Shown here: positions 1 to 64,000 of the stretch, in pieces
How positions within the stretch are numbered: position 1 is the first letter of the stretch
How the letters are laid out: each line of letters starts with the position of its first letter
Source: an uncultured Planctomycetota bacterium
GTDB lineage: Bacteria; Planctomycetota; Planctomycetia; Isosphaerales; Isosphaeraceae
Direction: 5' to 3'
Assembly: GCA_963823665.1 (NCBI GenBank)
Contig: CAWGMQ010000004.1
Coordinates: 2,112,001-2,176,000, forward strand
Length of the DNA stretch: 64,000 nucleotides
The notes under the pieces: generated by a model
The model's input: the letters and a program-made list of their open reading frames with translations, nothing else
Told to the model about the DNA's origin: nothing
The model's database searches: none
Position numbers and translations under genes: made by a program

Positions 1-2
1 GG

Positions 3-686
3 GCTGCATTTCGGCGCGAGACTCAGGACCGGCTTCCGTGGTCGATCGTCGGCCATTCGATGGGAGCCCTTCTGGCACGGTCGCTGGTCGAAGACGATGC
101 GACCTGGGCGGGTGACGTGTCGTCGCTCGTCATGATCGCGCCAGTGAATCAAGGCTCGCAACTGGCGAAGGTCCAGACATTCATGCAGATTTCGAAAGGA
201 CTCAAGGCGATCAACGGCAAGGACGCGACCAAGGCTATGCTCAGCCTTTCCGACGGATTAGGCCAGGCGGCCGAGGACATGCTGCCCGGGAGTAAATTCC
301 TGAAGGCACTGAATCGCCGGCCGCGCCGGGCGGGCGTGGCGTATCATATTCTGGCCGGCGATCGCGGCTTCTTGACCCGCGAGGGACGAGAACAGATTGA
401 GGGTAGGCTCGAGCTGGTGAACCAGAATGCCGGCGTCTTCGGGCGATTGACCAGGGCTGCGACTGCTGACTTGCCCGACCTTCTCGATGAGCTTACCGAT
501 GGCAAAGGCGACGGCTGCATTGCCGTTGAGCGAACACGGCTCGAAGGTGTTAACGACCACGTTGTCATTCACGCCAATCACGTCGAACTGGTTCGCGGGC
601 CCCTGCTCTATCCGGAGCCGGGGCCGGTGGTGTGCATGCCGGTGGTGCTCGGGTGGCTCAAGGCCGACCGCGAAAAAGGAAAGTAG
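3..686 (+). CDS. alpha/beta hydrolase (lipase/esterase-like), 5'-truncated by window edge
   Basis: Frame is open from the window start; nucleophile elbow GHSMG at 51-65, then APVNQGS, GDGCI and a C-terminal His (NH) typical of PGAP1/lipase-like hydrolases. Confidence 0.8.
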   Translation, partial: AAFRRETQDRLPWSIVGHSMGALLARSLVEDDATWAGDVSSLVMIAPVNQGSQLAKVQTFMQISKGLKAINGKDATKAMLSLSDGLGQAAEDMLPGSKFLKALNRRPRRAGVAYHILAGDRGFLTREGREQIEGRLELVNQNAGVFGRLTRAATADLPDLLDELTDGKGDGCIAVERTRLEGVNDHVVIHANHVELVRGPLLYPEPGPVVCMPVVLGWLKADREKGK

Positions 687-818
687 GGTTCGCTACTTGA
701 TGGTTCAGCGTCAACGACCGCCGAGCCAGGGTCTTGGGATTTGTCGCGCCATTCGTTAATCTGGTCGCACGCCGGGGAGTGAGTCACCGCTCGGAGCCAA
801 TTGAAGAGGATCCCCCCA

Positions 819-2357
819 ATGTCTCAGACTGTTGTGACCGCGCGAGATGGGCTGCCCGCCATGGAGACAGGGCGGGAAGGCCACCCACGCGGACTTTATG
901 TCCTCTTCACAACCGAAATGTGGGAGCGGTTCAGTTATTACGGAATGCGGGCCCTGCTGGTCCTGTATCTGACGAAGGCAATTGGTCTGGACCGACCGGC
1001 CGCATTGAACATCTACGCGATCTACACCGGCCTTATCTATCTGACTCCATTGATCGGCGGCCGGCTGGCCGATCGCTACCTTGGTCAGCGCAAGGCGGTG
1101 TTCATCGGCGGAATCTTGATGGCGCTCGGTCAACTGGCGCTGACTCAGAGAGATTCGCTCTATTTGGGTCTGGGCTTACTCATCGTCGGCAACGGCTTCT
1201 TCAAGCCGAACATTTCGACCATGGTCGGCACACAGTACCCCCAGGGCGATGCCAGACGAGACGGGGCGTATACGATCTTCTATATGGGGATCAACCTGGG
1301 CGCGTTCCTATCGCCGCTCATTTGTGGCCCTCTCGGTGAACGAATCGGGTGGGGTTATGGCTTCGGCGCGGCGGGAGTCGGCATGACGCTCGGGCTGCTC
1401 ACTTTCGTGTTCACCCAGCAATGGCTTCAGGGCAAAGGGCTTCCTCCGCTTCGCGAAGAGACGGCTCACGCCCGGCTTTCTATTCGTGATTGGATCGATA
1501 TCGCGGTGATCTCGGCGGGGATCACCGCACTTGTGTTCGGGGCGATGCACTCGTGGCCGTACATCAGCCCAATCTGGTCTCCGTCCTGGCTGACAAGCTC
1601 CTTGGCGGCGTTCTTTTACAAGGGTGCGATTTTGATCGGCGCCCTCGGATTGTTCCTTTACGCGACGGAACCCTCGAAGAGCAGCGCCTTGGCCCAATCT
1701 GTACACGAGCCATTCACCTTCGAAGATTGGCAACGGATCGCGGTGATCATCATCATCAGCCTGTTTTCGATCCTTTTCTGGATGGGTTTCGAGCAATCAG
1801 GCGGAACGCTGAATCTCTTTGCAGACGAAAAAACGAATCGAACAATCTTCGGCTACGACGTGCCGGCGTCGGTATTCCAGGCCGTGAACCCGGTATTCAT
1901 CATCACGTTGGCTCCTCTCTTCGCGATCCTCTGGACCTATCTGGCCCGGCGCCAGTTTCCGCTGCATTCCGTGACGAAACAGGGGCTCGGCCTGGCGCTG
2001 CTCGGCGTCGCGTTCCTTGTCATGTACTTCGCCGACTCGGGGCCCAAGACGGAACGGGTTTCTTCGCTCTGGCTGATCCTGGTGTACCTGATTTTCACGG
2101 TTGCCGAGCTGTTCGTTTCACCCATCGGATTGTCCCTGGTGAACAAGCTCGCACCGGCGAAGGTTGCGTCACTCATGATGGCAACGTGGTTCCTGTGCAC
2201 GGCGGCGGCCAATTATCTCGCTGGAATCATGGAGCACGTGCTCGAGCCATACCATCTGAATCTCTGGGCATTCCTGGGTGTGATGGCACTGGTCCCGGGC
2301 TTGCTGTTGATCGCCCTGACGCCAGTGCTGGTCAAGATGTCGCACGGCAGAGTGTAA
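819..2357 (+). CDS. POT/PTR family proton-dependent di/tripeptide MFS transporter
   Basis: EMWERFSYYGMR (ExxER) motif, GGRLADRYLG, GNGFFKPNISTMVG, FYMGINLGA, AELFVSPIGLS; many TM helices; GAGGA RBS before ATG 819. Confidence 0.95.
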   Translation: MSQTVVTARDGLPAMETGREGHPRGLYVLFTTEMWERFSYYGMRALLVLYLTKAIGLDRPAALNIYAIYTGLIYLTPLIGGRLADRYLGQRKAVFIGGILMALGQLALTQRDSLYLGLGLLIVGNGFFKPNISTMVGTQYPQGDARRDGAYTIFYMGINLGAFLSPLICGPLGERIGWGYGFGAAGVGMTLGLLTFVFTQQWLQGKGLPPLREETAHARLSIRDWIDIAVISAGITALVFGAMHSWPYISPIWSPSWLTSSLAAFFYKGAILIGALGLFLYATEPSKSSALAQSVHEPFTFEDWQRIAVIIIISLFSILFWMGFEQSGGTLNLFADEKTNRTIFGYDVPASVFQAVNPVFIITLAPLFAILWTYLARRQFPLHSVTKQGLGLALLGVAFLVMYFADSGPKTERVSSLWLILVYLIFTVAELFVSPIGLSLVNKLAPAKVASLMMATWFLCTAAANYLAGIMEHVLEPYHLNLWAFLGVMALVPGLLLIALTPVLVKMSHGRV

Positions 2358-2383
2358 GCCGATTTAACGGGAGACCGTCAATC

Positions 2384-4465
2384 ATGAAGCCGTGGTTCTT
2401 CGCGGTTCTTGTTCTTCTTCAACTCGCGGCGCCTTTGTTCGCCGCAGGACGCCCCATGACAGTCGAAGACCTTCTGGCCGTGAAAGGGGTCTCGGATCCT
2501 CAGGTCTCCCCTGACGGCTCGCTCGTTGTCTACGTGGTGACCCACCTCGATCAGGCTACGCAGAAAAACCACAGCAGTCTCTGGCTGGTTCCGACCGCGG
2601 GGGGGCAGCCCAAGCAGTTGACGACGGCTCCCGGGACCAACAACCACCCGCGCTGGAGCAAAGACGGCAAGTCGATCGCGTTCGTCTCGAGCCGGGGAGG
2701 CTCAAACCAGGTGTGGCTGATGCCGGTCGATGGCGGCGAGGCGCGACAGTTGACCAAGCTGCCGATCGACGTCTCAGGGCCGATCTGGTCACCGCAAGGC
2801 GACAAGATCGCGTTTGCGGCCGAGGTTTATCCAGGCACTACGGCCGAGGAGACGGCCGCCAAGGAAAAGGAGAAAGAAAGCTCGAAGAAGAAGGTTCGGA
2901 TCTATGACCGCCTGATGATCCGGCACTGGAACGCGTGGGACGAGGGGAAGCGGAGCCACCTGTTCGTGGCCGATGCTCATTCCGGCGAGGCGCGAGACCT
3001 GACTCCCAAGCTCGAGGTGAACACACCCCCTGCTCCGTTTGGCGGCTCGTCTGACTACGCCTGGTCGCCCGACGGCAAAGAGCTTGCCTTCACCGCCGAG
3101 CCGGTGACCACCGCCGCCTGGTCGACCAACACGGACATCTGGACCGTGCCCGCTCTCGGTGGCGACGCCAAGAACCTGACCGAGGCCAACAAGGGGGCAG
3201 ACGCCCAGCCCGCGTACTCGCCTGACGGCCGCTGGCTTGCGTATGTGAGCCAGGCGCGGGCGGGGTTTGAAGCGGACCAGTGGGTCTTGACATTACGAGA
3301 CCGGCAGACGGGCGGGCTTACCCAGCCGACGAAGGCCCTCGATCGGCCGGTACAGTCTTTCGCCTGGGACCCATCACTGCCGCGCACGATCATCGCGGCG
3401 ATCGATCATGAAGGAACGGTTGCCATCATCGGTTTCCGGATCGACGACGATGGGACATCGCAGATCGACTCGAAGCGGCTGCATTTTGCCCTCACGCGTG
3501 GCGGAGCAGCCCCGGCGTTCAGCGTTTCGCCCAAAGGGGGGAGCGTGGTCTTCACGCACAGCAGGGTCGCGCAGCCGGCTGAGCTCGAGCGAATTGAGTT
3601 TAGCACGCCCGATGCCTCCAAGAGCATGACCGCACCCGCGCGGCTCACAAACCATAATGCACAACTCGTCGCCGATCTCGACCTTCAGCCGGCTGAATCG
3701 TTCGAGTTCTCCGGCGCCGACGGCGACCGCGTTCAGGGGTGGCTGGTGCGTCCGCCCGGCTTCGACCCCACCAAGAAATACCCCGTTATCTTCTTGATCC
3801 ACGGCGGGCCGCAAGGGGCCTGGCATGACGAATGGCATAACCGATGGAATTATGCCATGTTCGCGTCGCCGGGCTATGCGGTGGTGGCGATCAATCCCCG
3901 CGGCTCGACCGGCTTCGGCCAGAAGTTCACCGATCAGATCAGCCAGGATTGGACGGGCCGCGTCTACGAGGACCTGATGAAGGGTCTTGACCATGCTCTC
4001 AAGACGTATGGGTTTCTGGATGGGTCGAAGGTGGCGGCCTGCGGCGGGTCATATGGCGGGTTCATGGTGAACTGGATCGCCGGGCACACCGATCGATTCG
4101 CGGCACTCATCAGTCATGCCGGCGTCTTCGACCTGACGAGCATGTACGGCACGACCGAGGAGCTGTGGTTCCCGGAGTGGGAATACGGCGGACCGCCCTG
4201 GGAGAAGGCCGAGCACTATCACGAACGGTCACCGAGCACGTTTGTCGCCAACTTCAAGACGCCCACGCTGGTGATTCATGGGGCACTCGACTTTCGCGTG
4301 CCGGACGCGCAGGGCCTTGGAATGTTCACCTCACTCCAGCGCCGGGGAGTGCCGAGTCGCTACGTCTATTTCCCCGATGAGGGGCACTGGATCGCGCAGC
4401 CCCAGAACCGCTCGGTGTGGTGGCATGAGGTCACGAGCTGGCTCGATCGCTACTTGAAACACTGA
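2384..4465 (+). CDS. S9 family peptidase (secreted dipeptidyl/acylaminoacyl peptidase with beta-propeller)
   Basis: Signal peptide MKPWFFAVLVLL; PD40-like SPDG repeats; IHGGPQ, GGSYGG, DFRVP, DEGH catalytic motifs. The ORF-track start at 1490 overlaps the transporter and is not credible. Confidence 0.93.
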   Translation: MKPWFFAVLVLLQLAAPLFAAGRPMTVEDLLAVKGVSDPQVSPDGSLVVYVVTHLDQATQKNHSSLWLVPTAGGQPKQLTTAPGTNNHPRWSKDGKSIAFVSSRGGSNQVWLMPVDGGEARQLTKLPIDVSGPIWSPQGDKIAFAAEVYPGTTAEETAAKEKEKESSKKKVRIYDRLMIRHWNAWDEGKRSHLFVADAHSGEARDLTPKLEVNTPPAPFGGSSDYAWSPDGKELAFTAEPVTTAAWSTNTDIWTVPALGGDAKNLTEANKGADAQPAYSPDGRWLAYVSQARAGFEADQWVLTLRDRQTGGLTQPTKALDRPVQSFAWDPSLPRTIIAAIDHEGTVAIIGFRIDDDGTSQIDSKRLHFALTRGGAAPAFSVSPKGGSVVFTHSRVAQPAELERIEFSTPDASKSMTAPARLTNHNAQLVADLDLQPAESFEFSGADGDRVQGWLVRPPGFDPTKKYPVIFLIHGGPQGAWHDEWHNRWNYAMFASPGYAVVAINPRGSTGFGQKFTDQISQDWTGRVYEDLMKGLDHALKTYGFLDGSKVAACGGSYGGFMVNWIAGHTDRFAALISHAGVFDLTSMYGTTEELWFPEWEYGGPPWEKAEHYHERSPSTFVANFKTPTLVIHGALDFRVPDAQGLGMFTSLQRRGVPSRYVYFPDEGHWIAQPQNRSVWWHEVTSWLDRYLKH

Positions 4466-4717
4466 CGCGGCGATTCTCTTCAAAGAACGGCCCCGTGATC
4501 CACCGATTTGCTCCATCCTGGGCGGGTTCCTGGTCCTTTTCTTGATGAGGGATCGCTTCGGTCCGAATGAGGTCTGTTATCCGGTTGCCGGGGGCGTCGC
4601 TGTGCTTCTGGCACTCATCAGCCCGCCCACTCTTAAACACTTCCGGCTGACGGGACAACACCGCTTGGCCCCGACGCTATCGGAAAGGCAAGCGGCAAAC
4701 ACCCCGGTGAGCCGATC

Positions 4718-5110
4718 ATGAACACGACGGAAGAAGGCGAGGATTTGCGGCCGCGTTTGTCTGCAATCGGCGGCATCATCCGCAAGCGCTGCCCGCACTG
4801 CCGCCGCGGGCGAATCTTCCAATCTCTCTGGAAGATGAACGAAAACTGCCCGGTGTGCGAGCTCGATTTCGATCGTGGCGACCCCGGTCATTTCACGGGC
4901 GCGATGTATGCCAGCTACGCGATGGCGATCCCGATCGGGACCGTTCTCACCGCGCTCGCGTACTTGATCTTCCCGACGTGGTCGCTCTTTCAGATGGTCA
5001 TGCTGGCGGCAGCGATCAGCGCACCGTTGATTCCGTGGATCTGGCAGTATTCACGGGTCCTCTGGATTTACTTCGACCGGTATTTTGATCCGGAGGATGA
5101 GACGGCTTAA
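4718..5110 (+). CDS. DUF983-like Zn-ribbon membrane protein
   Basis: RCPHCRRGRIF...CPVC followed by two hydrophobic helices. Confidence 0.8.
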   Translation: MNTTEEGEDLRPRLSAIGGIIRKRCPHCRRGRIFQSLWKMNENCPVCELDFDRGDPGHFTGAMYASYAMAIPIGTVLTALAYLIFPTWSLFQMVMLAAAISAPLIPWIWQYSRVLWIYFDRYFDPEDETA

Positions 5111-6925
5111 TTGCCAGCCCCCCTGCCCTGCCCTCGCAGTGCCGATTCGATCGCACGATCCATGCGGGGTAGCGTTGTGTCGGTGGCGCCGTGCTCTCGC
5201 GCCAGCAGCTTGCCGTCACGGCTGATCAGGACCATCGTGGGATAGAACTGAACCTGAAGCGCCTGTTGCAGGGGGCAAGTCCCGTCTCGGCCCGATAGCA
5301 GCACCGGATAGCTGATACCGAGTTCGTTCACGGCTTTGACCGCACTGGCTTGTCGGTCACGCGGCGCTGCTGCTTTTTCACAGGCGATCCCGACCACCTG
5401 AAATCGTTTGCCTGCGAACTTCTTCTGGAGCTCGATCAAGTGAGGGATCGACTTGCGGCAAGGCTCGCACCAGCTTCCCCAGAAATCGAGCAGGATCACG
5501 TCGGCGTCGATGTCGTGAAGCGACACCAGTTTTCCACTCAAATCGGCAAGCTTGAAATCGATCAGACGGCGCTCGGCGGCGTCGATGCTGCATGCGCTCT
5601 GCTTGACGGCATCGTCGATCGGTGCAGGAGAGCTACCCAGCAAGCGAGCCAGGCCTGACCTGGGCGGCTGATTGGTGCTCGTAAGCGTGACCACGGCATG
5701 GTCATCTTTTGGGGGGGCATCCGACCTGGCAAGGCAAACAGCCTCGTCGAGCGGCACGTTGCCTTGCTTACCGGTGATGTCGCCCCAGGTTGGGCGGCGG
5801 GCTGCCCGCACAACGGTATCAGGCTCTGACACGTTTGCCTCGACGAGCTCCTCCGGTATCGGCTGAGGGGCTTGATCGGAGGCTGGTTGAGCGCCGCGGT
5901 CGCCGGGCTGCGGATCGTCACGCTGCGGCACCGCACGCACTGCCTGATGTACAGGTTGTGACGAGCTTTCCGATTTGCTCTGAGCCGTTCGGACCAGATT
6001 CTCTTCCACCAGCGCGCGCGGACGGCGGATGGTGTTAGACGCTCCTGAACCGATCGCAGGCGGCAACGGATTTGGCCCGTCGTCATCGGCATCCTGGCTG
6101 CTCCGACTGGACGAAGCCGGCCGATCAGTCGACTCACCGCTCTCGTCGCTAACACGAGGAGCAGAACCCGATCCGGTCGCTGCTTTGGACCCACCCTGGC
6201 GGGCGTTCCAGCCTGCCTTTCCAGAGAGCTGCGAGGAACTACGAGCTGAGCTGCGCCGGCCTCTCACGTCACTGTCGGGTAACAAGGCCGTGGCTTCGGC
6301 GGCTGGCGGCTCGAGGTCTTCGGGATTGATCCGGCTGCCTGATCGTCCGTCAGTCTCGTCGGACGATTCTTCGTCCAACGAATCCACATTGGAGATCGGC
6401 TCAATCCGGGGCCGCGCCGGCCGGATCGAGGCGTGTCCCTGATTGGATCCACCGTGAGCCTGCACGCGCGATGCGGACATCTGTCTCCGGCGCCTTGACC
6501 TGTACCCGACCTGACATCAGCCCTTCTTCGTCTTCGTATTCCGCGACAACTGTATACGACGAGCCGGAACGCAGACCGGAGAGCGTGAATGCACCGGATC
6601 GATCGGTGGTCGCAACGACGGCTTTTCCGCCAGCGGTGCCTCCCACTGCGAGGCGTACCTTGGCACCCGGGACAGGCTTACCGCGTTCGTCGTAGATTCT
6701 GCCGGAAATCCGCGAGCCGGATCGCGCCGGCCGATCAATGTCTTCGGTCTCCGCACGAAGTGACGCGCCAGGCTCGCCCGATACGATCGGAAGAGGCTTG
6801 TCGCCGACCGAGGCAATCGTCTTCACATCGGATGTATTGCTCGAACGAAGCGCCCCGGTCTGCGAGCAGCCCGAGACGATCAGGACCGAGCTCAGGAGGC
6901 ATAACGTCAATTGGGAGCTGCGCAT
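5107..6925 (-). CDS. lipoprotein: carboxypeptidase-regulatory-like domain + disordered linker + TlpA-type thioredoxin (one frameshift near 6455-6480)
   Basis: ORF 6401-6925 has lipobox VSGC and ISGRIYDERGKPVPGAKV; ORF 5107-6480 ends in DFWGSWCEPC...YPT; the two read as one gene across a single indel. Confidence 0.75.
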
Positions 6926-7188
6926 CTCGCGATTTCCTCCTCCTGATCAAGACGGCACGGTGAGCTTCATCGAGGCGCGAGTCAAAATCGAAAGGGTCGT
7001 TCATCCTGAAGACCCCCACATCAACCAAGATGCGGAACCCGTTGCTTCATCACCGGCGGCGCGCTCGCGTACCCGCGAGTGCCGTATCAAAAAGGATCGA
7101 CCGATCGCACCTCAGCTCTTGAATCGTTCCGAAAATCTCGTTCGGATCGTCGTCGCCAGCGTGACGACGGCAAGAGCATGCATGCACG

Positions 7189-8025
7189 TCAATTCCAGCG
7201 TGAAACCTCACGGCGAAGACTGACGAGCAGCTCACGGATCTCCGTTGCATCGCCCGTTTCGGGACATACTTCGAGATAGGCCTGCAACGGCTCGATCGCC
7301 TCACCGAGACGATCCGCCTGCACGCACAGGATTCCCAGATCACGCAACTCACCTGGATCGCGGCGGTTGATTGCGGTCAATCGACGCTGGATGGGTAAAA
7401 CAGACGCGATGTCGCCCGACTTTGCGTAGATTGCCTTGAGGTTTCTGAGCATCCGCGAAACCACGGTCTGGCTTGAACAGGGCTCAACCGCCGCATCAGA
7501 CAAGGTCACGTGTCGCTCGGCGATCTCGCTGAGCTTCCGCTCGCAACCGCCGCGATCGTACACTGCTCCGCCGTAGAACGGGTCAACAAAGCAGGTTTCG
7601 TCGCCGTCATCCACTCGAAGCATGAAATGCAGCGGCAGATCGACCCCTCCGATTGCCAAGCCCAGGCGTTCTGCGATCGTTCGGTATACCAGCGAGAGGG
7701 TGATCGGAATTCCAAGTCCCCGATCAAGTACCTCGTTCAGGTAGCTATTCCGCGGGTCGTAATAATCTTCCTTGTTTCCACGAAATTCCTCTTCGACGAA
7801 GAGCACCCAATTGATCTGTCCCAGAATTTCTCGCGCGATCGAACCTGGTTTGAACCGTGCATGCGCTCGATCGGCCAGGCGATGGATTCTTTCGAGGTAC
7901 ACCTCAATGTCGATCTCGGGGTAGGCATCTCGCCCGATTTCCAGGGCAACCCGGGCGAGATCGACATGATCTTGGCCGGTGAGAAGACGCAGAAACTCGG
8001 GACTATCGGCAAACGGTACGGCCAA
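7189..8025 (-). CDS. SirB1-family transglutaminase-like + TPR protein
   Basis: FRGNKEDYYDPRNSYLNEVLDRGLGIPITLSLVY, PLHFML, VDPF, RMLRNLK, ELRDLG; GAGGAG RBS before TTG start. Confidence 0.9.
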   Translation of the reverse strand: MAVPFADSPEFLRLLTGQDHVDLARVALEIGRDAYPEIDIEVYLERIHRLADRAHARFKPGSIAREILGQINWVLFVEEEFRGNKEDYYDPRNSYLNEVLDRGLGIPITLSLVYRTIAERLGLAIGGVDLPLHFMLRVDDGDETCFVDPFYGGAVYDRGGCERKLSEIAERHVTLSDAAVEPCSSQTVVSRMLRNLKAIYAKSGDIASVLPIQRRLTAINRRDPGELRDLGILCVQADRLGEAIEPLQAYLEVCPETGDATEIRELLVSLRREVSRWN

Positions 8026-8104
8026 AATGCATTCTCCTCGGGGATGATCAACGATGCTGTGAGCCTGTCTCTACATCCTGCTCACCAAGTGCGCTCTCTT
8101 TCAA

Positions 8105-10324
8105 CTAGAAGAGCTCTTCGCCGATCACCTGCTCGTGGTCGGGAAGAACATCCGACTCTGGCTGAACGATGATGCCCTGCCCCAGAAGTTTATCGCGTTC
8201 GGAGGCGGTCAGCTTGGCGTGATCGATCGCGATGATGGTTTCGCTGATGCGCTCGGCCTGGTGTCTGAGCACAGCCATTACCCGATCGGCCGAATCTCGC
8301 TCGCCGCAGCGAATCACGGTCATCTTGGCAAGTTTGACCTGCCGTACCCAGCTTGACCAATCCTTGACCTCGCGGAGCACGTTTGCCGGCAATTCATTGC
8401 TCGCCAGACGAGTCAGCAGCGCGATGATGTCGTCACGCTGCAAGCCCAGCCGCACCGCCCTCACGATTGAGTCTCGCGTGATCTTGAGAATGGTTGCGCC
8501 GTTACCGCCGCGTTTGGTCAAGCGTTCGCATAACGGGGTCAGCTCGGCGAGGGATGCCGTGTTCAGCCCGATCACGATCACGCTGAAATCGGGCTGGATG
8601 ACGACCCGGCTGTCGTGGCCGGAGGACGGGTATAGTTCTGCCAGGTCGACCTTGTGGCCGAAGTAAAGCTCACAACTCAGCTCGCGTGCGACGCAGACCT
8701 TACCTTCGCTGTCGATGGCCGCGCGGACACAGCCAAGCGGAATCAAGCGACAGCGCACGAATGTGTCGATCAGGCTCTTGGCGGCCTCCTCGCGTTCCTC
8801 CAAGAGGGATGGCACTTGCTGTCTGCCGCGGGTGACCCGCGTGCGATCGAGCGGAAGCCCAGCGTTCAAGGGGTTATGTGCACCGAAGGCCAGATGCGCG
8901 GAGATACTATCCAGCCGGTAGAAGACCTCCGGCTCGAGCGCCGCGAGGGCGCGCTCGACGTGCGGCCGGAGTGCCAGTTGTTCGAGGCCCTGGACTATGC
9001 CCCAATTCGCTTCGTTTGCTGCCGGCCTATCCAATTTCTGTACCGTAACAGGCTCGCCGAAAAACTGTGACTCGTCCGAGACGAACGTGCGCGATCGCTT
9101 GCGATCAGGATTCAAGAGCGCTTCATACTGGTCGAATGGGTTTTCCCGTACGGAAGCTCGCGTGAAGTGTTCGACGAGCGCTGCGTATTTCTCGGCGACG
9201 CTGCTCGAAAGCCACCGGCGTCCCGCCGCGCTAAGCTGGAGCCGGACGGTGCGTTCTTCGGCAACTTCCTTTACCAGATGAAGCGTTTTGGCCCGTTCAA
9301 ATGCATCGGTGAGCCGCCCTGGCGTGGACCACTCGATGGCGTTTGTGAGCCATGCGGGCAGTGGATCCAGCACGGACAGGAACCGATCGATTTCGCGCTG
9401 GTAGAGCTCGTGGTCGGCTCGAACGCGGGGCGGCGTGTTGGCTATTTCCAGGAGGACGGATGCGAGGTCATTCACGAACACGCTCCCGTGGGGTGCGAGC
9501 TCCTTGGGATTTTCGCAGATCTGGAGGGGAGGGCGCTCGCGAGGCCGGCGGGCTTCGATGATTTTCTGGCGAACAGCGGGGAGGAATCCCACCAGGATTT
9601 CCCACGTTTCGGGCTGAAAATCCTCGAACAGCACAAGATGACCGATCAATTGATCCACGACCGCATGGACCTTCTCCGGCTTGGTTCCCCCGATCCGTCC
9701 GCAGAGCTCCAGGAGCGGGATCGGTGCACCGGCTTCCTTTACTGCTTTCAAAATCGGCTTCGCCAGAGGTTCCGCAAATGCCCGCGCTACCAACTCGTGC
9801 CAGCGGTGGCCGTTGATGAATCGCTCGAGCAACTCGTCGAGTCGATAATAGCCCTCCGAAAAACCAACCGTCTGGAGGATCGCGATGATGGCTTGCACGA
9901 GATCGGTGCGGAAAAAGGCCTCGTCGATGTATTTCGACAATTCACTCGGCAGATCGGCGTTCAGGAGGTGCATCCGGCGCAAGATACGGCCGCGCCAGGC
10001 GAAGTCGCTAACGCCAGTACCGGCGAGCACGCGATCGGCTGTCTGGCCGGGCTTGCGACGCTCAATCCTGGCGAAGCCGGTGGCGATGAGCTCATCCAGA
10101 ACGTGCGGCGGAAAGTCCTCCGTAGGCGCGCTCGGAGGATCACCATAAGGTGCCGGGTCTTTATGAGGGAGTTTCACGACGTGCAAGAACGAGTATCGGG
10201 CCGGGACTGTTAACTGCTGCCACTTGGCATCCCACGCGGCCAGGGAACGACGTCGATAGGCCCTCTCGTAGAAGTCACGCGGTTCGCCTCCATCCCATTG
10301 ATTCCAGTATGGGCTTCGCATCAC
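8105..10324 (-). CDS. helicase-associated (Helicase_C_3 / XPB-partner type) domain protein
   Basis: C-terminal VVIQPDFSVIV...KITRDSIVRAVRLG...LPANVLREVKDW pattern; no helicase motifs in this ORF. Confidence 0.7.
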   Translation of the reverse strand: MMRSPYWNQWDGGEPRDFYERAYRRRSLAAWDAKWQQLTVPARYSFLHVVKLPHKDPAPYGDPPSAPTEDFPPHVLDELIATGFARIERRKPGQTADRVLAGTGVSDFAWRGRILRRMHLLNADLPSELSKYIDEAFFRTDLVQAIIAILQTVGFSEGYYRLDELLERFINGHRWHELVARAFAEPLAKPILKAVKEAGAPIPLLELCGRIGGTKPEKVHAVVDQLIGHLVLFEDFQPETWEILVGFLPAVRQKIIEARRPRERPPLQICENPKELAPHGSVFVNDLASVLLEIANTPPRVRADHELYQREIDRFLSVLDPLPAWLTNAIEWSTPGRLTDAFERAKTLHLVKEVAEERTVRLQLSAAGRRWLSSSVAEKYAALVEHFTRASVRENPFDQYEALLNPDRKRSRTFVSDESQFFGEPVTVQKLDRPAANEANWGIVQGLEQLALRPHVERALAALEPEVFYRLDSISAHLAFGAHNPLNAGLPLDRTRVTRGRQQVPSLLEEREEAAKSLIDTFVRCRLIPLGCVRAAIDSEGKVCVARELSCELYFGHKVDLAELYPSSGHDSRVVIQPDFSVIVIGLNTASLAELTPLCERLTKRGGNGATILKITRDSIVRAVRLGLQRDDIIALLTRLASNELPANVLREVKDWSSWVRQVKLAKMTVIRCGERDSADRVMAVLRHQAERISETIIAIDHAKLTASERDKLLGQGIIVQPESDVLPDHEQVIGEELF

Positions 10325-10427
10325 ATCGCCCCCTCCGCCACGATCAAAGCCGCCTAGCTCTGCAGCCCTTTGATCTGAAGTAATGGCGGTGGCCCAGCAG
10401 AAGCTCTCGGATGATTTTGAAGAATCG

Positions 10428-10457
10428 CGTCTGAGAATCGCTTAGCCAGCTCCCTAT
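10428..10457 (+). promoter_or_regulatory. candidate ECF promoter, copy 1 (CGTCTGAGaatcgcttagccagctCCCTAT)
   Basis: Matches the bipartite motif at 15920-15948(-), 16040-16069 and 38068-38096. Confidence 0.6.
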
Positions 10458-10495
10458 AGCGTTACAGAAGGGCCGGGGCGAGATCAAGCAACAGG

Positions 10496-10525
10496 AACCT
10501 GACCTGGGTCAACCTGGCTTTTTAG
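10496..10525 (+). pseudogene. 3' relic of a paralog of the 38229-38630 gene
   Basis: Reads NLTWVNLAF* versus DLTWVNVNA* at the end of 38229-38630; 13 bp identical (TGACCTGGGTCAA); lies just downstream of the same promoter motif. Confidence 0.45.
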
Positions 10526-10770
10526 CGCTCCGAACCGAGCCGCAGGTCCTGCCATGTGATTGACCTGCCAACCCGCGCAAGCGGCAGTTGCGACGCGGCG
10601 ACCAAACGCTGCGATCGCCCTGTAGAAGCTGAAATCGTCGCAGCGCGCCGGGGTGCGGCAACACCCCGGCGGCTGCCTTCCAAGGCCGGGCTCGTCGCCA
10701 TCCGTACGCCAATCGGACGTCGAGGATGGTGCGCGCCTCATCCGGGCAAATGCCCAGAGCGAGATCCATC

Positions 10771-10968
10771 ATGCCGCGCAATTCGATCAACCGAAAGTAC
10801 CGTCCAGGCTTTGAGAACCTCGAGTCCAAGCAGCTTCTGTCGGCCGGCCTGCTTGCCCACGGCGTGCAGCCTGTGATGCAGACAAGTGCGCCGGTATCGT
10901 CCCAAGCCGAGCACCAGGGGATGAGCCCGGATGGCACCGGGACGGGACTTGTCATCATCACGTCCTGA
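10771..10968 (+). CDS. 65-aa small protein with planctomycete LEPR-XLL-like export motif
   Basis: MPRNSINRKYRPGFENLESKQLLSAG resembles the planctomycete (R)xxxExLExRxLL signature; short tail ending SPDGTGTGLVIITS. Confidence 0.7.
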   Translation: MPRNSINRKYRPGFENLESKQLLSAGLLAHGVQPVMQTSAPVSSQAEHQGMSPDGTGTGLVIITS

Positions 10969-10972
10969 CCCT

Positions 10973-13677
10973 TTACTCTTTCAACTGAGCCGGGCGGGCC
11001 TTGATTTGGTCGAGCCGCACCTTGTCTGCCGCGCGTGCCGAGTCAAGCCCGATCGCCCGGCTCAGTTTTTCAACCGCCTGGGCATGGGTGCTCCGCCCCT
11101 CCGGCGACTGTCCCCCGAGGAAATAAATCCGGCTCTGCTGATCCTGCACCTGACCGAGAAGGCTGAGATACTGGGGGTTTTCCGGTGCACCCTTGCGTGT
11201 TTGTTCCCCGACCAACCAGGCAAGATGGTCCAGGGCGTCCTTGCAATCGCGCTGGGCGTCCGGGATGCGGTTCATGGCGAGGCGCACCGCGGCCCGGCCG
11301 CACAGCGTCAATGCCATCTTCTCGCGGTAATGTGGAATGACTTTATGGTTGCTGATCAGCCTGGTGAGGATCTCAGCGGCTTGTGAGTAGTTCCTCTCTG
11401 ACTCCGCCAGTGTTGAACGGTCCGTGTTCAAGAGTTCCCCTCGTCCGTTCGCGATGCCGGCGAGCTGGAATTGAAAGTCTTCATACATTTCGTCGTCCTG
11501 GGCAACCGACCCCGCGACCCGCGCCGCCTCGTCGAAATCACGGGTGGCGCGATCACGATCACCGGCTTCCATGGATGCAACGCCCCGATCCGTGAGCGCC
11601 ATCGAGAAGAGCCATTGATCCCTAGTCTTGGAGTCGGGGCTGGCGACTGGGTCGGCAAGAGGCCGCAGGGTGTCGACGGCTTGATCAGCGGCCGTGTGAG
11701 CCTCGGCGTGCTGACGCTTGAGGACGAGGATTTCGGAAAGATCGATCAGGGCCGACCCAATCGCGCGTCGGTAATCCGGGGAGATCGGGCTGGACCGAAG
11801 CTTCTCGGCATGGGTGATCGCCGCGTGAAAATCATGCTCGGCGTCGATCGTCCGGCCGCTCATATGATTGAGCTCTCCGCGATCGGTGAAGGTCTCCACC
11901 AGCCACCGGCGGTATTTCGCCTGGCCGGGGTCAATCTCGCAGAGAGCCGTCAACTCCTGGATTGCCTTCTGATAAGACTCCTGTGATTTCGTGAATTGCC
12001 CGGTGAGGCGCCCGATCCCCCCGATCACGCGAAACACCTGCGCCGTTTCGAGCCGGATGGCCGGGTCTCCCGGGAATTTCTCGCCCAGTTGTTGATATCG
12101 AGCGAGAACCAGCCCGGCCAGGTGCTCACGCAGGTTCTCCGTATTGGGAATGTACGCCAGGTTTTGCCCCGAGACTGCGAGGAGCTCTCGCAGTGCCTCG
12201 CAGGTCATGGCAAGCTGATCTGTCGTTCTCGCTTGCTCCTTCGTAATTCGCCAATTGTATATCCCCAGTCCGAGCACGGTCAGGATAAGCAGGGCGGCCG
12301 CGGCCGCAACCCATTGCTTGTGCCTGCGAACCCACCGAACGGCCCTGGCCGGGAGAGGCTCGGGGTAGGCCAGAACAGGTTCATCGGCCAGCCAGCGCTC
12401 GATTTCGCCGCCAAGTGCCTGGGGACTGGAGTATCGACCTTCCTGAGAGACTGCCATGGCTTTCAAGCAGATCGCCTCGAGCGCGGCGGGCACGGTCGAC
12501 TTGACCTGGCGGGGCCGGGGAAAGTCGCCCGTGCAGACCTTGGCCAACATGATGGACTCGTCCGACTGGTCAAATGGGGGCCTCCCGGTCAGCAGGCAAT
12601 AGAGAGTGGCCCCAAGGCTATACACATCGCTTGCGGGGCTAAGCTTCGAGAGCTGGCCCTGTGCCTGTTCCGGGCTCATGAAGCCAGGCGTGCCCATCGC
12701 CGAACCTGCGCGGGTGTAAGGCGTGCTACTGGTCGAGACCGGCGGGAGTGTGACCCCATCGGATTGAGAATCAACATCGATGGGTCCCGTCTTCGCCAAG
12801 CCCCAGTCGACCACCAGCGTCTCGCCGTAGTCGTCGAGGATGATGTTGCCTGGTTTCAGATCGCGGTGCAGGACTCCGCGACTGTGCGCGTACGCCACCG
12901 TGTTACACACATCAACGAACCGACTCAGGAGACGGCGCAGCTCCAGCGACCGATCGCCGCCGGCGAGGTCTGAAGCCTTGACTCCGTGGAATCTGGCGAT
13001 CGCGTCCTTGAGGCTGGTCCCGCTCACGAAGCGCATGGCATAGAAGGGACGTCCGTTCTCAAACAGACCCAGGCTGTAGACGGGAACGATGCCACGATGC
13101 TCGAGGCACCCGGTCACCTCGGCTTCGTGGACGAAGCGGGTCCGGCTGTGGGGACTGTCGGCCCAACGCTGCTGGATTTGCTTCAACGCCACTTCCCGAT
13201 TGAGCCTCGAGGTCCTGGGCGACCCAGACCTCACCGAGGCCGCCTCGCGCGTGGAACCGGAGAAGTCGGAAACGGGAACCTCCGGAAGTTGCCGATTCGG
13301 CATCGTGAGGGATTGTGGTGTCCGAAGCCGGTTCCGTTTGTCCGGCGGAATTCGCCACGACGTCGGGAGTGGGACGCAGGTTGGGGTCGCCGATCTGTTC
13401 GAGGTCGTGCAAGGTCGCGCTTACCGTGGTCACGGCCGCCAGGCAACTCCGAGCATTGTGATCGTGCTTCTCCATGAGCCTGTGCACCAGAGAGTTCAAC
13501 AATCCATCATCGTGCTCGGCCAAAGCTCCTTGCGAGTGGAGGACCTGACCAACGGGTTTGTCTTTCTCGCAGGCGCAGGTGCGCATCGCGGTGACGAGCG
13601 CGTCGCGCGTGATGAAGTTCATCTGGAGCGCCAGGATTCCGAAGAGCAGGTTATCGTCCGTATGGGTCTCTCGCCAT
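10973..13677 (-). CDS. Ser/Thr protein kinase with TM segment and TPR C-terminus (frameshifts near 13670 and 13206)
   Basis: N-terminal DDNLLFGILALQMNFI, ARGGLGEVW, then LNREVALK, HRDLKPGN, DWG, SPE; hydrophobic helix WVAAAAALLILTVLGLGIY; TPR-like helices. Confidence 0.85.
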
Positions 13678-13718
13678 GGATGGGTTTCCCATTCGTCGCC
13701 CCGTCGTGCGTAACACAG

Positions 13719-15269
13719 TCACGACGCATGATCCAGCTCCAGTCCCACCGCGTGCCAATCCTCAGGCCGCAACTGCTGCACTGACTGCTGGACGCGTTTC
13801 ATGTCGCGGGTTGCGACATACGGCCGGGAGGCGGGAGATTCACCTTTGGTGGGTTCGACCAGATTGTGCAACTGATCGAGGTGCAGGGACAGCGGCTGGC
13901 GTGTCCAGACGGCGAACAGCCGCTCCTGCCCGGATGGCGGCGTCATCTCTACGTCCAAGATGTTCAGTGTGCGTTGCGCCTCGATCGGGGCCGAGGAATC
14001 GGCCGACTGCGGATCTGGATAGAGCAAGTTCAAATGTCCGGTCGGGCCGACGTTGAACACCGTCAGGTAGCCCGCCCGGTCGGCGATTGCCTCGATGCGC
14101 ACGTGGTCTCTGGTTCGCAGGCTAACCTGGTCGGGCGACTTTGGCACGCGTTTCATGTCGCGGGTTAGTCGATCGGGACGCGGGTGGGTGGCCGCCACGT
14201 GTTCATAACGGCCGCTGTTGACACGGCGGCTGACGTTGAGGCGAAGAGCCGCCGGTTTGTGCGGGCGAGCCTCGCCCTGCGGCGTGGATAGCGTGTCGGC
14301 CAGAAGCTGGTTGAGTGATCCTCGCAAGCTGTCGACGAACTCGCGCAGATTCGGTCGTTGATCCGGGCTCGACCTCAGGCCGGCGCGGATCACTCGCTCA
14401 AGCGGAGCGGGGAGCCCAAGGCACCTGGAATCCGGGTCGGGCAGGCCCATGGCGATCTGCGCTTTATAGTCAGAGATCTGCGTGCCGAGGAATGGCTGAA
14501 ACCCGGTCACGAGGTGAAACAGCGTCGCGGCCAAGCCGTAGACGTCAAGCGAAGGTGAAACCTTGCCGTCATATGCCTCGGGGGCCATGTAGGCGAGCGA
14601 TCCGGCGACGCTGGCGGGGTCGCCCAGCCACGAGCCCACTCCAAAGTCAGTCAGAAGCGCCTCGTCACGCTTCGGCTCCCAGAGAATGTTCGCCGGCTTC
14701 ACGTCGCGGTGGACAATTCCTTGCTTGTGGACCGCGAGCAACCCCTCGCCCACATCGGCGATATACCGGGCGGCTCGCTGCCAGAGGAGCGGCCCTTCTG
14801 CCTTCAACAGATCGGCAAGGGACCCGCCCGGCACGTATTGCATTACGAGGAAGTGCTGCTCGCCGACTGTCAGCCAGGTGTAAACCCGCACAACGTTGAG
14901 GTGAGCGACCTGAGTCAGCAGGTGTGCGTCCTTCCGGAGCACCTGCACGGCCCGCCGCCGCTCGTCGGGGGCGGTGCCAACCCTGAGTGTTTTCACTGCG
15001 ACCACTCGCGGCAGGTTCAAGTCCTGCGCCAGCCAGACCTCGCCGAACGCTCCGGAGCCGAGGAATTTGTACACGCGGTATCCGTGGATTCCCAGGTCGG
15101 GCATTGTCGTGCCGGTGGGCACGTCTTCAGGCGTCAGATCGTCGAGCATGCGCTGACAGTCAAAGCATTCCTCGACGTGCGCCTCGATCCAGGCATGCCA
15201 TGCCGGCCCGAGCGAGTCGTCTTGAGTCACGTATTGCTTCAGTTCCCCAGGCGCAGGACAAGCGGCCAT
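13719..15269 (-). CDS. Zn-finger (anti-sigma-like) - Ser/Thr kinase - DUF4384 protein
   Basis: N-terminal CP...HVEECFDC (HxxxCxxC); GSGAFGEVW, VAVK, HRDVKPAN, DFG, APE; C-terminal DHVRIEAIADRAGYLTVFNVGPTGHLNLLYP...PPSGQERLFAVW typical of DUF4384; GAGGTG RBS. Confidence 0.85.
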   Translation of the reverse strand: MAACPAPGELKQYVTQDDSLGPAWHAWIEAHVEECFDCQRMLDDLTPEDVPTGTTMPDLGIHGYRVYKFLGSGAFGEVWLAQDLNLPRVVAVKTLRVGTAPDERRRAVQVLRKDAHLLTQVAHLNVVRVYTWLTVGEQHFLVMQYVPGGSLADLLKAEGPLLWQRAARYIADVGEGLLAVHKQGIVHRDVKPANILWEPKRDEALLTDFGVGSWLGDPASVAGSLAYMAPEAYDGKVSPSLDVYGLAATLFHLVTGFQPFLGTQISDYKAQIAMGLPDPDSRCLGLPAPLERVIRAGLRSSPDQRPNLREFVDSLRGSLNQLLADTLSTPQGEARPHKPAALRLNVSRRVNSGRYEHVAATHPRPDRLTRDMKRVPKSPDQVSLRTRDHVRIEAIADRAGYLTVFNVGPTGHLNLLYPDPQSADSSAPIEAQRTLNILDVEMTPPSGQERLFAVWTRQPLSLHLDQLHNLVEPTKGESPASRPYVATRDMKRVQQSVQQLRPEDWHAVGLELDHAS

Positions 15270-15283
15270 GACAACACCTCGCG

Positions 15284-15871
15284 TCAATTCGAATGTTCAA
15301 GGAGTTCGACTTCCTGCTGAAGCAGGGTCAGGACCTGATACTTTGCCTGGCTAACCGCGCCGACCTTCATGCCAAGCTCTCGGGCCACATCGGCACCTTT
15401 GCGGCATTGTTCCGCTATTTCCACATATGCGGACCAAGTGCGCGGCTCGACGCGGGCGCGTACGTTTTCTTTGGCTTTTTGCAGCAATTCCAGGTCGTAT
15501 TCCCGCGCGAGCCTTGCCAGCAGGTCCTCGCCTGCCTCTACCTCTTCCACAAGACCATCGCCGTCGACCACCCGCCGCCCTCGCTCTCTCTCCTTCAGGT
15601 CTGCCATCAAACGGTGCGTCACGGTTTTCAGGTATCCGCGGAAGGTTCTGGCGGGGTCGTAGACGAACTCCCTCAGTCGCCTGACCAGCAGGAGCATGAC
15701 TTCGTTAACCATGTCCTCGGTCTCACGCGGAAACCACCGGTGGCACCAACCGCTGATCATCGGGGCATAGCGCGCGTAAAACTCCTCCCATGCCTGTTGA
15801 TCTGCGGGGTCGTGGAGGCGGCCCAACAGGGTCCGGCTGGTCCGCGCTGGGTCGAAGCTGCCCGTAGTCAT
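15284..15871 (-). CDS. ECF RNA polymerase sigma factor (planctomycete kinase-associated type)
   Basis: TSRTLLGRL..DQQAWEEFYARY, TEDMVNEV, FVYDP..TFRGYLK, region 4 VARELGMKVGAVSQAK; GAGGT RBS before ATG 15871. Confidence 0.92.
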   Translation of the reverse strand: MTTGSFDPARTSRTLLGRLHDPADQQAWEEFYARYAPMISGWCHRWFPRETEDMVNEVMLLLVRRLREFVYDPARTFRGYLKTVTHRLMADLKERERGRRVVDGDGLVEEVEAGEDLLARLAREYDLELLQKAKENVRARVEPRTWSAYVEIAEQCRKGADVARELGMKVGAVSQAKYQVLTLLQQEVELLEHSN

Positions 15872-15919
15872 CGCTGGTACCTCGGTTCGACTTCGGAATC
15901 GCGACCATCCAACTCTCTG

Positions 15920-15948
15920 ATAGGGGGATCGGAACGATTTCTCAGACG
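15920..15948 (-). promoter_or_regulatory. candidate ECF promoter, copy 2, upstream of the sigma gene (CGTCTGAGaaatcgttccgatccCCCTAT)
   Basis: Same motif and spacing as 38068-38096; ~50 bp upstream of the sigma ATG, consistent with autoregulation. Confidence 0.65.
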
Positions 15949-16039
15949 GGATTTCCATTGAAAGGTTTTCCGCCGAGTTCTGTACGAGATCACAGCGAGA
16001 GAAAGCGCAATGGGCGGAGTTCATGAGCTGTTCGGATTG

Positions 16040-16069
16040 TCTCTGAGATCCCGCCCCATCGACCCCTAT
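16040..16069 (+). promoter_or_regulatory. candidate ECF promoter, copy 3, upstream of the SGNH hydrolase (tcTCTGAGatcccgccccatcgacCCCTAT)
   Basis: Divergent from copy 2; both continue as CCCTATCAG. Confidence 0.5.
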
Positions 16070-16198
16070 CAGCCTACAGAGGGTCGGTGAGCCAAATCCA
16101 ATGATTTCAATACCATCCCTCCGAACACGGGAAGCCGATCGGCGTGCGCACCATCGCTGACCAGGTGTTCCGAACCTTGGTCTCGAATCCACAGGGAG
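16056..16198 (+). repeat. 143-bp imperfect direct repeat, copy A
   Basis: Colinear with 22775-22917 (shared GTGAGCCAAATCCAATGATTTCAAT..CCATCCCTCCGAA, GATCGGCGTGCGC, TGGTCTCGAATCCAC..GGGAG). Confidence 0.9.
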
Positions 16199-16206
16199 AA
16201 ACAACA

Positions 16207-17985
16207 ATGAAACTTGCTCGCAGGAAAAACGATGGTGTCAACCGGTTTGGTTTGAACGGAATCCTCATCATCCTCGGCGTCGGGGCTTGTCTGTTAGTCG
16301 TGGCCTTACAAGTCGATCGCGGGCCCGAACGCTCGGGCGCGAGCGCGTCTGCCCTGCCGCCAGTCCCCGTAAGGATCACCTGGGCCATGGCCGAGCGATT
16401 CGGCCCCGGCTATGACCGCAACCACGACGGCCGGCCCGACCTTCCCAATTCGCACGAATACGTGAACCCTGGTCGATACGAGGTTCATCTCGCCGCGAGC
16501 GTCGGCGCCAGCGCCCAAGCGACCGCGGACATGTCGTGCGTCTGGACGATCGACGGTCCTAATCAAGCGACTGGTCTGTGTGCGGCCGGGCCGAAGCCGG
16601 TGGTCCAGCTCCCGATGGGCACCTACTCCGTGACGGTTACCGTCCACCTTGCCGACGGCCGGGCCGGATTGGCCCGCGAGACAGTCCGCGTGAAGGACAT
16701 CCTGATCGTCGTGCTCGGCGACTCGCTGGCCGCCGGCGAGGGTAACCCTGAGGTGCGCGCGTGCTGGAAGGGGGCGGGGACTTCGGCCCAGACCTGGAAG
16801 CTCCGAGGCCGCCTCGACCCGCCAACGCCCGCCGGATGGGCCTATGGCGGCCCCGGTGGCGATCAGCCCCGTGCGACCCCCGCGGGGATTTTGCCACCGG
16901 CAGACGTCTCGCACGCCACGGCTCATCGCTCGACTCTCTCGGGCCCGGCTCAGTTCGCGAAGCGCCTTGAGGCGGAAGACCCACACACGTCGGTCACGTT
17001 CGTCTGCCTGGCCGCCACCGGCGCGCGTATCGATGAGCTATTCAACAGCGAGCGGTCAGTGTGCAACAAGACCAGGGGGCCGGGGCCGGCACTCCGGGCC
17101 CAGATTGATGAGCTGCACGCGATTGCAGGCTGTCGGCCGGCAGACATTCTTGTCCTGTCCGTCGGCCTCAATGACGCCGGTGGCTTTGAATTGCTGGGCG
17201 AGCTACTTCGCCGGGAGATCCGGTGCGTTGATCCATGCCGTTTGCTCGCGGTCTACCCGACGCGCAAGGAGTGGACGGCGGCCGCGTCTCCGGACCTCGA
17301 GGCCTTGGTCGACCCGACGAAACGCTCGTGGCTAAACGGACTCGAGGCCGACGCCCGGCGCACCGCACTGGTCAAAGACGCCGCCCTGATCTTCGACCTG
17401 GCCGAGATGGCCGCAGCCGGGGTGGCAAGGGCCCGCGAGCAATTCGAACGCCTGACAACAGCGATCGCCAGCGATCAGCTCCTGGCCCAGGCGGAGATCT
17501 ACCTGCTCGAGTACCCCGACCCAACAGGTGACGCAAACGGCACCGCGGGCGCGGCCATGCTGGCGGACCTCGTCCCCGGCTTTCAGGTCAATCGTCGCGA
17601 GCTGGATCTGGCCCACGAGCGCTTGTTGCGTCCCCTGATGATGATGCTCCGTGAGGTGGCCAGCAGCCAGAACTGGACCTGCGTTGACGGGATCTTCACG
17701 ACGTTCCGGAGCCACGGCCCTGCGGCGACGGAAGCCTGGTTCGTGAAGGCGAAGGAGTCAGAGGAGCTTCAGGGCCCGCGCTTGACGCCCCTGGCGTACG
17801 TCCGCGGCGAGTTTTCTCCGGGAATGCTGCACCCGAATCGGCGTGGACATCAGGTCGTCGCCGATCAGTTGTACGAGCGCCATGCGGCGGTCAGGACGGG
17901 TCGGCTCCGGGCACCGCAGGTGGTTTCTCGTGGTCTCTCCAGCTCCGATCAGGTTCGCTTTGGAAGGGACCGGAGGCCTCGCTGA
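16207..17985 (+). CDS. membrane-anchored/secreted PKD-like + SGNH/GDSL hydrolase
   Basis: N-terminal hydrophobic helix; GTYSVTVTV PKD-like strand; block I GDSLAAGEG, block III SVGLND, block V LHPN; GGGAG RBS. Confidence 0.8.
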   Translation: MKLARRKNDGVNRFGLNGILIILGVGACLLVVALQVDRGPERSGASASALPPVPVRITWAMAERFGPGYDRNHDGRPDLPNSHEYVNPGRYEVHLAASVGASAQATADMSCVWTIDGPNQATGLCAAGPKPVVQLPMGTYSVTVTVHLADGRAGLARETVRVKDILIVVLGDSLAAGEGNPEVRACWKGAGTSAQTWKLRGRLDPPTPAGWAYGGPGGDQPRATPAGILPPADVSHATAHRSTLSGPAQFAKRLEAEDPHTSVTFVCLAATGARIDELFNSERSVCNKTRGPGPALRAQIDELHAIAGCRPADILVLSVGLNDAGGFELLGELLRREIRCVDPCRLLAVYPTRKEWTAAASPDLEALVDPTKRSWLNGLEADARRTALVKDAALIFDLAEMAAAGVARAREQFERLTTAIASDQLLAQAEIYLLEYPDPTGDANGTAGAAMLADLVPGFQVNRRELDLAHERLLRPLMMMLREVASSQNWTCVDGIFTTFRSHGPAATEAWFVKAKESEELQGPRLTPLAYVRGEFSPGMLHPNRRGHQVVADQLYERHAAVRTGRLRAPQVVSRGLSSSDQVRFGRDRRPR

Positions 17986-18261
17986 TCGCAAGTGAGGTCG
18001 AACTGGTTTCTGTCCTCGGTACACGATCGGTCGGCCGAGGAGGAGTCAGCCGGGAAGTCAACGTATAATGCCAGTTCTACGATCAATCGATCAGCAAGCG
18101 CTGGGAAGGTGACCCGCTACATGAATCGCGTCCGGTGATCGGTGCAGAAGTTGTGCTGCGGTGATCGGCAGGCGGTGGGCCTGGTGCTGGATGATGGCCA
18201 TTGAGGGAACCACGCTAGAGTGGCAATTTGCACTCAAACGGGGTTTGGGAGAAATGAACCC

Positions 18262-21200
18262 ATGGCCTTGAACCGCACTACTGGCGGTCTCATGCAGGAA
18301 CTCCACCGACTTTTTCGGCGAGCCATAAAGCTCCGCCAACAGGGTCGCTGTCAAGAGGCAATTGTCCGTCTGACTCACGCCCGAGACGCAGCTCGTCGCC
18401 ATCTGGGACTACACCATCCCGCCTATGCCACCAGCCTGAACAACCTAGCATTCCTGTATGCGGAGATGGGGGAATACGCGGTGGCCGAGCCTCTCTTCTA
18501 CGAGGCCCTCGGGATCTACCGCGCGACGCTGGGGGCGAACCACCCCGAGTATGCGGGTAGCCTCAACAACCTGGCGACGTTGTACCGGCATATGGGGGAC
18601 TACGACGCCGCCCAATCACTCTACTGCCACGCCCTGGAGATCCGCCGCGCGGTGCTGGGCGAGCATCACCCCGTCTACGCCAAGATTCTGAGCCACCTCG
18701 CGCTGTTGTACCAGGCGATGGGGGACTACGCGGCGGCCGAGCCCCTCTTCCGCGAGGCCCTCGGAATCTACCGCGCGACGCTGGGCGAGAGCCACCCCGA
18801 CTATACCGGCAGCCTAGACAACCTGGCGGGGCTGTACTGCGCGATCGGAGACCACGCGGCGGCCGCGCCCCTCATCCGGCTGGGGCTCGAAATCGTTCGC
18901 GCGGCGCGGGGTGATGACCACCCCGACTACGCCAGAAGCCTGGACCGCCTGGCGGGGCTGTATTGCGCGATCGGAGACCACGCGGCGGCCGAGCCCCTCT
19001 GTCGCCAGGCCCTGGAGATCCGCCGCGACGCGCTGGGCGAGAGTCACCCCGACTATGCCGCCAGCCTGAACAGCCTGGCGGCGCTATACTGCGCGATCGG
19101 GGACTACGTGGTCGCCGCGTCCCTCATCCGGCTGGGGCTCGAAATCATTCGCGCGGCGCGGGGTGACGACCACCCCGACTACGCCAGGAGCCTGGACAGC
19201 CTGGCGGGGCTATATTGCGCGATCGGGGACTACACCGCCGCCCTACCTCTCCACCGCCACGCCCTGGAGATCCGCCGCGCCGCGCTGGTCGAGAGTCACC
19301 CCGACTACGCCGCCAGCCTGGACAGCCTGGCGGGGCTGTATTGCGCGATCGGGGACCACGCAGCCGCCGCGCCCCTCTACCGCCAGGCCCTGGAGATCCG
19401 CCGCACGGCGTTGGGCGAGGACCACCCGGACTACGCCACCAGCCTGAGCAACCTCGAGGGGGTGTACCGAGCGATGGGGGACCACGACGCCGCTTTGCAT
19501 CTCTGCCGCCAGGCGCTGAAGATCCGCGGCACTGCGGTAGGCGAGGACCATCCCTCCTATGCCACCAGCCTGAACAGCCTGGCGGGGTTGTGCCGGGAGA
19601 TGGGGGACTACGACGACGACGCCACCAGCCTGAACAGCCTGGCGGGGCTGTATTGCGCGATCGGGGACTACGCGGCCGCCGCGCCCCTCTACCGCCAGGC
19701 CCTGGAGATCCGCCGCACGGCGCTGGGCGAGGACCACCCGGACTACGCCACCAGCCTAAGCAACCTGGCGGGGGCGTACCGAGCGATGGGGGACCACCCC
19801 GCCGCTGCCACCGGCCTGGACGGCCTGGCGGGGCTGTATTGCGCGATCGGGGACTACGACGCCGCCCTATCACTCTACGGCCGGGCCCTGGAGATTCGCC
19901 GCACGGCGCTGGGCGAGGACCACCCGGACTACGCCACCAGCTTAAGCAACCTGGTGGGGGTGTACCGAGCGATGGGGGACCACGCCGCCGCTTTGCACCT
20001 CTGCCACCAGGTGGTGCTGGAGATCCGCCGCACCCCGGCAGGCGAGGACCATCCCTCCGATGCCACCGGGCTGAGCAGCCTGGCGGGGTTGTGCCGGGAG
20101 ATGGGGGACTACGCCGCCGCCGTATCACTCTACGGCCGGGTCCTGGAGATCCGCCGCACGGCGCTGGGCGAGGACCACCCGGACTACGCCACCAGCCTGA
20201 GCAACCTGGCGACGTTGTACCAGGACACAGGTGACTACGCCGCCGCCCTAGCGCTCCACCGCCGCGCGCTGGAGATCCGCCGCGCCGCGCTGGTCGAGAG
20301 TCACCCCGACTATGCCGCCAGCCTGAACAGCCTGGCGGGGCTGTATTGCGCGATCGGGGACCGCGCGGCGGCCGCGCTCCTCTACCGCCAGGCCCTGGAG
20401 ATTCGCCGCACGGCGCTGGGCGAGGACCACCCGGACTACGCCACCAGCCTAAGCAACCTGGCGTGGGTGTACCGAGCGATGGGGGACCACGCCGCCGCTT
20501 TGCACCTCTGCCGCCAGGCCCTGGAGATCCGCCGCGCCGCGCTGGTCGAAAGTGACCCCGACTATGCCGCCAGCCTAGACAACTTGGCGGGGCTGTATTG
20601 CGCGATCGGGAACTACGCGGCCGCCGCGCCCCTCTACCGCCGGGCCCTGGAGATCCGCCGCACGGCGCTGGGCGAGGACCACCCGGACTACGCCACGAGC
20701 CTGAGCAACCTGGCGACGTTGTACCAGGACATAGGTTACTACGCCCCCGCCCTAGCCCACCACCGCCAGGCCCTGGAGATCCGCCGCACCGCCTTGGGCG
20801 AGTGCCACCCGCACTTTGCCATCAACCTGAGAAACCTGGCGGACTCGTGGGCCGCCTTGGGCCGAGCCTGGCTGGCTATGCCCCTCATGGAACAGCTCGC
20901 GTCCATCGAGGACCGGATGATCGGACAGGTCTTCGCGATCGGTTCCGACAGGCAGAGAATCGCATACCTCAGGACGGTCCTGGGCAATCTTCACACGTTC
21001 TTGTCTCTGGTACAGCAACACCTCGCCGACTCCCCCGCAGCCATCCGCGCCGCCCTAGACCTGGTATTGCGCCGTAAGGCGATCGCGGCCGAGGCGCTGG
21101 CCACCCAGCGCGATGCCGTGCTGGGAGGCAAGTATCCCGGATTGGAGCCCAAACTACGCGAGCTCGCCGCCCTGCGGCTGCAGATCGCCCGCAAGACACT

Positions 21201-22809
21201 CGCGGGGCCTGGACCGGAAGGTCTCGAGCCTCATCTGCAACAGCTCGCCGAGTGGAACGCACAGAAAGAACGGCTGGAAGCCGAGCTGGCCCAGCAGATC
21301 CCCGAGATGAATCTGGAGCGGAAGCTACGCGCCTCTGACCGTCGCGCCGTCGCGCTGGGCCTACCGGAGGGGGTCGTCCTGGTCGAGTTCGTCCGGTTTT
21401 CTGTCTTCGATTTCCAGGCGGTGCCGGCCCGAGGCGAGCCGCGATGGAAGCCGGACCGGTACGTCGCTTTCGTTCTGCCGGGCGGCGAGCCGCTTGAGGT
21501 GCAAATGATCGAGCTAGGCGAGGCCGAGCCGATCGACCAGATGATCGCTGACTTCCGGGCCGGGATCATCGCCGAGGCCACGGCGGGCAACGGCCGCGAC
21601 ATGGCGAAACGGCGGCGTGATGCCCCTTCGACCGTCGAAAGCGATGTCGACCTGGCCCTGCGAGCGGTGGTATTCGACAAACTGGCTCCGGCACTCGGGA
21701 ATCGAACGCACCTCCTGATCGCTCCAGATGGCGACCTGACCAGGCTCCCCTTCGAGGTCCTGCCCACGGCCAATGGCCGCCGCTTGATCGACGACTACCA
21801 GATCAGTTATCTGAGCTGCGGCCGTGACGTGCTCCGGTTCGGGGCCGGTGCTACTGGCCAGCCTGGCAAGCCGCTGATCGTCGCCGACCCCGATTTCGAC
21901 CTCGAAACGGTCACCGTGCCCGAGCCGGCGCTGCCCAAGGCTGGTTTCTGGTCCCGCTTACTCGGCCGCGGCGAGCAAGCCACGGGGACGCCAATGCCAT
22001 CGGTCCCGGCGGTCGCAACCACCGCTCGCTCCACCGGGCGTCATTCGCGCGACCTGGACCGCGACCGGAGTGCTTATCATTTCCATCGTCTGCCGGGGAC
22101 CCGGGCCGAGGGGGAGCGGGTCGCAGCCCGACTTGGTGTCTCCCCCTGGCTCGACGCCACGGCCCTGGAAGGCCGGCTCAAGACCGCTTGTCGGTCGCCA
22201 CGGATACTCCACCTCGCCACGCATGGCTTCTTCCTGTCCGATCAGGAGTGCGACCTCAACCGCGAAGGCCGGGGCCTCGGGTTCGACTTCGGAGAGCTCT
22301 CCGGCGCGGCGGACGGACTGGTACGGCTCTCGGGCCCGACGATGGAGAACCCCATGCTCCGCTCGGGTCTGGCGCTGGCCGGGGCCAACACTTGGCTCAA
22401 GGCCGGCAACCTGCCCGAGAAGGCCGAGGACGGCTTTCTGACTGCCGAGGACGTCACCGGGCTGGACCTGCTGGCCACGGAGCTGGTCGTGCTCTCGGCC
22501 TGCGAGACGGGGCTGGGTCAGGTCCACGTCGGCGAGGGGGTCTTCGGCCTGCGGCGAGCGTTCGTCCTGGCTGGGGCCAAGACTTTGGTCATGAGCCTGT
22601 GGAAGGTGCCGGACGAGCCGACCCGCGAGCTGATGGAGGACTTCTACGGGCGACTGCTCGCCGGCCGAGGCCGCGCCGAGGCACTGCGCGAGGCGCAGCT
22701 CGCGATGAAGGCGAAATACCCCGACCCATTCTATTGGGGTGCCTTCATCTGCCAGGGAGACCCATCACCCCTCGCCATCGACCTCCACCAACCTATAGGT
22801 GGTTCGTGA
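18262..22809 (+). CDS. TPR-CHAT protease
   Basis: About 20 42-aa TPR repeats (LGEDHPDYATSLSNLA); CHAT with IAPDGDL, LPF, LHLATHG (His), VLSACETG (Cys), SLWKV, YWGAF; start codon uncertain (18220/18262/18292). Confidence 0.95.
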   Translation: MALNRTTGGLMQELHRLFRRAIKLRQQGRCQEAIVRLTHARDAARRHLGLHHPAYATSLNNLAFLYAEMGEYAVAEPLFYEALGIYRATLGANHPEYAGSLNNLATLYRHMGDYDAAQSLYCHALEIRRAVLGEHHPVYAKILSHLALLYQAMGDYAAAEPLFREALGIYRATLGESHPDYTGSLDNLAGLYCAIGDHAAAAPLIRLGLEIVRAARGDDHPDYARSLDRLAGLYCAIGDHAAAEPLCRQALEIRRDALGESHPDYAASLNSLAALYCAIGDYVVAASLIRLGLEIIRAARGDDHPDYARSLDSLAGLYCAIGDYTAALPLHRHALEIRRAALVESHPDYAASLDSLAGLYCAIGDHAAAAPLYRQALEIRRTALGEDHPDYATSLSNLEGVYRAMGDHDAALHLCRQALKIRGTAVGEDHPSYATSLNSLAGLCREMGDYDDDATSLNSLAGLYCAIGDYAAAAPLYRQALEIRRTALGEDHPDYATSLSNLAGAYRAMGDHPAAATGLDGLAGLYCAIGDYDAALSLYGRALEIRRTALGEDHPDYATSLSNLVGVYRAMGDHAAALHLCHQVVLEIRRTPAGEDHPSDATGLSSLAGLCREMGDYAAAVSLYGRVLEIRRTALGEDHPDYATSLSNLATLYQDTGDYAAALALHRRALEIRRAALVESHPDYAASLNSLAGLYCAIGDRAAAALLYRQALEIRRTALGEDHPDYATSLSNLAWVYRAMGDHAAALHLCRQALEIRRAALVESDPDYAASLDNLAGLYCAIGNYAAAAPLYRRALEIRRTALGEDHPDYATSLSNLATLYQDIGYYAPALAHHRQALEIRRTALGECHPHFAINLRNLADSWAALGRAWLAMPLMEQLASIEDRMIGQVFAIGSDRQRIAYLRTVLGNLHTFLSLVQQHLADSPAAIRAALDLVLRRKAIAAEALATQRDAVLGGKYPGLEPKLRELAALRLQIARKTLAGPGPEGLEPHLQQLAEWNAQKERLEAELAQQIPEMNLERKLRASDRRAVALGLPEGVVLVEFVRFSVFDFQAVPARGEPRWKPDRYVAFVLPGGEPLEVQMIELGEAEPIDQMIADFRAGIIAEATAGNGRDMAKRRRDAPSTVESDVDLALRAVVFDKLAPALGNRTHLLIAPDGDLTRLPFEVLPTANGRRLIDDYQISYLSCGRDVLRFGAGATGQPGKPLIVADPDFDLETVTVPEPALPKAGFWSRLLGRGEQATGTPMPSVPAVATTARSTGRHSRDLDRDRSAYHFHRLPGTRAEGERVAARLGVSPWLDATALEGRLKTACRSPRILHLATHGFFLSDQECDLNREGRGLGFDFGELSGAADGLVRLSGPTMENPMLRSGLALAGANTWLKAGNLPEKAEDGFLTAEDVTGLDLLATELVVLSACETGLGQVHVGEGVFGLRRAFVLAGAKTLVMSLWKVPDEPTRELMEDFYGRLLAGRGRAEALREAQLAMKAKYPDPFYWGAFICQGDPSPLAIDLHQPIGGS
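18400..20860 (+). repeat. 126-bp TPR tandem array with high internal identity
   Basis: Repeating GCCCTGGAGATCCGCCGC...GAGGACCACCCGGACTACGCCACCAGCCTG units; boundaries approximate. Confidence 0.9.
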
Positions 22810-22917
22810 GCCAAATCCAATGATTTCAATGCCATCCCTCCGAAGAAGCGAAGTCGATCGGCGTGCGCGCCGCCTCTGAGCAGGTGTTATGAGCCCTGGT
22901 CTCGAATCCACCGGGAG
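22775..22917 (+). repeat. 143-bp imperfect direct repeat, copy B
   Basis: Same length as and colinear with 16056-16198; overlaps the last codons of TPR-CHAT. Confidence 0.9.
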
Positions 22918-22920
22918 CGG

Positions 22921-25900
22921 TCAACACGGTGTGACTGTTTTCTCGACCCGAGCCCACGGATCGGCGAAGCAGCAGTAGGCCAGCCAAGTGGGATCATTCG
23001 GGAATCGCAGGCGTACGCGGTGCCTCGCAGCCAACATGACCTCGCTGATGGGCAATCCCTGAGACATCAACTCGTAGAAGGCTTCGGCGAACACAAAGGC
23101 TGCCTGATCGGTGACCGGCCATAAGGTCCCCACGAACCCGCCACAGCCTAGCTCGACGAGTCGGGCGCCCCACGAGCCCAGGCGTGTGAGGGAGAAGCCG
23201 ATCCGCCCACTATGGCAGGTGTTGAAGAAGATTAGCGGCGAAGCCCCGCGCATCGCTCCGACGATCCGTGTTGAAAGCTCGGCTACACGGAATTCGCCAT
23301 CTTCCATGCGTACGGCGGAGGCGTCTGCGGCGAACGTTCCTCCGAACGCTCCGTGACCGATCAGGTGGAGAAGATCAAATCCCCCGCGTTCGAAGGCATC
23401 GATCAGCTCGAGCCGGCGGGCTGGGAGTACCCGGACCTGGGCGCCGGAAGCCTCCAAAGAGCGAAGGATGGCTAACTCTTCATCAGCAGACTCGAGGCCG
23501 AATTCGGTGCGTCGATCGGCAGACTCAATGTAACACGCCGTCTTGTCGGCGAGCAGGACCATGTCACGGGTCAGTTCCGGTCCTCTCTGCGGCGCAGCTA
23601 CCCCTCCCTGAGCCATGGCAAAAATGCGGTTGAATGAGAACCGCTGGACTGGCGGTCTTCCGCGCAGCCACCGTGTCAGTGCAAAAGCCTCCCCCCAGAA
23701 CACGTCCTCGGCAATCAGCTCCCCCGCGATCGGATCGGTCCGGTAGGGCTTGATCAATTCCCAGGGGATGTGCGGTTCATCGGACAGGATCAAGACTTTC
23801 CTGATTCCTCGTTGGCGGAAGGTCCAGCACATGTCTTGCAACGTCTTGGGAAGGACCTGGTCGAAGAGATTGCAGCCCACCCTGGCAAGCGTTGCTGAGA
23901 CGTCCTCGATCGATATGCCGGGTTGGCTCGCGAGCGATCCTAACGCGTGGAGTTGATTTTCGACCCAGTCCGCGACATCGGTGTTGAGGTCTTGCGTCCC
24001 CAGATCGCCGTCCAGGACCGGGAGGTCCTTCAACCTCGGATCTGTCGATGAAATGACGAAGTGCAGCCGACCGGCTAGCCCGGAATGACGGTGTTGAAAG
24101 ACCTTGATGACCAGGTCGGGAGCGTCAAGGCCGGGCCCCGATCCGAGGTTCAGCTCCGCTCCCGTCGCAGCGCGATCCGGCGAGTCTTCTAGATCGACAG
24201 CGACCACGTCGGGAGCTAGGTCCACGGAACCAACCGGCCGGCCTGATTGGGCGAAGTCAATCATCACGCGGCCCGGACCGACTTTCCTTCCCCGGAGACG
24301 AAAGACGGCCGCGGGTGACTTTTCTAGCAGCGGTACGATGATCTCAGCCCTGGCCGGACCTTCGATCTCAAAATTCTCGGCGGCTACATCGATGGTCACA
24401 CGGATGTCCGGCGGCGGTTTCCCAGGCTCGGTGGGCTGCGAGACGAGGAGCGACATCGTCACGTCATGGTCGTGCGGCTTCGCAAGCTTCTTGACTTCGC
24501 CGGTGGGAAGTGTTTTCTCGGCCAGAATGATCTGCACGCGCAGGTTGTAGGATTTAGCAACGTGAACCCTGGCTGGGAATGAAATATCGGTGTGTCGCCG
24601 GATTGATTCGGACGATGCGACGTTAGGTGCCGGGTTGGCTTTCTCTTCGGACGTTTCGGGATTCAAAAACTGCAAGCAGCAGCGGGCACGGGCAATGGCC
24701 TGCTTCATATAAAGGTGAGAGTTCTGGATTGCGATGGCGGCATCGCAGGCTAACTTGGCCAGCAAATCCAGGTCTTCACGGCTGAATTGCTTCCGGTCGG
24801 TGGTGTCGACTTGGATGATCCCGAGCGCTTGCTGATCGGGGATGAGTAGAGGGGCGCACATTACCGAGCGAATCTTGAGATCGGTGATGGAAGCGCTGGT
24901 CGGAAAGTTCATGTCGGCATCGACTTCAGTGCTCAAGATCGCCTTCTTCTGTCCCAGCACTTCATTAACCAGCGACTTGCTGAGCTTCCACTGGGTCTCG
25001 CCATCCGGAGTCGCCGTGGCGACTCTCATGTTCTTTTCGGTCCGGTATTTGAAGGCCGTGCGCAGCAATCGATTGGACATCGGGTCATCCAGGCATAGGA
25101 AGAGCTGCTCGGCCTGGGGGAAAAGCTCCATTAAAGAGTCGAGGATCTTGGACGCGAGCATGTCAATTGTGAGGTCGCTTGAAGGATCGGGGATGCACCG
25201 GGGCTCTCCGGGATCTCTCCGACGTTCGGGATATACGAAGGTCGCGATCTCTTCGGTGCTCAGAAATGCTGTGCCCTTTCGAGCCGACACCGCATACTTG
25301 ATGATGGCGATGAGCGCTTGGAAACATGGACCGGGGTACTCATGGTTGTAGGCGGGGGGGGCATGAAGAGGTAATCGCCCTGCGTGGAAGTCCGACAGAT
25401 GGCCAGCCAGGCGGCATAGCTCTGTGTAGATGGCCACAGGGGGCTGACGGCCTGGATAGGTGATCGCCTCCAGGCATGAAGACACGCCGTTAAGTGCTGA
25501 CAGTTTACGCAGCCGTTCGGCCTGATGTTGCGGCTCGTCCAATCGCGGACCAAGTAATTCTTTGGTCTTTTCCCACTCGAGTAACATGTTGACTTTCTCG
25601 AGGTACGCACCCTCGAGCGCGAGATCGCCATCGGCGAGCTGCCGGGACAATCTGATGATGTCGTCGAGTAACGCACCCTCGAGTGCGAGATCGCCATCGG
25701 CGAGCAGCCGGTACAATCTGTCGACCGCATCGCGAATGGCGTCAACGAGCGAGCGTAACTCCTGCAACAAAGGTGGCCAGGCGCCGATCACCAGTAAAGG
25801 CGGCATCATCTGCACGTTGATTTCCGGTGGCCCCTCCGGCGACAATTGCCAGATGTAACACAATGGCGAGATCTCGAAGCCCGTAGGTTCGCTGTGCGAG

Positions 25901-26271
25901 ATGAGCAACCGAGCTTTCGGACGCTGTGCTTTGACCGAATCGGCCTCGCTCGCGCTGCTGCTCTTTTCTCGTTCACCTTCGAGATCCTCTTTCCGGCCAG
26001 CAGACCCGATGTCGGCGCCCATTCGCTTAAAATTGGTCTGGCTCGGGAGTAACCCAGAGGTTGTCAGGTAGACGATGACCCAGTTGCGACCGGCTAGTAA
26101 ACTCCGCACGTCAACTGGGTCGACAATCGAATCATTCTGGATCGACACCTCGGTACCGTCTTTGAAACGGATCTGGCACGAGCGTACTGACACCCAGCCA
26201 TTGGCGAGCGCAGTCGTATCCAGTTCAAGGGAGCGCAAACCCCAATTGAAAGAAGACGAATGGTCGTCCAT
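22921..26271 (-). CDS. chimeric TssK-like / GAF / beta-domain / CHAT protease
   Basis: N-terminal NWGLRSLELDTTALANG...RFKDGT, PPLL, YTELCRLAGHL..PAYNH resemble T6SS TssK; IRSVMCAPL..GIIQVD..FSREDLDLL..AAIAIQN is GAF-like; CHAT IPWEL, LLHLIGHG, FFNTCHSG, GTLWPV. Confidence 0.75.
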   Translation of the reverse strand: MDDHSSSFNWGLRSLELDTTALANGWVSVRSCQIRFKDGTEVSIQNDSIVDPVDVRSLLAGRNWVIVYLTTSGLLPSQTNFKRMGADIGSAGRKEDLEGEREKSSSASEADSVKAQRPKARLLISHSEPTGFEISPLCYIWQLSPEGPPEINVQMMPPLLVIGAWPPLLQELRSLVDAIRDAVDRLYRLLADGDLALEGALLDDIIRLSRQLADGDLALEGAYLEKVNMLLEWEKTKELLGPRLDEPQHQAERLRKLSALNGVSSCLEAITYPGRQPPVAIYTELCRLAGHLSDFHAGRLPLHAPPAYNHEYPGPCFQALIAIIKYAVSARKGTAFLSTEEIATFVYPERRRDPGEPRCIPDPSSDLTIDMLASKILDSLMELFPQAEQLFLCLDDPMSNRLLRTAFKYRTEKNMRVATATPDGETQWKLSKSLVNEVLGQKKAILSTEVDADMNFPTSASITDLKIRSVMCAPLLIPDQQALGIIQVDTTDRKQFSREDLDLLAKLACDAAIAIQNSHLYMKQAIARARCCLQFLNPETSEEKANPAPNVASSESIRRHTDISFPARVHVAKSYNLRVQIILAEKTLPTGEVKKLAKPHDHDVTMSLLVSQPTEPGKPPPDIRVTIDVAAENFEIEGPARAEIIVPLLEKSPAAVFRLRGRKVGPGRVMIDFAQSGRPVGSVDLAPDVVAVDLEDSPDRAATGAELNLGSGPGLDAPDLVIKVFQHRHSGLAGRLHFVISSTDPRLKDLPVLDGDLGTQDLNTDVADWVENQLHALGSLASQPGISIEDVSATLARVGCNLFDQVLPKTLQDMCWTFRQRGIRKVLILSDEPHIPWELIKPYRTDPIAGELIAEDVFWGEAFALTRWLRGRPPVQRFSFNRIFAMAQGGVAAPQRGPELTRDMVLLADKTACYIESADRRTEFGLESADEELAILRSLEASGAQVRVLPARRLELIDAFERGGFDLLHLIGHGAFGGTFAADASAVRMEDGEFRVAELSTRIVGAMRGASPLIFFNTCHSGRIGFSLTRLGSWGARLVELGCGGFVGTLWPVTDQAAFVFAEAFYELMSQGLPISEVMLAARHRVRLRFPNDPTWLAYCCFADPWARVEKTVTPC

Positions 26272-26404
26272 TGGCGTGGAGTCTGCACTCCCCTCGTCAG
26301 GGCAATGCTTCTACGTCGCCCTGGAGCAAGGCGTTGGGACCGAGGCGTTCTGTTCGATTATCCTCGCCTCGGAGCCGGCGGACTAGTGGAGTGCCCCCAT
26401 CTGG

Positions 26405-27266
26405 TCATTGCGGCCGAACCGCACCGGCGCTACGATGAACCTTGGCCGGCGCGGAGGCACACGCACCGCAGGGGTTCGCGACGCCAGGCGGTTGGCGAAT
26501 TCTCGTCTCGAACTGGGATTCTGATCGGGCCCCGATGCCGGCCGTTCATTTCGCGCTGCGCCGGAGGTTTGTTTGGAGAAGATCAAGGTCCTGCTCTTTG
26601 CCGCGAACCCGCGTGGCACAGGCCCGCTTGATCTGGCGCGCGAGTTCCGGGAGATCGACGAGGAAGTCCGCCTGGCGACGTTCCGCGGCGCGGTTGAGCT
26701 GATCCTCGTTCCCGGTACCCGGCCGGTTGATCTGCTGCGCAAACTCAACGAGAACCAGCCGCAGGTTGTGCATTTCAGCAGTCACGGCAGTCCGGATGAG
26801 ATCATCCTTGAATCCGGGGAGCCAGAGGTCGAGTCTTCAGATTTGGACGCTGCTGTTCTCCGTTCGGCTGATGAACGGGACATGAAGAAGGTGGGCTCGG
26901 AAGAGGTCGTCGGCTTCGGCCAGGGCGAGCCTCAAGTGGTCAGCAAGTCGGCGCTCGTGAATGTGCTGCGGTCCTGCAACGAGGGAAATCTCCGGCTGGT
27001 GGTGCTGAACGCCTGCAGCACCCGGCCGCAGGCCGAGGCGCTGACCGAAGTCGTCGACTGCGTGGTGAGCATGAACCAGACCATCACGGACCGGGCAGCG
27101 ATCAAGTTCGCGGCCTCGTTTTATGGGGCGCTGGCGTTTGGTCGCTCGGTGCAAAAGGCGTTCGAGCAGGGAGTGGCGCGGTTGAGCGCGGAAGGGATCG
27201 CTGAGTCGGATACGCCTGAGCTGCTGGTGCGGGCGGGTGTCGACGCCGCGCAGGTTGTGCTGGTGG
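26405..27266 (+). repeat. ~860-bp duplicated cassette (upstream region + CHAT domain), copy A
   Basis: Colinear with 30449-31310 at a constant offset of 4044 bp, including ~170 bp upstream of the TTG start. Confidence 0.95.
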
Positions 27267-29374
27267 GCTCGGCGGCGGGCGATGGTGGCGAGATTGCCGC
27301 CGGATACTTCGCCGTGCAGCGCGAGGCTATCGAGGAACACGTCCGACGATTCGTCGGCCGCGTTGCCGTCTCGGAGGCTCTCGATCGATTCTTGGCACGA
27401 GAGTCGAGGGGTTATTTCGTTATCCGCGGTGCGCCGGGCCAGGGCAAATCGGCGGTTGCATGTCACTTGATCAAGTCCCGGGGCTGGCCGCATCATTTGA
27501 TCAACCGGACGGGTGGCCGATCAGATGTACGCTTGATTCTCCGGTCACTTATCGCGCAGCTCGCGCCCAGGCTGGAGCCGGACCGGACCCTACCCGATTC
27601 AATTCCGGAGCTGGCCAAGTCGTTCGAGGATCTGCTAGCCCGAGCCACCGCGAAAATTGGTCGACTCGTCCTCGTCGTCGACGCACTTGATGAGCTCTCC
27701 GAGGGAGCAGGCCCGGATCCGCCGTTCCTGGTTACCGAGGGGCTGCCGGCGAACGTGTACGTGATCGTGACGGCGCGCCCCGGGGATCGTCTCGATCAAC
27801 TTCTCGAAGCGCTCCACTCCACACCGCATGAGCTCTACGACCTCGGTCCGCTTGAACCTCACGAGGTCGGCGCAATTCTCCGCGCTGGGCGCCCGGACTT
27901 CGGCGATGCGAGGATTGCTCTGGCCGGGAAAGCGTCCAAGGGCAACCCGCTCTTTCTGCGAGCTGTCGCCGACGCGCTCGAGCGCGACCCGAATTATGAC
28001 CTACGCGACCTGCCCTCGTCAGTCGAAGGATTCTTCCGGCGGGCGGTCGGCGGGCTGAGCGGCCGGCGCGATCCCCTGCTGACCGACGTGCTGGGATTGC
28101 TGGCCGCGGCGCTCAAACCGCTCGCGCTGCGCGAGCTGGCCCAGATTACCGGGACGACACAACGGGAGATGCACGACAGGGGTATCCGCCCCATCCGCCA
28201 ATTCCTGCTCGAAGTCGACGAAGGTTACAGCTTTTACCATGCCCGATTCCACGAATTCGCCGTGCACGAATTGCTCTACGAGGACGAGTTGCCCCGTTTT
28301 CACGCGAAACTGGCGTCGTGGCTGCGCCGTCCCGAGTGCTTATCGTCGAATTATCGGTATCTTGCGCTGGCGCATCACCTCGGCCGAGCCGGCGACCGCG
28401 ATGGGTTGTGGGCGACGGTCGAGCCCGGCTTCCTCCGCGAGAAGATCCGGCGATTTGACTATGGCGTGCTGGAGGACGTGGCGCTCCTGGCCCGTGACGC
28501 GATCGACACCGGCGACCCGAGCCTTGTGGGACGTTGCATTGAACTGGTCGAGGGTCTGCGTGAGGTCGCCGGTGGTGACCTCATCGACGAGGCCCGCCGC
28601 GCCATTCAGGGCCGTCGTCTGGTCGTAACTGCAAAGCGAAATCGGATCGAAGCCCCCGATCCACCGCGCATCCCAGGGATGGACCTCTACATCGGCATGC
28701 TCCCCAAGTCGACCGTGGGGGCTGACGTCGTGGAGGCCCTGCGGACCCGGGACGGCCTCATTCTAGCCTTGGGTGACGCGCCCGGAGTAGGACTTAAGGG
28801 GGCGTTCGTCGCGCGATTCGTCGGCGGCCTCGTGCGTCGTCTGGCAGAGCAGCCAGGGGCGTTGCATTTGAATGAGCTCTTGGAGGAAGTCGACCGGATC
28901 CTCTCGCCACATCCTTTTTTCGACCTCATCTCGCTCCAATGCGTGGCCGTGAACTCCGCGACGGGCACGCTTACCATCGCCGGGGCTGGTCATCCGCACC
29001 CTGTCCTGTACTCGCCCCGCCGTGGGCGGTGCGACCGCTTACCTGTCGGGGACGACTTGCTACTGGCGCGGCAGCGAGTCGGTGACTCGTCCGCCCGTCG
29101 GCGCCAGCGCCACTTCGAGATTCAACCGCGCGACGTCCTGATCATGGTCTCCGACGGGCTGACGGAGGGTCACGGCATGACCGCCCTACCATACGGCTAT
29201 CGCTTCGAGAGGATGATCCCGGCTCTTTCTCACCTGGGTACCCGGGCGATCGGCGAGGCCATACTCGAGGACTGGCTGGCCCACTCGGAGGGTGCCGACT
29301 ATGTGGACGACGTGACGGTCGTCGTTCTGGCGATGAATGAGAATGGCCCAAAAGAGTCCCCTCCAGAGGAATGA
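26573..29374 (+). CDS. CHAT - STAND (NACHT-like) NTPase - SpoIIE/PP2C phosphatase
   Basis: VLLFAANP, HFSSHG, VLNAC; Walker A GAPGQGKS, Walker B LVLVVDALDE, GNPL; PP2C motifs VGAD, GDAPGVG, AGAGHP, SDGLTE, DDVTVV; GGAGG RBS. Confidence 0.88.
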   Translation: MEKIKVLLFAANPRGTGPLDLAREFREIDEEVRLATFRGAVELILVPGTRPVDLLRKLNENQPQVVHFSSHGSPDEIILESGEPEVESSDLDAAVLRSADERDMKKVGSEEVVGFGQGEPQVVSKSALVNVLRSCNEGNLRLVVLNACSTRPQAEALTEVVDCVVSMNQTITDRAAIKFAASFYGALAFGRSVQKAFEQGVARLSAEGIAESDTPELLVRAGVDAAQVVLVGSAAGDGGEIAAGYFAVQREAIEEHVRRFVGRVAVSEALDRFLARESRGYFVIRGAPGQGKSAVACHLIKSRGWPHHLINRTGGRSDVRLILRSLIAQLAPRLEPDRTLPDSIPELAKSFEDLLARATAKIGRLVLVVDALDELSEGAGPDPPFLVTEGLPANVYVIVTARPGDRLDQLLEALHSTPHELYDLGPLEPHEVGAILRAGRPDFGDARIALAGKASKGNPLFLRAVADALERDPNYDLRDLPSSVEGFFRRAVGGLSGRRDPLLTDVLGLLAAALKPLALRELAQITGTTQREMHDRGIRPIRQFLLEVDEGYSFYHARFHEFAVHELLYEDELPRFHAKLASWLRRPECLSSNYRYLALAHHLGRAGDRDGLWATVEPGFLREKIRRFDYGVLEDVALLARDAIDTGDPSLVGRCIELVEGLREVAGGDLIDEARRAIQGRRLVVTAKRNRIEAPDPPRIPGMDLYIGMLPKSTVGADVVEALRTRDGLILALGDAPGVGLKGAFVARFVGGLVRRLAEQPGALHLNELLEEVDRILSPHPFFDLISLQCVAVNSATGTLTIAGAGHPHPVLYSPRRGRCDRLPVGDDLLLARQRVGDSSARRRQRHFEIQPRDVLIMVSDGLTEGHGMTALPYGYRFERMIPALSHLGTRAIGEAILEDWLAHSEGADYVDDVTVVVLAMNENGPKESPPEE

Positions 29375-29377
29375 TCG

Positions 29378-30319
29378 ATGGCAACGAGAAAGCCCACTCT
29401 CTTCTCGACAGAGTCCGTTGGCAACGTAGCCGTTTTTCGGATCGAGACGACGACGTTGTTCGACGAGCGTGACGTAAAACGTTTGTTTGACGAACTCGCT
29501 GAGGCCATCGGCCCGCGTTCACAAATCATCGTTGATCTGGCGCAAGTTCTTCATATGAGCAGCACGGCCCTATCAAAGCTGGTACTGATGCATAGGCAAT
29601 CAAGAATCAGAGGGGGCCAGGTCGTCCTGTGTAACTTGGCACCGAAAGTGAGCGAAGCGTTCCGGACCAGCAAGCTCGACAAGTTGTTTGAGATCGCGTC
29701 GAGCCTGGAGGAGGCCCTGGCCGCCCTGCACTGGTCCTTGGAGGTCAGGTGCCCAATCGCGGGTTGTGAGGGGACCAGTCTGTCCCACGAACCATCCATA
29801 GCCGAGCAGGGAGGAGTGCAGTGCTGCCGGTCATGTGGCTGCCGGTTCTGGTTGGCTCCGTTCCAGCTCTCCCCGCGCGGCGAGGCCCGGGTCGCGGTGT
29901 CGCGCTTCGCGATCCCTACCTATGAGCAGGAGCAGATTCGCGCGGCGCTCGGTGTCATCGTGGTTTTTGATATCGTCGGCCGGCTGGACCTATTCGCCTC
30001 CGAGGCGTTGGTCGACGCCTGGCGGTCCGTGCCACAGTCGTGTCGTGCTTTGCTCGATCTCCGCGCGGCGACGGAGTTGAGCGAACCGGGCCTTCGTTTG
30101 CTCAAGGGGCATGTCGGCATCAATAATACCTCGCCCAATCGGATCGTCGTCTTGGTCGACCAAGATCGGTTTACTCGAACGCACGCGATTATTTCGAATG
30201 CTTGCATCACGACCAACCACGACGAAGCAATGTCCGCACTGCACGGTTCTCTTGCATCGGACGAATCGCCGACTCCTCTCATGGTGCTGGCGCGAAAGGT
30301 CGACACAACGATGGAATAA
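29378..30319 (+). CDS. STAS (anti-sigma antagonist) - Zn ribbon - second STAS-like domain
   Basis: IIVDLAQVLHMSSTALSKL...GQVVLCNL..KVSEAF..SKLDKLF; CPIAGC...CRSC; second GRLDL...LLDLRAATELSEPGL; starts 3 bp after the PP2C gene stop. Confidence 0.82.
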   Translation: MATRKPTLFSTESVGNVAVFRIETTTLFDERDVKRLFDELAEAIGPRSQIIVDLAQVLHMSSTALSKLVLMHRQSRIRGGQVVLCNLAPKVSEAFRTSKLDKLFEIASSLEEALAALHWSLEVRCPIAGCEGTSLSHEPSIAEQGGVQCCRSCGCRFWLAPFQLSPRGEARVAVSRFAIPTYEQEQIRAALGVIVVFDIVGRLDLFASEALVDAWRSVPQSCRALLDLRAATELSEPGLRLLKGHVGINNTSPNRIVVLVDQDRFTRTHAIISNACITTNHDEAMSALHGSLASDESPTPLMVLARKVDTTME

Positions 30320-30448
30320 CCCCAGTTGCCTCACGCGGAGCCACCAGCCGGGCGGCGCGAGTTCTTGTGATCGACACCTTGACGCTGGAAGCCACTCGTG
30401 GCCGTAGATCCGTGCTAATCGGGCCCGGGGAACACTGGTCCGGACAGA

Positions 30449-31310
30449 TCATTGCGGCCGAACCGCCGCCGCGCTACGATGACCTATGGCCGGAGCGGTA
30501 GCCGAAATGCCTGAGCAGTTCGCGGCGCCAAGAACGCGGCAAATTCTCTTCTGAAACTGGGATCCTGAACCAGTTCAGACGAGGGCCATGCATTTCACGC
30601 CGTGTCGGAGGTCCGTTTGGAGAAGATCAAGGTACTGCTCTTCGCCGCGAATCCGCGGGGCACAGCACCGCTTGATCTGGCGCGCGAGTTCCGCGAGATC
30701 GACGAAGAAGTGCGTCTGGGCACGTTCCGGAGCGCGGTTGAGCTGATCCTCGTTCCCGGCACGCGGCCGGTTGATCTGCTGCGAAAGCTCAACGAAAACC
30801 AGCCACAGATCGTGCATTTCAGCAGTCACGGTAGTCCGGACGAGATCGTCCTCGAATCCGGGGAGCCAGAGGCCGCGGATGTGGGTTTGGGCGGCGCCAT
30901 TCTTCGTTCGGCTGATGAACGGGACATGAAGAAGGTAGGCCCGGTCGAGGTCGTCGGCTTGGGCCATGGCGAGCCTCAAGTGGTCAGCAAGTCGGCGCTT
31001 GTGAATGTGCTGCGTTCCTGCAACCAGGGTAATCTCCGGCTGGTGGTGCTGAATGCCTGCAGCACCCGGCCACAGGCCGAGGCGCTGACAGAGGTCGTTG
31101 ACTGTGTTGTAAGTATGAATCAGACCATCACGGACCGGGCAGCAATCATGTTCGCGGCCTCGTTTTATGGAGCGCTGGCATTTGGTTGCTCCGTGCAAAA
31201 GGCGTTCGAGCAGGGAGTGGCGCGGTTGGGCGCGGAGGCGATTATCGAGTGCGACACGCCTGAGCTGGTGATAAGGAGGGGAGTTGACGCCGCGCAGGTC
31301 GTGCTGGTTG
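30449..31310 (+). repeat. ~860-bp duplicated cassette (upstream region + CHAT domain), copy B
   Basis: See copy A at 26405-27266. Confidence 0.95.
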
Positions 31311-34300
31311 GACTGGCACCGAAAACGCCTGCGACCCCGGCCCCCGAGGCTTCGTTCATCGTACCATTTCCGCGGAACGGCGAGTTTGTCGGACGGGATG
31401 GCGACCTGCAGCGGCTGCATGCTCAATTGTCTGGTCCGGGATCGGGCCCGGTCGGCATCCGCCCGGCTGGTCTGACTGGGATGGGCGGCATTGGCAAGAC
31501 CCAGCTCGTGGTCGAGTACGTGTACCGACATCGGGACGATTATCCGGATGGCATCTTCTGGATCGACGCGGCCGGACCTCTGGCTGAAGGCTTTGCCAGG
31601 CTGGCGACGGATCATCGTTTGCGCTGGGCCGAGAACGAACAGCCTCGCGATGAGCAGATTCAGGCGGTGTTCAAGACGTTCGACTCCAGGCCACGAGCGC
31701 TACTGGTGCTCGACAATCTACCTGACCCGTCGGCATTAGCTGTCTCGCTTTCAACTGGCTGTGTACCGGAGGATTTGCGCTGCCGGGTGCTGTTCACAAC
31801 GCGCCGGCACGACCTGGGGCGGTTTGTGGGGATTGAAGTCACGATCCTGCCCGAGGAGCCGGCTTTGCAGCTCCTGCTTCGGCACCCCTCACGCCGCGCG
31901 GCTCTGATACCATCCCATACCGATCACGAGCACGCCCGCGCAATTGCGCGGATGCTCGGCCGCTTACCCCTGGCGCTGGAGCTGGCTGGGGCATACCTTG
32001 GCAAGTACAGCGCCGAGGTCTCGCTCGAGGACTATCGCGAGGGGCTGAAGTCCGACGGGGCTTTGGCGACGCTCAATGCCGATGCCGCCGAGTTGACCGA
32101 GGCCGACCTGAGGCGGGTGCACGACCCCGCCGTGGCGGCGACGATCGGCGAACAGTGGGCGTCATTGCGAGACGAGTCGGCCCGGCTGCTGCTACAGGTT
32201 GCAAGTCTTTTTTCGGAATCGACCGCGGTGCCGATCGTGCGACTCGGCCTGCTGGCGGGTTTCAGTGACGAGGCGCGGCCGGGACGGCGCTCGCCGCTGC
32301 GCCGTACGGCGCAGCGGCTCGATGACGCGTGTCTGATTGAGCGGTTGGAAGGGGACCAACTTCGGCTGCATCCGTTGATACGTGAGTTTGCTCGCGGTCA
32401 GATGTCTGCGGACCAGATCGACCAATTCGTGTGCGCATGCCTGGCTCGCGTGGCCACGGCAATTGAAGAGTGTAAGACGCTCGAAGCGCTGTATGCGGAG
32501 CGTGGGGTGGACTCTCTCCAGGAAGATCTGATCGCTTTCCTCGAATTGTGTAAGGTATCGGCTTCGGATCTCTTAGCCCGGCTCCAGATCGTTTTACGGC
32601 TCATGCAGCAGGAGGCTCACAACCTTCGTGGTGGCCAAGCAAAAACCAGCCCGACGTATTTTGCTCAACAGGTCCGGAACCGGGCGGTGCTTTTGAGCAT
32701 CGCCCCTCTTCGCGGAAGTGCAGAAGCACGACTCGCCGCGCTCGCCGAGCCGCACTTTGCATTGCAATGGACGGCGAGCCGTGAATCGCGAGATTTGATC
32801 CGTACACTGACCGGCCACGGAGACTGGGTCAGCGCAGTGGCGGTGAGCCGCGACTCCCGTCACGCCTTCTCTGGTTCTGGAGACCGCACGCTGAGGTTGT
32901 GGAATCTGCGAACGGGTCAACTCCTGCGCACATTCACGGGACACGAGCATACCGTGAAGGCTGTGGCGGTGAGCCCAGATGGCCGACAAGTTCTATCAGG
33001 TTCGCACGACTGCACGCTGAGACTTTGGGATGTGGAAACCGGTGGTCTTCTCAACACTTTCACAGGCCACGCGGGCATGGTGTTCGCGCTGGCGATGAGC
33101 CCCGACGGTCAACAGGCCGTCTCAGGCTCGCGCGATTGCACGCTCAGGCTCTGGGACCTGCAGACTGGCCAGCTCTTGCGCACCTGCGTGGGCCATGAAG
33201 ACGGGGTATGCGCGGTTGCGATTTGCCCAGACGGACGCCGTGCCTTTTCCGGTTCGCGCGATCGCACAGTGAGGCTGTGGGACCTTCAGACGGGTCGGCT
33301 CCTCCGTACCCTCACGGGCCATGACGATATGGTCTTCGCCGTGGCGGTTAGCCCCGATAGCCGGCACGGCCTCTCGGGCTCCGAGGATCGCACACTGAGG
33401 CTTTGGGACCTGCAAACCGGCCAGCTCCTTCGCACATTCGCTGGCCACGAAGGCGGAATAAATGCAGTGGCGATGAGCGCTGACGGCCGCCACGGCCTCT
33501 CGGGCTCCGAGGACCGCACACTGAGGCTTTGGGACCTACAAACCGGGCGGTTCCTTCGCACATTCGCCGGCCATGAGCATGGGGTGGGTGCAGTGGCGAT
33601 CGCTCCTGACGGGCGACATGTTCTCTCGGGGTCTGATGACCGCACCGTCAAGCTCTGGGATCTCGTGGCCGGCCACTCTCCACCGATCACCAATGGACAC
33701 GCCAGCGCTGTGAGCGTGGTGGCGATGAATCTGAATACTCGCCAGGCTCTCTCCGGCTCGCGCGATTGCACGCTTCGACTCTGGGACATGCGAACCGGCC
33801 TGCTCGTGCATTCGTTCAGCGGGCACGAGAGCGAAGTGAATGTAGTGACGATCTCGCCTGACGGACGTCATGCCCTATCCGGCTCCTACGACCGCACCCT
33901 CAAGCTCTGGGATCTGCGGACTGGCCAACTCGTCCGCACATTCGCAAGCCGCGAGGGTTCGTATGGTGTGATAGCGGCAAGCCCCGACGAACGCGATGCT
34001 CGCTCCGGTTCCCTGCACCACACCCTGAATTTTTGGGACCGTCGATACGGACGGTTAATGCGGACAATTCACCGCACGCTAAAGCTATCGGCGCTTCGGG
34101 CACTGCAACAATGGGTCCTCTTATTGAACCATTCGCAGTGGGTAAATGCCGTGGCTACAACTTCCAACGGCCGCTGCGCCCTCACGGGTGCGCAGGACGG
34201 CACACTCAAACTCTGGGATTTGCGGACCGGTTATCTCATTCGCTCTTTCGTCGGCCACACGAATGCTATTGCTACGGTGGTGGCGGCATCCGATGACCAC

Positions 34301-34687
34301 TTTCCTCCTTCTGGCTCCGAGGGCCACACGAATGCTATTGCCACGGTGGTGGTGGCATCCGATGACCACTTTGCTCTTTCTGGCTCCGAGGACCACACGC
34401 TCCGGCTCTGGGACCTCGTGACCGGCCAGCTCCTGCACACCTTTACTGGGCACACGGGCCCGGTGAGCGCTGTCGCGCTAACCTCGGACGGGCGTCATGC
34501 GGTTTCAGGCGCGCGCGACCGCACGCTTCGGCTCTGGGATCTAGAAATGCGAGTCTGCCGAGCCATTGTACCGCTTGAAGGTGCGCCTGCGTCGGTCGCG
34601 CTCGGGTCCGACGGCCAAACCATAGTCGTCGGTGATAGAATTGGGAATGTGCATTGCTTCCATATCTTGAGTCTTGGCGAGGGCTGA
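30617..34687 (+). CDS. CHAT - NB-ARC (STAND) - WD40 NLR-like protein
   Basis: CHAT nearly identical to the 26573 gene; VPFPRNGEFVGR, Walker A GMGGIGKT, Walker B LLVLDN, TTR, LPLAL, LHPL; about 14 GH...WD repeats; TTG start inferred by homology with 26573. Confidence 0.93.
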   Translation: MEKIKVLLFAANPRGTAPLDLAREFREIDEEVRLGTFRSAVELILVPGTRPVDLLRKLNENQPQIVHFSSHGSPDEIVLESGEPEAADVGLGGAILRSADERDMKKVGPVEVVGLGHGEPQVVSKSALVNVLRSCNQGNLRLVVLNACSTRPQAEALTEVVDCVVSMNQTITDRAAIMFAASFYGALAFGCSVQKAFEQGVARLGAEAIIECDTPELVIRRGVDAAQVVLVGLAPKTPATPAPEASFIVPFPRNGEFVGRDGDLQRLHAQLSGPGSGPVGIRPAGLTGMGGIGKTQLVVEYVYRHRDDYPDGIFWIDAAGPLAEGFARLATDHRLRWAENEQPRDEQIQAVFKTFDSRPRALLVLDNLPDPSALAVSLSTGCVPEDLRCRVLFTTRRHDLGRFVGIEVTILPEEPALQLLLRHPSRRAALIPSHTDHEHARAIARMLGRLPLALELAGAYLGKYSAEVSLEDYREGLKSDGALATLNADAAELTEADLRRVHDPAVAATIGEQWASLRDESARLLLQVASLFSESTAVPIVRLGLLAGFSDEARPGRRSPLRRTAQRLDDACLIERLEGDQLRLHPLIREFARGQMSADQIDQFVCACLARVATAIEECKTLEALYAERGVDSLQEDLIAFLELCKVSASDLLARLQIVLRLMQQEAHNLRGGQAKTSPTYFAQQVRNRAVLLSIAPLRGSAEARLAALAEPHFALQWTASRESRDLIRTLTGHGDWVSAVAVSRDSRHAFSGSGDRTLRLWNLRTGQLLRTFTGHEHTVKAVAVSPDGRQVLSGSHDCTLRLWDVETGGLLNTFTGHAGMVFALAMSPDGQQAVSGSRDCTLRLWDLQTGQLLRTCVGHEDGVCAVAICPDGRRAFSGSRDRTVRLWDLQTGRLLRTLTGHDDMVFAVAVSPDSRHGLSGSEDRTLRLWDLQTGQLLRTFAGHEGGINAVAMSADGRHGLSGSEDRTLRLWDLQTGRFLRTFAGHEHGVGAVAIAPDGRHVLSGSDDRTVKLWDLVAGHSPPITNGHASAVSVVAMNLNTRQALSGSRDCTLRLWDMRTGLLVHSFSGHESEVNVVTISPDGRHALSGSYDRTLKLWDLRTGQLVRTFASREGSYGVIAASPDERDARSGSLHHTLNFWDRRYGRLMRTIHRTLKLSALRALQQWVLLLNHSQWVNAVATTSNGRCALTGAQDGTLKLWDLRTGYLIRSFVGHTNAIATVVAASDDHFPPSGSEGHTNAIATVVVASDDHFALSGSEDHTLRLWDLVTGQLLHTFTGHTGPVSAVALTSDGRHAVSGARDRTLRLWDLEMRVCRAIVPLEGAPASVALGSDGQTIVVGDRIGNVHCFHILSLGEG
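34253..34390 (+). repeat. 69-bp in-frame tandem duplication inside a WD40 blade
   Basis: GHTNAIATVVAASDDHFPPSGSE followed by GHTNAIATVVVASDDHFALSGSE. Confidence 0.9.
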
Positions 34688-34690
34688 TCG

Positions 34691-37600
34691 ATGGAGGCTG
34701 CAACGGGCGAACGCGCCGGGGCAGCGGTCTTGATCGGGATCGGCGACTATTTGCTTGGAAAGCAGGTCTGGCCGCTGCGTTATGCTCGCGCGATGCAGAG
34801 GCGATGGCGGCTGTCCTCTCCGATCCCGATGTCTGCGGATTTCCTGCGCACAAGGTCAAGCTCCTCACCGATCAATCGGCCTCCCGCGACACGGTTGCCC
34901 ACCACCTTTCGAAGTGGCTACCCGAGCAAGCTCGCGGGGCAGAAATTGCGGTCATCTACTTTGCTGGCCACGGGATGATTCACCGGATCGGGCAGCGGGA
35001 GGAGGGCTATCTGCTCCCCTACGATGCCGATCCCGACGATCTGGAGACGCATGGCGTGCTCATGACCGATCTGGCCCGGTGGATCGAGGCGATTGATGCC
35101 GGGACGGTTATCGTCTGCCTTGACTGCTGTCATGCGGCAAAGGTCCTTCCGCGCGGGGTAGCTTCGGCACCGGCGACTGGGCGCAATATGCGGATCAGGC
35201 CGGCAATGCTCCAAGAATTGACGGGCCGAGGACGATACTTGATCGCGTCGTGCGACGATGGCCAGGTCTCACTCGAGTCGGACACGTGGGGGCATGGGCT
35301 TTTTACCTATCATCTTCTCGACGGCATCGGAGGCGCGGGCGATCGAGACGGTGATGGACGGATCGGCGTCGCCGAACTGTTCGAGCACGTGGCCGAGGCG
35401 GTGGAACGTGATTCCCGCGCGCTCGGGACGATCCAGAAGCCGTGGAGCTGCTCAATTGGATCTGGCGGCGTCTATCTGTCCGCTCCGCGTCGGAAGGGCG
35501 ATGCAGGGCGATCAAAACCCGCTCGGGCAATGTCTGTTACCGCCGCCGAGCGTCTATGCCGCGAGCAGGGTGCAGCGGCCACCATCGGCGAAATTGAGCG
35601 AACAATTGACTGGGCGGATGTCGGCCAGCTCGGGCTGATTGTTGACCTGCTGAGAGTGATTGAACACCCGGCGGCGATTCCTCTGCTATTCCGATGTCTG
35701 GCGCACGCGCGGGAGGAAGTCCGCACTCGGGCCAAGACGGTCGTGCGTACGATCGGCTGGGAGAAGGTGGCGGCTTTCATCGAAGTTCTCGCTCGGTGTG
35801 GCGACGACGAACAGTTTGGTGCGGTGCTCGATGGATTGGCCGCGTTCGAGGCTCACCGCGAGATCGTCACGTTGCTCGACCGGCTGGTGACCATGCTCAA
35901 AGGCGACCAGCGTAACCGGACAATCTTTCTGCTGGAGCGGAAGCACCAGTCCCTGGACCTCGAGCGCATAACGGAATTGTTTCGCGAGTCGCAAAGCCCT
36001 TACCAGATCCAGAAGGTTTTGGGCCAGGGGCTTTGTACGGCGGCTTACCTTGCGCGCGACGAGTCCAGCGAACTCGAGGTCGTGGTCCGCGTACTTCGCC
36101 CCGAACTGGCGAGCTCGCCGCAGATTCGGGCGCAGTTTCTGGACCTCTCGCGGCGGTCGCTCAAGCTCGTTCATGAGAACTTGGTTCTGACCCGGGAGGT
36201 CAAGGCTTATTCCGACCGACACATCTACTTCGCGGTGCGGGACTTTGTGGATGGAGTCACACTCCAGAAGCTGCTTGAATCGGGCCGCGCCTTCTCTCCG
36301 GATCAGATCATCAAGATTCTCCGGCAGGTTCTCCGAGCGCTCGTGCCGCTGCATGCCAAGGGGATTTTGCATGGGTCGATCAAGCCGTCCAACCTCTTTC
36401 TGTGCGGTGAGGATCGGGTGATCCTGGGGGATCTCGCCTTGCCGTTGCGTGGGTTTAGCGTGCAGCTCGACCGACTGTCGTACGATTACCGCTATGCGCC
36501 TCCGGAGATGTTTCGCGAGGACGGCGCACTCGGCCCCTGGTCAGACTTTTACGCCGTGGGCTGCGTGGGGTACGAGCTGGCGTGCGGAGCACCTCCGTTC
36601 GTATCTGACAATTATATCGAGCTGGCCGGGCGGCACGTCGGCGAGACAGCCGGCCCGCCCAGCGGGCGCGGTAGCAGGCTGGGCGCGGCCGGCGATGCCG
36701 TGCTCCTTCGTTTTCTGGCCAAGTCAACATCGGATCGACCGCAGATCCTGGGTGAGGCCCTTGAGTCCATCGACGAGCTGCATTCCGCTCTGTTCCCGAG
36801 GATGCAACCGAAATCTCCACCGGCACCGATTTTGGCGGACGCATCGCTGATTCGATATGTGACTGATGATGCTTTGTCTCTGGTTTCCTTCGCGTTTGAC
36901 GCGAGATCGGTTGAGGACACTACCACAAGCCGAATCACAGGAGTGACCGCGACGGGGACGGAACACACCCTTGCATTCGCGATTGATCCCGATGAGGAGA
37001 AATTAGCGCATCGATTCAAGGCAGACGGTTCTCGGATCGGAAGATACACAATCATCAAGGAGATCGGCAGAGGAGGTCTGGGAGCGGTGTATCTTGCGCA
37101 TGACGAACGTCTCCAACGGAACGTGGCCATCAAAGTCGTCGCTCGGGCGTACCACAGTGATTCCAGTTGGCGGAGTCGGTTCGAACGCGAAGCCACGCTG
37201 ATGGCCCGACTTGATCACCCGAGCATCGTCAGAATTCTTGACATGGGTGAGGAGGATGGCTCGTTTTACACCGTTCTCGAGCTCGTCTCGGGTGGGGACC
37301 TTGGGCACCAACTTCGGGATCGAGCCTGGCTGCCGGAGGAGGCAGCTCGGCTTATGGCAACGCTGGCGCGGGCAGTGGACAGTGTGCATTCTCATGGCGT
37401 CATCCATCGCGACCTGAAGCCTTCCAATATTTTGTTTGATATATCCGGAACGCCCAAGATCACCGACTTCGGTCTGGCCAAGCTGATCGGCGAACAGCAA
37501 GAGGATGCTGCGGAAACGACGGAAGGGATGGTCATGGGAACGCTAGCGTACATGTCGCCGGAGCAAGCCAGTGGAGAGATCGGCAGAATTGGTCCGGCAA

Positions 37601-37947
37601 CCGATATCCACGCTCTGGGAGTGATCCTCTATGAGCTGCTCGCCGGCCGTAGGCCATTCAAGAGTGGCACATCCTCGGAAATGCTGATGCAAGTGCGGGA
37701 ATACAAGCCCGAGCCACCGAGTCGGTGGCGTTCCGAAGTACCGCGCGACCTGGACGCGATCTGCCTCAAGTGCCTCGACAAAGAACCGGAACGACGATAC
37801 TCCACCGCGGCGGCCCTGGCCGACGATCTCGAGCGATTCATCGACGGGCAACCGATCATGGCGGGGCCACGTCCTGTTTGGGAGCGTCTGCTCCGTTCGT
37901 TCTGGCCCAGGAAGTCGCCGGGAGGCCAGGCTCGCCCTGAGAAATGA
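34691..37947 (+). CDS. caspase-like (peptidase C14) - HEAT-like - pseudokinase - Ser/Thr kinase (frameshift near 34786)
   Basis: ATG 34691 gives AVLIGIGDY..PLRYA, which continues in another frame as RDAEAMAAVL; YFAGHG and LDCCH dyad; HGLFTY; kinase 1 degenerate (HGSIKPSN, GDLA); kinase 2 intact (GRGGLG, VAIK, HRDLKPSN, DFG, SPE). Confidence 0.88.
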
Positions 37948-38067
37948 ACACATCTTAGCAGAAGGTCGAACCCGAAGGCCCGCTCGCCGACATAGACCTG
38001 CCCTATACTGTTGCGCAGGGCGACGGAGTGGAGTGATCCGCGCCGATCACGCCGCAGCCGACCAAGT

Positions 38068-38096
38068 CGTCTGAGAATCTCCGGGCTCGTCCCTAT
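38068..38096 (+). promoter_or_regulatory. candidate ECF promoter, copy 4 (CGTCTGAGaatctccgggctcgtCCCTAT)
   Basis: Same spacing as the copy upstream of the sigma gene; ~130 bp upstream of ATG 38229. Confidence 0.62.
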
Positions 38097-38228
38097 GTGT
38101 TTATGGGGGAAGTGGAGGCCAGATCCGGCAGTTCGGGTCGCTGTCCTCCGAATCGTCGGCGAGGTGAGGTCGTGCGCGTCACGGCTCAAACTGTCGGCCC
38201 CCGGAACCAAATCCAAGGAGAGACTCTC

Positions 38229-38630
38229 ATGCGCATCGCTCATGTCACAACGGATGAAGTCAATCAGGCACTGGCAGTTCACGCAGCGAAGTCACTTGGT
38301 GCCGACGTTACCCCGCTCGCTCCAGAGGACGTCGCAACCCGAATGCTGTTCGACGCGGTTCTCTACGATCTCGACCGCGTGTCGCCGAGCCGGCGACAGA
38401 CACTGCTCGCTGAGATTCGCTCGGAAAAGACTGGAGTCCCGATCGCCGTTTACGGCTATTGCCTCTCGGAGGATCAGGCGGGCAAGCTCCGATTCCACGG
38501 CGTCGCCGTGGCGCAACGGCTTCATGCCACGCTGATCCGAACCCTGGTGAATGCGGTCCGTCAGAACCTCGCCGCCGTGCCACCGGACGACGCGATCACG
38601 GACTTGACCTGGGTCAATGTCAACGCGTAA
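38229..38630 (+). CDS. 133-aa hypothetical protein, possibly a degenerate receiver-like fold
   Basis: AAGGAG RBS; MRIAHVTTDEVN...FDAVLYDLD...PIAVYGY resembles the beta1/beta3/beta4 pattern of REC domains. Confidence 0.7.
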   Translation: MRIAHVTTDEVNQALAVHAAKSLGADVTPLAPEDVATRMLFDAVLYDLDRVSPSRRQTLLAEIRSEKTGVPIAVYGYCLSEDQAGKLRFHGVAVAQRLHATLIRTLVNAVRQNLAAVPPDDAITDLTWVNVNA

Positions 38631-38651
38631 CCCGCGTCGGGACCACGTTTT

Positions 38652-39761
38652 TCAGGGTTCAATCCTGACGATCCGGTTATTGCTGCTGTCGGCGATGTAG
38701 AGAAATCCATCCGGGCCGACCGTGACGCCGTGTGGCTGAGCCAGCTCGGCGTCGCGTGCCGGTCCGCCTATCCCGGCTGTTCCCTTACGGCCCGTGCCCG
38801 CGATTGATGTAATCGTTTTGCTCTGCGGATCATAAACGCGGATGCGGTGGTTCTCGGTATCGGCGATGATGACGCTTCCCCGAGGGGAGATACAGAGGTG
38901 TTTCGGGCCGTTCAGGCGCGCCAGGCGGGCGTCGCCGCCATCGCCCGAGTCACCGGGCTGACTGGTGCCGGCCAAAGTGCGGATCTTTCCGGATCGGTCC
39001 ACGACTCGCAGCGCATGGCCCGAGCGTTCCAGGATATAGAGGTTACCGCTGCCGTCGACCGCCACGGCTCTGGGATCGACAAGGGGTGCTGACCGGCCGT
39101 CGCTGCCATTCGAAGGCACACCCTTCTTGCCGTTTCCGGCCACGGTTGAGACCAGTTCTGTTTTCAGGTCGATCTGTCTGATCCGGCGGTTGTCGAGATC
39201 GGCCAAGGCGAGGGTTTGATTCGCCTCATCGAGCGCCAGGCAGTAGACGCCGCCAAACTCCGCCTGGATTGCCGGGCCACCGTCGCCCGAGAAGCCTTTT
39301 TTCCCGGTGCCGGCGAAGTTTGTGATCAGGCCGGACTGGGCGTCGATCTTGCGAATACGGTTGTTCCAGGTATCGGCGACGAAGATGTCGCCGTTCTTTG
39401 CAACAGCGAGGCTATGCGGGCCGTTGAGCTCGGCTTTGGCGGCAGGGCCCTGGTCGCCGCCGTTTCCCTCATGGCCAGAACCAGCCAGCGTGATAATGTG
39501 ACCATCCCGTCCGAGTTTTCGGAGGCGATGAGTGGTCATCTCGACAAAGAACAGCGTGCGCTGGGCGTCGAAGCCGATGCCGAAGGGGCTGACGAGGCTG
39601 GGCTCGGGCGTGGCGCTATCGCCGATGGTCTTACCGCCGGCAACGAGGGTGAGACGGTCTTCGGGCGGGCCGGGTTTGCCGAGGTGCATGCCGACGGGAT
39701 CGGAAAACTTATCGACGAATCCAAACACCAAGAGAACGATAAGAAGGCAGCTACTCTTCAT
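38652..39761 (-). CDS. secreted NHL-repeat beta-propeller protein
   Basis: Signal peptide; repeated AGTGxxGxSGDGGPA..A.L..P....IADT.N.RIR; GAGGAG RBS. Confidence 0.9.
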   Translation of the reverse strand: MKSSCLLIVLLVFGFVDKFSDPVGMHLGKPGPPEDRLTLVAGGKTIGDSATPEPSLVSPFGIGFDAQRTLFFVEMTTHRLRKLGRDGHIITLAGSGHEGNGGDQGPAAKAELNGPHSLAVAKNGDIFVADTWNNRIRKIDAQSGLITNFAGTGKKGFSGDGGPAIQAEFGGVYCLALDEANQTLALADLDNRRIRQIDLKTELVSTVAGNGKKGVPSNGSDGRSAPLVDPRAVAVDGSGNLYILERSGHALRVVDRSGKIRTLAGTSQPGDSGDGGDARLARLNGPKHLCISPRGSVIIADTENHRIRVYDPQSKTITSIAGTGRKGTAGIGGPARDAELAQPHGVTVGPDGFLYIADSSNNRIVRIEP

Positions 39762-39986
39762 GGTCGCCGGTCTCCTCAATGGAGTTCGATCAGATTTTAA
39801 TCGCCTTGATCGCCTTAAAACCAATCTGCTCGATAACGTGATCTATCGTACAACGGATCGACGTGAAACGTAGATGAGCGACCGTGCATCGTTGACACGT
39901 TTTCGCTCTTGCTCGACACTGGCGAGGAAAGCCGCCTGGCACAGGCAACTTTGGAATCGCCGGCTGAACCACGGAAGCCAAACCTC

Positions 39987-40080
39987 ATGATCGGCAATAC
40001 GGTTGGCCACTACCGCATCACCGCCAGGCTGGTCGCGGGCGGGATGGGGGAGGTGTTCCTGGCGGAAGACACACGGCTCA
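39987..40080 (+). pseudogene. 5' fragment of a Ser/Thr kinase gene
   Basis: MIGNTVGHYRITARLVAGGMGEVFLAEDTRL, then an abrupt switch to unrelated sequence. Confidence 0.8.
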
Positions 40081-40813
40081 CTTCGTCGGCGAACACTTCG
40101 GACTCGTCCCCGAGGCGACCGACCTGTCGATGGTCGCCCTCCAGAACCAGGTGGCTGCCCGATTCTGTGAAAACAAGCCGCTCCAGCGCCTGATCTGGAT
40201 TCCCAAAGGACTGCAACCCCGGGATGAGCGCCAGAGCTCGTTCATCCGTCAACTCGAGTCCGATCCCCGCTCCGTCATGGGGGCCGAGTCGATCGCCGAT
40301 ACGCTGGAGAACCTCAAGGTGCTGATGCAGACCCGGTGAGAGCGCGAGCAGGCCGAGCGCGACAAGCCGCCACCAAATCCTTCAACCGGCGGCGCACCCC
40401 GCGTGTACCTGATTTGCGATCAGAATGACGAGGCGGCTCTCGAGCCGCTCGAAGACTTCTTCTATGACCAGGGGATCGAAGTCAGCTTGCCGGGTTTCGA
40501 GGCGGAAGAACCCGAAGTCCAGCAGATCCACATCCAGAACCTCCGCGATTGTGACGCCGCCTTGATTTACTACGGATCCACCGGCATGCATTGGGTGGAC
40601 TTCAAGATTCGGGACCTGCAAAAAGCGGCCGGCTATCGGGATTCCCGACCCATTCCGGTGAGCGCGGTCTACGTCGCGCCGCCGTTCAACCACCGCAAGG
40701 AACGCTTCAAGAGCGTGTCGACCGAAGTGGTACGGCAGCCTGATGACAAGTTTGGGCCGGAATTGCTGACGGGCTTTGTCGCGGCCATTCGGAAAGTAAA
40801 GAATAAAGAATGA
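40079..40813 (+). pseudogene. 3' half of a TIR/DUF4062-like protein of the type found upstream of nSTAND NTPases; internal TGA at 40337
   Basis: One frame reads HFVGEHFGLVPE..SMVALQN..RLIWIP * ..VYLICDQND..NLRDCDAALIYYG..W; the N-terminal part is missing. Confidence 0.55.
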
Positions 40814-40882
40814 AACGGGAAGCGAATTAGGTTCTGTTCGAGCTACAATCACAAGTCGAGCTGAAGGAGAGGAGGACGAGCC

Positions 40883-41176
40883 ATGCAAATCGCTGTCGTA
40901 ATTGAACCGGTGGCGGGAAACGGGTATCGGGCGCGGGGAGATTTACTCGGTCTCAGCGCCGAGGGCCCGACGCGGGAGGCTGCTCTGGAAAGTCTCCGCC
41001 ACCAGCTCCAGGATCGGCTTCGTGAGGGAACGGAAATCGTCGCGCTGGAAGTTGCTCCGCCGAACCCTTGGATGGAGTTCGCCGGTATGTTCAAAGGCAG
41101 CTCCATGTTTGAAGACGTGCAGCGGATTATGGCTGAGAATCGCCAACGGGACGAGGCCGATCCAGACTACCCATGA
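40883..41176 (+). CDS. HicB-like fold antitoxin (type II TA)
   Basis: [17 protein letters not shown]...[23 protein letters not shown] overlap with the downstream PIN gene. Confidence 0.75.
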
Positions 41177-41343
41177 ACGCGCATCTGCTGGATACCCAGC
41201 TCAAGAAGATGAAGCTGAACGTCGGCAAGACAGACCTCCGCATCGCCGCCATCGCCCTTGAGGCGGGTGCAATCGTTGTCACTCGAAATCTTCGTGACTT
41301 CGGTCGCGTGCCCAATCTGCAGCTCGAGGACTGGAGCAAATGA
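41173..41343 (+). pseudogene. vapC: VapC/PIN toxin with a large in-frame internal deletion (56 aa left)
   Basis: MNAHLLDT joined directly to ...[37 protein letters not shown]; the middle of the PIN domain is absent. Confidence 0.8.
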
Positions 41344-41399
41344 ACTCAATGGGCATGCAGGTTCCCAATCCGTTTCCCGGCTTAAGACCGTTTCGCAGC
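41340..41399 (+). pseudogene. 5' relic of an nSTAND NTPase gene
   Basis: [20 protein letters not shown] matches the start of the 42292 gene ([20 protein letters not shown]), then diverges. Confidence 0.75.
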
Positions 41400-41525
41400 C
41401 CTCGACCTTGCCCGCGAGACAGTGAGCTGTTGACCCTGCCGGCGCAGACGACGCAGGTTGCGATCGGATATGGTGAAGAGCGATACGCTCGAGAAGCCGA
41501 CGCGAGGAAGGGCGAGATCGGCCCG

Positions 41526-41873
41526 ATGCCGCCAAACGAATAGTGTCCTCACTGTGGGACCATGGTGGAGGACTGGCACTTTGAGTGGTGTCCCGATGGC
41601 GCTGCTTTGTTGTTTTATCGTGGGAAAGCTGTGACTGATTGCCCCGTGTGTTTGACGCCGGTCTCCTACCAGGGCGGCACCTTTTCGGTTCCAACCGTAG
41701 CCGGTCTACCGCTGCTACGGAGGCAGGCGACCAAGGCAGCCCAGTGGAGGAAGAACAACGGAATAACTCTGGAGAAATACATCCAGGGCTGGTCAGCAGG
41801 TCAGCAGTACCTGAGCTATTTTAGCCAGGGCGCGATACAGCAAGCTGACCGCCACGCACAAGGAGCCCCATAA
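41526..41873 (+). pseudogene. small Zn-ribbon protein with an amber stop at codon 6
   Basis: ATG 41526 reads MPPNE*CPHCGTMVEDW...CPVC; the first CxxC lies upstream of the ORF-track start (41562). Confidence 0.55.
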
Positions 41874-42175
41874 TGCCTCTGACCGATGCCGAGCTTGCAT
41901 TCCTGGACGCCTACGTTCACGAGCTGTATTCGGCCCCCATGACGGGACCGCACAGTCGGGCATTGCGGGAGTTGGGAGCCAGTCAGTGGGATCTGTCCTG
42001 GCTACTTACGGCCTGGCACCGGAGAGTCCTGGGCGATGGCAAAAGTCCGCTCGGTTCTGTGCACTCAGAGCCGGTGCCTCTGCCGTGGTCATCCAAGGAC
42101 GTCCTCCTCTCCAGAGGACGGCAGCTACGTGAGGAACTAGAGCGTGAGGAGCCGGCTCGGGCGGTTGCTGGCTGA
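41873..42175 (+). CDS. 100-aa hypothetical protein, translationally coupled to the upstream gene
   Basis: TAATG stop/start overlap, AGGAG RBS, protein-like sequence MPLTDAELAFLDAYVHE. Confidence 0.7.
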   Translation: MPLTDAELAFLDAYVHELYSAPMTGPHSRALRELGASQWDLSWLLTAWHRRVLGDGKSPLGSVHSEPVPLPWSSKDVLLSRGRQLREELEREEPARAVAG

Positions 42176-42291
42176 TACGCCGACTTTGTCCTCCAACACG
42201 TCGGGTGGCGCCGAGGCGAGCGGCCCCTGCTGTGCGAGTACGCGACCGCGATCTCGAGGTCTTGGCGGTTCGCTAACGAAGAAAGAGAGCG

Positions 42292-45200
42292 ATGAGGGCA
42301 ATGGACCTCCAGCGGCCCAATCCGTTTCCCGGCCTTCGCCCATTCCGCAGCGACGAACACCACCTCTTCTTTGGCCGCGAGGAGCAGACTGCCGCTTTGC
42401 TCCAACTGCTGCGAACGAACCGCTTTCTCGCAGTGGTCGGCACCTCGGGCAGCGGTAAGTCGTCGCTGGTACGAGCCGGCATGATCGCCGAGCTTCACGG
42501 CGGCACCATGACCCAGGCCGGCTCGACCTGGGAGGTGATGATTCTTCGGCCCGGCGGCAGCCCCATCGAGAACCTGGCGCGAGCGTTCATCGAGGCCGAT
42601 CTCTACGATCGGGAAGACCCCAGCACCCTGCCTCGGTTGCTCGCCACGCTCAACCGCAGCCGCTTCGGCCTGGTCGAAGCGATGAAACAGTGCGAGCTAT
42701 TTGAACCGGGCACCAACCTGCTGGTCGTGGTCGATCAGTTCGAGGAGTTGTTCCGCTTCCGGCAACAAGGCGTGGATTCCGAGGAAACAGCCGCCGCGTT
42801 CGTGAACCTGCTCTTGACCGCGGGCAAGCAGGCGGAATGCCCGATCTACGCCACCATCACGATGCGTTCCGACTACCTGGGCGATTGTTCGGAGATTCCC
42901 GGCCTGGCCGAAGCGGTGAACGAAGGCGAGTACCTGATCCCCCGGCTGCTGCGCGATCAGAAGCGGGACGCGATCGAGAAGCCGATTGGCGTCGGCGGGG
43001 CCAAGATCTCGCCCATGCTGGTGCAGCGACTTTTGAACGAAGTGGGCGACGATCCCGATCAACTGCCGGTGTTGCAGCACGCGCTCATGCGGATGTGGGA
43101 TGCCTGGTCCCAGGGCTGCGACCACGATCGGCCGATCGACTTCGCTGACTTCGAGGGGACTGGCGGCCTGAGCGAGGCGCTCTCGAACCACGCCGACGAA
43201 ATATACGACGCGCTTCCTCACGACCGCCATCGGTCGGCCTGCGAGAAGATCTTCAAGACGCTCACTATGAAGGGTGACGACAACCGCGGCATCCGCCGGC
43301 CAACGCGGCTGGCGCAACTCCAGGCGATTGCTGGCGCGGATCGTGAGACGGTGACGACGGTGCTGGACGCCTATCGCGGGTCTGGCGTCACGTTTCTGAT
43401 GCCCGGGTCGGAAGTCGAACTGATCGACCGGACGGTGCTGGACCTGTCGCATGAGAGCCTGATGTGCGGCTGGCAGCGGTTGCGCATGTGGGTGGAAGAC
43501 GAGGCGCAATCGGCGCGGATCTTCCGGCGATTGCTGGACACGGCCCGGCTCCGGAGCGATGGGAAAGCCGGTCTGTTCCGCGATCCCGACTTGCAGATTG
43601 CGCTCTCCTGGCGCGAGCAGGAAGCACCGAACACGGAATGGGCCGAGCAGTACGGCGGCGATGTCGAGACGGCGATCGGCTTTCTGGAAGCGAGCAACGC
43701 CGAGACGGAAGCGGAACGGCATGCCAGGGAAGCCGCCCGGGGGCGCGAGCTGGATCAGGCCCGGCAACTGGCCGAAGCGCAGCGACTGCGGCTGGAGCAG
43801 CAGCAGCGCGCGGCGTACCGGCTTCGCCTGATGATTGCGGGCCTCGCCGCGGTCGCGCTCATCGCGGGCGTCGCCTGCGTCGTCGCGCTGTTTGCCAACC
43901 AGCGAGCCATCACGCTGGCGGTCGCGGCCCGGCAAAACGAGGAGAAGGCCAACCAGAACGCGCAACGAGCGGAGCGATCTCAGAAGGAGACGGCAGACGC
44001 TCTGCAGTTGGCGCGAGCCGCCGAGGAGGCGGGCCGCAAGCTGCTTTACACGACCGATATGCAACTCGCCCCCTTCGTCTGGCGCGACGATCGCACCACG
44101 GCCGAACGACTCCGCGTGCTGCTGGCGAAACACATTCCGGAGAGCAAGGCAGCCGGGAACGAGGATGTCACCCGCGCCAGCCTCAAGCCCGATCTGCGCG
44201 GCTTTGAGTGGTACTACTACCAGCACTTGCTGGAAAACAGCGCCGCGGTTTTCTCGGGGCACGGCGAGTCCGTCGTCGACGCTGCGTTCACAACGGAAGG
44301 CCCGCTGGTCACGCTGGATCAGAATGCCCAGGTGCGGCGGTGGGACGTCGGTTCGCAGCACGAAGATGACGCGAGCCGCCGCGACCTGCCCGGCGGGCCC
44401 GGCGCTCAATTCCGCGTTCTGTCGCCCGACGGCCGGCTGGCGGCGCTGGCCGAAGGGAACAAGGTTCGCGTCTATGACACCTCCACGGGCCATGAGAAGT
44501 TCGCGGTCGATTCGGCCAGCCCTCAAGACTTCGTGAGCCGCTATATCCGCCATCTGATCTTTTCACGGGACGGCGACAGGTTGGTCATCGTCGACGACAA
44601 GATCCGGTGGTTGAGCGCCGCAAGCGGCGAGGTGATCGCAACTTTTGACGAGAAACGTCCCCGCGTCGAATGTGTCGCCTTGTCGGCGGATGGGCTCACG
44701 CTGGCCGTCGGCGGCTACGGTAACGTCGGCGACCTGGCTTCCATCTTTCGCCTCGACGCGGCCGCAAAGACCGTGACTCCCCCGGCGACGGGCGTTGGCG
44801 TCCCCCCTGAAACGCTGTCCTGCTCCGCGCTCACAGTGAATGGCGGGCGGCTCGCTGTCGGCGCGATGATGTCGGGAAACCTGGCAGTTTTGGAGGCAAC
44901 TTCAGGCCGTTTGATTGGACGGCATACGTCCGCTCACGCGTCGTCCATCCGGGCGATAGCCTTCTCTGGCGACGGCGCCAGGCTGGCCACGGCCGACGCC
45001 GAAGGGACGATCAAGATCTGGGCCGATCTCGAGAAGCTAGACTCCAAGAGCGCGGCGCTCTTGACGCTCAAGGGCCATCAAGGGGCCATCCACACAGTCC
45101 GTTTCTCGACCGATGGCAAGCGGCTCGTCACCTCAAGCGCCGGCAAGACAGCCAGAGTCTGGGATCTCGAGAATGCCGGCGCGGCCATTCGGCCATTGGA

Positions 45201-48200
45201 AGGTCTTGCCGACGATGGGTCGCTCGATGGGACGCCCGTGACCCGCTTTTCGCCGGATGGCCAACTGATCGCCGCGGCCAACGGCCGCAGTGTGCGTCTG
45301 TGGGACGCCGCCACGGGGCGACTCGTCAAGGAACTGTCACACGGCGAGAAGGTTCGAGTCTCCAGCGTTGCATTCTCGCCGAGCGACAACCGTCTCCTGG
45401 CTGTCGGGTACGGCGGACCATCGGACGTGTCTTATGTTGCGCTGTGGGACATCGATGCCGCAGCGGAGCGGGCGCGGTTGACGGGAGCGACCGATCTGCC
45501 CGACTATTATCACACGGGCGAATATCAGTGGCAGATCGGTGCGCTCGAGTTTTCGCCCGATGGGAAGTATCTGGTTGCCGGATTCGGCTCAAAGCGCGGC
45601 ATTAATCCAAGAGCTGATCCCCGTCCGCTGAAAGTGTGGGAAGTCGCCACGCGCCGACTGATCCGCCGGCTTGATGGGCATGCGAACACATGTCTCTCTC
45701 TCGACTTCTCGCGGGACGGGACGCTCTTGGCCAGCGGCAGCCACGACGGGACGGCGATCATCTGGTCGACCAAGACGTGGAAGGCGATGCACACTCTCCA
45801 GAATCCCGATAACAGCTACCTTCCGGGCGGATGGATCACGGTCGAGGATGTGGCCTTTTCGCCGGACGGCAAGACCCTGGTCCTGGCGAGTTATGGCGGG
45901 ACCGTGCAGTTATGGGACGTCGCCACCGGGAAACTTCTGGAGACACTCAAGGGGCATTCCAGTGCCGTCATGGCCGTGGTGTTTTCGCCGGATGGCCGCA
46001 CCTTGGCCTCGGGCAGCAGCGACCAGACGGTCCGCCTCTGGAATGTCGAGACGCGGCGTGAGCTCTTGCAGTTAGATCACGGCGGCGTCGACCTGGGCCT
46101 GCAGATGCTATCACTCGCGTTTTCCCCAGAAGGCCGACAGTTGCTGACCGGATGGCGGGGAGTGCGCCGCCTTCTGGTCTAGCATGCCAATCGTCTGGAA
46201 CGATCCCGACCGGGCCGCCGAAACACTGCGACTCTTGCTCCATTCCCACGCCGACTTCCCGAGCCGCATCCGGATGTTCTCCGAAAACCTGAGGCTGCAC
46301 GAAGCACTGGCCAAGCTCGACGCGAACGACGAGCGCGTGCAAGCCGCCCTGGCCGCCACCGGAGCCAACTGGCATGCCTCGCGCAAGGCGTGGCCGGAGG
46401 CCGTGGCGGCCTTTGATCGGTTGGCGGCCGCCGATCCAAGAGGACCCGAGGCCTGGCTGCGCACGCCCGGGCTGCTTCGCCTGGCGACGGCCCTGGTGCA
46501 TCAAAATCGGTCATCCGTCGCGGCCACGCTGTTGCAAGGAGGCGCCGGGCGCCGCACCGCGGATGGGATCGCTGTGATCGAGCTGACCAGGGAGGGAATC
46601 GTCAGCGATCCGGCGACTGGAGAACTCTTGGGTCCCCTTCGGGCACTTGTCAATGAACGGCTCGCCAAGAAGCCGCGAGACGCCGGGCTGCTCGAACTCC
46701 GCGCCGAACTTGCCGGTCAATGGTCGGACGCCCAGGCCCAAGTGGCCGACTACACCGCCGCCATCGACGCGCTTGCCCCGCAGAAACCTGAGGTCGCCGC
46801 CGTCGATCTGAAGAGGCTCTATCGTCGCCGGGGCAACGCCTACGCCAGCCTGAAAAAATGGCCGGAAACCCTCGACGATTACGCCCACGTCGTGACCGAC
46901 ACCCCCCAGACGACCGACGCCGACCTGCTCTTGAACCGGGCCCGCGCCTATGAGGCGCTCAAGAACTGGGATGCCGCCGCGGCCGACTGGTCACGGGCGG
47001 CGAGTGGAAACCCGGACGGGGCCAAACTGCTCGGCGAGTTCGCGCGGCGACTTGTCGCCGCCGATCAACTCCCGCTGGCGAAGGCTCAGTTCCAGAAGTC
47101 CGAAGCACTTTACGCCCGATCGCTGCGGGAGGACCCTGAGAACGACATGGTCGCCAGGGCGCTGGCTCAACTCCTCTTCGATAAGGAAGAAAATGAGACC
47201 CGCACTCGATGGACGGTACTCAAGCCGAGCGAGATGAAATCGAAAGGCGGCGCAACGCTCTCGAAGCTTCCCGACGAATCCATCCTGGCCAGCGGCAAGA
47301 ACCCGCTCGGGGATGCCTATACGATTGTTGCCCCGACCCAGGTGACTCAGGTCAGGGCCATCCGACTCGAGGCCCTGACTCACGAGTCGCTCCCGAATCA
47401 GGGGCCAGGTCGTTCCGAACAGAACCGCGGCAATATCGACATGGTCAACTTCAAGATCACGGCCCACATTCCAGGGACGCAGCCTCGTCCGATCGAAGTC
47501 AGCCGGGTCGCCGCCGACTATTCCTACTTCGAACTGACAGCAACTCACTGGAATCTCGGGGAAGGCGAAGGGCGTTCGCACACCGCGGTCTATCTGGCCA
47601 GGCAGCCAGTCGACTGCAAAGACGGCACGCGGCTGGAGTTCCAGATGGAGTTTTACCCCGGTGCGGATTGGCCGCTCCAGAACCTGGGTCGCTTCCGGCT
47701 TGCGGTGGCCGGTGATCCTGCTGCGTTTGACGGGGAGCAGACACGCTTCGCTGCAATGAAGCTCAAGGACCCGTGGGCCAAGCTCGCCGTCGCATACGCC
47801 TTGAACGGTCGCAATGATGAGGCGACGCGATACTTTACCCGAGCACTCGATGGTCCGAGGGTCGCGAGGCGAGGCAGCCGATCCTCGAGTTCGCAGCGCA
47901 CTTCGGCGATCTCCTTCCCGCGCTGATCGAACGACAGATCGAACGACAGCCTGATGAACCGCAACTCCAGTTGGCCCTGGCTCGGAGCCTTGCCAGGCGG
48001 GGTAAGCAGCACCTGGCCGAGAAGCAGCCTGCGAAGGCCCAGGCGGCGCTGGAGAAATCCCGCGAGATTGTCGCGCGGCTCCGCGCAAAATACCCGGAAC
48101 CGGTATGGACCGTGCTGAAGCCGACCGAACTGAAGTCGGAGCGAGGACAAACGCTCACGCTGCAGGGCGACGGTTCGATACGGGCGAGTGGAACGAATCC

Positions 48201-49678
48201 GGATCGGGACACCTACACCCTGACCGCCCCGGTTGCCGGGGGAACCGTCGCCGGACTCCGGCTCGAAACGATCCCGGATGAACGGCTGAAGGGGGATGCC
48301 AGTCGCTGGTGGGGCGAGTTTTTCTTGACGCAAATTGACTTGGCCACACTTGCTGCGAGCGGTGGTACGGATCGCCCGCTGGCGATCAAGGATGGAGTCG
48401 CCGACTTTTCCCGGGACCAACACCCCTTGTCGCGCATTCGACCAGAATGATTCGACCTCCTGGGGCGTTTACCCGAGACACGACGAACCACACACCGCAA
48501 TTTTCGAGTGTGCATCTTCGTCGGCCGCCACAGCAGGAAACCAGCGGTTGAAGGTCCGACTCCGGTCGGGCTCCGTCACCTGGCCCGGGCGGAATCTCGG
48601 CCGCTTTCGTCTCTCCGTGACGAGTCATGCCCGAGACCTCACGGTGGGGGCCCGCCTGCGCAACGATTTGAAGGATAGCGAGATCGCGGACCTGCACGTC
48701 GAGCTGGCGAGGGCTCATGCCGAGCAAGGTCACGAGAGCGAAGCATTGGCCTCGTTGGTCGAGGCGCTCCCTCTCGCCGCGGACCGCGCCGGCAAAGCCA
48801 GGATCATCACCGAAGCCGCACCACTGGCAGGGGAGCTGGAAAAACTGGCCGAGGGCGCGAAAGACGATGCCCTGTTCCAGGCCGAACTGGCCCAGCATTT
48901 TGCCGCTCGAGGCAATGCCGTGGCTGCTAACGCCGCCCGCGCGAGGGCCTGCGCATTGTTCGCGGAGAAGCTGGCGCAGGAACCTGAGAACACCGCGCTC
49001 GCCGCGGACCTCCTCTTGGCCTACCAGTCGGCCGGCCGCACGCGCGAGGCGGTTCCGTATCTGGCGAAGACGTTCGCCGCAGTTCCGAGCGACATGTTGC
49101 TCCAGCAGGTTGCCGCTCTCCAGGCGTGGTTCGGACAGGAGAAGGAACTCGCGGCCACCCGGCAGCGGATACTCGCGTTCGCCAAGGACACGAGCGATGC
49201 AGGTACGGCCGAACGGGCGGCCAAGGCGTGCAGTATCCGGCTGTCCACCGACAAGGCGGAGCTTGACGCGGCACTGGCATTCGCTCGCAAGGGGGTGGAA
49301 CTCGATCACGGTAGCGAGTGGCGGGAGTGGCCGCTGCTGTCGCTCGGCATGGCGGAGTACCGCAGCGGCAACCACGCGGCCGCCACCCAGGCGCTGCTCG
49401 CCGCCGCAAAAGCTGGCTCGAACAATCCCATCGTCACGGGCATTTCCGCATTCTACCGGGCGATGAGCCTGTCTCGGCAAGGAAAGCCCGACGAGGCCCG
49501 CAAACTCGCAATCGGGGCCACTGCGCAGATGAAGCCCCTGCCGAAAGACGAGCAGAATCCGTTTGCCAATGGTGCCTACTACGACGACCTGATCCTGTGG
49601 CTGGCCTACAAGGAAGCAAAAGACTTAATCAAGTTCGACGCGCCGCCGCCGCCCGAGCCGGAGAAGGACAAGAAATGA
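42292..49678 (+). CDS. giant nSTAND1-type NTPase - TM - WD40 - TPR - beta-sandwich - TPR protein (frameshifts near 46160, 47860, 48432)
   Basis: [13 protein letters not shown], Walker [38 protein letters not shown] helix; WD40 repeats; two WTVLKP..KS.GG.TL..D.SI.ASG.NP domains; four ORFs join colinearly as judged by the paralog at 49758. Confidence 0.85.
49417..49561 (+). repeat. 145-bp identical repeat, copy A (3' end of the nSTAND gene)
   Basis: Identical by eye to 55695-55839. Confidence 0.88.
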
Positions 49679-49757
49679 AGCCGGCCCGGGACCGGATCGA
49701 TGCAGTAACAAAGGACGTGTTCCAGGGTATGCCGGGCGGCATCGAGGAGATCTGGAG

Positions 49758-52700
49758 ATGAGCGACAGCAACCCGTCCGCCGCGGACCCGCCGGGGCCAT
49801 CCGCCGCTCGCGAAAGGTCCAGCAAGATCCCGGACAAGCCGCCGGCCGACCTGAGCCCGACCATTGATTCCGAATCGAGTGCAGCGACGCCAAGCTGTGA
49901 CGTTACCACCGAGGGCACGTTTCCTTCATCGGTCGTCGATGGGCGCACGAAGTCTTACCTGACGGGCATGGCCACCGGGCCGACGGACGCGGAGCCGGGG
50001 GGTGCGGCCGTGGTGGTGTCGGTGGCGGGCTACGAGATCGAGAGCGTTCTTGGCCGCGGCGGCATGGGTGTCGTCTACAAGGCGCGGCATCTGGCCCTGA
50101 AGCGCACCGTGGCCCTGAAGATGGTGCTGGCCGGCGGGCACGCCGGACCGCGAGTTGGTGCGGTTCCGCATCGAGGTCGAAGCGGCGGCGCGGTTGCAGC
50201 ACCCCAACATCGTGCAAATCTTCGAGGTCGGCGAGGCCGGCGGGCATCCGTACTGCGCGCTGGAGCTTGTCGAGGGGGGCAGCCTCGCCGCCCAGCTCGC
50301 TGGCCAGCCGCTGCCGGCCCGGCAGGCGGCCCGGCTGGTGGAAGCCCTGGCGCGGGCGGTGCAACTGGCCCACAGCCGCAACGTCGTCCACCGCGACTTG
50401 AAGCCCGCCAATGTGCTGCTGACGCCGGACGGCACACCAAAGATCACCGACTTCGGCCTGGCCCGGCAACTGGACAGCGACAGCGGCGAGACGCAGGCCG
50501 GGCAGGTGATGGGCACGCCGTCGTACATGGCCCCCGAACAGGCGTCGGGATGCGCCTACGAGGCCGGGCCGGCGGCGGACGTGTACGCGCTGGGGGCGAT
50601 CCTGTACAAGTGCCTGGCGGGGCGGCCGCCGTTCAAGGGCCAGACGGTGGTGGAGACCCTCGACCAGGTGCGGACACAGGAGCCGGTGCCGCCGTGCGCC
50701 TTCAGCCGAGTGTGCCCCTGGACCTGGAGACCATTTGCCTGAAGTGCCTGCGCAAGGAGCCGGAGAAGCGCTATGCGTCGGCCGCGGAGTTGGCGGACGA
50801 CTTGGTTCGGTATCAGCGCGGCGAGCCGATCCAGGCGCGGCCGGTGGGAAAGCTGGAATGGGCCTGGCGCTGGTGCCGCCGCAACCCGCTGCCGACGAGT
50901 CTGCTGGCGGGGATGGTGCTGGTGTTTCTGACGGGCTTTGCCGGGGTGGTCTGGCAGTGGCGCGTGGCCGAAACGGCGCAAAAGGAGACGTCAAACGCTC
51001 TTGCCGTCGTCGAATCCCAGAAGAAAGACGTGGAGGGAAGCTTGGCCAAGGCCGAGGAGGAGGCGGGCCGCAAGCTGCTGTATACGACCGATATGCAACT
51101 CGCCCCATTCCTTTGGCGCGACGATCGAACCACGGCCGAGCAACTTCGCGTTCTCCTGGCAAAACACATTCCCGATAGCAAGGCCGCCGGGGACAAGGAC
51201 GCCGTAGCAGCCGTTGCCAGACCCGATCTGCGCGGCTTTGAGTGGCACTATTACCAGCACTTGCTGGAACACAGCGCTACGGTTTTCTCGGGCATGGTGT
51301 TGCCCTCGCCGGCGGTGCTGTCACCTCGGCTGGTCAATTGGTGACGCTGGATCAGAACGGCCAGGTGAGGCGTTGAGACCTGGCTTCCCAGCATGAAGAC
51401 GCAAGGAGCCGCCGCGACCTGCCCGGCGGCCAAGGTGCTCAGTTTCGCGCCTTGTCGCCCAACGGACGGCTGGTCGCGCTGGGCGACGGCAACAAGGTGT
51501 ACGTATTTGACACCTCCACGGGCAAAGAGACGTTCCAGATCGAATCCGTCAATCAGAAAATCGTCAATCCGGAATATCCCCGTCTGATCTTCTCACGGGA
51601 TAGCGACCGGTCGGTCATAGTGGATGACAAGATTCGCTGGTTGAGCGCCGTAAATGGTCAGGTGATTGCGTCCGTCAATCAGAAATTCGACCACCTCTCG
51701 AGCTTGGCGTTGTCCGCCGATGGTCTGACGCTGGCCGTCGTCGGCCACGGTCACGGCTTGGGCCACTTTTCGATGTTCCGCCTGGACGCGACCAGGCGAA
51801 CCGTGACTCCGGGGGCAAAGGATGTCCAAGGCAGTGCAACATTGAACGCCTTGGCGTTGAGTCCGGATGGCCAACGGCTCGCGCTCGGCTATAGCCTGTC
51901 TGCTGGGCTGTCGGTTTACGACAAATCCACTGGACGCTTGATCGCAGAGAATCGGTCGGCTCACGCCTCGCCCCTCACCGCGATCTCCTTCTCCGGCGAC
52001 GGCGCGAGGCTGGCCACGGCGGATTCCCAGGGGACGATCAAGATCTGGGCGGACTGCGCAGAAGCTCACTGCGGTGCTGCTGACGAAGAAGGGTCATCAA
52101 GGGGCGATCAATGGCGTCGCTTTCTCGAGCGATGGGAGGCGGCTCGTCAGTGCGAGCGTGGACAAAACGGCCAGAGTCTGGGACCTGGAGAATGCCGGTG
52201 CGGCAATCCGGCCCTTGGAACGTGCCGACGGTCGGTGTCTCGTGGCACGTTTTTCCCGCAATGGCCAGTTGATCGCCAGCGCCGTGGGCAACAGCCTGCG
52301 GCTCTGGGACGCCGCCACGGGCCAACTGGTGCGGGAGCTGTCGGCCGGCGACGAGGGTCGTATAGAAAGCGTGGCATTCTCGCCTGCCGACGACCGCCTG
52401 TTGGCCGTCGGGTACGGCGTACCACAACAGAGCGGGCGAACAGACATTTCTTATGTCGCGCTCCGGGACATCGATGCCGCGACGGAACTCGTGCGCTTGC
52501 CCGGAGCGACCGATCTGCCCGGCCCCGTGGTGAGCGAATTCTGGGGGGCAGTCGCGGCGCTCGCGTTTTCGCCTGACGGGAAGTATCTCGCGGCCGGTTT
52601 CGGCACAAAGATGTGTTTTTGGCATGAAAGTTATCCGGTTCCTCTGAAGGTCTGGGAAGTCGCCACGCGCCGGCTGATCGGCCGTCTGAATGGACACACG

Positions 52701-55700
52701 GGATGGTGCGTTTCTCTCGACTTCTCCCCGGACGGAACGCTGCTGGCCAGCGGCGGCCGCGACGGGAGGGCGATCCTCTGGTCCACCGCGACCTGAAAAG
52801 CGACGCACAGGCTCCAGAATCCCGAGCCGGGCCCAGATCCAGACAGGTGGGATATGGAGAGCCAGGCGGGACGCGGTTTTGTCGATGACGTAGCCTTTTC
52901 GCCGGACGGCAAGACCCTGGCGCTCGCCAGTCGTTCGGGGAACGTGCAATTGTGGAACGTCGCCACCGGAGAACTTTTGGAATCGGTCAAGGGGCATTCC
53001 GGTGCGGTCTCTGCGGTGGCGTTTTCGCCGGATGGTCGCACCCTGGCCTCGGGCAGCTTTGACCAGACGGTCCGCCTCTGGAATGTTCCGACGCGGCGCG
53101 AGCTGATGCAATTGGATGCCGGCAGCGTCGAGCTGGGTAGTGTGGTATCCCTCGCCTTTTCCCCCGACGGCAAGCACTTGTTGGCCGGAGGTCACAGCCG
53201 CACCGCCTTCTGGTCCGACGCGCCGATCGTCTGGAACGATCCCGACCGAGCCGCCGCCAGACTGCAAGTTCTGCTGCACTCGGGCGCCGACTTCCAGAGC
53301 CGCATTCGGATGTTGTCCGAGAACCTCCGGCTGCACGAAGCGCTGGCGAAGCTAGACACAAATGATGGGCGTGTGCGCGCCGCTCTGGCCGCCATGCAGG
53401 CCAACTGGCATGCCTCGCGCCAGGCCTGGCCTGAGGCCGTCCAGGCGCTTGATCGCTTGGCGGCCGCCGATCCAACCCATCCCGAAGAGTGGCTGCGTAC
53501 GCCCGGCTTGCTTCGACTGGCGACGGCCCTGTGGCATCAGAATCGGCCTCGTGACGCCACGGCTCTGTTGAGGGGGGGTGCCAGGCGCCGGGAGCAGGAT
53601 GGCGTTTCGGCCACCGTCCATGATGCGGCGACCGGCGCATGGTTGCACCCCCTGCGGGCGGCCATTGACGAACGGCTCACCAAGGAGCCTCGCAACCCGG
53701 GGCTGCTCGAGCTGCGTGCCGAGCTTGCCGGCCAGTGGTCCAATGCGAACTCTCAGGTGGCCGACTACACGGCCGCCATCGACGTCCTTTCCCAGCAGAC
53801 AGCCGCGGATGAGGCCGTCGATATTCAGCGGCTTTACAGCCGTCGAGGCAACGCGCATGTCGCCTTGCAACAGTGGCAACAGGCGGTCGATGATTACGCT
53901 CGGGCCGTTTCCGACACGACAAGCGATGAGGCCTTGCTATCCAACCAGGCGCTCGCGCGGGCGGAGCTGTTCCTTGCATCCAAGAGGGAGCCGGAATACC
54001 TGGCGGCGAGAAAGCTCACCGATCCCTGGCAAAAGGTGGCAGCCGCGTATCAGCTCGAAGGAGACCAGCGGGCCATTGACCGACTGGTCAAGCAACGACC
54101 GAAGCTGGCGGGCTTCATCGGCGACCTCTTCACGCAGGAGCCGAAGAAGGACTGGCAACGGGCCGTCGATATCTACAACCAGGGCATCGCCCCAGAGACG
54201 ACCGACGTAGACTTGCTCTCGAAGCGGGCTCGTGCCTATGAGTGGCTCCAGAAGTGGGATGCCGCCGCGGCCGACTGGTGGTGCGCCGCGACTGGAAATC
54301 CGTTAGGGGTAAGACTGCTCGCCGAGTTCGCGCAACGACTTGCCGGCGCAGGCCAGGTACCGTTGGCGAACGCTCAGTTCGACAAGGTTCAAGCACTCTA
54401 CGAACGATCGCTGGCCGCGGACCCGGAAAATGACGTGGTGGCAACGGAGTCGCGCAACTGCTATGGGACAAGCACGAGACCAGGAACCCCAGTCAATGGA
54501 CAGTTCTCAAGCCGGCGGAAATGAAATCCCAGGGCGGCGCCAAGTTGACCAAGTTTGGACGATGATTCGATTCTGGCCGGGGGCGTGAATCCGCGGCCCG
54601 ACCAGTATACCGTCAAATTCATCATCCCCAAGAGTACAGAGATTCGCTCGATCCGGCTGGAGGCGTTGACCCATGATTCGTTGCCGGGACGTGGCCCGGG
54701 CCGCGGGTATGCTGGTGACTTTTACGTGGGCCGCTGGGATGTGACGGTGAAAGGCGGCAGGCGGTGCGGATTCGCCGCGCTCGTTGAGTTTCCACTCTGC
54801 GTGCGCCGACTATTCCACGAATGACGCCCCGTTGGCGTCGTGGGGCGGGTGGAGTATGACCACGGCTATTCCTGGAGTAAGGCCCCAGGAGAATCACCGT
54901 TCGGTTTGGGGCCTTTCTGAGCCGATCACGTTGGCAGCCGGCACGGAATTGGTTTCTCACATGCGCTTCCAGGAGGCGGCGGCTGGGGAGCGGGCGGATC
55001 AAAATCTCGGCCGCTTTCGTGTATCCGTCTCCGGTGACCCTGCGGCGTTCGACCGGGAACAGGCGCGCTTCGCGGTGCTCGAGCTCACCAATCCCTGGGC
55101 GAAGCTCGCCACAGCGTATCACCTTATCGGCGACCAGCAGGCGCTCGACAACCTGCTCAAGCATCACCCGACAGCGGCTGCCGCCGTCGGCGATCTGTAC
55201 GCGGCCGAAAAGGATTGGGAGCGGGCCATCGCCGAATATCGCAAGCGGCTTAACGACCAGACGGCCGACTCCTTGTTGACCAAACTCGCCACAGCCTACC
55301 AGTCGGCCGGCCGCACGCGCGAGGCGGTTCCGCATCTGGCGAGGGCGTCCGCCGCCGATCCGAACGACACGTTACTCTCTCTGAAGGTCGCCGCTCTCCA
55401 GGCGTGGTTCGGACAGGAGAAGGAACTCGCGGCCACCCGGCAGCGCATCCGCGCGTTCGCTCAGGACACCGACGATGCGGGTACGGCCGAGCGCGCGGCC
55501 AAGGCGTGCAGTATCCGGGCGTCCAGCGACAAGGCGGAGCTCGATGCGACATTGGCCCTCGCGCGCGAGGGGGTGGAACTCAATAAGGGTAGCCAATGGC
55601 GCGATTGGCGGCTGCTGGCCCTCGGCATGGCGGAATACCGTAGCGGCAACCACGCGGACGCCACTGAGGCGCTGCTCGCCGCCGCAAAGGCTGCCTCGAA

Positions 55701-55956
55701 CAATCCCATCGTCACGGGCATTTCCGCATTCTACCGGGCGATGAGCCTGTCTCGGCAAGGAAAGCCCGACGAGGCCCGCAAACTCGCAATCGGGGCCACT
55801 GCGCAGATGAAGCCCCTGCCGAAAGACGAGCAGAATCCGCTTGCCAACGGTGCCGACCACGACGACCTGATCCTGTGGCTGGCCTATAAGGAAGCGAAGG
55901 CGATGATCCATTTCGATGCGACCGCCGCCGCGCCCGCAACAGCCGGCGGGAAATGA
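49758..55956 (+). CDS. giant Ser/Thr kinase - TM - WD40 - TPR - beta-sandwich - TPR protein (many frameshifts; possibly a pseudogene)
   Basis: [27 protein letters not shown] spread over two frames; body homologous to the 42292 gene from [19 protein letters not shown] onward; frame breaks near 50152, 50695, 51295, 51372, 52060, 52795, 54450, 54553, 54765. Confidence 0.8.
55695..55839 (+). repeat. 145-bp identical repeat, copy B (3' end of the kinase gene)
   Basis: Identical by eye to 49417-49561. Confidence 0.88.
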
Positions 55957-56977
55957 CCGCGTGACTGCGATCCGATTCGCGCCTGCCCTTCACACGGTCA
56001 TCACCGTCTCCCGAGGAAATGACCCACGTCCGGGAGATGCACACAACCTTGGGCAGATGGCCGTCGTCCGAGAGAAGTTCCAGGGGCTCGAACCCCCTGG
56101 CAATTGACCTGCGCTTCATTGGAGCGGGTTGTGGCCAAGGCGTGGCCGACAGAAGTCTCGATCCTATAGCACTTGCGGCCGATTTAAGCGGCGAGTGTAC
56201 CGACAGGAGTGTCGGCTGCACGGCGCCCGCGCCGCGCGCGCATACAGAATGAATTTTCTTCCGTACTCGATCTGATCGGTGGAACCCGGAAACTTTCTGG
56301 AAATTTCCCGGTCAACAACGCCACGAATCCGTAAAGTCGTCGCATATTACACGTGAGGACGTGCACCGCGTGAGGCGTTTTGCACCGGGCGGCAGGAAAT
56401 CCAGGCCAATGCCCTGGGCCCTTTTGTTTTGGCCTTTCAGGCCGATCATCAATGGCCGAATCGCGAAAGTGGGCCCATAATATACATAGCTCAGTCTCGA
56501 TCGCTGACACCGGAGTCGGCGCGAGGCATCACACCACCCATGTCTCTGGAACCGGGAATGACTGCTTCGTTTGCTCGAGCGCGTGCTCGAGGATCTCAGC
56601 TCTGCCTGACCACGCCTGTGCCGTGGGAAGAACGGGGCGGGACCGCGCTCGGGAACTGGGCTCGGTGCACGACGAAATCGCCCCGAGTTTTGAGCTGTGC
56701 CGAGCGTGGGACGGGTCTGGACCACGGTGAGGGTGAGTTTTCACCCGTTGGGCCGAGGGATCAAGGAGCGGGACTAATGGCGTTATCCTCTTTGGTTCTC
56801 AGGATTTCCGTGCTGCTTCAGGGTGTTCCGGCCAGCCATCGGACGGGGCTCAAGAAAGCAAGCAAAATGAGACTTTTTCAGGGTCAAGAGTCCCATTCAA
56901 CGGGTCGAGCCGCGTACGGCCCCCTCACGGCCCGTGAACTTGGGTCGAGTAAGGTCTGGCTTGGTTTACCTCATTAT

Positions 56978-57200
56978 GTCGACGTTGCCATATGGCGACG
57001 CGCGTCAGTGGCCGTTGGCACGTTGGTGCTCTTAGCCCGACATTTAGCATGGTCCGAGAGGCTTCGACCTTGTCATTGGTGACTTGCCATGCCGGGTTTT
57101 TCCGGCGTGGTATTGATCCCGTTGGGGAGACTATTTCGTTCCCGATACCCCTCTTGGCTCGCGGCGCCTTGTCGTTTCACCACACCTACCCGCGAAGCGG
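56978..57200 (+). ncRNA. candidate IS110 bridge RNA in the left non-coding end
   Basis: Non-coding and hairpin-rich (CGTTGCCA/TGGCGACG at ~56984-57000; GCCATGCCGG/CCGGCGTGGT at 57086-57111); contains TGGGGAG (57123-57129), matching the inferred right-end terminus. Confidence 0.45.
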
Positions 57201-57209
57201 AGAGATCCC

Positions 57210-58649
57210 ATGCTTGTCCCCCACGAAGAGCCGAAGAAGCCACGCAAGCCCAAGAAGCCGAGCAAACCCAAGGAGCCGACCAACAAGCCGCGGGTCAGGT
57301 CGCTTCCCGTCCCCGTCCCCGCCTCCTCTGCACCGCTCAGTGTCGTGAATCCAGACGCAGCCGGAGTTGATGTTCATTCCGACATGCATATGGTCTGCGT
57401 TCCCGCTGACCGCGACGTTGACCCAGTCCGCCAGTTCGGTGCCAACACCGCCGATCTTCAGGAGATCGCCGTGTGGTTAAAGAAATGCGGCGTAAAAACC
57501 GTCGCGTTGGAATCCACCGGCATTTACTGGATTCCTCTGTTCGAGCTCCTCGAATCCCAGGGCTTCGAGGTTATGCTGGTCGAACCGGGACAGCTTTCGC
57601 GTTGTGGCGCGCGCCCCAAGACGGACGTACTCGACGCGCAGTGGATCCAGCGGTTGCACTCCTACGGCCTCTTACGTGGGTCGTTCCGACCTCCGGACTC
57701 CGTGTTGGCCCTGCGCCTACTCCCGGCAACGGCAGATGCTGGTGCGTTACGCCGCTGCTCATGTCCAACACATGCAGAAGGCCTTGGAGCAGATGAACGT
57801 CAAACTGACGGAAGTCATGAGCGACATCACGGGACTGACGGGCATTTCGATCATCGACGCCATTCTGCGAGGCCAACGCAATCCCAAGAAGCTGGCCAAA
57901 CTGCGGCATGGGCGCTGTAATCACAGCGAGGAGCAGATTGCCCTAGCGTTGGAAGGGACATGGCGGCCCGAACATCTCTTCGAGCTGCGGCAGGCCGCGA
58001 GCTGTACCAGTTCCATCATGGGCAGATCACCGAGTGTGACCAGCAGATTGAAGCCGAACTGGCCAAATTCGAAAACCGGGCGGGAGAGAAGACACAAACT
58101 GGTAAGCCACGCACGCGTGGTCGCAAAAGCAACGATGCCCGATTCGAGGCGACGGGCCCGTTGTTCCAGGCATTGGGTGTAGACCTGACAAAAATCGAGG
58201 GAATCGGCGTGGGAACGGCCCTGATCATTCTGGCCGAAATCGGTGTGGACGTCAGTCGGTTTCCCACGGAGAAGCACTTCGCAAGTTGGCTGCGTCTTTG
58301 TCCTTCCCAGGATGAGAGCAATAAGACCAAAAGACGTCGCGGTCATCGCCAAGGGAAGAACCGAGTCGCTATCGCCCTACGGATGGCCGCGCAGTCAGCA
58401 GGCAAGACGATGACACCCTTGGGCATGTACTACCGACGGATCAAAAGTCGGATCGGTGGACTTGGAGCCGTCAAGGCGACTGCACACAAGCTGGCCTGTT
58501 TGGTCTACAGGATGCTCAAGTACGGCGAAGAGTATGTGACCCAGTCGATGGAGGAGTACGAGGCCAAGATCAAAGCCAATCTGGTGAGAGCGCTCCAGCG
58601 GAAGGCGGCGGCGATGGGCTTCCAGCTCAGTCCGATAGCAACGCTATAG
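57210..58649 (+). CDS. IS110 family transposase/recombinase (frameshifts near 57716 and 57997)
   Basis: DEDD RuvC-like motifs AAGVDVH, VALESTGIYW, KTDVLDAQWI; C-terminal IEGIG, AEIG.D.SRF, FASWLRLCP, ATAHKLA. Confidence 0.93.
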
Positions 58650-59793
58650 AGGAATCGATCGAGGCCGTCGCCATCGCGCTACAGGCCTGTCACAATGCTC
58701 AACGCCGCGAAGCCCACTTCTCGCATATTCGTTGTTATGGGGGTCTGGGGGAAATCTGCGCGTCGTTCGCTACAAAATGCAGGAACAAACCCCAAATAAT
58801 CGAGTCATGTTGTTGATTGCTTGGGGAGTTCATGGGGAGTTCCATTCACTTATACTTATTTATGGCATGCGATACATGTCTCGAGAGCCGGAACGAGGCA
58901 TTTTCGATTTTGGATTTTGGATTGGACGAGCTAAGGCCCGGGACAGAGCTGGAGGGAGAGCGGATCACGGTGACCGGCACGGCCGGGTGCTATTCCCGTA
59001 ATCCTTGTGGCATAAGGGCGCACGTCGAATATACAAAACGAACTCTTCGGTGAAGGTAGAGGGTTGAACACGGAAAGCGGGAGCCAGGCATGCCCGTGCT
59101 AGTGGTTAAGGTCATCATCGCGGACAGGCCGATCGAGAACTCCACACTTCAGGGCACGGAGATCGTCGGCACTACTACCCGAACGCGGCCTGTTCTGAAC
59201 CGGGCCACTTTTCGAGAGGTTCGGCAGCCCGCGACTATGCGGTGAACACGGCAGGCCGGATATCAGGCGAGACGAGAACCGATCGCGACGCGATGTCCAC
59301 TTTGAGGGTGGACGGCAGCTTGGATCTGTACCCGGTGAGGCAACGCGCGATCGGCGCGCGTTACGAATATTCCTGCGCCACACGCAACTCGCAGAAGGAC
59401 ATGGGTTTGTGTTGATTTCGTGCACACCGATTATTCCTGCGCCACACCTAACTCCAAGCGCCGCTAGGCTGTGGCGCATGTGCGCACAATCGGGGGTCTC
59501 GCAAACTGTTTTTTGCTTCCTCCGGCCTTGAGAGAGCGAGCGTCCCGCTCTCAGGCGGCCGTTTCGATGGGCGAGGCCGGCGAGCATGTCGTCGTGGGTA
59601 ATGTCATCGTGGCCACATGGCTCACCGAGCACGTTGCGCTACGAGGTCCAGGTGTTCCAGCGGCAACTGGCCGATCATGACCCGTATATCATCCGGGACT
59701 TCCGTCACGTCCTCCGAGAGATGCAGAGCCTGATATCGGCGCGGCTACGCAAGTCGTAATCTTGAGCCGGTTGTCTGACAGAATTCGGGAGCC

Positions 59794-60066
59794 TTGTCGA
59801 TGCCGCGGACGCGTGCCAGGTTGATCGCGAGCTTGGTGGTGCTTGGCGTCTTGCTCACGGGAGGCACCGCGGTGATCTATCGCGAGATCGTCGAGCGCTG
59901 GGGAGCCGATCCACGTGGGACACTGATCGCCGCAGCGACGGTCGGGATCTCATTCTTTATCTCGATGAACTTACTGCTCGCCTGGGATGAGGGGCGACGA
60001 CGAAGACTTGGTTTGAAGGAAAATGGAGCGGGGCAATCCAGAGGCGATGATCCGCGATCCTCATAA
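59794..60066 (+). CDS. small two-TM membrane protein
   Basis: Two hydrophobic helices; GGGAG upstream. Confidence 0.55.
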   Translation: MSMPRTRARLIASLVVLGVLLTGGTAVIYREIVERWGADPRGTLIAAATVGISFFISMNLLLAWDEGRRRRLGLKENGAGQSRGDDPRSS

Positions 60067-60196
60067 TTCAGAAGGCTGTTGGTGGAATCTCGATTTCGGC
60101 TGGCCGCTCGGATAGCCTGTTATCCATCGACCAAGCGGTAAAAGCCTCTTGGAGAAAACGACGCTCTGTCGCAAGCGAAACGAGGAACTTCCGGCG

Positions 60197-63100
60197 ATGT
60201 CACACGTCATGCACTTGATCGCGGCTTTATTGCCTCTTTTCGCTCAAATCCCTGACAAGGGAGATGTGCTCAAGACCGTTGCCGAGCGGAGCGAGTATCG
60301 CGCGACCGCGCGGTATGACGAGGTGGCCGCGTGGTGTCAGGCATTCGCCAAGACGACGCCGCTTGCGCATTTGACTGAGCTGGGCCGATCTTCCGAAGGG
60401 AGATCGATCCCGCTGTTGATCGTCGCGGATCCTCCGGTCCGATCGGCTGCGCAAGCCACGCGCTCGGATAAGTTGATCGTTTTTGCGATCGGCAATATTC
60501 ACGCCGGTGAGGTTTGCGGTAAAGAGGCGTTGCCGATGCTCTTGCGTGAGATTTGCTCGAGCCCGCATCCGGCTTTGCTCAAGGACGTCATCTTGGCCGT
60601 TGCGCCGATTTACAACACGGACGGAAACGAGCGCGTCTCGAAGACGAACAGACCAGGCCAAGTTGGTCCGGAAGAGGGGATGGGCCAGCGGGCGAATGCA
60701 CGAGGCCTCGACCTGAACCGTGACTTCATCAAGCTGGAAGCACCGGAGACCCAGGGGCTCGTTCGCTTCTTGAACCAATGGAACCCTCACCTTTTTATCG
60801 ACACGCACACGACGAACGGTTCTTACCACCGTTACACGATCACGTACGAAGGGCCGAAGACACCCGCCGGTGATTCCCAGGTCATCAGCTTCATGCGCAA
60901 GACCTTTTTCCCCGAGGTCACCACGGCGTTCGAGAAGCGAACCGACTTGAAGGCGTACTATTACGGGAATTTCAATCGCGATCACACGCAGTGGACGACG
61001 TATCCAGCCGAGGCCCGATATGGCACGACCTACGTCGGACTGAGAAACCGTCTGTCCGTTCTCTCCGAGGCGTACACGTACGCACCATACAAGACGCGCG
61101 TGCTGGCCACACGCGACTTTGTGCGCGAGTGCGTGGAAACAGCAGTAAAGCATAAGGCTGAAATCATCAAGGTGCTCGACGGGGCCCGCGAGCGCTCCGC
61201 ACACGCCACACCTTCTTCCCCCAACGCGCCAGTTGAGATGGCAGCAATCCAATCCAAAGTTCGAGCTGCGGGAGAACCGGTGACTGTGCTCGGTTATGTC
61301 GAGACCCAGGAAAACGGTCGCCGCAAGAAGACCGATACCACAAAGGACTATGCGCTTCAGTTGATGAACGAGTTTGAGCCGGCGGAGAGCGTCAGGCGTC
61401 CGTTTGCCTATCTCGTTCCGGCTTCATTCCCGCAAGCGATCGAGGCGATCAAGCGGCATGGCCTTGAAGTCCAGGAGATGCGGGAGGATCTCGAGCTTGA
61501 TGTGGAGGTCTACCGGCTCGACAAAGTGGAGCGCTCGCCGCGCCGTTTTGAGGGCCATCAATCTATCAAGCTCGCGACGACATCGCGCCGCGAGTCGCGG
61601 ATGATCAAGGCTGGAAGTCTCGTGGTGCGCACGGCCCAACCTCTGGGAGATCTTGCGATTTATCTCCTCGAACCGGGCTCCGAGGACGGGCTGGCCACAT
61701 GGAACTTTTTCGACGAGGGGTTGAAGGATGGAGTCGATTTCCCGGTCGTCCGGCTGGCTCGGCCAGCACCGATGACCGTCAGCCCGGCCGAGCCCCTGGC
61801 GGAAGACCGTGGGCCGATTCGCCCAATCACGTTTCAATCAGCAGGTGGCGGGGGCGGGCGACGAGGAGGGGGGGGGTTCTTTGGACGGCAGCAATGGGTC
61901 GACGACGAGCATTGGCTGCAAGTCCGGGACGGCCGTCTGGTCAAAGTGCACGCGGCAACGGGGCGTGCCGAGCCTTTCGTGGATGCAAAAGCATTGGCCA
62001 AGAGCCTCGCCCGGATTCCCTCGCTCGACGCGGATACTGCGCAAGCGATCGCCGGAGGAATGTCTTTCGACATGGATCCGAAGCATCGAGGCTTCCTCTT
62101 CGAGCATGCTCAGGACCTTTACTACGCGTCATTTGATCTGGCGACTGCAGTTCGATTGACGAACGCGCCCGGCCGTGAGCAATTTCCCAAGTTCAGCCCC
62201 GATGGCAAGGCGGTTGCGTATGTGCGCGACTTTGACCTTTACGCAGTGGACATCGCCAGTCAAAGCGAGCACCGTTTGACCACCGGCGGCCGCGATGACC
62301 TGCGCCACGGTCACTCCGACTGGGTCTACTTCGAAGAGATCTGGAATCGCCGCTGGCCTGCGTACTGGTGGAGCCCCGATTCGAAGCAGCTTGCGTTCAT
62401 GGAATTTGATGATTCGGGGGTTCCGTACCACACCGTGATCGATGACACCGGCAGCACCAGGCGAGAAGAAAAGACCCATTACCCGAAGTCGGGCGAGCCG
62501 AACCCGAAGGTGCGATTCGGGGTTGTCACGGCGCTGGGGGGACCGATTCAGTGGGCCGATTTGTCGGATTACTCACCAGACTCATTCTTAATCAGCGACG
62601 CGGGCTGGTGGCCGGACAGCTCGGCGGCGTATTGCTATGCACAGAACCGCACGCAGACCTGGCTCGATCTCGTCAAGTTCAACCCGGGTGGACAGGGTTC
62701 TGTCAAGCGTGTGTTCCGTGATTCGACGAAGGCGTGGATCGAATCCAACGGGCCCATTCACTGGCTGGACGACGGGTCGTTCCTCTGGCTCAGCGAGCGC
62801 GATGGCTGGAAGCACCTGTATCACTACGCCGGCGATGGCACCTTGAAGACTCAGCTTACCTCGGGGAACTGGGAGGTTCGCGCACTGGAGCATGTCGACA
62901 CCAAGAATGGCTGGGCGTATTTCACCGCAACTCGCGACAACCCGGTGGCGACGAACCTCTACCGCCTCAAGCTTGGGGGAGGCTCGATGGAGCGACTCAC
63001 TCAGTCAGAAGGAAGCAACACGGCCTCGATGAGCCCGCAAGGCGGTTATTTCGTCTCGAACTGGTCCGATATTCGCAACCCAGGGAACACGCGGCTTTTC

Positions 63101-64000
63101 GCCTCCGACGGGCGGTTGGTTCGAACGCTTGATTCGAATCCGTCTCACGATCTCAAGCGGCTGCGATTCGGCCCGCGTGAGCGAGTGAAGATTCCCACCA
63201 AAGACGGGTTTATCCTGGAAGCCGAGCTGGTGCTGCCGCCGGATCTCGACCCGGGCAAGAAACATCCGGTCTGGTTCATGACATACGGTGGGCCTCATGC
63301 GCCCACGGTCTCTGACTCGTGGGCGGGGGGGCGCATGTACGACCAGGCTCTTGCCACTGAGGGTTTCATCGCCTTCAGGATGGACCCGCGTCCTGCCAGC
63401 GGTAAAGGTGCTAACTCAGCGTGGACTGCCTACAAGCACCTGGGAGTGCAGGAGCTCGAAGACATCAAAACAGCCATCAACTGGTTGAAGCAGCGGTCAT
63501 ACGTGGACGGTTCCCGGATCGGTATGGCCGGCCATAGCTACGGCGGCTATATCACCGCCTACGCGATGACGCACAGTGATCTCTTCGCGGCGGGTATCGC
63601 TGGTGCGCCAGTGACCGATTGGCGTGATTATGATTCGATCTACACCGAACGCTATATGGGGCTGCCGCAGGACAATCCGGAGGGCTACAACGTCTCGTCG
63701 GTTGTGCGTGCCGCCGGCAAGCTGCACGGCAAGCTGCTAATCCTTCACGGTGTGATTGACGACAACGTTTCGTTCCGGAACTCGATGAGGTTCGTCCAGG
63801 CCCTGCAGGAGGCGAACAAGGATTTTGAGCTAATGGTATATCCATCGTCCCGCCACGGGATCTTTGGACCGCACTACAGCAGGATTCAGCTCGACTTCAT
63901 CAGGCGCACCCTGGCCGAGCCCAAACAGCAAAAACCGGTATCGCCCGGCGAAGTCGCATCGGGTGGGGCGGTGATAGAACCGGCTCGACCGGTTTCTGTA
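60197..64000 (+). CDS. M14 zinc carboxypeptidase fused to DPP IV (S9B) peptidase; runs off the window end
   Basis: Absent from the ORF track because there is no stop. MSHVMHLIAALLPLFAQ signal-like start; GNIHAGEVCGKE (HxxE), DLNRDF, DTHTTNG; then DWVYFEEI, WWSPDS, YPKSG, YGGP, GHSYGG (63530), DDNV, RHG, with start and end in the same frame. Confidence 0.92.
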   Translation, partial: MSHVMHLIAALLPLFAQIPDKGDVLKTVAERSEYRATARYDEVAAWCQAFAKTTPLAHLTELGRSSEGRSIPLLIVADPPVRSAAQATRSDKLIVFAIGNIHAGEVCGKEALPMLLREICSSPHPALLKDVILAVAPIYNTDGNERVSKTNRPGQVGPEEGMGQRANARGLDLNRDFIKLEAPETQGLVRFLNQWNPHLFIDTHTTNGSYHRYTITYEGPKTPAGDSQVISFMRKTFFPEVTTAFEKRTDLKAYYYGNFNRDHTQWTTYPAEARYGTTYVGLRNRLSVLSEAYTYAPYKTRVLATRDFVRECVETAVKHKAEIIKVLDGARERSAHATPSSPNAPVEMAAIQSKVRAAGEPVTVLGYVETQENGRRKKTDTTKDYALQLMNEFEPAESVRRPFAYLVPASFPQAIEAIKRHGLEVQEMREDLELDVEVYRLDKVERSPRRFEGHQSIKLATTSRRESRMIKAGSLVVRTAQPLGDLAIYLLEPGSEDGLATWNFFDEGLKDGVDFPVVRLARPAPMTVSPAEPLAEDRGPIRPITFQSAGGGGGRRGGGGFFGRQQWVDDEHWLQVRDGRLVKVHAATGRAEPFVDAKALAKSLARIPSLDADTAQAIAGGMSFDMDPKHRGFLFEHAQDLYYASFDLATAVRLTNAPGREQFPKFSPDGKAVAYVRDFDLYAVDIASQSEHRLTTGGRDDLRHGHSDWVYFEEIWNRRWPAYWWSPDSKQLAFMEFDDSGVPYHTVIDDTGSTRREEKTHYPKSGEPNPKVRFGVVTALGGPIQWADLSDYSPDSFLISDAGWWPDSSAAYCYAQNRTQTWLDLVKFNPGGQGSVKRVFRDSTKAWIESNGPIHWLDDGSFLWLSERDGWKHLYHYAGDGTLKTQLTSGNWEVRALEHVDTKNGWAYFTATRDNPVATNLYRLKLGGGSMERLTQSEGSNTASMSPQGGYFVSNWSDIRNPGNTRLFASDGRLVRTLDSNPSHDLKRLRFGPRERVKIPTKDGFILEAELVLPPDLDPGKKHPVWFMTYGGPHAPTVSDSWAGGRMYDQALATEGFIAFRMDPRPASGKGANSAWTAYKHLGVQELEDIKTAINWLKQRSYVDGSRIGMAGHSYGGYITAYAMTHSDLFAAGIAGAPVTDWRDYDSIYTERYMGLPQDNPEGYNVSSVVRAAGKLHGKLLILHGVIDDNVSFRNSMRFVQALQEANKDFELMVYPSSRHGIFGPHYSRIQLDFIRRTLAEPKQQKPVSPGEVASGGAVIEPARPVSV

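Follow-up and report, generated by a model that had tools for sequence, protein, structure and literature searches.

To our knowledge, the substrates and cleavage sites of bacterial CHAT and C14 proteases are known for only a few of these enzymes. According to the available part of the report on the type III-B module (bioRxiv 10.1101/2023.06.23.546230), oligomerisation activates SAVED-CHAT, its target being a C14 protease, and the sigma factor of the module is cleaved as well. CRISPR-free, CBASS-linked relatives have already been reported in that same part, and therefore the lack of CRISPR alone is not new. In type III-E, the cut in Csx30 falls within the C-terminal domain, and in some orthologues this domain is DUF4384 (bioRxiv 10.1101/2022.08.17.504292, accessible text). 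In the EACC2-caspase systems a DUF1822 partner is found and autopeptidase activation has been proposed, and non-metazoan C14 proteases cut after Arg or Lys, with MaOC1 requiring autoprocessing (PMC8195603 and PMC5756287, respectively, each as far as its available text goes). In the planctomycete locus described here, the proteases and a sigma-side kinase share a tag, which points to a scheme in which many sensors act on a single transcription switch through cleavage of that tag.

Boundaries and gene content of the island

An earlier note on this DNA had singled out about 28 kb as a signalling island. Comparison with G029, a genome of the same genus, showed that the island is real, as it is absent there from between the same two neighbouring genes, which lie about 100 bases apart. 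Similarity between G029 and the window, i.e., the whole 64,000-nucleotide stretch analysed, ends at window position 38666 and picks up again at 10338, giving near-exact boundaries. The presence of the island across genomes is patchy. Apart from the hub genes given below, it comprises the following:

10339..38665, no strand assigned: the island, missing between the NHL and helicase-C genes in G029
10973..13703, minus strand: Ser/Thr kinase-TPR gene, frameshifted, with its N-terminal domain present at 7 of 21 hub loci
16207..17985, plus strand: GDSL-family esterase (E 2e-6, short of the Pfam cut-off), hydrophobic near its N-terminus and carrying a PKD-like domain
18220..22809, plus strand: TPR-CHAT protease, RDM at 21595-21603
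22921..26271, minus strand: CHAT protease with TssK(VasE)-like, GAF and DUF7363 domains, RDM at 23560-23568
26573..29374, plus strand: CHAT, NACHT-like STAND and SpoIIE PP2C phosphatase, RDM at 26876-26884
29378..30319, plus strand: STAS protein with Ser at the usual phospho-site
30602..34687, plus strand: CHAT, NB-ARC STAND and WD40 (NLR-like), RDM at 30920-30928
34691..37947, plus strand: C14 metacaspase-like protease, middle domain, pseudokinase and kinase, RNM at 35182-35190
38229..38630, plus strand: single-domain protein of 133 aa with a receiver (CheY-like) fold and an atypical active site

Domain scans recovered the three kinase genes, the SpoIIE-type PP2C, the STAS protein and the ECF sigma factor that had been claimed, together with two STAND NTPases, each carrying Walker A and B. 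All five clan CD domains (four CHAT and one C14) retained their His/Cys dyads (H1335/C1428, H973/C1019, H71/C148, H76/C153 and H106/C158, ORF numbering); the count of five, however, reduces to four lineages, because the protease domains of the two CHAT-STAND proteins are 88% identical. The GDSL esterase, the receiver-fold protein and the TssK-like and GAF domains on one CHAT protein had been missing from the earlier list. No close homologue of the TssK-like/GAF/CHAT protein occurred among the loci compared. The C14 protein keeps both metacaspase Asp positions, and its first kinase domain lacks the catalytic Lys and Asp. The C-terminal half of the STAS protein looks STAS-like by eye and gave no Pfam hit. 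The CHAT-STAND profile matched SAVED-CHAT 8TL0 (E 1.1e-33), and by this match the CHAT domains of the STAND proteins are members of the SAVED-CHAT subfamily; Pfam scans of the CHAT proteins of the island detected no SAVED domain. A genome-wide SAVED search returned no match, but its control queries were equally blank. As the earlier note had stated, cas genes and arrays were absent, with no Cas family among 30 ORFs scanned; none of the window's 9 tandem-repeat rows resembled a CRISPR array, and the only cas10 match in the genome is located about 326 kb past the window end.

Two island genes are frameshifted as assembled: the kinase-TPR gene at 13205 and probably again near its start, and the C14 gene near 34786, with the true start at 34691. 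Intact orthologues were found, and the extra base at 13205 is absent from one related contig (depth 3.5, five other letters differing). Assembly error is therefore likely, and gene decay may be the alternative.

A two-gene hub with exchangeable proteases

10339..38665 holds, on its minus strand, the two genes that form the conserved core:

13719..15269, minus strand: hub protein of 516 aa with a CHCC zinc finger (ZAS-like), an active-type Ser/Thr kinase and DUF4384
15284..15871, minus strand: ECF sigma factor of 195 aa, keeping the acidic region-2.2 motif (ETED)

An adjacent zinc-finger protein with DUF4384 had been listed in the earlier note. The CHCC finger was borne out (C-x26-H-x3-C-x2-C, formed by C4, H31, C35 and C38), but finger, kinase and DUF4384 proved to be one protein. 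The 63-aa finger region itself had no match in Pfam or PDB; zf-HC2 matches were obtained on two close homologues (P0007 and P0009). The zinc finger occurred in only 66 of 104 full-length hub homologues. The hub protein has no transmembrane helix, and none of its 120 homologues carries a strong transmembrane segment.

This soluble zinc-finger-kinase-DUF4384 protein and the ECF sigma factor occurred as a core in 18 of the 121 genomes of the family, with TPR-CHAT, CHAT-STAND or C14-kinase as varying partners. The claimed co-occurrence of the components extends to other genomes: CHAT or C14 lay near 19 of 21 hub loci, ECF near 15 (none was seen in the examined stretch of the other 6) and both near 14. 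In one homologue (P0118) the ECF is fused to the hub. The receiver-fold gene is usually divergent from the sigma gene. At one locus (L071), CHAT and C14 are exchanged on one kinase scaffold, and motif-bearing proteases are also present elsewhere in hub genomes, away from the hub. The idea of one 28-kb system thus held in that its parts co-occur, but not in its fixed composition, since the protease set varies and at least two of the three protease classes were found at only 8 of 21 hub loci. The unit is better described as a hub of two genes whose proteases are interchangeable and in part dispersed.

An Arg-Asp/Asn-Met motif shared by the hub and the proteases

The shared peptide motif that had been said to link the genes was recovered far beyond chance and co-varies between partners. 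It occurs once in each protease and twice in DUF4384:

14154..14162, minus strand: motif site 1 (RDM), falling in a DUF4384 loop modelled at low confidence; its Arg is kept by 120 of 120 homologues
13800..13808, minus strand: motif site 2 (RDM), falling in the helix predicted at the C-terminus of DUF4384; its Arg is kept by 118 of the 119 homologues aligned

Two RDM were present in 107 of 120 hub homologues. The position on the protease differs in each lineage: in TPR-CHAT it lies in a clade-specific insertion ahead of the catalytic core (an RDL is found in another loop), in the CHAT-STAND-PP2C protein inside an insertion between the catalytic His and Cys, and in C14 19 residues past the catalytic Cys. 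The proteins of the island hold seven copies, with none in the remainder of these proteins (0.64 expected), and the chance of a motif in each of five independent regions is about 3e-8 for a motif picked after being seen. The motif was found in the new insertion of 13/13 clade rows of CHAT-STAND versus 0/15 distant rows, as R[DN]M in the linkers of 10/13 clade versus 0/17 distant C14, and in 7/10 clade versus 0/8 distant rows of TPR-CHAT, the other 3 clade rows having it in an adjacent frame. The TPR-CHAT clade (12 genomes) and the CHAT-STAND clade (11) lie entirely within the 18 hub genomes; the C14 clade occurs in 13 of the 121 family genomes, 11 of them hub genomes. In the C14-clade genomes G019 and G039 (79% and 63% complete) no hub was found with the query used, and in G062 the hub is present and a clade protease was not found.

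Furthermore, when co-variation was scored across 12 DUF4384 loci, the own protease ranked first in 5-6 of 12 and not in the remaining 6-7 (permutation p = 7e-5, 3e-4 and 2e-3 for three window settings, in a test devised after some matches had been seen). Variants switch on both partners, to RNM/RNM in L268 and L272 and to RDI/RDI in L284 and L288. The genomes compared are related to one another, and many of their assemblies are rich in frameshifts.

In hub-free genomes, distant CHATs (L087, L089 and L090) carry RD[LM] too, in a different loop, and RDL is present in linkers of distant C14 (L124, L125 and L132), so the motif may be a general self-processing site. Taken further, it could be nothing but the self-processing site of Arg-specific proteases, the hub being an ordinary kinase-regulated planctomycete ECF pair in islands that collect signalling genes. 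Kinase-linked ECFs are indeed a known planctomycete feature (PMC7826278, available text), the receiver-fold gene is found next to other ECF-kinase pairs as well (L240, L242 and L243), and the host genome has 22 CHAT matches. This explanation nevertheless appears rather improbable: DUF4384, which is no protease, still keeps the motif twice, the motif changes on both partners together, and the protease clades are nearly confined to hub genomes.

Promoter motif and putative sigma targets

An ECF-type promoter motif and a leader recur in the island:

10431..10457, plus strand: promoter motif CTGAGA-N15-CCCTAT ahead of a gene remnant
10496..10525, plus strand: remnant whose translation aligns with the C-terminal peptide encoded by the receiver-fold gene
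15920..15945, minus strand: promoter motif ahead of the sigma-kinase operon
16043..16200, plus strand: divergent promoter motif with a 130-base leader, which precedes the receiver-fold gene at orthologous loci
22789..22917, plus strand: second leader copy, 84% identical, in the gap between convergent genes
38071..38096, plus strand: promoter motif ahead of the receiver-fold gene

A shared promoter motif had likewise been claimed to tie the genes of the island together. It was found at only four sites (the sigma operon, the GDSL gene, the receiver-fold gene and its remnant), none directly before any protease gene, and the claim does not extend to the proteases. By its own promoter motif the sigma operon is likely autoregulated. 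The GDSL esterase is a putative regulon member, the same promoter standing ahead of GDSL homologues in L237 and L238. No defence effectors are among the known targets of the motif.

In PCaspase-like fashion, the protease cascade might instead destroy the sigma factor or kill the cell (abortive infection), leaving sigma only to maintain expression of the system. PCc-sigma is a substrate of PCaspase, and activated PCaspase is toxic (bioRxiv 10.1101/2023.06.23.546230, available part), and the NLR-like STAND sensors, the C14-kinase fusion and the patchy presence of the island would suit such a role. We regard it as very improbable, given that the sigma factor has no R[DN]M site, that C14 was not seen in the examined stretch of 12 of 21 hub loci, and that the island ORFs gave no match to a pore-forming or nuclease family.

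Proposed mechanism

We favour, at a probability of roughly 0.55, a cytoplasmic signalling network with one hub, several exchangeable protease inputs that read the Arg motif, and a kinase-sigma output. The genes of the hub supply the ECF sigma factor and the soluble zinc-finger-kinase-DUF4384 protein. TPR, WD40-STAND and GAF sensors would activate their own fused CHAT proteases, the STAND proteins by oligomerisation. Judging from the co-varying motif, the target of the proteases would be x-R-[DN]-M, with cleavage most likely following the Arg; because each carries the motif, they could process themselves and one another, and C14 would be cut zymogen-like in the linker past its catalytic Cys. 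The same proteases would cut DUF4384 at site 1, taken to be exposed and placed by the model (pLDDT 84.5) in a low-confidence loop; site 2, lying in a predicted helix, would be a poor substrate unless unfolded. This cut would switch the kinase or free sigma from the zinc finger. Sigma would then drive its own operon, the receiver-fold protein and, here, the GDSL esterase, and probably also the TPR-CHAT gene behind it, while PP2C and STAS might reset phosphorylation. By analogy, the network would most likely serve to respond to damage or to invaders inside the cell.

The proteases might alternatively dock on the motif rather than cut it, with DUF4384 as a pseudo-substrate or PCi-like inhibitor that restrains them. 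The sigma-kinase pair would then make more inhibitor or sense bound protease, and the dangerous output would be C14 or a kinase. Consistent with docking are the presence of the motif twice, once within a predicted helix, the stand-alone DUF4384 genes that adjoin proteases at related loci (L006, L151 and L152), and the sigma promoter driving the operon of the hub itself; moreover, PCi is both cut by PCaspase and its inhibitor (bioRxiv 10.1101/2023.06.23.546230, accessible portion). Docking without cleavage is nonetheless unlikely, as the motif stands on the proteases themselves, the C14 copy is at a zymogen-like linker position and site 1 is in a flexible loop. In addition, an inhibitor fold is not suggested by the DUF4384 model, for which no solved structure came up at an E value of 0.001 or below.

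The network of protease inputs and kinase-sigma output may also be read more broadly, and more tentatively, with odds that fall short of even: an inflammasome-like bacterial network with an address code, in which NLR-like and TPR sensors, some distant from the hub, are wired by an Arg motif gained separately in each protease lineage. The motif would drift jointly on both sides, RDM being cytoplasmic and RG types exported, and thereby parallel networks in one genome would be kept apart. If this is true, DUF4384 would act generally as a receptor of caspase-like proteases, and cleavage sites would be predictable from its motif by sequence alone.

Sequence by itself indicates here where a cut may fall, in which substrate, and which promoter could serve as read-out, and thus the cascade is testable with few purified domains and a reporter. 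If the favoured network is right, DUF4384 gains a function, bacterial NLR-like STAND proteins are tied to transcription and not only to cell death, and the island is an example of a stand-alone module that type III CRISPR and CBASS may have borrowed. The natural motif variants (RDM, RNM, RDI and RG types) are candidate orthogonal protease-substrate pairs.

Comparison with known systems

The earlier note had proposed a PADLOC search for an already named system; neither PADLOC nor the NCBIfam defence-system models gave a fit, the only hits being generic ones to kinases or repeats. In the literature searched, no cytoplasmic form fed by STAND proteins was met. In the available parts of the sources, the Haliangium ochraceum type III-B locus (SAVED-CHAT/PCaspase/PCk/PCc-sigma/PCi) resembles the island in combining a CHAT of the same subfamily, a C14, a Ser/Thr kinase and a sigma factor; its oligomer-activated initiator and second protease would likewise have counterparts in the island. 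The island, however, has STAND, TPR and GAF domains instead of SAVED, a cas gene or a cyclase, a kinase with zinc finger and DUF4384, no identified PCi, and up to four protease lineages with one motif.

As far as the accessible text goes, type III-E (Csx29/Csx30/Csx31/RpoE) shares with the island TPR-CHAT, a sigma factor and a sigma-linked protein with DUF4384 in some orthologues. The Csx30 cleavage VGM|KK, early in its C-terminal domain, resembles site 1 (RDMKR), although the invariant residue in the island is Arg, not Met. The island lacks Cas7-11, Csx31 and an array, its sigma partner is a zinc-finger kinase, and its TPR-CHAT is only remotely like Csx29 chains (E 0.4).

DdvA-DdvS of Myxococcus xanthus, in the portion of PMC11506125 available, likewise unites a CHCC anti-sigma domain, TPR-CHAT and an ECF sigma factor, with proteolytic release proposed. 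A single membrane protein, DdvA has its TPR-CHAT in the periplasm and controls CBASS and CRISPR genes, whereas the island has its zinc finger on a soluble kinase and separate, cytoplasmic proteases. Planctomycete ECF59, 61, 62 and 217 have a kinase gene at +1 of the ECF, as here (PMC7826278), ECF54 has nearby CHAT genes, and ECF25 anti-sigmas combine zinc finger and DUF4384 (PMC7826278 and PMC8999054). Within the available text of these two sources, the kinases and anti-sigmas of those groups are mostly membrane proteins, unlike the hub, and no shared motif or caspase partner is described; the island sigma keeps its acidic region-2.2 motif (ETED aligned), unlike ECF43. EACC2-caspase systems share a CRISPR-free caspase, variable sensory domains and an ECF sigma factor with the island, but the accessible part of PMC8195603 describes no kinase-DUF4384 hub. 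The DUF1822 family was not found in the island, and in domain scans the caspase_w_EACC1 model scored 104 bits (cut-off 140), with no EACC hit among the models scanned.

No named Avs model scored above its cut-off (Avs1b, 27.8 bits against 1500; PADLOC E 5e-5), and CHAT-NB-ARC-WD40 (30602-34687) has the Avs/NLR layout of N-terminal effector, STAND NTPase and C-terminal repeats. Two further loci in the same genome (L006 and L008-L009) are of a membrane kinase-DUF4384 hub type with RG-type motifs, from which the island differs in that its hub has the motif twice and is free of membrane helices, and in its partners, which are STAND-CHAT and C14-kinase proteins. Overall, the island would work like the SAVED-CHAT/PCaspase and Csx29/Csx30 modules and belongs to neither.

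The block is a true island with five protease domains

The genome comprises 16.46 Mb in 12 contigs, and the window belongs to its contig C4; genome-level results come from searches and from samples taken region by region. The following window features were considered.

10339-38665, the island
13719-15269, minus strand, soluble zinc-finger-kinase-DUF4384 protein, which forms the hub together with the ECF sigma factor
16207-17985, GDSL gene
18220-22809, TPR-CHAT
22921-26271, TssK-like domain fused to GAF, DUF7363 and CHAT
34691-37947, C14-pseudokinase-kinase
38229-38630, receiver-fold gene (133 aa)

In the same-genus genome G029, the NHL and helicase-C genes flanking the island are only ~100 bases apart, and similarity to the window ends at 38666 and restarts at 10338. 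The block is a true island, either gained here or lost in G029. Pfam and NCBIfam bore out the parts list of the earlier note. Its five clan CD proteases stood as five domains, all retaining His and Cys, but those of the two CHAT-STAND proteins share 88% identity. The reported lack of an array held among the nine tandem-repeat rows of the window, and the sole cas10 match of the genome lies ~326 kb past it. The suggested PADLOC check, supplemented by NCBIfam, returned just generic kinase, repeat, and weak Avs1b or SAVED_CHAT matches.

Frameshifts interrupt two genes in the assembly, kinase-TPR at 13205 and probably near 13685, and C14 near 34786. Assembly error is likely, because intact orthologues were found, L140 and L061 among them, the extra base at 13205 is missing from a related contig, and a kinase-WD40 gene with no relation to the island (49.6-56 kb of the window) is likewise broken over several frames. 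The kinase-WD40-TPR genes at 46184-55956 are broken into many frames, reflecting either assembly indels or decay, and an IS110-family transposase at 57117-58649 is frameshifted. In the C14 protein, the first of the two kinase domains is a pseudokinase. The protein at 22921-26271 also carries a 66-base internal duplication (25587-25718); a T6SS reading of its TssK-like domain was rejected, since both TssK-like matches of the genome sit in this one protein, and the domain is possibly an oligomerisation or decoy module.

A 739-aa Helicase_C_3 protein (8105-10324), present in two of five relatives searched, adjoins the island. Just beyond the island, 39867-46182 holds kinase-start fragments, a TIR-like ORF with no Pfam match, three short ORFs and an nSTAND1-WD40 gene; it is a second, partly broken STAND locus without R[DN]M.

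Sigma and kinase-DUF4384 form a constant unit

The nearest relatives of the hub are found in the planctomycete family Isosphaeraceae, where 18 of the 121 genomes matched its DUF4384 region strongly; in two more the matches were only weak and of another type. Within 11-40 kb examined at each of 21 hub loci, CHAT or C14 was present at 19, ECF at 15 and both at 14. The co-occurrence that the earlier note had proposed to check was thus upheld for protease and sigma, but only 8 loci had more than one of the three protease classes. The receiver-fold gene occurred at 10 of the 21, and PP2C plus STAS at 2. These partner counts indicated that the sigma factor and the kinase-DUF4384 protein are the constant unit, with exchangeable proteases. 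Of the 121 genomes, 14 carry the receiver-fold gene and 12 of these have a hub; the gene also adjoins other ECF-kinase pairs. A holder with RNA data was sought among public runs, and none was listed.

Two RDM motifs were retained in 107 of 120 hub homologues, none of which has a strong membrane segment, and a zinc finger in 66 of 104 full-length ones. The sigma factor keeps an acidic motif in region 2.2, which makes the zinc finger a likelier means of restraint than the ECF43 mechanism (PMC8999054). The hub family is widespread in metagenomes (315 proteins in one search, 132 clusters at E 1e-30 in another), and a phylum search with the DUF4384 profile, scoring at most eight candidates per genome, matched at least 15 of 401 genomes. 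Three hub relatives (P0374, P0234, P0116) either carry fused DUF7363-like and TIR domains or are doubled, and their DUF4384 motifs differ (RGM, RGV, RDL). At another locus (L298, 8342-10890), an anti-sigma with zinc finger, membrane helix and DUF4384-like region adjoins an exported C14; this is a version of the arrangement that lacks a kinase.

An arginine motif is shared by hub and proteases

R[DN]M occurs seven times in island proteins: two copies lie in DUF4384, each of the five protease domains has one, and the rest of these proteins has none. Its position varies with protease lineage. In the STAND-linked CHAT it lies inside a ~35-residue insertion between His and Cys (13/13 clade rows versus 0/15 distant), whereas in TPR-CHAT seven of the 10 clade rows place it in a short insertion ahead of the catalytic core and the remaining three have it in an adjacent frame. 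In C14 it sits in the linker past Cys (10/13 clade members versus 0/17 distant). Distant CHATs from genomes without the hub have RD[LM] in a different loop. All 12 genomes with the TPR-CHAT clade, all 11 with the CHAT-STAND clade and 11 of the 13 with the C14 clade are hub genomes, counts taken among kindred genomes with a limited number of candidates scored in each. That the motif is a mere self-processing site, the clustering of proteases around the hub being incidental, is an unlikely reading.

The motif is also dispersed: RDM was present in CHAT at 3 of 12 other CHAT loci sampled in the same genome (L011, L020, L021), and in relatives RDM likewise appeared at 9 of the 12 clade-protease loci that lie apart from any hub (L244-L255). 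The island thus houses the hub together with a subset of its likely inputs. Two further ECF-kinase-DUF4384-TPR-CHAT loci of the same genome have a hydrophobic helix past the kinase and RG-type motifs.

Exported-type kinase-DUF4384-TPR-CHAT loci, with RG-type motifs common to DUF4384 and CHAT
L006, 8590-19177; also an ECF and a second, stand-alone DUF4384
L008, 13954-19999, with L009, 1-6551

The motif co-varies between DUF4384 and proteases

Arg-led words of the final 75 DUF4384 residues were compared with the proteases of every locus at 12 DUF4384 loci, picked by DUF hit with two more kin loci excluded. Under three settings, the protease of the same locus came out on top at 5, 5 and 6 of the 12 (permutation p 7e-5, 3e-4 and 2e-3), in a test devised after some matches had been seen; at about half of the loci it did not rank first. 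Exact matches included RGIGGL (L180) and RDIGVK (L181), the latter inside one fused protein. Within the clade both sides switch, to RNM in L268 and L272 and to RDI in L284 and L288; in L284 (9926-12268), a CHAT followed by Clp-N-like repeats, recognized by eye, has an RDIKR identical to that of the adjoining DUF4384 site. The window itself supplies a counter-example, its C14 having RNM and its hub RDM, and the RD[LM] of distant CHATs from hub-free genomes also speaks against the pattern. Docking or inhibition without cleavage we regard as possible if doubtful. The co-varying motif makes the system directly testable.

A two-part promoter motif precedes the sigma operon

CTGAGA-N15/16-CCCTAT has four island copies. 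One is upstream of the sigma operon, one of the GDSL gene, and the other two of the receiver-fold gene and its remnant. The shared promoter motif claimed to link the genes was thus recovered for these, but none lies directly before any protease gene. The TPR-CHAT gene lies downstream of the GDSL gene in the same orientation, and in several relatives it directly follows the hub. Orthologous loci have CTGAGA/CCCTAT or a TGTAAG/CGTA variant before the corresponding genes, and GDSL homologues in L237 and L238 are preceded by the same motif. Four of nine genome matches fall in the island (control, 9). Across 463 kb of hub loci the motif was found 17 times, compared with 2.1 for shuffled sequence and none in the 340 kb taken from other loci, though it had been derived from the very loci counted. 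Judging from usual ECF autoregulation, the island's sigma factor would read this motif.

The 10-mer CGTCTGAGAA alone was rejected as a signal, showing no genome-wide enrichment (22 matches, control 22), as was the duplicated 130-base leader as a dispersed repeat, the genome having just two copies. Within the conserved leader, a palindrome AAATC-N4-GATTT (16094 and 22813; also leaders of L059, L061, L073 and L075) is a possible regulator site.

Predicted structures and proposed mechanism

The DUF4384 model is a beta-sandwich (pLDDT 84.5), with the first RDM in a low-confidence loop and the second in a helix. A fold search with it returned nothing from the PDB at E 0.001 or better; the top rows, all weaker, were Ig-like sandwiches, RhoGDI among them. 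For the 133-aa protein the fold is that of a receiver. The STAND-linked CHAT profile matched SAVED-CHAT 8TL0 (E 1.1e-33), and the C14 profile matched metacaspases, whose two Asp positions are kept, in keeping with cleavage after Arg (PMC5756287).

Gene content, motif placement, co-occurrence and co-variation were observed directly. Our best reading, given a probability of roughly 0.55, is that sensor-activated proteases would cut after the motif Arg and process one another and the hub, thereby releasing or activating sigma. Every enzymatic step, and the biological purpose of the system, we infer. Such proteases might instead form a killing cascade, the least likely of the readings.

Comparison with known systems

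The literature searched gave no account of the hub or the shared motif, and an earlier mention is possible. The type III-B SAVED-CHAT/PCaspase (10.1101/2023.06.23.546230) and type III-E Csx29/Csx30 (10.1101/2022.08.17.504292) modules work similarly, but their defining sensors are absent from the island. Some parts are shared with DdvA-DdvS (PMC11506125), ECF54 and ECF25 (PMC7826278, PMC8999054), kinase-linked planctomycete ECFs (PMC7826278) and EACC2-caspase-ECF systems (PMC8195603). CRISPR-free control of an ECF by a caspase-like protease has thus already been proposed. The present system is real, recurrent and unnamed, a form of protease-controlled sigma signalling whose general principle is already known.

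Follow-up and report, generated by a model that had tools for sequence, protein, structure and literature searches.

A conserved R-D-[ML] motif as a candidate common cleavage site in a planctomycete protease-kinase-sigma factor module

We propose that the tripeptide R-D-[ML], in its extended form R-D-M-[KR]-x-[VI], is a shared short linear recognition and cleavage site of a cytoplasmic protease-kinase-sigma factor module, which is encoded in the window (the whole stretch of 64,000 nucleotides analysed here) and occurs also in relatives that the sources name planctomycetes. This proposal, taken as a whole, we give about an even chance of being right. Because the motif is conserved in homologues, it can hardly be due to chance, and because the CHAT of the module is homologous to a caspase-activating CHAT protease, the motif is best read as a proteolytic recognition site that the proteins have in common, and its carriers as members of a cascade.

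The domain names given to the island proteins in the original prediction proved correct in a Pfam scan of 12 proteins. On the − strand, the kinase-DUF4384 gene (13719..15287) encodes a Ser/Thr kinase (Pkinase, 2.5e-40) with a C-terminal DUF4384 (4e-06), and immediately upstream of it, on the same strand, lies the gene of a sigma-70 region-2 protein (15284..16207; Sigma70_r2, 4e-08), a sigma-then-kinase order that is found also in the genomes G013 and G071. The N-terminus of the kinase has an H-x3-C-x2-C arrangement that is weakly zf-HC2-like (E 0.061, under the Pfam cut-off), and no membrane helix is predicted in the protein, the peak Kyte-Doolittle 19-aa mean being 1.25. We consider this kinase the candidate substrate and the candidate partner of the sigma factor. 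On the + strand are the TPR-CHAT protease (1529 aa, 18220..22809; CHAT, 1.4e-66, and TPR families), the sequence of which contains HLATHG and LSAC, the CHAT-NACHT-PP2C (SpoIIE) STAND protein (26573..29374; catalytic His71 and Cys148), the CHAT-NACHT-WD40 STAND protein (30602..34687), the CHAT domain of which is 88% identical to that of its PP2C twin, and the caspase-kinase (34654..37947), having a Peptidase_C14 domain (9.8e-12) and two kinase domains (Pkinase, 9.3e-82, in two stretches). A TssK-like/GAF/CHAT fusion of 1116 aa (22921..26271, − strand) matches T6SS_VasE (3e-29), GAF_3 (4.1e-10) and CHAT (2.9e-14). The STAS-domain protein between the twins (29378..30319, + strand; STAS, 8.3e-15) has no R[DN]M over its whole length, and neither has the kinase-TPR protein that adjoins the module (10973..13303, − strand); a similar kinase-TPR protein flanks the module in G071.

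Seven R-[DN]-M sites had been noted in six island proteins, and all seven were found in place. In kinase-DUF4384 the sequence TRDMKRV occurs twice, at aa 375-381 (site K1; 14145..14165, −) in the interdomain linker, 9 aa ahead of the start of the DUF4384 match (aa 390), and at aa 493-499 (K2; 13791..13811, −) in a conserved C-terminal tail past DUF4384. TPR-CHAT has GRDMAKR at aa 1125-1131 (T1; 21592..21612, +) in the linker from the TPR array to the CHAT domain, and in addition SRDL at aa 1276-1279 (T2; 22045..22056, +) in a variable stretch within the CHAT domain, while TssK-GAF-CHAT has TRDMVL at aa 901-906 (G1; 23554..23571, −) in a variable linker ahead of the CHAT core. ERDMKKV lies in the same insertion between the catalytic His and Cys in both twins, at aa 101-107 of CHAT-NACHT-PP2C (C1; 26873..26893, +) and aa 106-112 of CHAT-NACHT-WD40 (C2; 30917..30937, +), and is thus one site that is common to them by descent. 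The caspase-kinase has GRNMRIR at aa 176-182 (P1; 35179..35199, +), at the end of a disordered post-Cys linker; counting from the second Cys of DCCH (aa 159), its Arg177 comes 18 residues later, close to the 17 or so estimated before. The earlier claim that every site sits in a loop holds for two of the seven sites, those modelled with AlphaFold2: C1 is within residues 85-111, predicted with pLDDT<50, and P1 immediately follows a stretch of pLDDT<50 and precedes a helix.

The motif was expected to exceed its background frequency in the island, and it does. As background, 19 stretches of this genome, 20 kb each (ORFs of at least 150 aa), have 12 R[DN]M matches in 117,382 aa, giving 0.67 expected in the 6,558 aa of the island versus 7 observed (Poisson 6.7e-6, or 2.3e-4 for at least 5 with one twin dropped). 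The longer pattern RDMK[KR]V is nearly confined to the island, which has 4 of its 5 matches in the 16.46-Mb genome, the fifth being in an unrelated membrane protein; its reversed control has 0 matches in the 16.46 Mb. Across related loci amounting to 112 kb, R[DN]M is present in module proteins only, plus one unannotated 190-aa ORF.

Alignments of homologues, drawn from 121 genomes of the order, gave the same picture in each of the five protein families, where R-D-[ML] is a conserved island amid variable linkers. At K1, RDM is present in 15 of 17 other loci behind a variable upstream linker, and R[DN][MLIV] is kept in 118/118 database homologues; at K2, R-D-[MLI] is present in 17 of 18 loci and the motif is kept in 117/118 database homologues. 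The two kinase sites co-vary, the identical non-RDM variant occurring at both in four proteins versus 0.25 expected, a number reached in 0 of 20,000 shuffles that ignore the relatedness of the proteins. T1 is RDM in eight of nine orthologues (window included) and RDL in the ninth, with variable flanks, T2 is SRDL or SRDM in 6 of the 7 orthologues spanning the stretch, and G1 is RDM in 4/4 close orthologues (window included), both flanks of which differ in sequence and length. The insertion in the twin CHATs, estimated before at about 30-35 aa, is 34 aa, the His-Cys spacer being 77 aa versus 43 aa in nine insertion-free homologues. Close homologues with the insertion have RDM in 12 of 13 cases, the exception carrying an in-frame TGA; distant CHATs in which the insertion sits elsewhere show [GN]RD[LM] (4/4), and the insertion-free homologues do not have the motif there (9/9). 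Among database relatives with long His-Cys insertions, R-[DN]-[MLIV] is present in 110/110 and RD[ML] in 99/110. Besides the window protein, ten caspase orthologues have RDM (8), RDL (1) or RDS (1), and the post-Cys linker of database homologues has R[DN][MLIV] in 113/120, while distant C14 paralogues have chiefly [DG]-L at the motif column. In the caspase and at K2 the residues past the motif are conserved too, and part of the motif there could be structural. Note also that, contrary to what was expected, the motif did not co-vary with the caspase linker across the proteins: the window caspase has RNM and its partners have RDM.

Orthologues of the kinase, the caspase, TPR-CHAT and the insertion-bearing CHAT are spaced 3-20 kb apart in at least 8 genomes, and these four families, with the sigma factor, make up a gene module that is conserved. 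TssK-GAF-CHAT bears the motif, yet it does not adjoin the module in other genomes. Hence, all six proteins do carry the motif, but to treat the six as one unit was an overstatement, with the twins counting as one site and TssK-GAF-CHAT being outside the module elsewhere.

The sole PDB sequence match of the twin CHAT domain is SAVED-CHAT (8tl0; E 2.2e-32; Foldseek E 1e-13, TM 0.70). SAVED-CHAT is reported to cut and activate PCaspase in a type III-B CRISPR cluster of Haliangium ochraceum, which also encodes a sigma factor and a kinase (Steens et al.; bioRxiv 10.1101/2023.06.23.546230), the accessible part of the preprint giving no mapped cleavage sites. As in the island, a CHAT protease, a C14 caspase-like protease, a sigma factor and a Ser/Thr kinase are together there. 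By contrast, the sensors of the island are NACHT-WD40, NACHT-PP2C and TPR, with no SAVED domain among the Pfam matches of the 12 island proteins; the island caspase carries two fused kinase domains, and DUF4384 is part of the separate kinase; and the His-Cys spacer is 47 aa in SAVED-CHAT (H375 to C422) versus 77 aa in the island CHAT with its motif-bearing 34-aa insertion. Because of the conserved module and this homology, a cascade among the island proteins is plausible, cascades of that kind being already known.

The candidate scissile bond more probably follows Met/Leu, with a CHAT protease as the cutting enzyme, than Arg, because the mapped CHAT sites end in Leu or Met and R-D-M|K-[KR] fits them. 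In the source texts available in part, mapped sites are given for three prokaryotic CHAT proteases, all cutting after Leu or Met: SbCsx29 cuts I-D-L|D, requiring P3-P1, tolerating L407M and refusing Ile/Val at P1 (PMC9825189); DiCsx29 cuts AVGM|KKDK (PMC10028731; bioRxiv 10.1101/2022.08.17.504292); and the Runella CHAT cuts after Leu247. The Csx29 cut is in a flexible loop, with Asp at P2 in the case of SbCsx29 and Lys-Lys past the cut in that of DiCsx29. The output arm of Craspase is also alike: there the TPR-CHAT Csx29 cuts Csx30, a protein that holds an ECF-type sigma factor and in some cases has DUF4384 as its C-terminal domain, and the island has a TPR-CHAT and a sigma-linked kinase with DUF4384. 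Craspase differs in having Cas7-11 and an RNA guide, none being known for the island, in its substrate being Csx30 where the candidate in the island is a kinase, and in the P3 residue, which is Ile in SbCsx30 and Arg here; moreover, the island motif is also within the proteases themselves and a C14 caspase. Another related case is DdvA of Myxococcus xanthus, an anti-sigma factor with a TPR-CHAT domain and the partner DdvS, for which the available text proposes, as a proposal only, in-trans CHAT self-cleavage of a flexible linker (PMC11506125). DdvA is a weak fold match of the window CHAT model (Foldseek, E 1.7e-3), and in DdvA-DdvS a CHAT module is likewise described as coupled to the release of an ECF sigma factor; DdvA is, however, described as a membrane protein whose TPR-CHAT is periplasmic and whose active site is incomplete, whereas the island kinase has no predicted membrane helix and the His/Cys dyads of the island are complete.

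Cutting after Arg (R|D/N-M), as originally predicted, would instead be done by the C14 caspase-like protease, or by some other enzyme specific for Arg, first in its own post-Cys linker and then in the CHAT loops and the kinase, which we regard as possible but doubtful. Metacaspases and orthocaspases self-process after Arg or Lys in the linker past the catalytic Cys, the region where C14 relatives undergo processing and where the island site P1 is located. The island caspase domain is nearest to Arg- or Lys-specific relatives (MALT1, metacaspases 4 and 9, MCA2, GSU0716) and has an invariant Asp two residues ahead of the catalytic Cys (D115 in the numbering used there), which we take to line the S1 pocket. 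It thus resembles the metacaspases and orthocaspases in its C14 fold, this Asp and the basic residue in the post-Cys linker, differing in the conserved Asp/Asn and Met/Leu that come directly after the island Arg and in the occurrence of the same triplet in unrelated neighbours. Two conserved residues past the Arg would, however, mean prime-side specificity, which is unusual in clan CD enzymes; the residue ahead of the Arg is not common to the families (Thr, Glu/Asp, Gly/Ala); and no CHAT or kinase site has Lys in place of the Arg, a substitution that metacaspase-type enzymes usually tolerate. The mapped CHAT sites (x-D-L|, M|KK) also agree with the other register. In favour of the register after Arg, strict Arg specificity at P1 is reported for the bacterial C14 proteases of type IV Thoeris, and orthocaspase specificity for Arg/Lys is stated in an abstract (PMC6426788). 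Thus, of the idea that one protease specificity wires the proteins into a cascade, the shared, conserved element in a conserved module stands, with its exposure predicted at two sites, while the register after Arg is the weaker of the two given the mapped CHAT sites.

Two observations run against the register after Met/Leu. The Arg is the most invariant position (CHAT 110/110; kinase 118/118 and 117/118; caspases 120/120 by eye), which suits an Arg-specific C14 enzyme of the same module. Ile, Val or Phe occurs naturally at the third position (CHAT 6/110; caspases 5, and 4 with RNF or RDF, of 120), whereas SbCsx29 is reported to refuse Ile/Val at P1 (PMC9825189).

It is unlikely, in our view, that the motif serves uncut as a shared docking or regulatory peptide, i.e., a ligand of DUF4384, TPR or WD40, a pseudo-substrate or gate in the CHAT loop, or a kinase-regulated switch. 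The two co-varying copies on both sides of DUF4384 would suit a docking role. The DiCsx30 C-terminal domain is reported in direct association with Csx29 (PMC9825189; PMC10028731; bioRxiv 10.1101/2022.08.17.504292), some Csx30 C-terminal domains are reported to be DUF4384 (PMC10028731; bioRxiv 10.1101/2022.08.17.504292), and SAVED-CHAT is described as having unstructured gating loops above its substrate channel. A kinase-regulated switch would suit the residue at −1, which in most kinase sites is Thr, the CHAT loop having Glu, Asp or Gln there. On the other hand, what unites the motif carriers is only that they have a clan CD protease domain or a gene beside that of such a protease, and the likeness to the mapped CHAT sites is better accounted for by cutting. 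As for coincidence, with unrelated local structural needs giving the same tripeptide in each family and the likeness noticed post hoc, the enrichment of the 3-mer by itself is only borderline (0.065-0.20 equally rare tripeptide patterns expected in all five independent proteins, prior to correction for the choice of proteins) and, of the seven sites, the two in the twins go back to one by descent, but the persistence of the motif in every family amid varying flanks, its recurrence in independently placed CHAT insertions, and the near restriction of RDMK[KR]V to the island and of R[DN]M to module proteins in related loci make this very improbable.

Returning to the shared cleavage site, we infer the cutting as such, the enzyme, the bond and the order of events as follows. 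Triggering of the STAND/TPR sensors (CHAT-NACHT-WD40, CHAT-NACHT-PP2C and TPR-CHAT) would render the CHAT protease active, which would then cut after Met/Leu, so that Asp would occupy P2, Arg P3 and, usually, Lys or Arg P1'. The cuts would fall in its own disordered His-Cys loop or its own pre-CHAT linker, as self- or trans-processing; in the linker right past the catalytic Cys of the caspase-kinase, leading to activation as with SAVED-CHAT on PCaspase; and on both sides of DUF4384 in the sigma-linked kinase, as with Csx29 on Csx30, altering the kinase and the sigma output. If this is true, the proteases of the island most likely cut each other and the kinase, and would thereby switch on a defence or stress cascade.

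A single conserved site, R-[DN]-M and most commonly R-D-[ML], appears to be common to the proteases of the island, to the linker of its caspase and to both flanks of a DUF4384 domain, and this appears to be new. The position of the site inside the CHAT domain, in an insertion that separates the catalytic His from the catalytic Cys, likewise appears to be new, as do the versions of the module having NACHT, WD40 and TPR sensors; the kind of system, a CHAT-to-caspase cascade, is already known.

The island, at about 13.7-38 kb of the window, encodes nine proteins of interest by Pfam scan: a Ser/Thr kinase with a C-terminal DUF4384 (13719-15287, minus strand), a sigma-70 region-2 protein whose gene lies directly upstream of the kinase gene (15284-16207, minus strand), a GDSL/PKD protein, a predicted TPR-CHAT protease of 1529 aa (18220-22809), a TssK-like, GAF and CHAT fusion (22921-26271, minus strand), a CHAT-NACHT-PP2C protein (26573-29374) and its twin, a CHAT-NACHT-WD40 protein (30602-34687), a STAS protein, and a caspase-kinase with a Peptidase C14 domain and two kinase domains (34654-37947). 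The domain names that the original prediction had given to the island proteins are borne out by these matches. Just outside the module, a 739-aa protein (8105-10324, minus strand) has Helicase_C_3 as its sole Pfam match.

The CHAT profile (PF12770, cut-off 24) scores 225.3 bits in TPR-CHAT, 53.7 in TssK-GAF-CHAT and 31.5 in CHAT-NACHT-PP2C, with the CHAT domain of the second twin being 88% identical to that of the first. The catalytic dyads of the twins, His71/Cys148 and His76/Cys153, are both (nearly) invariant in the CHAT-domain alignment, and HLATHG...LSAC and HLIGHG...NTCHSG are present in TPR-CHAT and TssK-GAF-CHAT, respectively. By profile and His/Cys residues, all four are predicted proteases of the CHAT family (clan CD). 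The N-terminal domain of TssK-GAF-CHAT is like TssK of type VI secretion (T6SS_VasE, 3e-29), an unusual joining of a baseplate-like domain to CHAT. The caspase-kinase scores 45.5 bits with Peptidase_C14 against a cut-off of 21.4; H64, G65, C117 and H118 are invariant in its caspase-domain alignment, its caspase domain matches GSU0716, MALT1 and metacaspases in fold, and an hmmsearch matches it to metacaspase-4 (1.2e-13). It thus has the C14 profile, the His/Cys dyad and the caspase fold. DUF4384 in the island kinase reaches 27.2 bits against 27 with the whole protein and 30.2 bits with its C-terminal part.

The seven R-[DN]-M sites, namely K1 and K2 in the kinase, T1 in TPR-CHAT, G1 in TssK-GAF-CHAT, C1 and C2 in the twins and P1 in the caspase-kinase, together with an extra SRDL (T2, in TPR-CHAT), all lie where the original prediction had placed them. 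The distance of about 17 residues that it gave from the catalytic Cys of the caspase to the motif is measured as 18 (Cys159 to Arg177). The insertion that it estimated at about 30-35 aa between the CHAT catalytic His and Cys is 34 aa, because the His-Cys spacer is 77 aa in the twins versus 43 aa in nine insertion-free homologues.

Each motif-bearing region was searched against 121 genomes belonging to the same order, and the alignments were built from tblastn segments of unannotated DNA; the homologues are mutually related, so that the counts below overstate independence. The N-terminal CHAT domain is found in 24 of the 121 genomes (E<=1e-10; alignment of 26 sequences). Among 13 close insertion-bearing homologues (62-100% identity), 12 keep [EDGA]-R-D-M-[KRA] within an otherwise highly variable insertion, the exception carrying an in-frame TGA. 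In distant homologues (30-39% identity) the insertion is elsewhere, directly after His-Gly, with [GN]-R-D-[LM] in 4/4, and none of the nine insertion-free homologues has the motif there. The caspase occurs in 76 of the 121 genomes, and behind a linker varying in sequence and length the site reads RDM in 8, RDL in 1 and RDS in 1 of 10 other orthologues, which makes the RNM of the window caspase the odd one out. For the kinase (20/121 genomes), RDM stands at K1 in 15 of the 17 other loci and K2 is R-D-[MLI] in 17 of 18, the miss showing a frame change. TPR-CHAT (39/121 genomes) has T1 as RDM in 8 and RDL in 1 of nine orthologues including that of the window, while SRD[LM] at T2 is kept in 6/7; TssK-GAF-CHAT (11/121 genomes; 10/120 others) has RDM in all four close orthologues, with both flanks variable. 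In each of the five families, column by column, the three motif residues stand out as isolated peaks of conservation from poorly conserved surroundings, and it is indeed within variable insertions and linkers that the alignments place the conserved triplet, as had been expected.

The pattern extends to database scale. Among the best 120 of 179 CHAT matches, 111 have a recognisable His...Cys and 110 a long spacer; R-[DN]-[MLIV] is present in all 110 long spacers (RD[ML] 99, RDI 4, RDV 2, RNM 5), the Arg always being there. Among the best 120 of 445 caspase matches, R-[DN]-[MLIV] lies 5-21 residues past Cys-His in 113 (RDM 60, RDL 23, RNM 19, RNL 6, RDV 4, RDI 1), the other seven reading RAL, RSI, RNF, RDF (3) and REL. 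Among the best 120 of 314 kinase matches, K1 is kept in 118/118 and K2 in 117/118. The presence of RN variants in these relatives means that the D/N degeneracy assumed for the second position is real natural variation. The residue preceding Arg is Thr in nearly all sites of these best 120 kinases, and Glu, Asp or Gln in 79 of 97 distinct CHAT loop sites (Gly 9, Ala 6) from the best 120 CHAT matches. The island and its immediate neighbourhood hold five kinase domains, and, speculatively, phosphorylation of the Thr could gate recognition of the site.

Models predict that two of the sites are exposed. In the AlphaFold2 model of the CHAT domain (24-sequence alignment, pLDDT 81.5, pTM 0.80), residues 85-111, with the motif at 102-104, have pLDDT <50 and lie between two short strands. 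In that of the caspase domain (26 sequences, pLDDT 80.4), residues 119-134 right after the catalytic Cys-His have pLDDT <50, with the motif at 135-137 (domain numbering) just ahead of a helix. At these two modelled sites of the seven, the claim that the motif is in a loop rather than buried agrees with the predicted structures. A complex prediction for the CHAT and caspase domains scored 0.00; it was run without controls and counts neither way.

We consider that there is about an even chance that the site is cut after Met/Leu by a CHAT enzyme. In this register, R, D and M of R-D-M-K-[KR]-V would occupy P3, P2 and P1 and the following K, [KR] and V would occupy P1', P2' and P3', so that Asp would be at P2 and Met/Leu at P1, and the whole conserved triplet would lie on the non-prime side. 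Enzymes of clan CD usually read their substrates on the non-prime side. Parallels are the substrates of the Craspase protease Csx29, a TPR-CHAT enzyme. SbCsx30 is cut between Leu407 and Asp408, with P2 Asp406 and P3 Ile405 being important, and its L407M variant is cut like wild type whereas L407I/V are resistant (PMC9825189); DiCsx30 is cut between AVGM and KKDK, the cleavage being reduced by M427A alone (Kato et al. preprint). The proposed register shares Asp at P2 and Met/Leu at P1 with SbCsx30, and with DiCsx30 it shares the Lys-Lys that follows the cut. Csx30-like substrates combine a sigma-binding part with a C-terminal domain, which in some of them is DUF4384, and are cut by TPR-CHAT after Leu or Met. 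A possible further parallel to Csx30 is therefore a sigma-linked protein whose DUF4384 is bracketed by two candidate sites: the island kinase has DUF4384 flanked by Met/Leu sites and an adjacent sigma gene, as far as sequence tells. In addition, a Runella CHAT protease is described to cut its gasdermin after Leu247.

By contrast, the original prediction had the cut after Arg, between Arg and Asp/Asn-Met; such a cut, made by the caspase, we regard as doubtful. In its favour, Arg is the most invariant residue, the module contains an Arg-type C14 enzyme whose fold neighbours are MALT1 and metacaspases, and the third position is Ile, Val or Phe in some variants, which tells against a cut after Met/Leu. 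Moreover, an invariant Asp, which may line the S1 pocket, is two residues before the catalytic Cys of the caspase. Type IV Thoeris has a C14 protease that is described as strictly Arg-P1. It is the Csx30-like register, weighed against the invariance of Arg, the Arg-type C14 enzyme and the third-position variants, that sets how probable we hold each reading to be. A CHAT cut after Met would give new N-termini beginning with K, R, A or V, and a caspase cut after Arg would give Asp/Asn-Met.

We judge it unlikely that the site serves for docking or as a latch and itself stays uncut.

That the recurrence is a coincidence we hold to be very improbable. Composition predicts 0.71 R[DN]M in 6,558 residues, and 12 matches in 117,382 aa of ORFs from 19 further stretches of 20 kb in this genome give an expectation of 0.67, versus 7 observed in the island. 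The pattern was picked after inspection, and equally rare patterns are expected in all five independent proteins 0.065 (degenerate middle position) to 0.20 (any position) times by an analytical estimate that leaves the choice of proteins uncorrected, so that, while the predicted excess over the genome is present by comparison with the sampled ORFs, the post hoc tripeptide by itself is suggestive at most. Unlike the bare tripeptide, the shared string RDMK[KR]V is, as a sequence pattern, not just suggestive: at the DNA level it has 5 matches in the 16.46-Mb genome, 4 of them in the island, with a reversed control giving 0, and the fifth falls in a polytopic, unrelated membrane protein. Across related loci of four genomes, 112 kb in all, the R[DN]M-bearing ORFs of >=150 aa are module proteins and one unannotated 190-aa ORF only. 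Within the window's long ORFs, the sole R[DN]M outside the island is SVGRDMAARTS in a 241-aa ORF (57921-58646, plus strand). It is also noted that K1 (14145-14165) and K2 (13791-13811), both on the minus strand, share identical 21 bases including the synonymous positions, with AAA for both Lys, while the flanking DNA is unrelated; this could be due to chance codon choice, gene conversion or nucleotide-level selection.

Other readings of the motif were rejected. An NLR amyloid signalling motif reportedly recurs at two places, the extreme N-terminus of the NLR and the C-terminus of an effector next to it, and this reading fails on position and length (3-7 residues inside a CHAT catalytic domain, aa 101-107 of 933); for the D-box and separase ExxR readings, the register, compared by eye, does not fit.

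The two kinase sites vary together: the same non-RDM variant is at both in 4 proteins versus 0.25 expected, and 0 of 20,000 shuffles, which ignore kinship, reach 4. The expected co-variation of the motif with the caspase linker did not hold, with the window caspase having RNM and its partners RDM, and where the core varies the partners do not follow; for one caspase with RNMEL, two kinases and a CHAT protein are putatively on the same contig, none of them being among the listed non-RDM variants. Because the core is nearly invariant, co-variation across proteins is not demonstrable.

The genes also keep together. Orthologues of the kinase-DUF4384, the caspase, TPR-CHAT and the insertion-bearing CHAT-NACHT are 3-20 kb apart in at least eight genomes of several genera, while TssK-GAF-CHAT orthologues in other genomes are away from the module neighbourhood. 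By Pfam, the sigma gene immediately precedes the kinase gene in two of three neighbourhoods scanned (related genomes G013 and G071); in the third (G035) a sigma-r2 gene is beside the caspase gene instead. The sigma gene product has Sigma70_r2 at 33.4 bits (cut-off 24) and no match to sigma-70 region 4 at E<=10. The N-terminus of the kinase matches zf-HC2, the ZAS-type anti-sigma domain that would pair with an ECF sigma factor, below threshold (E 0.061, 13.9 bits versus 22.2), and two kinase homologues carry a precomputed PF13490. No membrane-helix-like stretch was found in the island kinase, and the module therefore looks cytoplasmic. Among the matches listed, the insertion-bearing CHAT domain in metagenomic proteins is fused to kinase, sigma-70 region 2 or TPR repeats; the database proteins P0065, P0074, P0079 and P0119 are such fusions, including protease-sigma fusions ('ECF subfamily' in the naming of the source).

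Several related loci are irregular. The caspase-kinase is split into three ORFs in G013 (L143, 7036-10404) and TPR-CHAT into two in G071 (L145, 8055-12248), and in-frame TGA codons or frame changes are seen in several other homologues, which could be decayed copies or assembly errors. In the window's own genome, contig 11 has a second module (L166, 5711-14400) of a kinase with a membrane-helix-like stretch and DUF4384, followed by two large CHAT proteins. At the position of K2 its kinase tail has SRGIPSPK, and ARGIL stands about 90 aa ahead of the His in one of the CHAT proteins; as a module-specific motif, no 4-mer recurs at a meaningful place in this cluster. On contig 8 (L012, about 1,557,400), a CHAT-NACHT paralogue without the His-Cys insertion has ANRDLIRL in a 17-residue insertion near the CHAT end, absent from other homologues.

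The sole PDB sequence match of the window CHAT domain is the SAVED-CHAT filament 8tl0 (E 2.2e-32), which is also by far its best fold match (E 1e-13, TM 0.70). In the type III-B CRISPR cluster of Haliangium ochraceum, SAVED-CHAT, activated by cA3, is described to specifically cut and activate PCaspase, which in turn cleaves a sigma factor and an inhibitor, and the cluster also encodes a Ser/Thr kinase; no mapped cleavage sites were found in the accessible part of this preprint on the one CHAT-to-caspase cascade published (Steens et al., bioRxiv 10.1101/2023.06.23.546230). A CHAT-to-caspase cascade with sigma factor and kinase is thus a known kind of system. The same parts are here, namely a homologous CHAT, a C14 protease, a sigma factor and a Ser/Thr kinase in a conserved neighbourhood, whereas the sensors are NACHT, WD40, TPR and PP2C, with no SAVED family, the sensor domain that responds to a cyclic oligoadenylate from type III CRISPR or CBASS, among the Pfam matches of 12 island proteins. 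From the conserved site in the linker after the catalytic Cys, we infer that a CHAT enzyme may cut and activate the caspase here. In the openly available full-text literature (main texts), no R-D-M or R-D-L site was found described for modules of CHAT or caspase proteases, and the eLife 2020 conflict-systems paper has 0 occurrences each of 'CHAT', 'DUF4384' and 'cleavage site'.

In bacteria, proteases of the CHAT and caspase-like kinds are coming to be recognised as switches for immunity and cell death, with very few substrates or cut sites known; here, sequence alone yields seven precise, conserved candidate sites in a parts list like that of SAVED-CHAT/PCaspase with other sensors. The placing of the insertion within the catalytic domain of the protease itself suggests a regulatory latch, and DUF4384, which often accompanies proteases, may be linked through the site to a candidate role as a cut or docked module of sigma-linked substrates. 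Tentatively, the module may carry a self-addressed proteolytic code: the CHAT's own site in the His-Cys loop would act as a zymogen latch or pseudo-substrate, cleaved once the enzyme is activated, and the same site in the caspase linker and the DUF4384 flanks would let one STAND sensor set off, feed-forward and all-or-none, the other proteases together with the kinases and the sigma factor. If this possibility is true, it would be a bacterial counterpart of the initiator/executioner caspase wiring, with a readable site, and sequence alone would suffice to predict what uncharacterised modules of CHAT and caspase proteases cut.

Follow-up and report, generated by a model that had tools for sequence, protein, structure and literature searches.

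Why would a bacterium carry part of the T6SS baseplate protein TssK in front of a protease when no T6SS lies nearby? This question was raised by a gene on the reverse strand at positions 22,921-26,271 of the 64,000-nucleotide stretch of planctomycete DNA analysed here (the window), a single open frame of 1116 amino acids encoding, in order, a TssK fragment, a GAF domain, an Ig-like DUF7363 domain and a CHAT protease. The original prediction of a TssK-like part fused to a GAF, a beta-rich domain and a CHAT was borne out by Pfam, TIGR03353, PDB and predicted-fold comparisons; Pfam placed the GAF at residues 368-517 (E = 4e-10), DUF7363 at 623-685 (score under the cut-off) and the CHAT at 903-1087 (E = 3e-14). 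Misassembly, a concern that the prediction had itself raised, was refuted by two JGI proteins, P0003 and P0004, which share the architecture (TssK-FHA-GAF-Ig-CHAT, this copy lacking the FHA), the truncation and an insertion, with TssK identity of about 50%. In addition, a Logan contig of 4,115 bp, possibly from the same sample, encodes residues 1-870 identically. We consider a chimeric contig practically impossible, even though the contigs of four DNA runs hold only short identical pieces of the gene, span none of its domain junctions and thus leave the TssK-GAF junction unbridged; the fusion gene is confirmed as real. The shares of the gene in these runs are small and have no bearing on habitat. 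No RNA dataset was listed as containing the gene, and a promoter scan returned a signal at chance level.

The captured part comprises the TssK shoulder and neck (residues 1-330; 25,282-26,271, reverse strand), as delineated by profile, sequence and predicted fold. It matched Pfam T6SS_VasE (E = 3e-29) and TIGR03353 (117 bits; cut-off 100), residues 41-310 of TssK chains in the PDB aligned with its residues 9-328, and a predicted model of residues 1-330 (pLDDT 79), for which 24 native TssK sequences supplied the alignment and which may therefore overstate the fold, matched TssK 6n38 (E = 5e-14). As anticipated, the extreme N-terminus and the head are absent: about 30 N-terminal residues (native residues ~4-32) and the entire C-terminal head, which binds TssL and TssM, are missing. 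The N-terminal ~17 TssG-binding residues are lacking in all three known fusions and present in 24 of 24 native TssK, and TssG binding requires this N-terminal segment according to the available text of PMC6300606. The neck has gained about 46 residues; the TssK part carries an insertion of ~24 residues common to P0003 and P0004, and a 66-nt in-frame tandem duplication in the neck (25,587-25,718, reverse strand; repeat D12, 85%), corresponding to 22 residues, is found in this copy only; a contig of run X2 (25,597-25,747) matches most of it exactly. In a TssK tree the three fused copies formed one long-branch clade (support 100/100), and over its full length the fragment shares 27-34% identity with native TssK sequences from its own bacterial family. 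When a profile built from the three fusions was run against 7,999 candidates of 613-2,153 residues, it recovered no further TssK fusion. The captured part therefore resembles native TssK (TIGR03353, PF05936; PDB 6n38, 5mwn) in its shoulder beta-sandwich and helical neck, and differs in its missing TssG-binding start and head, its two insertions, its relaxed constraint, its fusion to a protease and a genome in which no T6SS was found.

Behind the TssK part, a junction (residues 331-363; 25,183-25,281, reverse strand) was identified by alignment as the remnant of an FHA domain, which P0003 and P0004 keep and this copy has deleted; the prediction overlooked it. The GAF domain (Pfam; residues 364-521; 24,709-25,182, reverse strand) was taken from the FHA-GAF-SpoIIE phosphatase family; it shares 58-61% identity with L004 and L005, two ORFs of this genome that encode FHA-GAF-phosphatases. 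The predicted beta-rich domain proved to be an Ig-like sandwich (DUF7363; residues 556-695; 24,187-24,606, reverse strand), at which the conserved module starts sharply and whose model resembled macroglobulin and complement domains (Z about 9). It is followed by a separase/Csx29-like CHAT (residues ~715-1110; 22,942-24,129, reverse strand; model pLDDT 88, pTM 0.89), which matched separase (Z 25.2, rmsd 4.1, 320 aligned) and Csx29 (Z 23.2, rmsd 3.7, 302 aligned). The catalytic dyad that had looked intact was located by alignment at His973 (23,353-23,355) and Cys1019 (23,215-23,217), both on the reverse strand, and is kept in 104 of 105 aligned relatives; sequence and model together predict a cysteine protease. 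PADLOC gave no match for the fusion protein, and a search of the ESM Atlas with residues 555-900 returned unnamed clusters and weak CHAT clusters, nothing else.

Subsequently, we compared constraint along the three TssK fusions, whose pairwise identity is 50-56% in TssK, 51-58% in the GAF, 73-80% in the Ig-like domain and 87-91% in the CHAT core. At 82 TssK-conserved columns, fusion pairs were 57-65% identical, whereas native pairs with comparable overall identity reached 88-89%. Nevertheless, the difference in identity between conserved and variable columns (0.15-0.24) exceeded that in neutral simulations (0.02-0.03 +/- 0.08), with P values of 0.06, 0.01-0.02 and <0.01 for three non-independent pairs. 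These comparisons show that most TssK-specific constraint is gone from the captured piece and that weak residual constraint is left; the frame has stayed open. It is highly improbable that the entire gene is a functionless product of gene shuffling that is now decaying. Such decay would fit the patchiness of the module, found in 3 of 120 other family genomes with two of those three copies interrupted, and the frameshift after residue 870 in the Logan contig; it fits poorly with the conserved CHAT core beside an N-terminus of about 55% identity, with the near-invariant dyad, and with a drift simulation in which each pair acquired ~5.5 stops across 280 codons and none of 200 runs stayed stop-free, whereas all three TssK parts are open.

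The residual constraint is also compatible with selection on the fold, as an oligomerisation module would have it, in which a TssK shoulder-neck trimer would fix the spacing of the CHATs or the threshold at which proximity activates them; this reading likens the trimer to the GAF dimers and the sheath and tubulin polymers of relatives. The fragment stops at the neck-head boundary with its fold predicted to be kept, native TssK 1-315 is described as a trimer (available text of PMC6300606), and filament formation activates the CHAT in SAVED-CHAT (available text of 10.1101/2023.06.23.546230). However, the N-terminal segment, which the accessible source text places along the cavity of the trimer axis, is deleted, the neck is enlarged, the fold model leans on native TssK, and most other N-termini of the family are kinases or sigma factors, so that we regard oligomerisation as a rather improbable role.

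The N-terminal variability that the prediction had proposed looking for was pronounced: across 105 members of the Ig-CHAT family, the 560-residue module is conserved while the N-terminus is swapped among more than 30 kinds, including kinases, sigma factors, DnaK and T6SS parts. The view of TssK as a captured domain was supported. T6SS parts recur in 12 of the 105 (TssK in three, TssB-TssC in six, TssM-like in three), and in P0111 a TssL is fused behind a truncated module. Five long TssC captures have lost residues 1-55 to 1-70, and captured TssC (n = 5) match invariant columns at 57-86%, compared with 91-100% for native TssC (n = 29). Among 42 complete captured kinases, 20 lack a catalytic residue, one probably through misalignment. 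Several N-termini are pieces of gene kinds also present on either side of this locus (kinase, sigma, CHAT, TPR), and four members, some possibly partial, have fewer than 60 residues ahead of the module. More distant homologues have in this slot an adaptor that their neighbours also carry: bDLD3 in L075 and a ubiquitin-like domain in L045. A 149-nt repeat was rejected as a genome-wide cassette site, having two copies only.

The absence of a T6SS nearby was confirmed for the window, which holds no T6SS gene apart from the fusion, and extended to the host genome (G000), where TssK matched only the fusion ORF itself, TssC, TssF and TssL had no match, and one weak Hcp-family match fell in an ORF that does not resemble Hcp; at 91.9% completeness, this is not proof of absence. 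Capture by simple proximity to T6SS clusters was not supported, since the 54 module loci checked contained no T6SS gene apart from this fusion, many of these loci being short or distant and only six being distinct planctomycete loci longer than 12 kb.

A further explanation is that disarmed copies of host domains act as bait, catching invader proteins or reporting foreign machines, for example the tail of a phage or a mobile T6SS entering the cell, with binding activating the attached CHAT. The repeated T6SS captures, the losses on assembly surfaces of TssK and TssC, the disabled kinases and the true adaptors of distant homologues are all consistent with it, as are precedents in the available text of two papers, where inactive captured domains are proposed as decoys (PMC7159879) and defence proteases are fused to DnaK and EccC (PMC12642450). 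A mimicked surface should persist, yet residues conserved in TssK are decaying and the TssG-binding site has been lost; none of three protein parts matched PHROGs, viral contigs held no relative, and the dead-kinase count has no fair control, one of the four kinase domains in the window being dead too. In addition, TssK and the sheath remain inside the attacking cell. We consider bait unlikely, although far from negligible; in its captured form, the decoy for baseplate parts suggested in the original prediction would likewise be unlikely, because the TssK-specific constraint is mostly lost and the TssG-binding segment is missing.

In plant NLRs, host domains are integrated into an immune core, evolve fast and are often pseudo-enzymes. 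By analogy only, and with no homology, the Ig-CHAT family might be a domain-capture immune receptor and prokaryotic NLR counterpart, in which pieces of the host proteome, T6SS included, are trimmed into fast-evolving baits that, when touched by an invader, fire an R-D-M-linked protease cascade; we offer this combined view tentatively, as a possibility on the doubtful side. With more than 30 kinds of N-terminus in front of a single conserved protease, it is tractable to test whether borrowed, broken conflict-system domains are baits or passengers, and for TssK and TssB-TssC the steps of capture (truncation, insertion, relaxed constraint) can be traced one by one. Should the domains be baits, the N-termini would list host machines targeted by invaders in soil planctomycetes; should they be passengers, the family would still illustrate fast domain capture in giant bacterial genomes.

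The R-D-M motif of the fusion (residues 902-904; 23,560-23,568, reverse strand) lies in a low-confidence loop of variable length (model pLDDT <65) and is a candidate processing site, with R in 98 and D/N in 100 of 105 members and flanking loop columns mostly below 30% conservation. The motif recurs among the neighbours. On the reverse strand lie a kinase-TPR protein (10,973-13,303), a kinase-DUF4384 protein (13,719-15,287) that carries RDM on either side of DUF4384, is a candidate substrate and has a kinase 58-62% identical to the N-termini of the Ig-CHAT family members P0005 and P0006, and an ECF-type sigma-70 factor (15,284-16,207; true start probably internal). The forward strand carries a TPR-CHAT protease with RDM (18,220-22,809), a CHAT-AAA/NACHT-SpoIIE protein with RDM (26,573-29,374), a STAS protein (29,378-30,319), a CHAT-NTPase-WD40 protein with RDM (30,602-34,687; CHAT by family match, P-loop read from the sequence) and a caspase (C14)-pseudokinase-kinase with RNM in the caspase linker (34,654-37,947), the remaining assignments being mainly from Pfam. 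The 8,783 residues that make up 11 cluster proteins contain six RDM, whereas shuffled sequences gave 0.76 and none of 2,000 shuffles reached six; the motif had been picked after being seen, before its shuffle test. As a locus-specific code, RDM is weakened by the loose pattern R[DN][MLFIV], which occurs within a 240-residue window near the catalytic His in 15 of 17 parsed CHAT matches (of 22) in the host genome, and by different Arg motifs in the DUF4384 proteins of two other clusters. The shared motif offers a biochemical handle on a multi-protease cascade.

We favour, at about an even chance of being right, a reading in which the gene encodes a conflict-cascade protease with a capture slot and TssK is disarmed, drifting cargo. 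The working unit would be the Ig-CHAT protease, one link of a caspase-like proteolytic cascade in the surrounding cluster that also includes the TPR-CHAT, the two NTPase-CHATs, the caspase-kinase, the kinase-DUF4384 protein and the sigma factor. Illegitimate recombination with genes elsewhere in the host would refill its N-terminal slot: an ancestor of the lineage would have acquired FHA-GAF as well as the 5' portion of a native tssK, leaving the head behind, an internal deletion would have removed the TssG-binding start, and the piece, its TssK job gone, may now provide a translation start and a folded, drifting cargo. Activation might come from cleavage in the R-D-M loop or from clustering, with neighbours as putative activators and substrates and defence or cell death as the putative output. 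The cascade is suggested by the RDM excess together with published CHAT-caspase-kinase-sigma cascades, established in the available text of 10.1101/2023.06.23.546230; the slot, by N-termini of the same gene kinds as the flanks and by members with almost nothing ahead of the module. Drifting cargo is indicated by the low identity of TssK relative to the CHAT core, by conserved-column decay in the TssK and TssC captures, by the loss of FHA and gain of the 22-residue duplication in this copy, and by a host genome without a T6SS match. Several observations pull the other way: TssK constraint lies above neutral simulations, T6SS-filled slots, involving at least three genes, are by estimate far above the genomic share of such genes, adaptors in distant homologues indicate that the slot can be a real input, and fast change may reflect diversifying selection. 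The missing PADLOC match likewise counts against this reading.

The Ig-CHAT family was not found in the literature searched; the general idea is published, since a constant core with captured inactive domains as possible decoys appears for other systems in the available text of PMC7159879 and PMC12642450. Ig-CHAT itself couples a constant core to borrowed domains that are varied and often inactive, as do VMAP and related ternary systems (available part of PMC7159879), with which it also shares large-genome lineages and, in a distant homologue, the bDLD3 adaptor; it differs in that its core is a CHAT with an intact dyad, predicted to be active. The protease modules fused to DnaK or EccC (available part of PMC12642450) resemble the DnaK N-termini here, and T6SS structural parts as cargo are absent from the available portions of both papers. 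Among the 14 window proteins scanned, MoxR AAA+, vWA and EACC1 components were absent and nothing matched a SAVED sensor, Cas7-11/Cas10, cyclase or gasdermin; Pfam scans likewise gave no match to components of the caspase-TPR systems CATRA/CATASP. With the immunity CHATs (Csx29/TPR-CHAT, SAVED-CHAT with PCaspase, PCk and PCc-sigma, and the Runella gasdermin CHAT) the protein shares the separase-like fold and His-Cys dyad, and differs in the Ig-like DUF7363 ahead of the protease and the hypervariable N-terminal slot. Two neighbours gave weak SAVED_CHAT matches in PADLOC, confined to the CHAT part. The cluster as a whole resembles such systems in its caspase, kinases, sigma factor and DUF4384 protein, and DUF4384 also occurs, in the source text available, at the C-terminus of some Csx30 substrates.

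The open frame at 22921-26271 on the minus strand spans 1,116 residues. Residues 6-330 matched TssK in Pfam (E = 3e-29), this part exceeded the TIGR03353 cut-off in a profile search, residues 41-310 of solved TssK aligned with the N-terminal part of the protein, and the AlphaFold model of residues 1-330 (pLDDT 79; alignment of 24 native TssK and two fusions) matched TssK in a structure search at E 5e-14, confirming the TssK-like N-terminus of the original prediction. The order it gave to the remaining domains also held: Pfam placed GAF at residues 368-517, a weak DUF7363 match between GAF and CHAT, and CHAT C-terminal to DUF7363, with the beta-rich domain corresponding to a modelled Ig-like sandwich. 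In a good model of the C-terminal 561 residues (pLDDT 88, pTM 0.89), the sandwich ahead of the protease resembled macroglobulin domains (Z about 9), and the protease resembled separase (Z 25.2, rmsd 4.1, 320 aligned) and Csx29 (Z 23.2, rmsd 3.7, 302 aligned); this part is thus predicted to be an Ig-like sandwich with a separase/Csx29-like protease fold. The GAF domain shares 58-61% identity with two ORFs of the host genome that encode FHA-GAF-phosphatase proteins. At 26272-26296 (minus strand), an ACG two codons 5′ of the ATG aligned with the start Met of P0003, a related JGI protein, and was better spaced from a purine-rich ribosome site; the translation start may be shifted.

Using residues 1-335 as query among proteins of 613-1,953 residues, we searched for further TssK fusions. 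P0003 and a second JGI protein, P0004, both carry TssK-FHA-GAF-Ig-CHAT, establishing that the fusion is real rather than a misassembly. In the proposed check with reads, four sequencing runs yielded short identical pieces of the gene, none of which crossed a junction. A Logan protein, possibly from the same sample, was identical over residues 1-870 and frameshifted thereafter; at that site the window's frame agrees with the family, W868, R870 and G871 being invariant in 30/30. All three fusions have lost about 30 N-terminal residues and the head and share an insertion of about 24 residues, and their TssK parts form one clade (support 100/100), which together indicate one capture event. Since P0003 retains the native first residues joined to a stretch near residue 33, its sequence suggests an in-frame deletion in the TssK start after capture; the subject gene later lost FHA, compared with P0003 and P0004, and gained a 66-nt duplication. 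According to PMC6300606, with which PMC8406304 agrees, the first 15 residues of TssK form a cavity in the trimer to which TssG binds, deletion of 17 TssK residues abolishes this binding, and the head binds TssL and TssM. Without both surfaces, the fused TssK cannot act as TssK. A role for its shoulder-neck region in trimerising the protein for CHAT activation appears improbable.

Identity among the three fusions was 50-56% in TssK, 51-58% in GAF, 73-80% in Ig and 87-91% in the CHAT core. Where native TssK is conserved (82 columns), pairs of fusions matched at 57-65% versus 88-89% for native pairs, and across 79 variable TssK columns at 41-44% versus 16-34% (103 native pairs, 48-64% overall identity). 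The observed conserved-minus-variable gap of 0.15-0.24 exceeded the 0.02-0.03 ± 0.08 of neutral simulation, so that some slight constraint still acts on the fused TssK. Simulated free drift gave about 5.5 expected stops per pair and no stop-free run in 200, so that stop-free frames are improbable under drift and read-through is selected. Five captured TssC proteins decayed likewise (the short P0063 was left out). Among 49 captured kinases, seven were partial, and at least one of four catalytic residues was missing in 20 of the 42 others, a count with no fair control and with one of the 20 probably misaligned.

Consistent with the claimed absence of a T6SS nearby, the host genome, which is 16.5 Mb in 12 contigs and 91.9% complete, gave no match to TssC, TssF or TssL and none to TssK outside the subject ORF; its one weak Hcp match lay in an ORF un-Hcp-like in appearance. 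Elsewhere in the bacterial family, TssK matched in 73/120 other genomes and TssC in 52/85. In three native T6SS loci (L102:15594-19442, L104:15040-18882, L106:15286-19086), a gene of about 1,280 residues, caspase-like by eye and with no Pfam match at 1e-5 in the one copy scanned, lies head-to-head with tssK.

A search with residues 555-1116 returned 161 proteins, 120 of them listed. The family set (n = 105) comprised the subject protein and the best 104 full-module matches of the 161 (P0003-P0106); a frameshifted copy and the 15 weakest of those listed were left out. In this set the Ig-CHAT module begins at a sharp boundary, the His-Cys dyad is intact in 104/105, and the preceding N-terminus ranges from 4 to 1,176 residues. 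The 101 N-termini longer than 60 residues fell into 34 similarity groups, as anticipated for variable captured domains ahead of the C-terminal ~570 residues. Labelled by hand, the 105 comprised kinase (44), sigma (13), TssB-TssC (6), TssK (3), TssM-like (3, two solely by likeness to P0044), TPR, AMP-binding, ubiquitin-like and FHA (3 each), kinase-GAF and STAS (2 each), single cases of DnaK, STAND, WD40, RRM, tubulin-like and TIR, and 14 others. These types were dispersed across the module tree (FastTree), TssB-TssC at four places and TssM-like at three, which can reflect few captures followed by exchange; the twelve T6SS cases are therefore counted as captures from three or more T6SS genes rather than as twelve separate events. 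A scan of 36 new proteins from a full-library profile search added vWA, pentapeptide and chitinase, among other N-termini, in distant members. The close module is rare, occurring in 3/120 genomes of the bacterial family and 1/400 sampled across the class (three candidates per genome scored), and its closest named relatives among the matches listed were Planctomycetota.

The captured sheath proteins (P0007, P0009, P0026, P0027, P0063, P0066) are rearranged: four join TssB ~35-135 to TssC ~71-491, and in three of these the TssB N-terminal arm (~2-27) sits after TssC. The arrangement resembles a circular permutation, a hint that capture passed through a circular intermediate. In P0111, TssL (DotU) takes the position of CHAT behind kinase-DUF7363, which ties a fourth T6SS gene to the module.

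The most likely reading, to which we give about even credence, is that Ig-CHAT would be a zymogen acting in a proteolytic cascade with kinase and sigma outputs, and TssK disarmed cargo in an N-terminal slot with high turnover. The proposed model for the cascade is SAVED-CHAT acting on PCaspase with kinase/sigma outputs, as given in 10.1101/2023.06.23.546230. Identities of 40-80% link several N-termini of the family to neighbours of the subject gene, which indicates that the slot is often filled from its own type of cluster. Alternatively, captured TssK could be an integrated bait that catches invader proteins and then activates CHAT; repeated capture of T6SS parts, trimming of their assembly surfaces and adaptors in the slot of distant homologues favour this, as does the lack of T6SS genes at the 54 module loci checked, which weakens capture by proximity, but the decay of TssK-specific residues counts against it, and we consider it rather unlikely. 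Among distant homologues, the L075 slot holds bDLD3, common to its STAND and TIR neighbours (bDLD3-CHAT, bDLD3-STAND-FGS and TIR-bDLD3 together at L075:9482-17103, a gammaproteobacterial MAG). The L045 slot holds a ubiquitin-like domain, also found in the E1/E2/RING operon there (L045:175-11662, module gene opposite ThiF (E1), E2, RING, trypsin and WD40).

The logic of domain capture is already known: conflict systems are described that take up inactive domains of cellular proteins, which may serve as decoys (PMC7159879), defence proteases are fused to DnaK-like and EccC domains (PMC12642450), and bDLD3 is covered in PMC8195603. Searches of open full texts found no paper on a TssK-CHAT fusion or on DUF7363, and literature listings showed no account of the Ig-CHAT family, which subscription papers, supplements or the CATRA/CATASP work may nevertheless include.

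A variable loop of the module carries an R-D-M motif (R in 98/105, D/N in 100/105 of the subject and best 104 of 161 matches). Each of the cluster's four CHATs has it, it occurs twice around DUF4384, once on either side, and the caspase linker carries RNM; the cluster holds six RDM versus 0.76 in shuffles, for a motif picked after being seen. At L067, RDF occurs in module and DUF4384 neighbour alike. A similar motif is common among the other CHATs of the host genome, and R-D-M is therefore not locus-specific. By analogy with CHAT cleavage after Met (Csx30 M427; 10.1101/2022.08.17.504292) or Leu (Runella L247; 10.1101/2021.06.07.447441) and orthocaspase cleavage after Arg (PMC7475262), we infer that R-D-M could be a candidate cut site, at either end.

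Neighbours of the subject gene are TPR-CHAT, CHAT-AAA-SpoIIE, STAS, CHAT-WD40, caspase-kinase, sigma factor, kinase-DUF4384 and kinase-TPR. The host genome has 22 CHAT matches and two further clusters (L138, C11:44001-64000; L139, C7:825001-845000) with kinase or DUF4384 genes, tandem TPR-CHAT and, in one, a sigma factor; distant homologues adjoin TPR-CHAT genes at L051, L074, L076 and L079. A 149-nt direct repeat (83%; 16050-16198 and 22769-22917, the only two copies in the genome) brackets GDSL-like and TPR-CHAT genes, a 6.7-kb block that separates the subject gene from the minus-strand sigma, kinase-DUF4384 and kinase-TPR genes and may be an insertion. A leader and CHAT N-terminus are duplicated at 26405-26704 and 30449-30748 (79%), leading into AAA-SpoIIE and NTPase-WD40 C-termini, respectively; this appears to be shuffling in the direction opposite to slot swapping. 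At 8105-10324 (minus strand), a 739-residue protein has the helicase-associated C-terminal domain PF13625 without a helicase core match. Between 39900 and 56000, STAND-WD40, kinase-WD40 and TPR frames are split into several ORFs, and a split transposase-like gene follows at 57210-58649.
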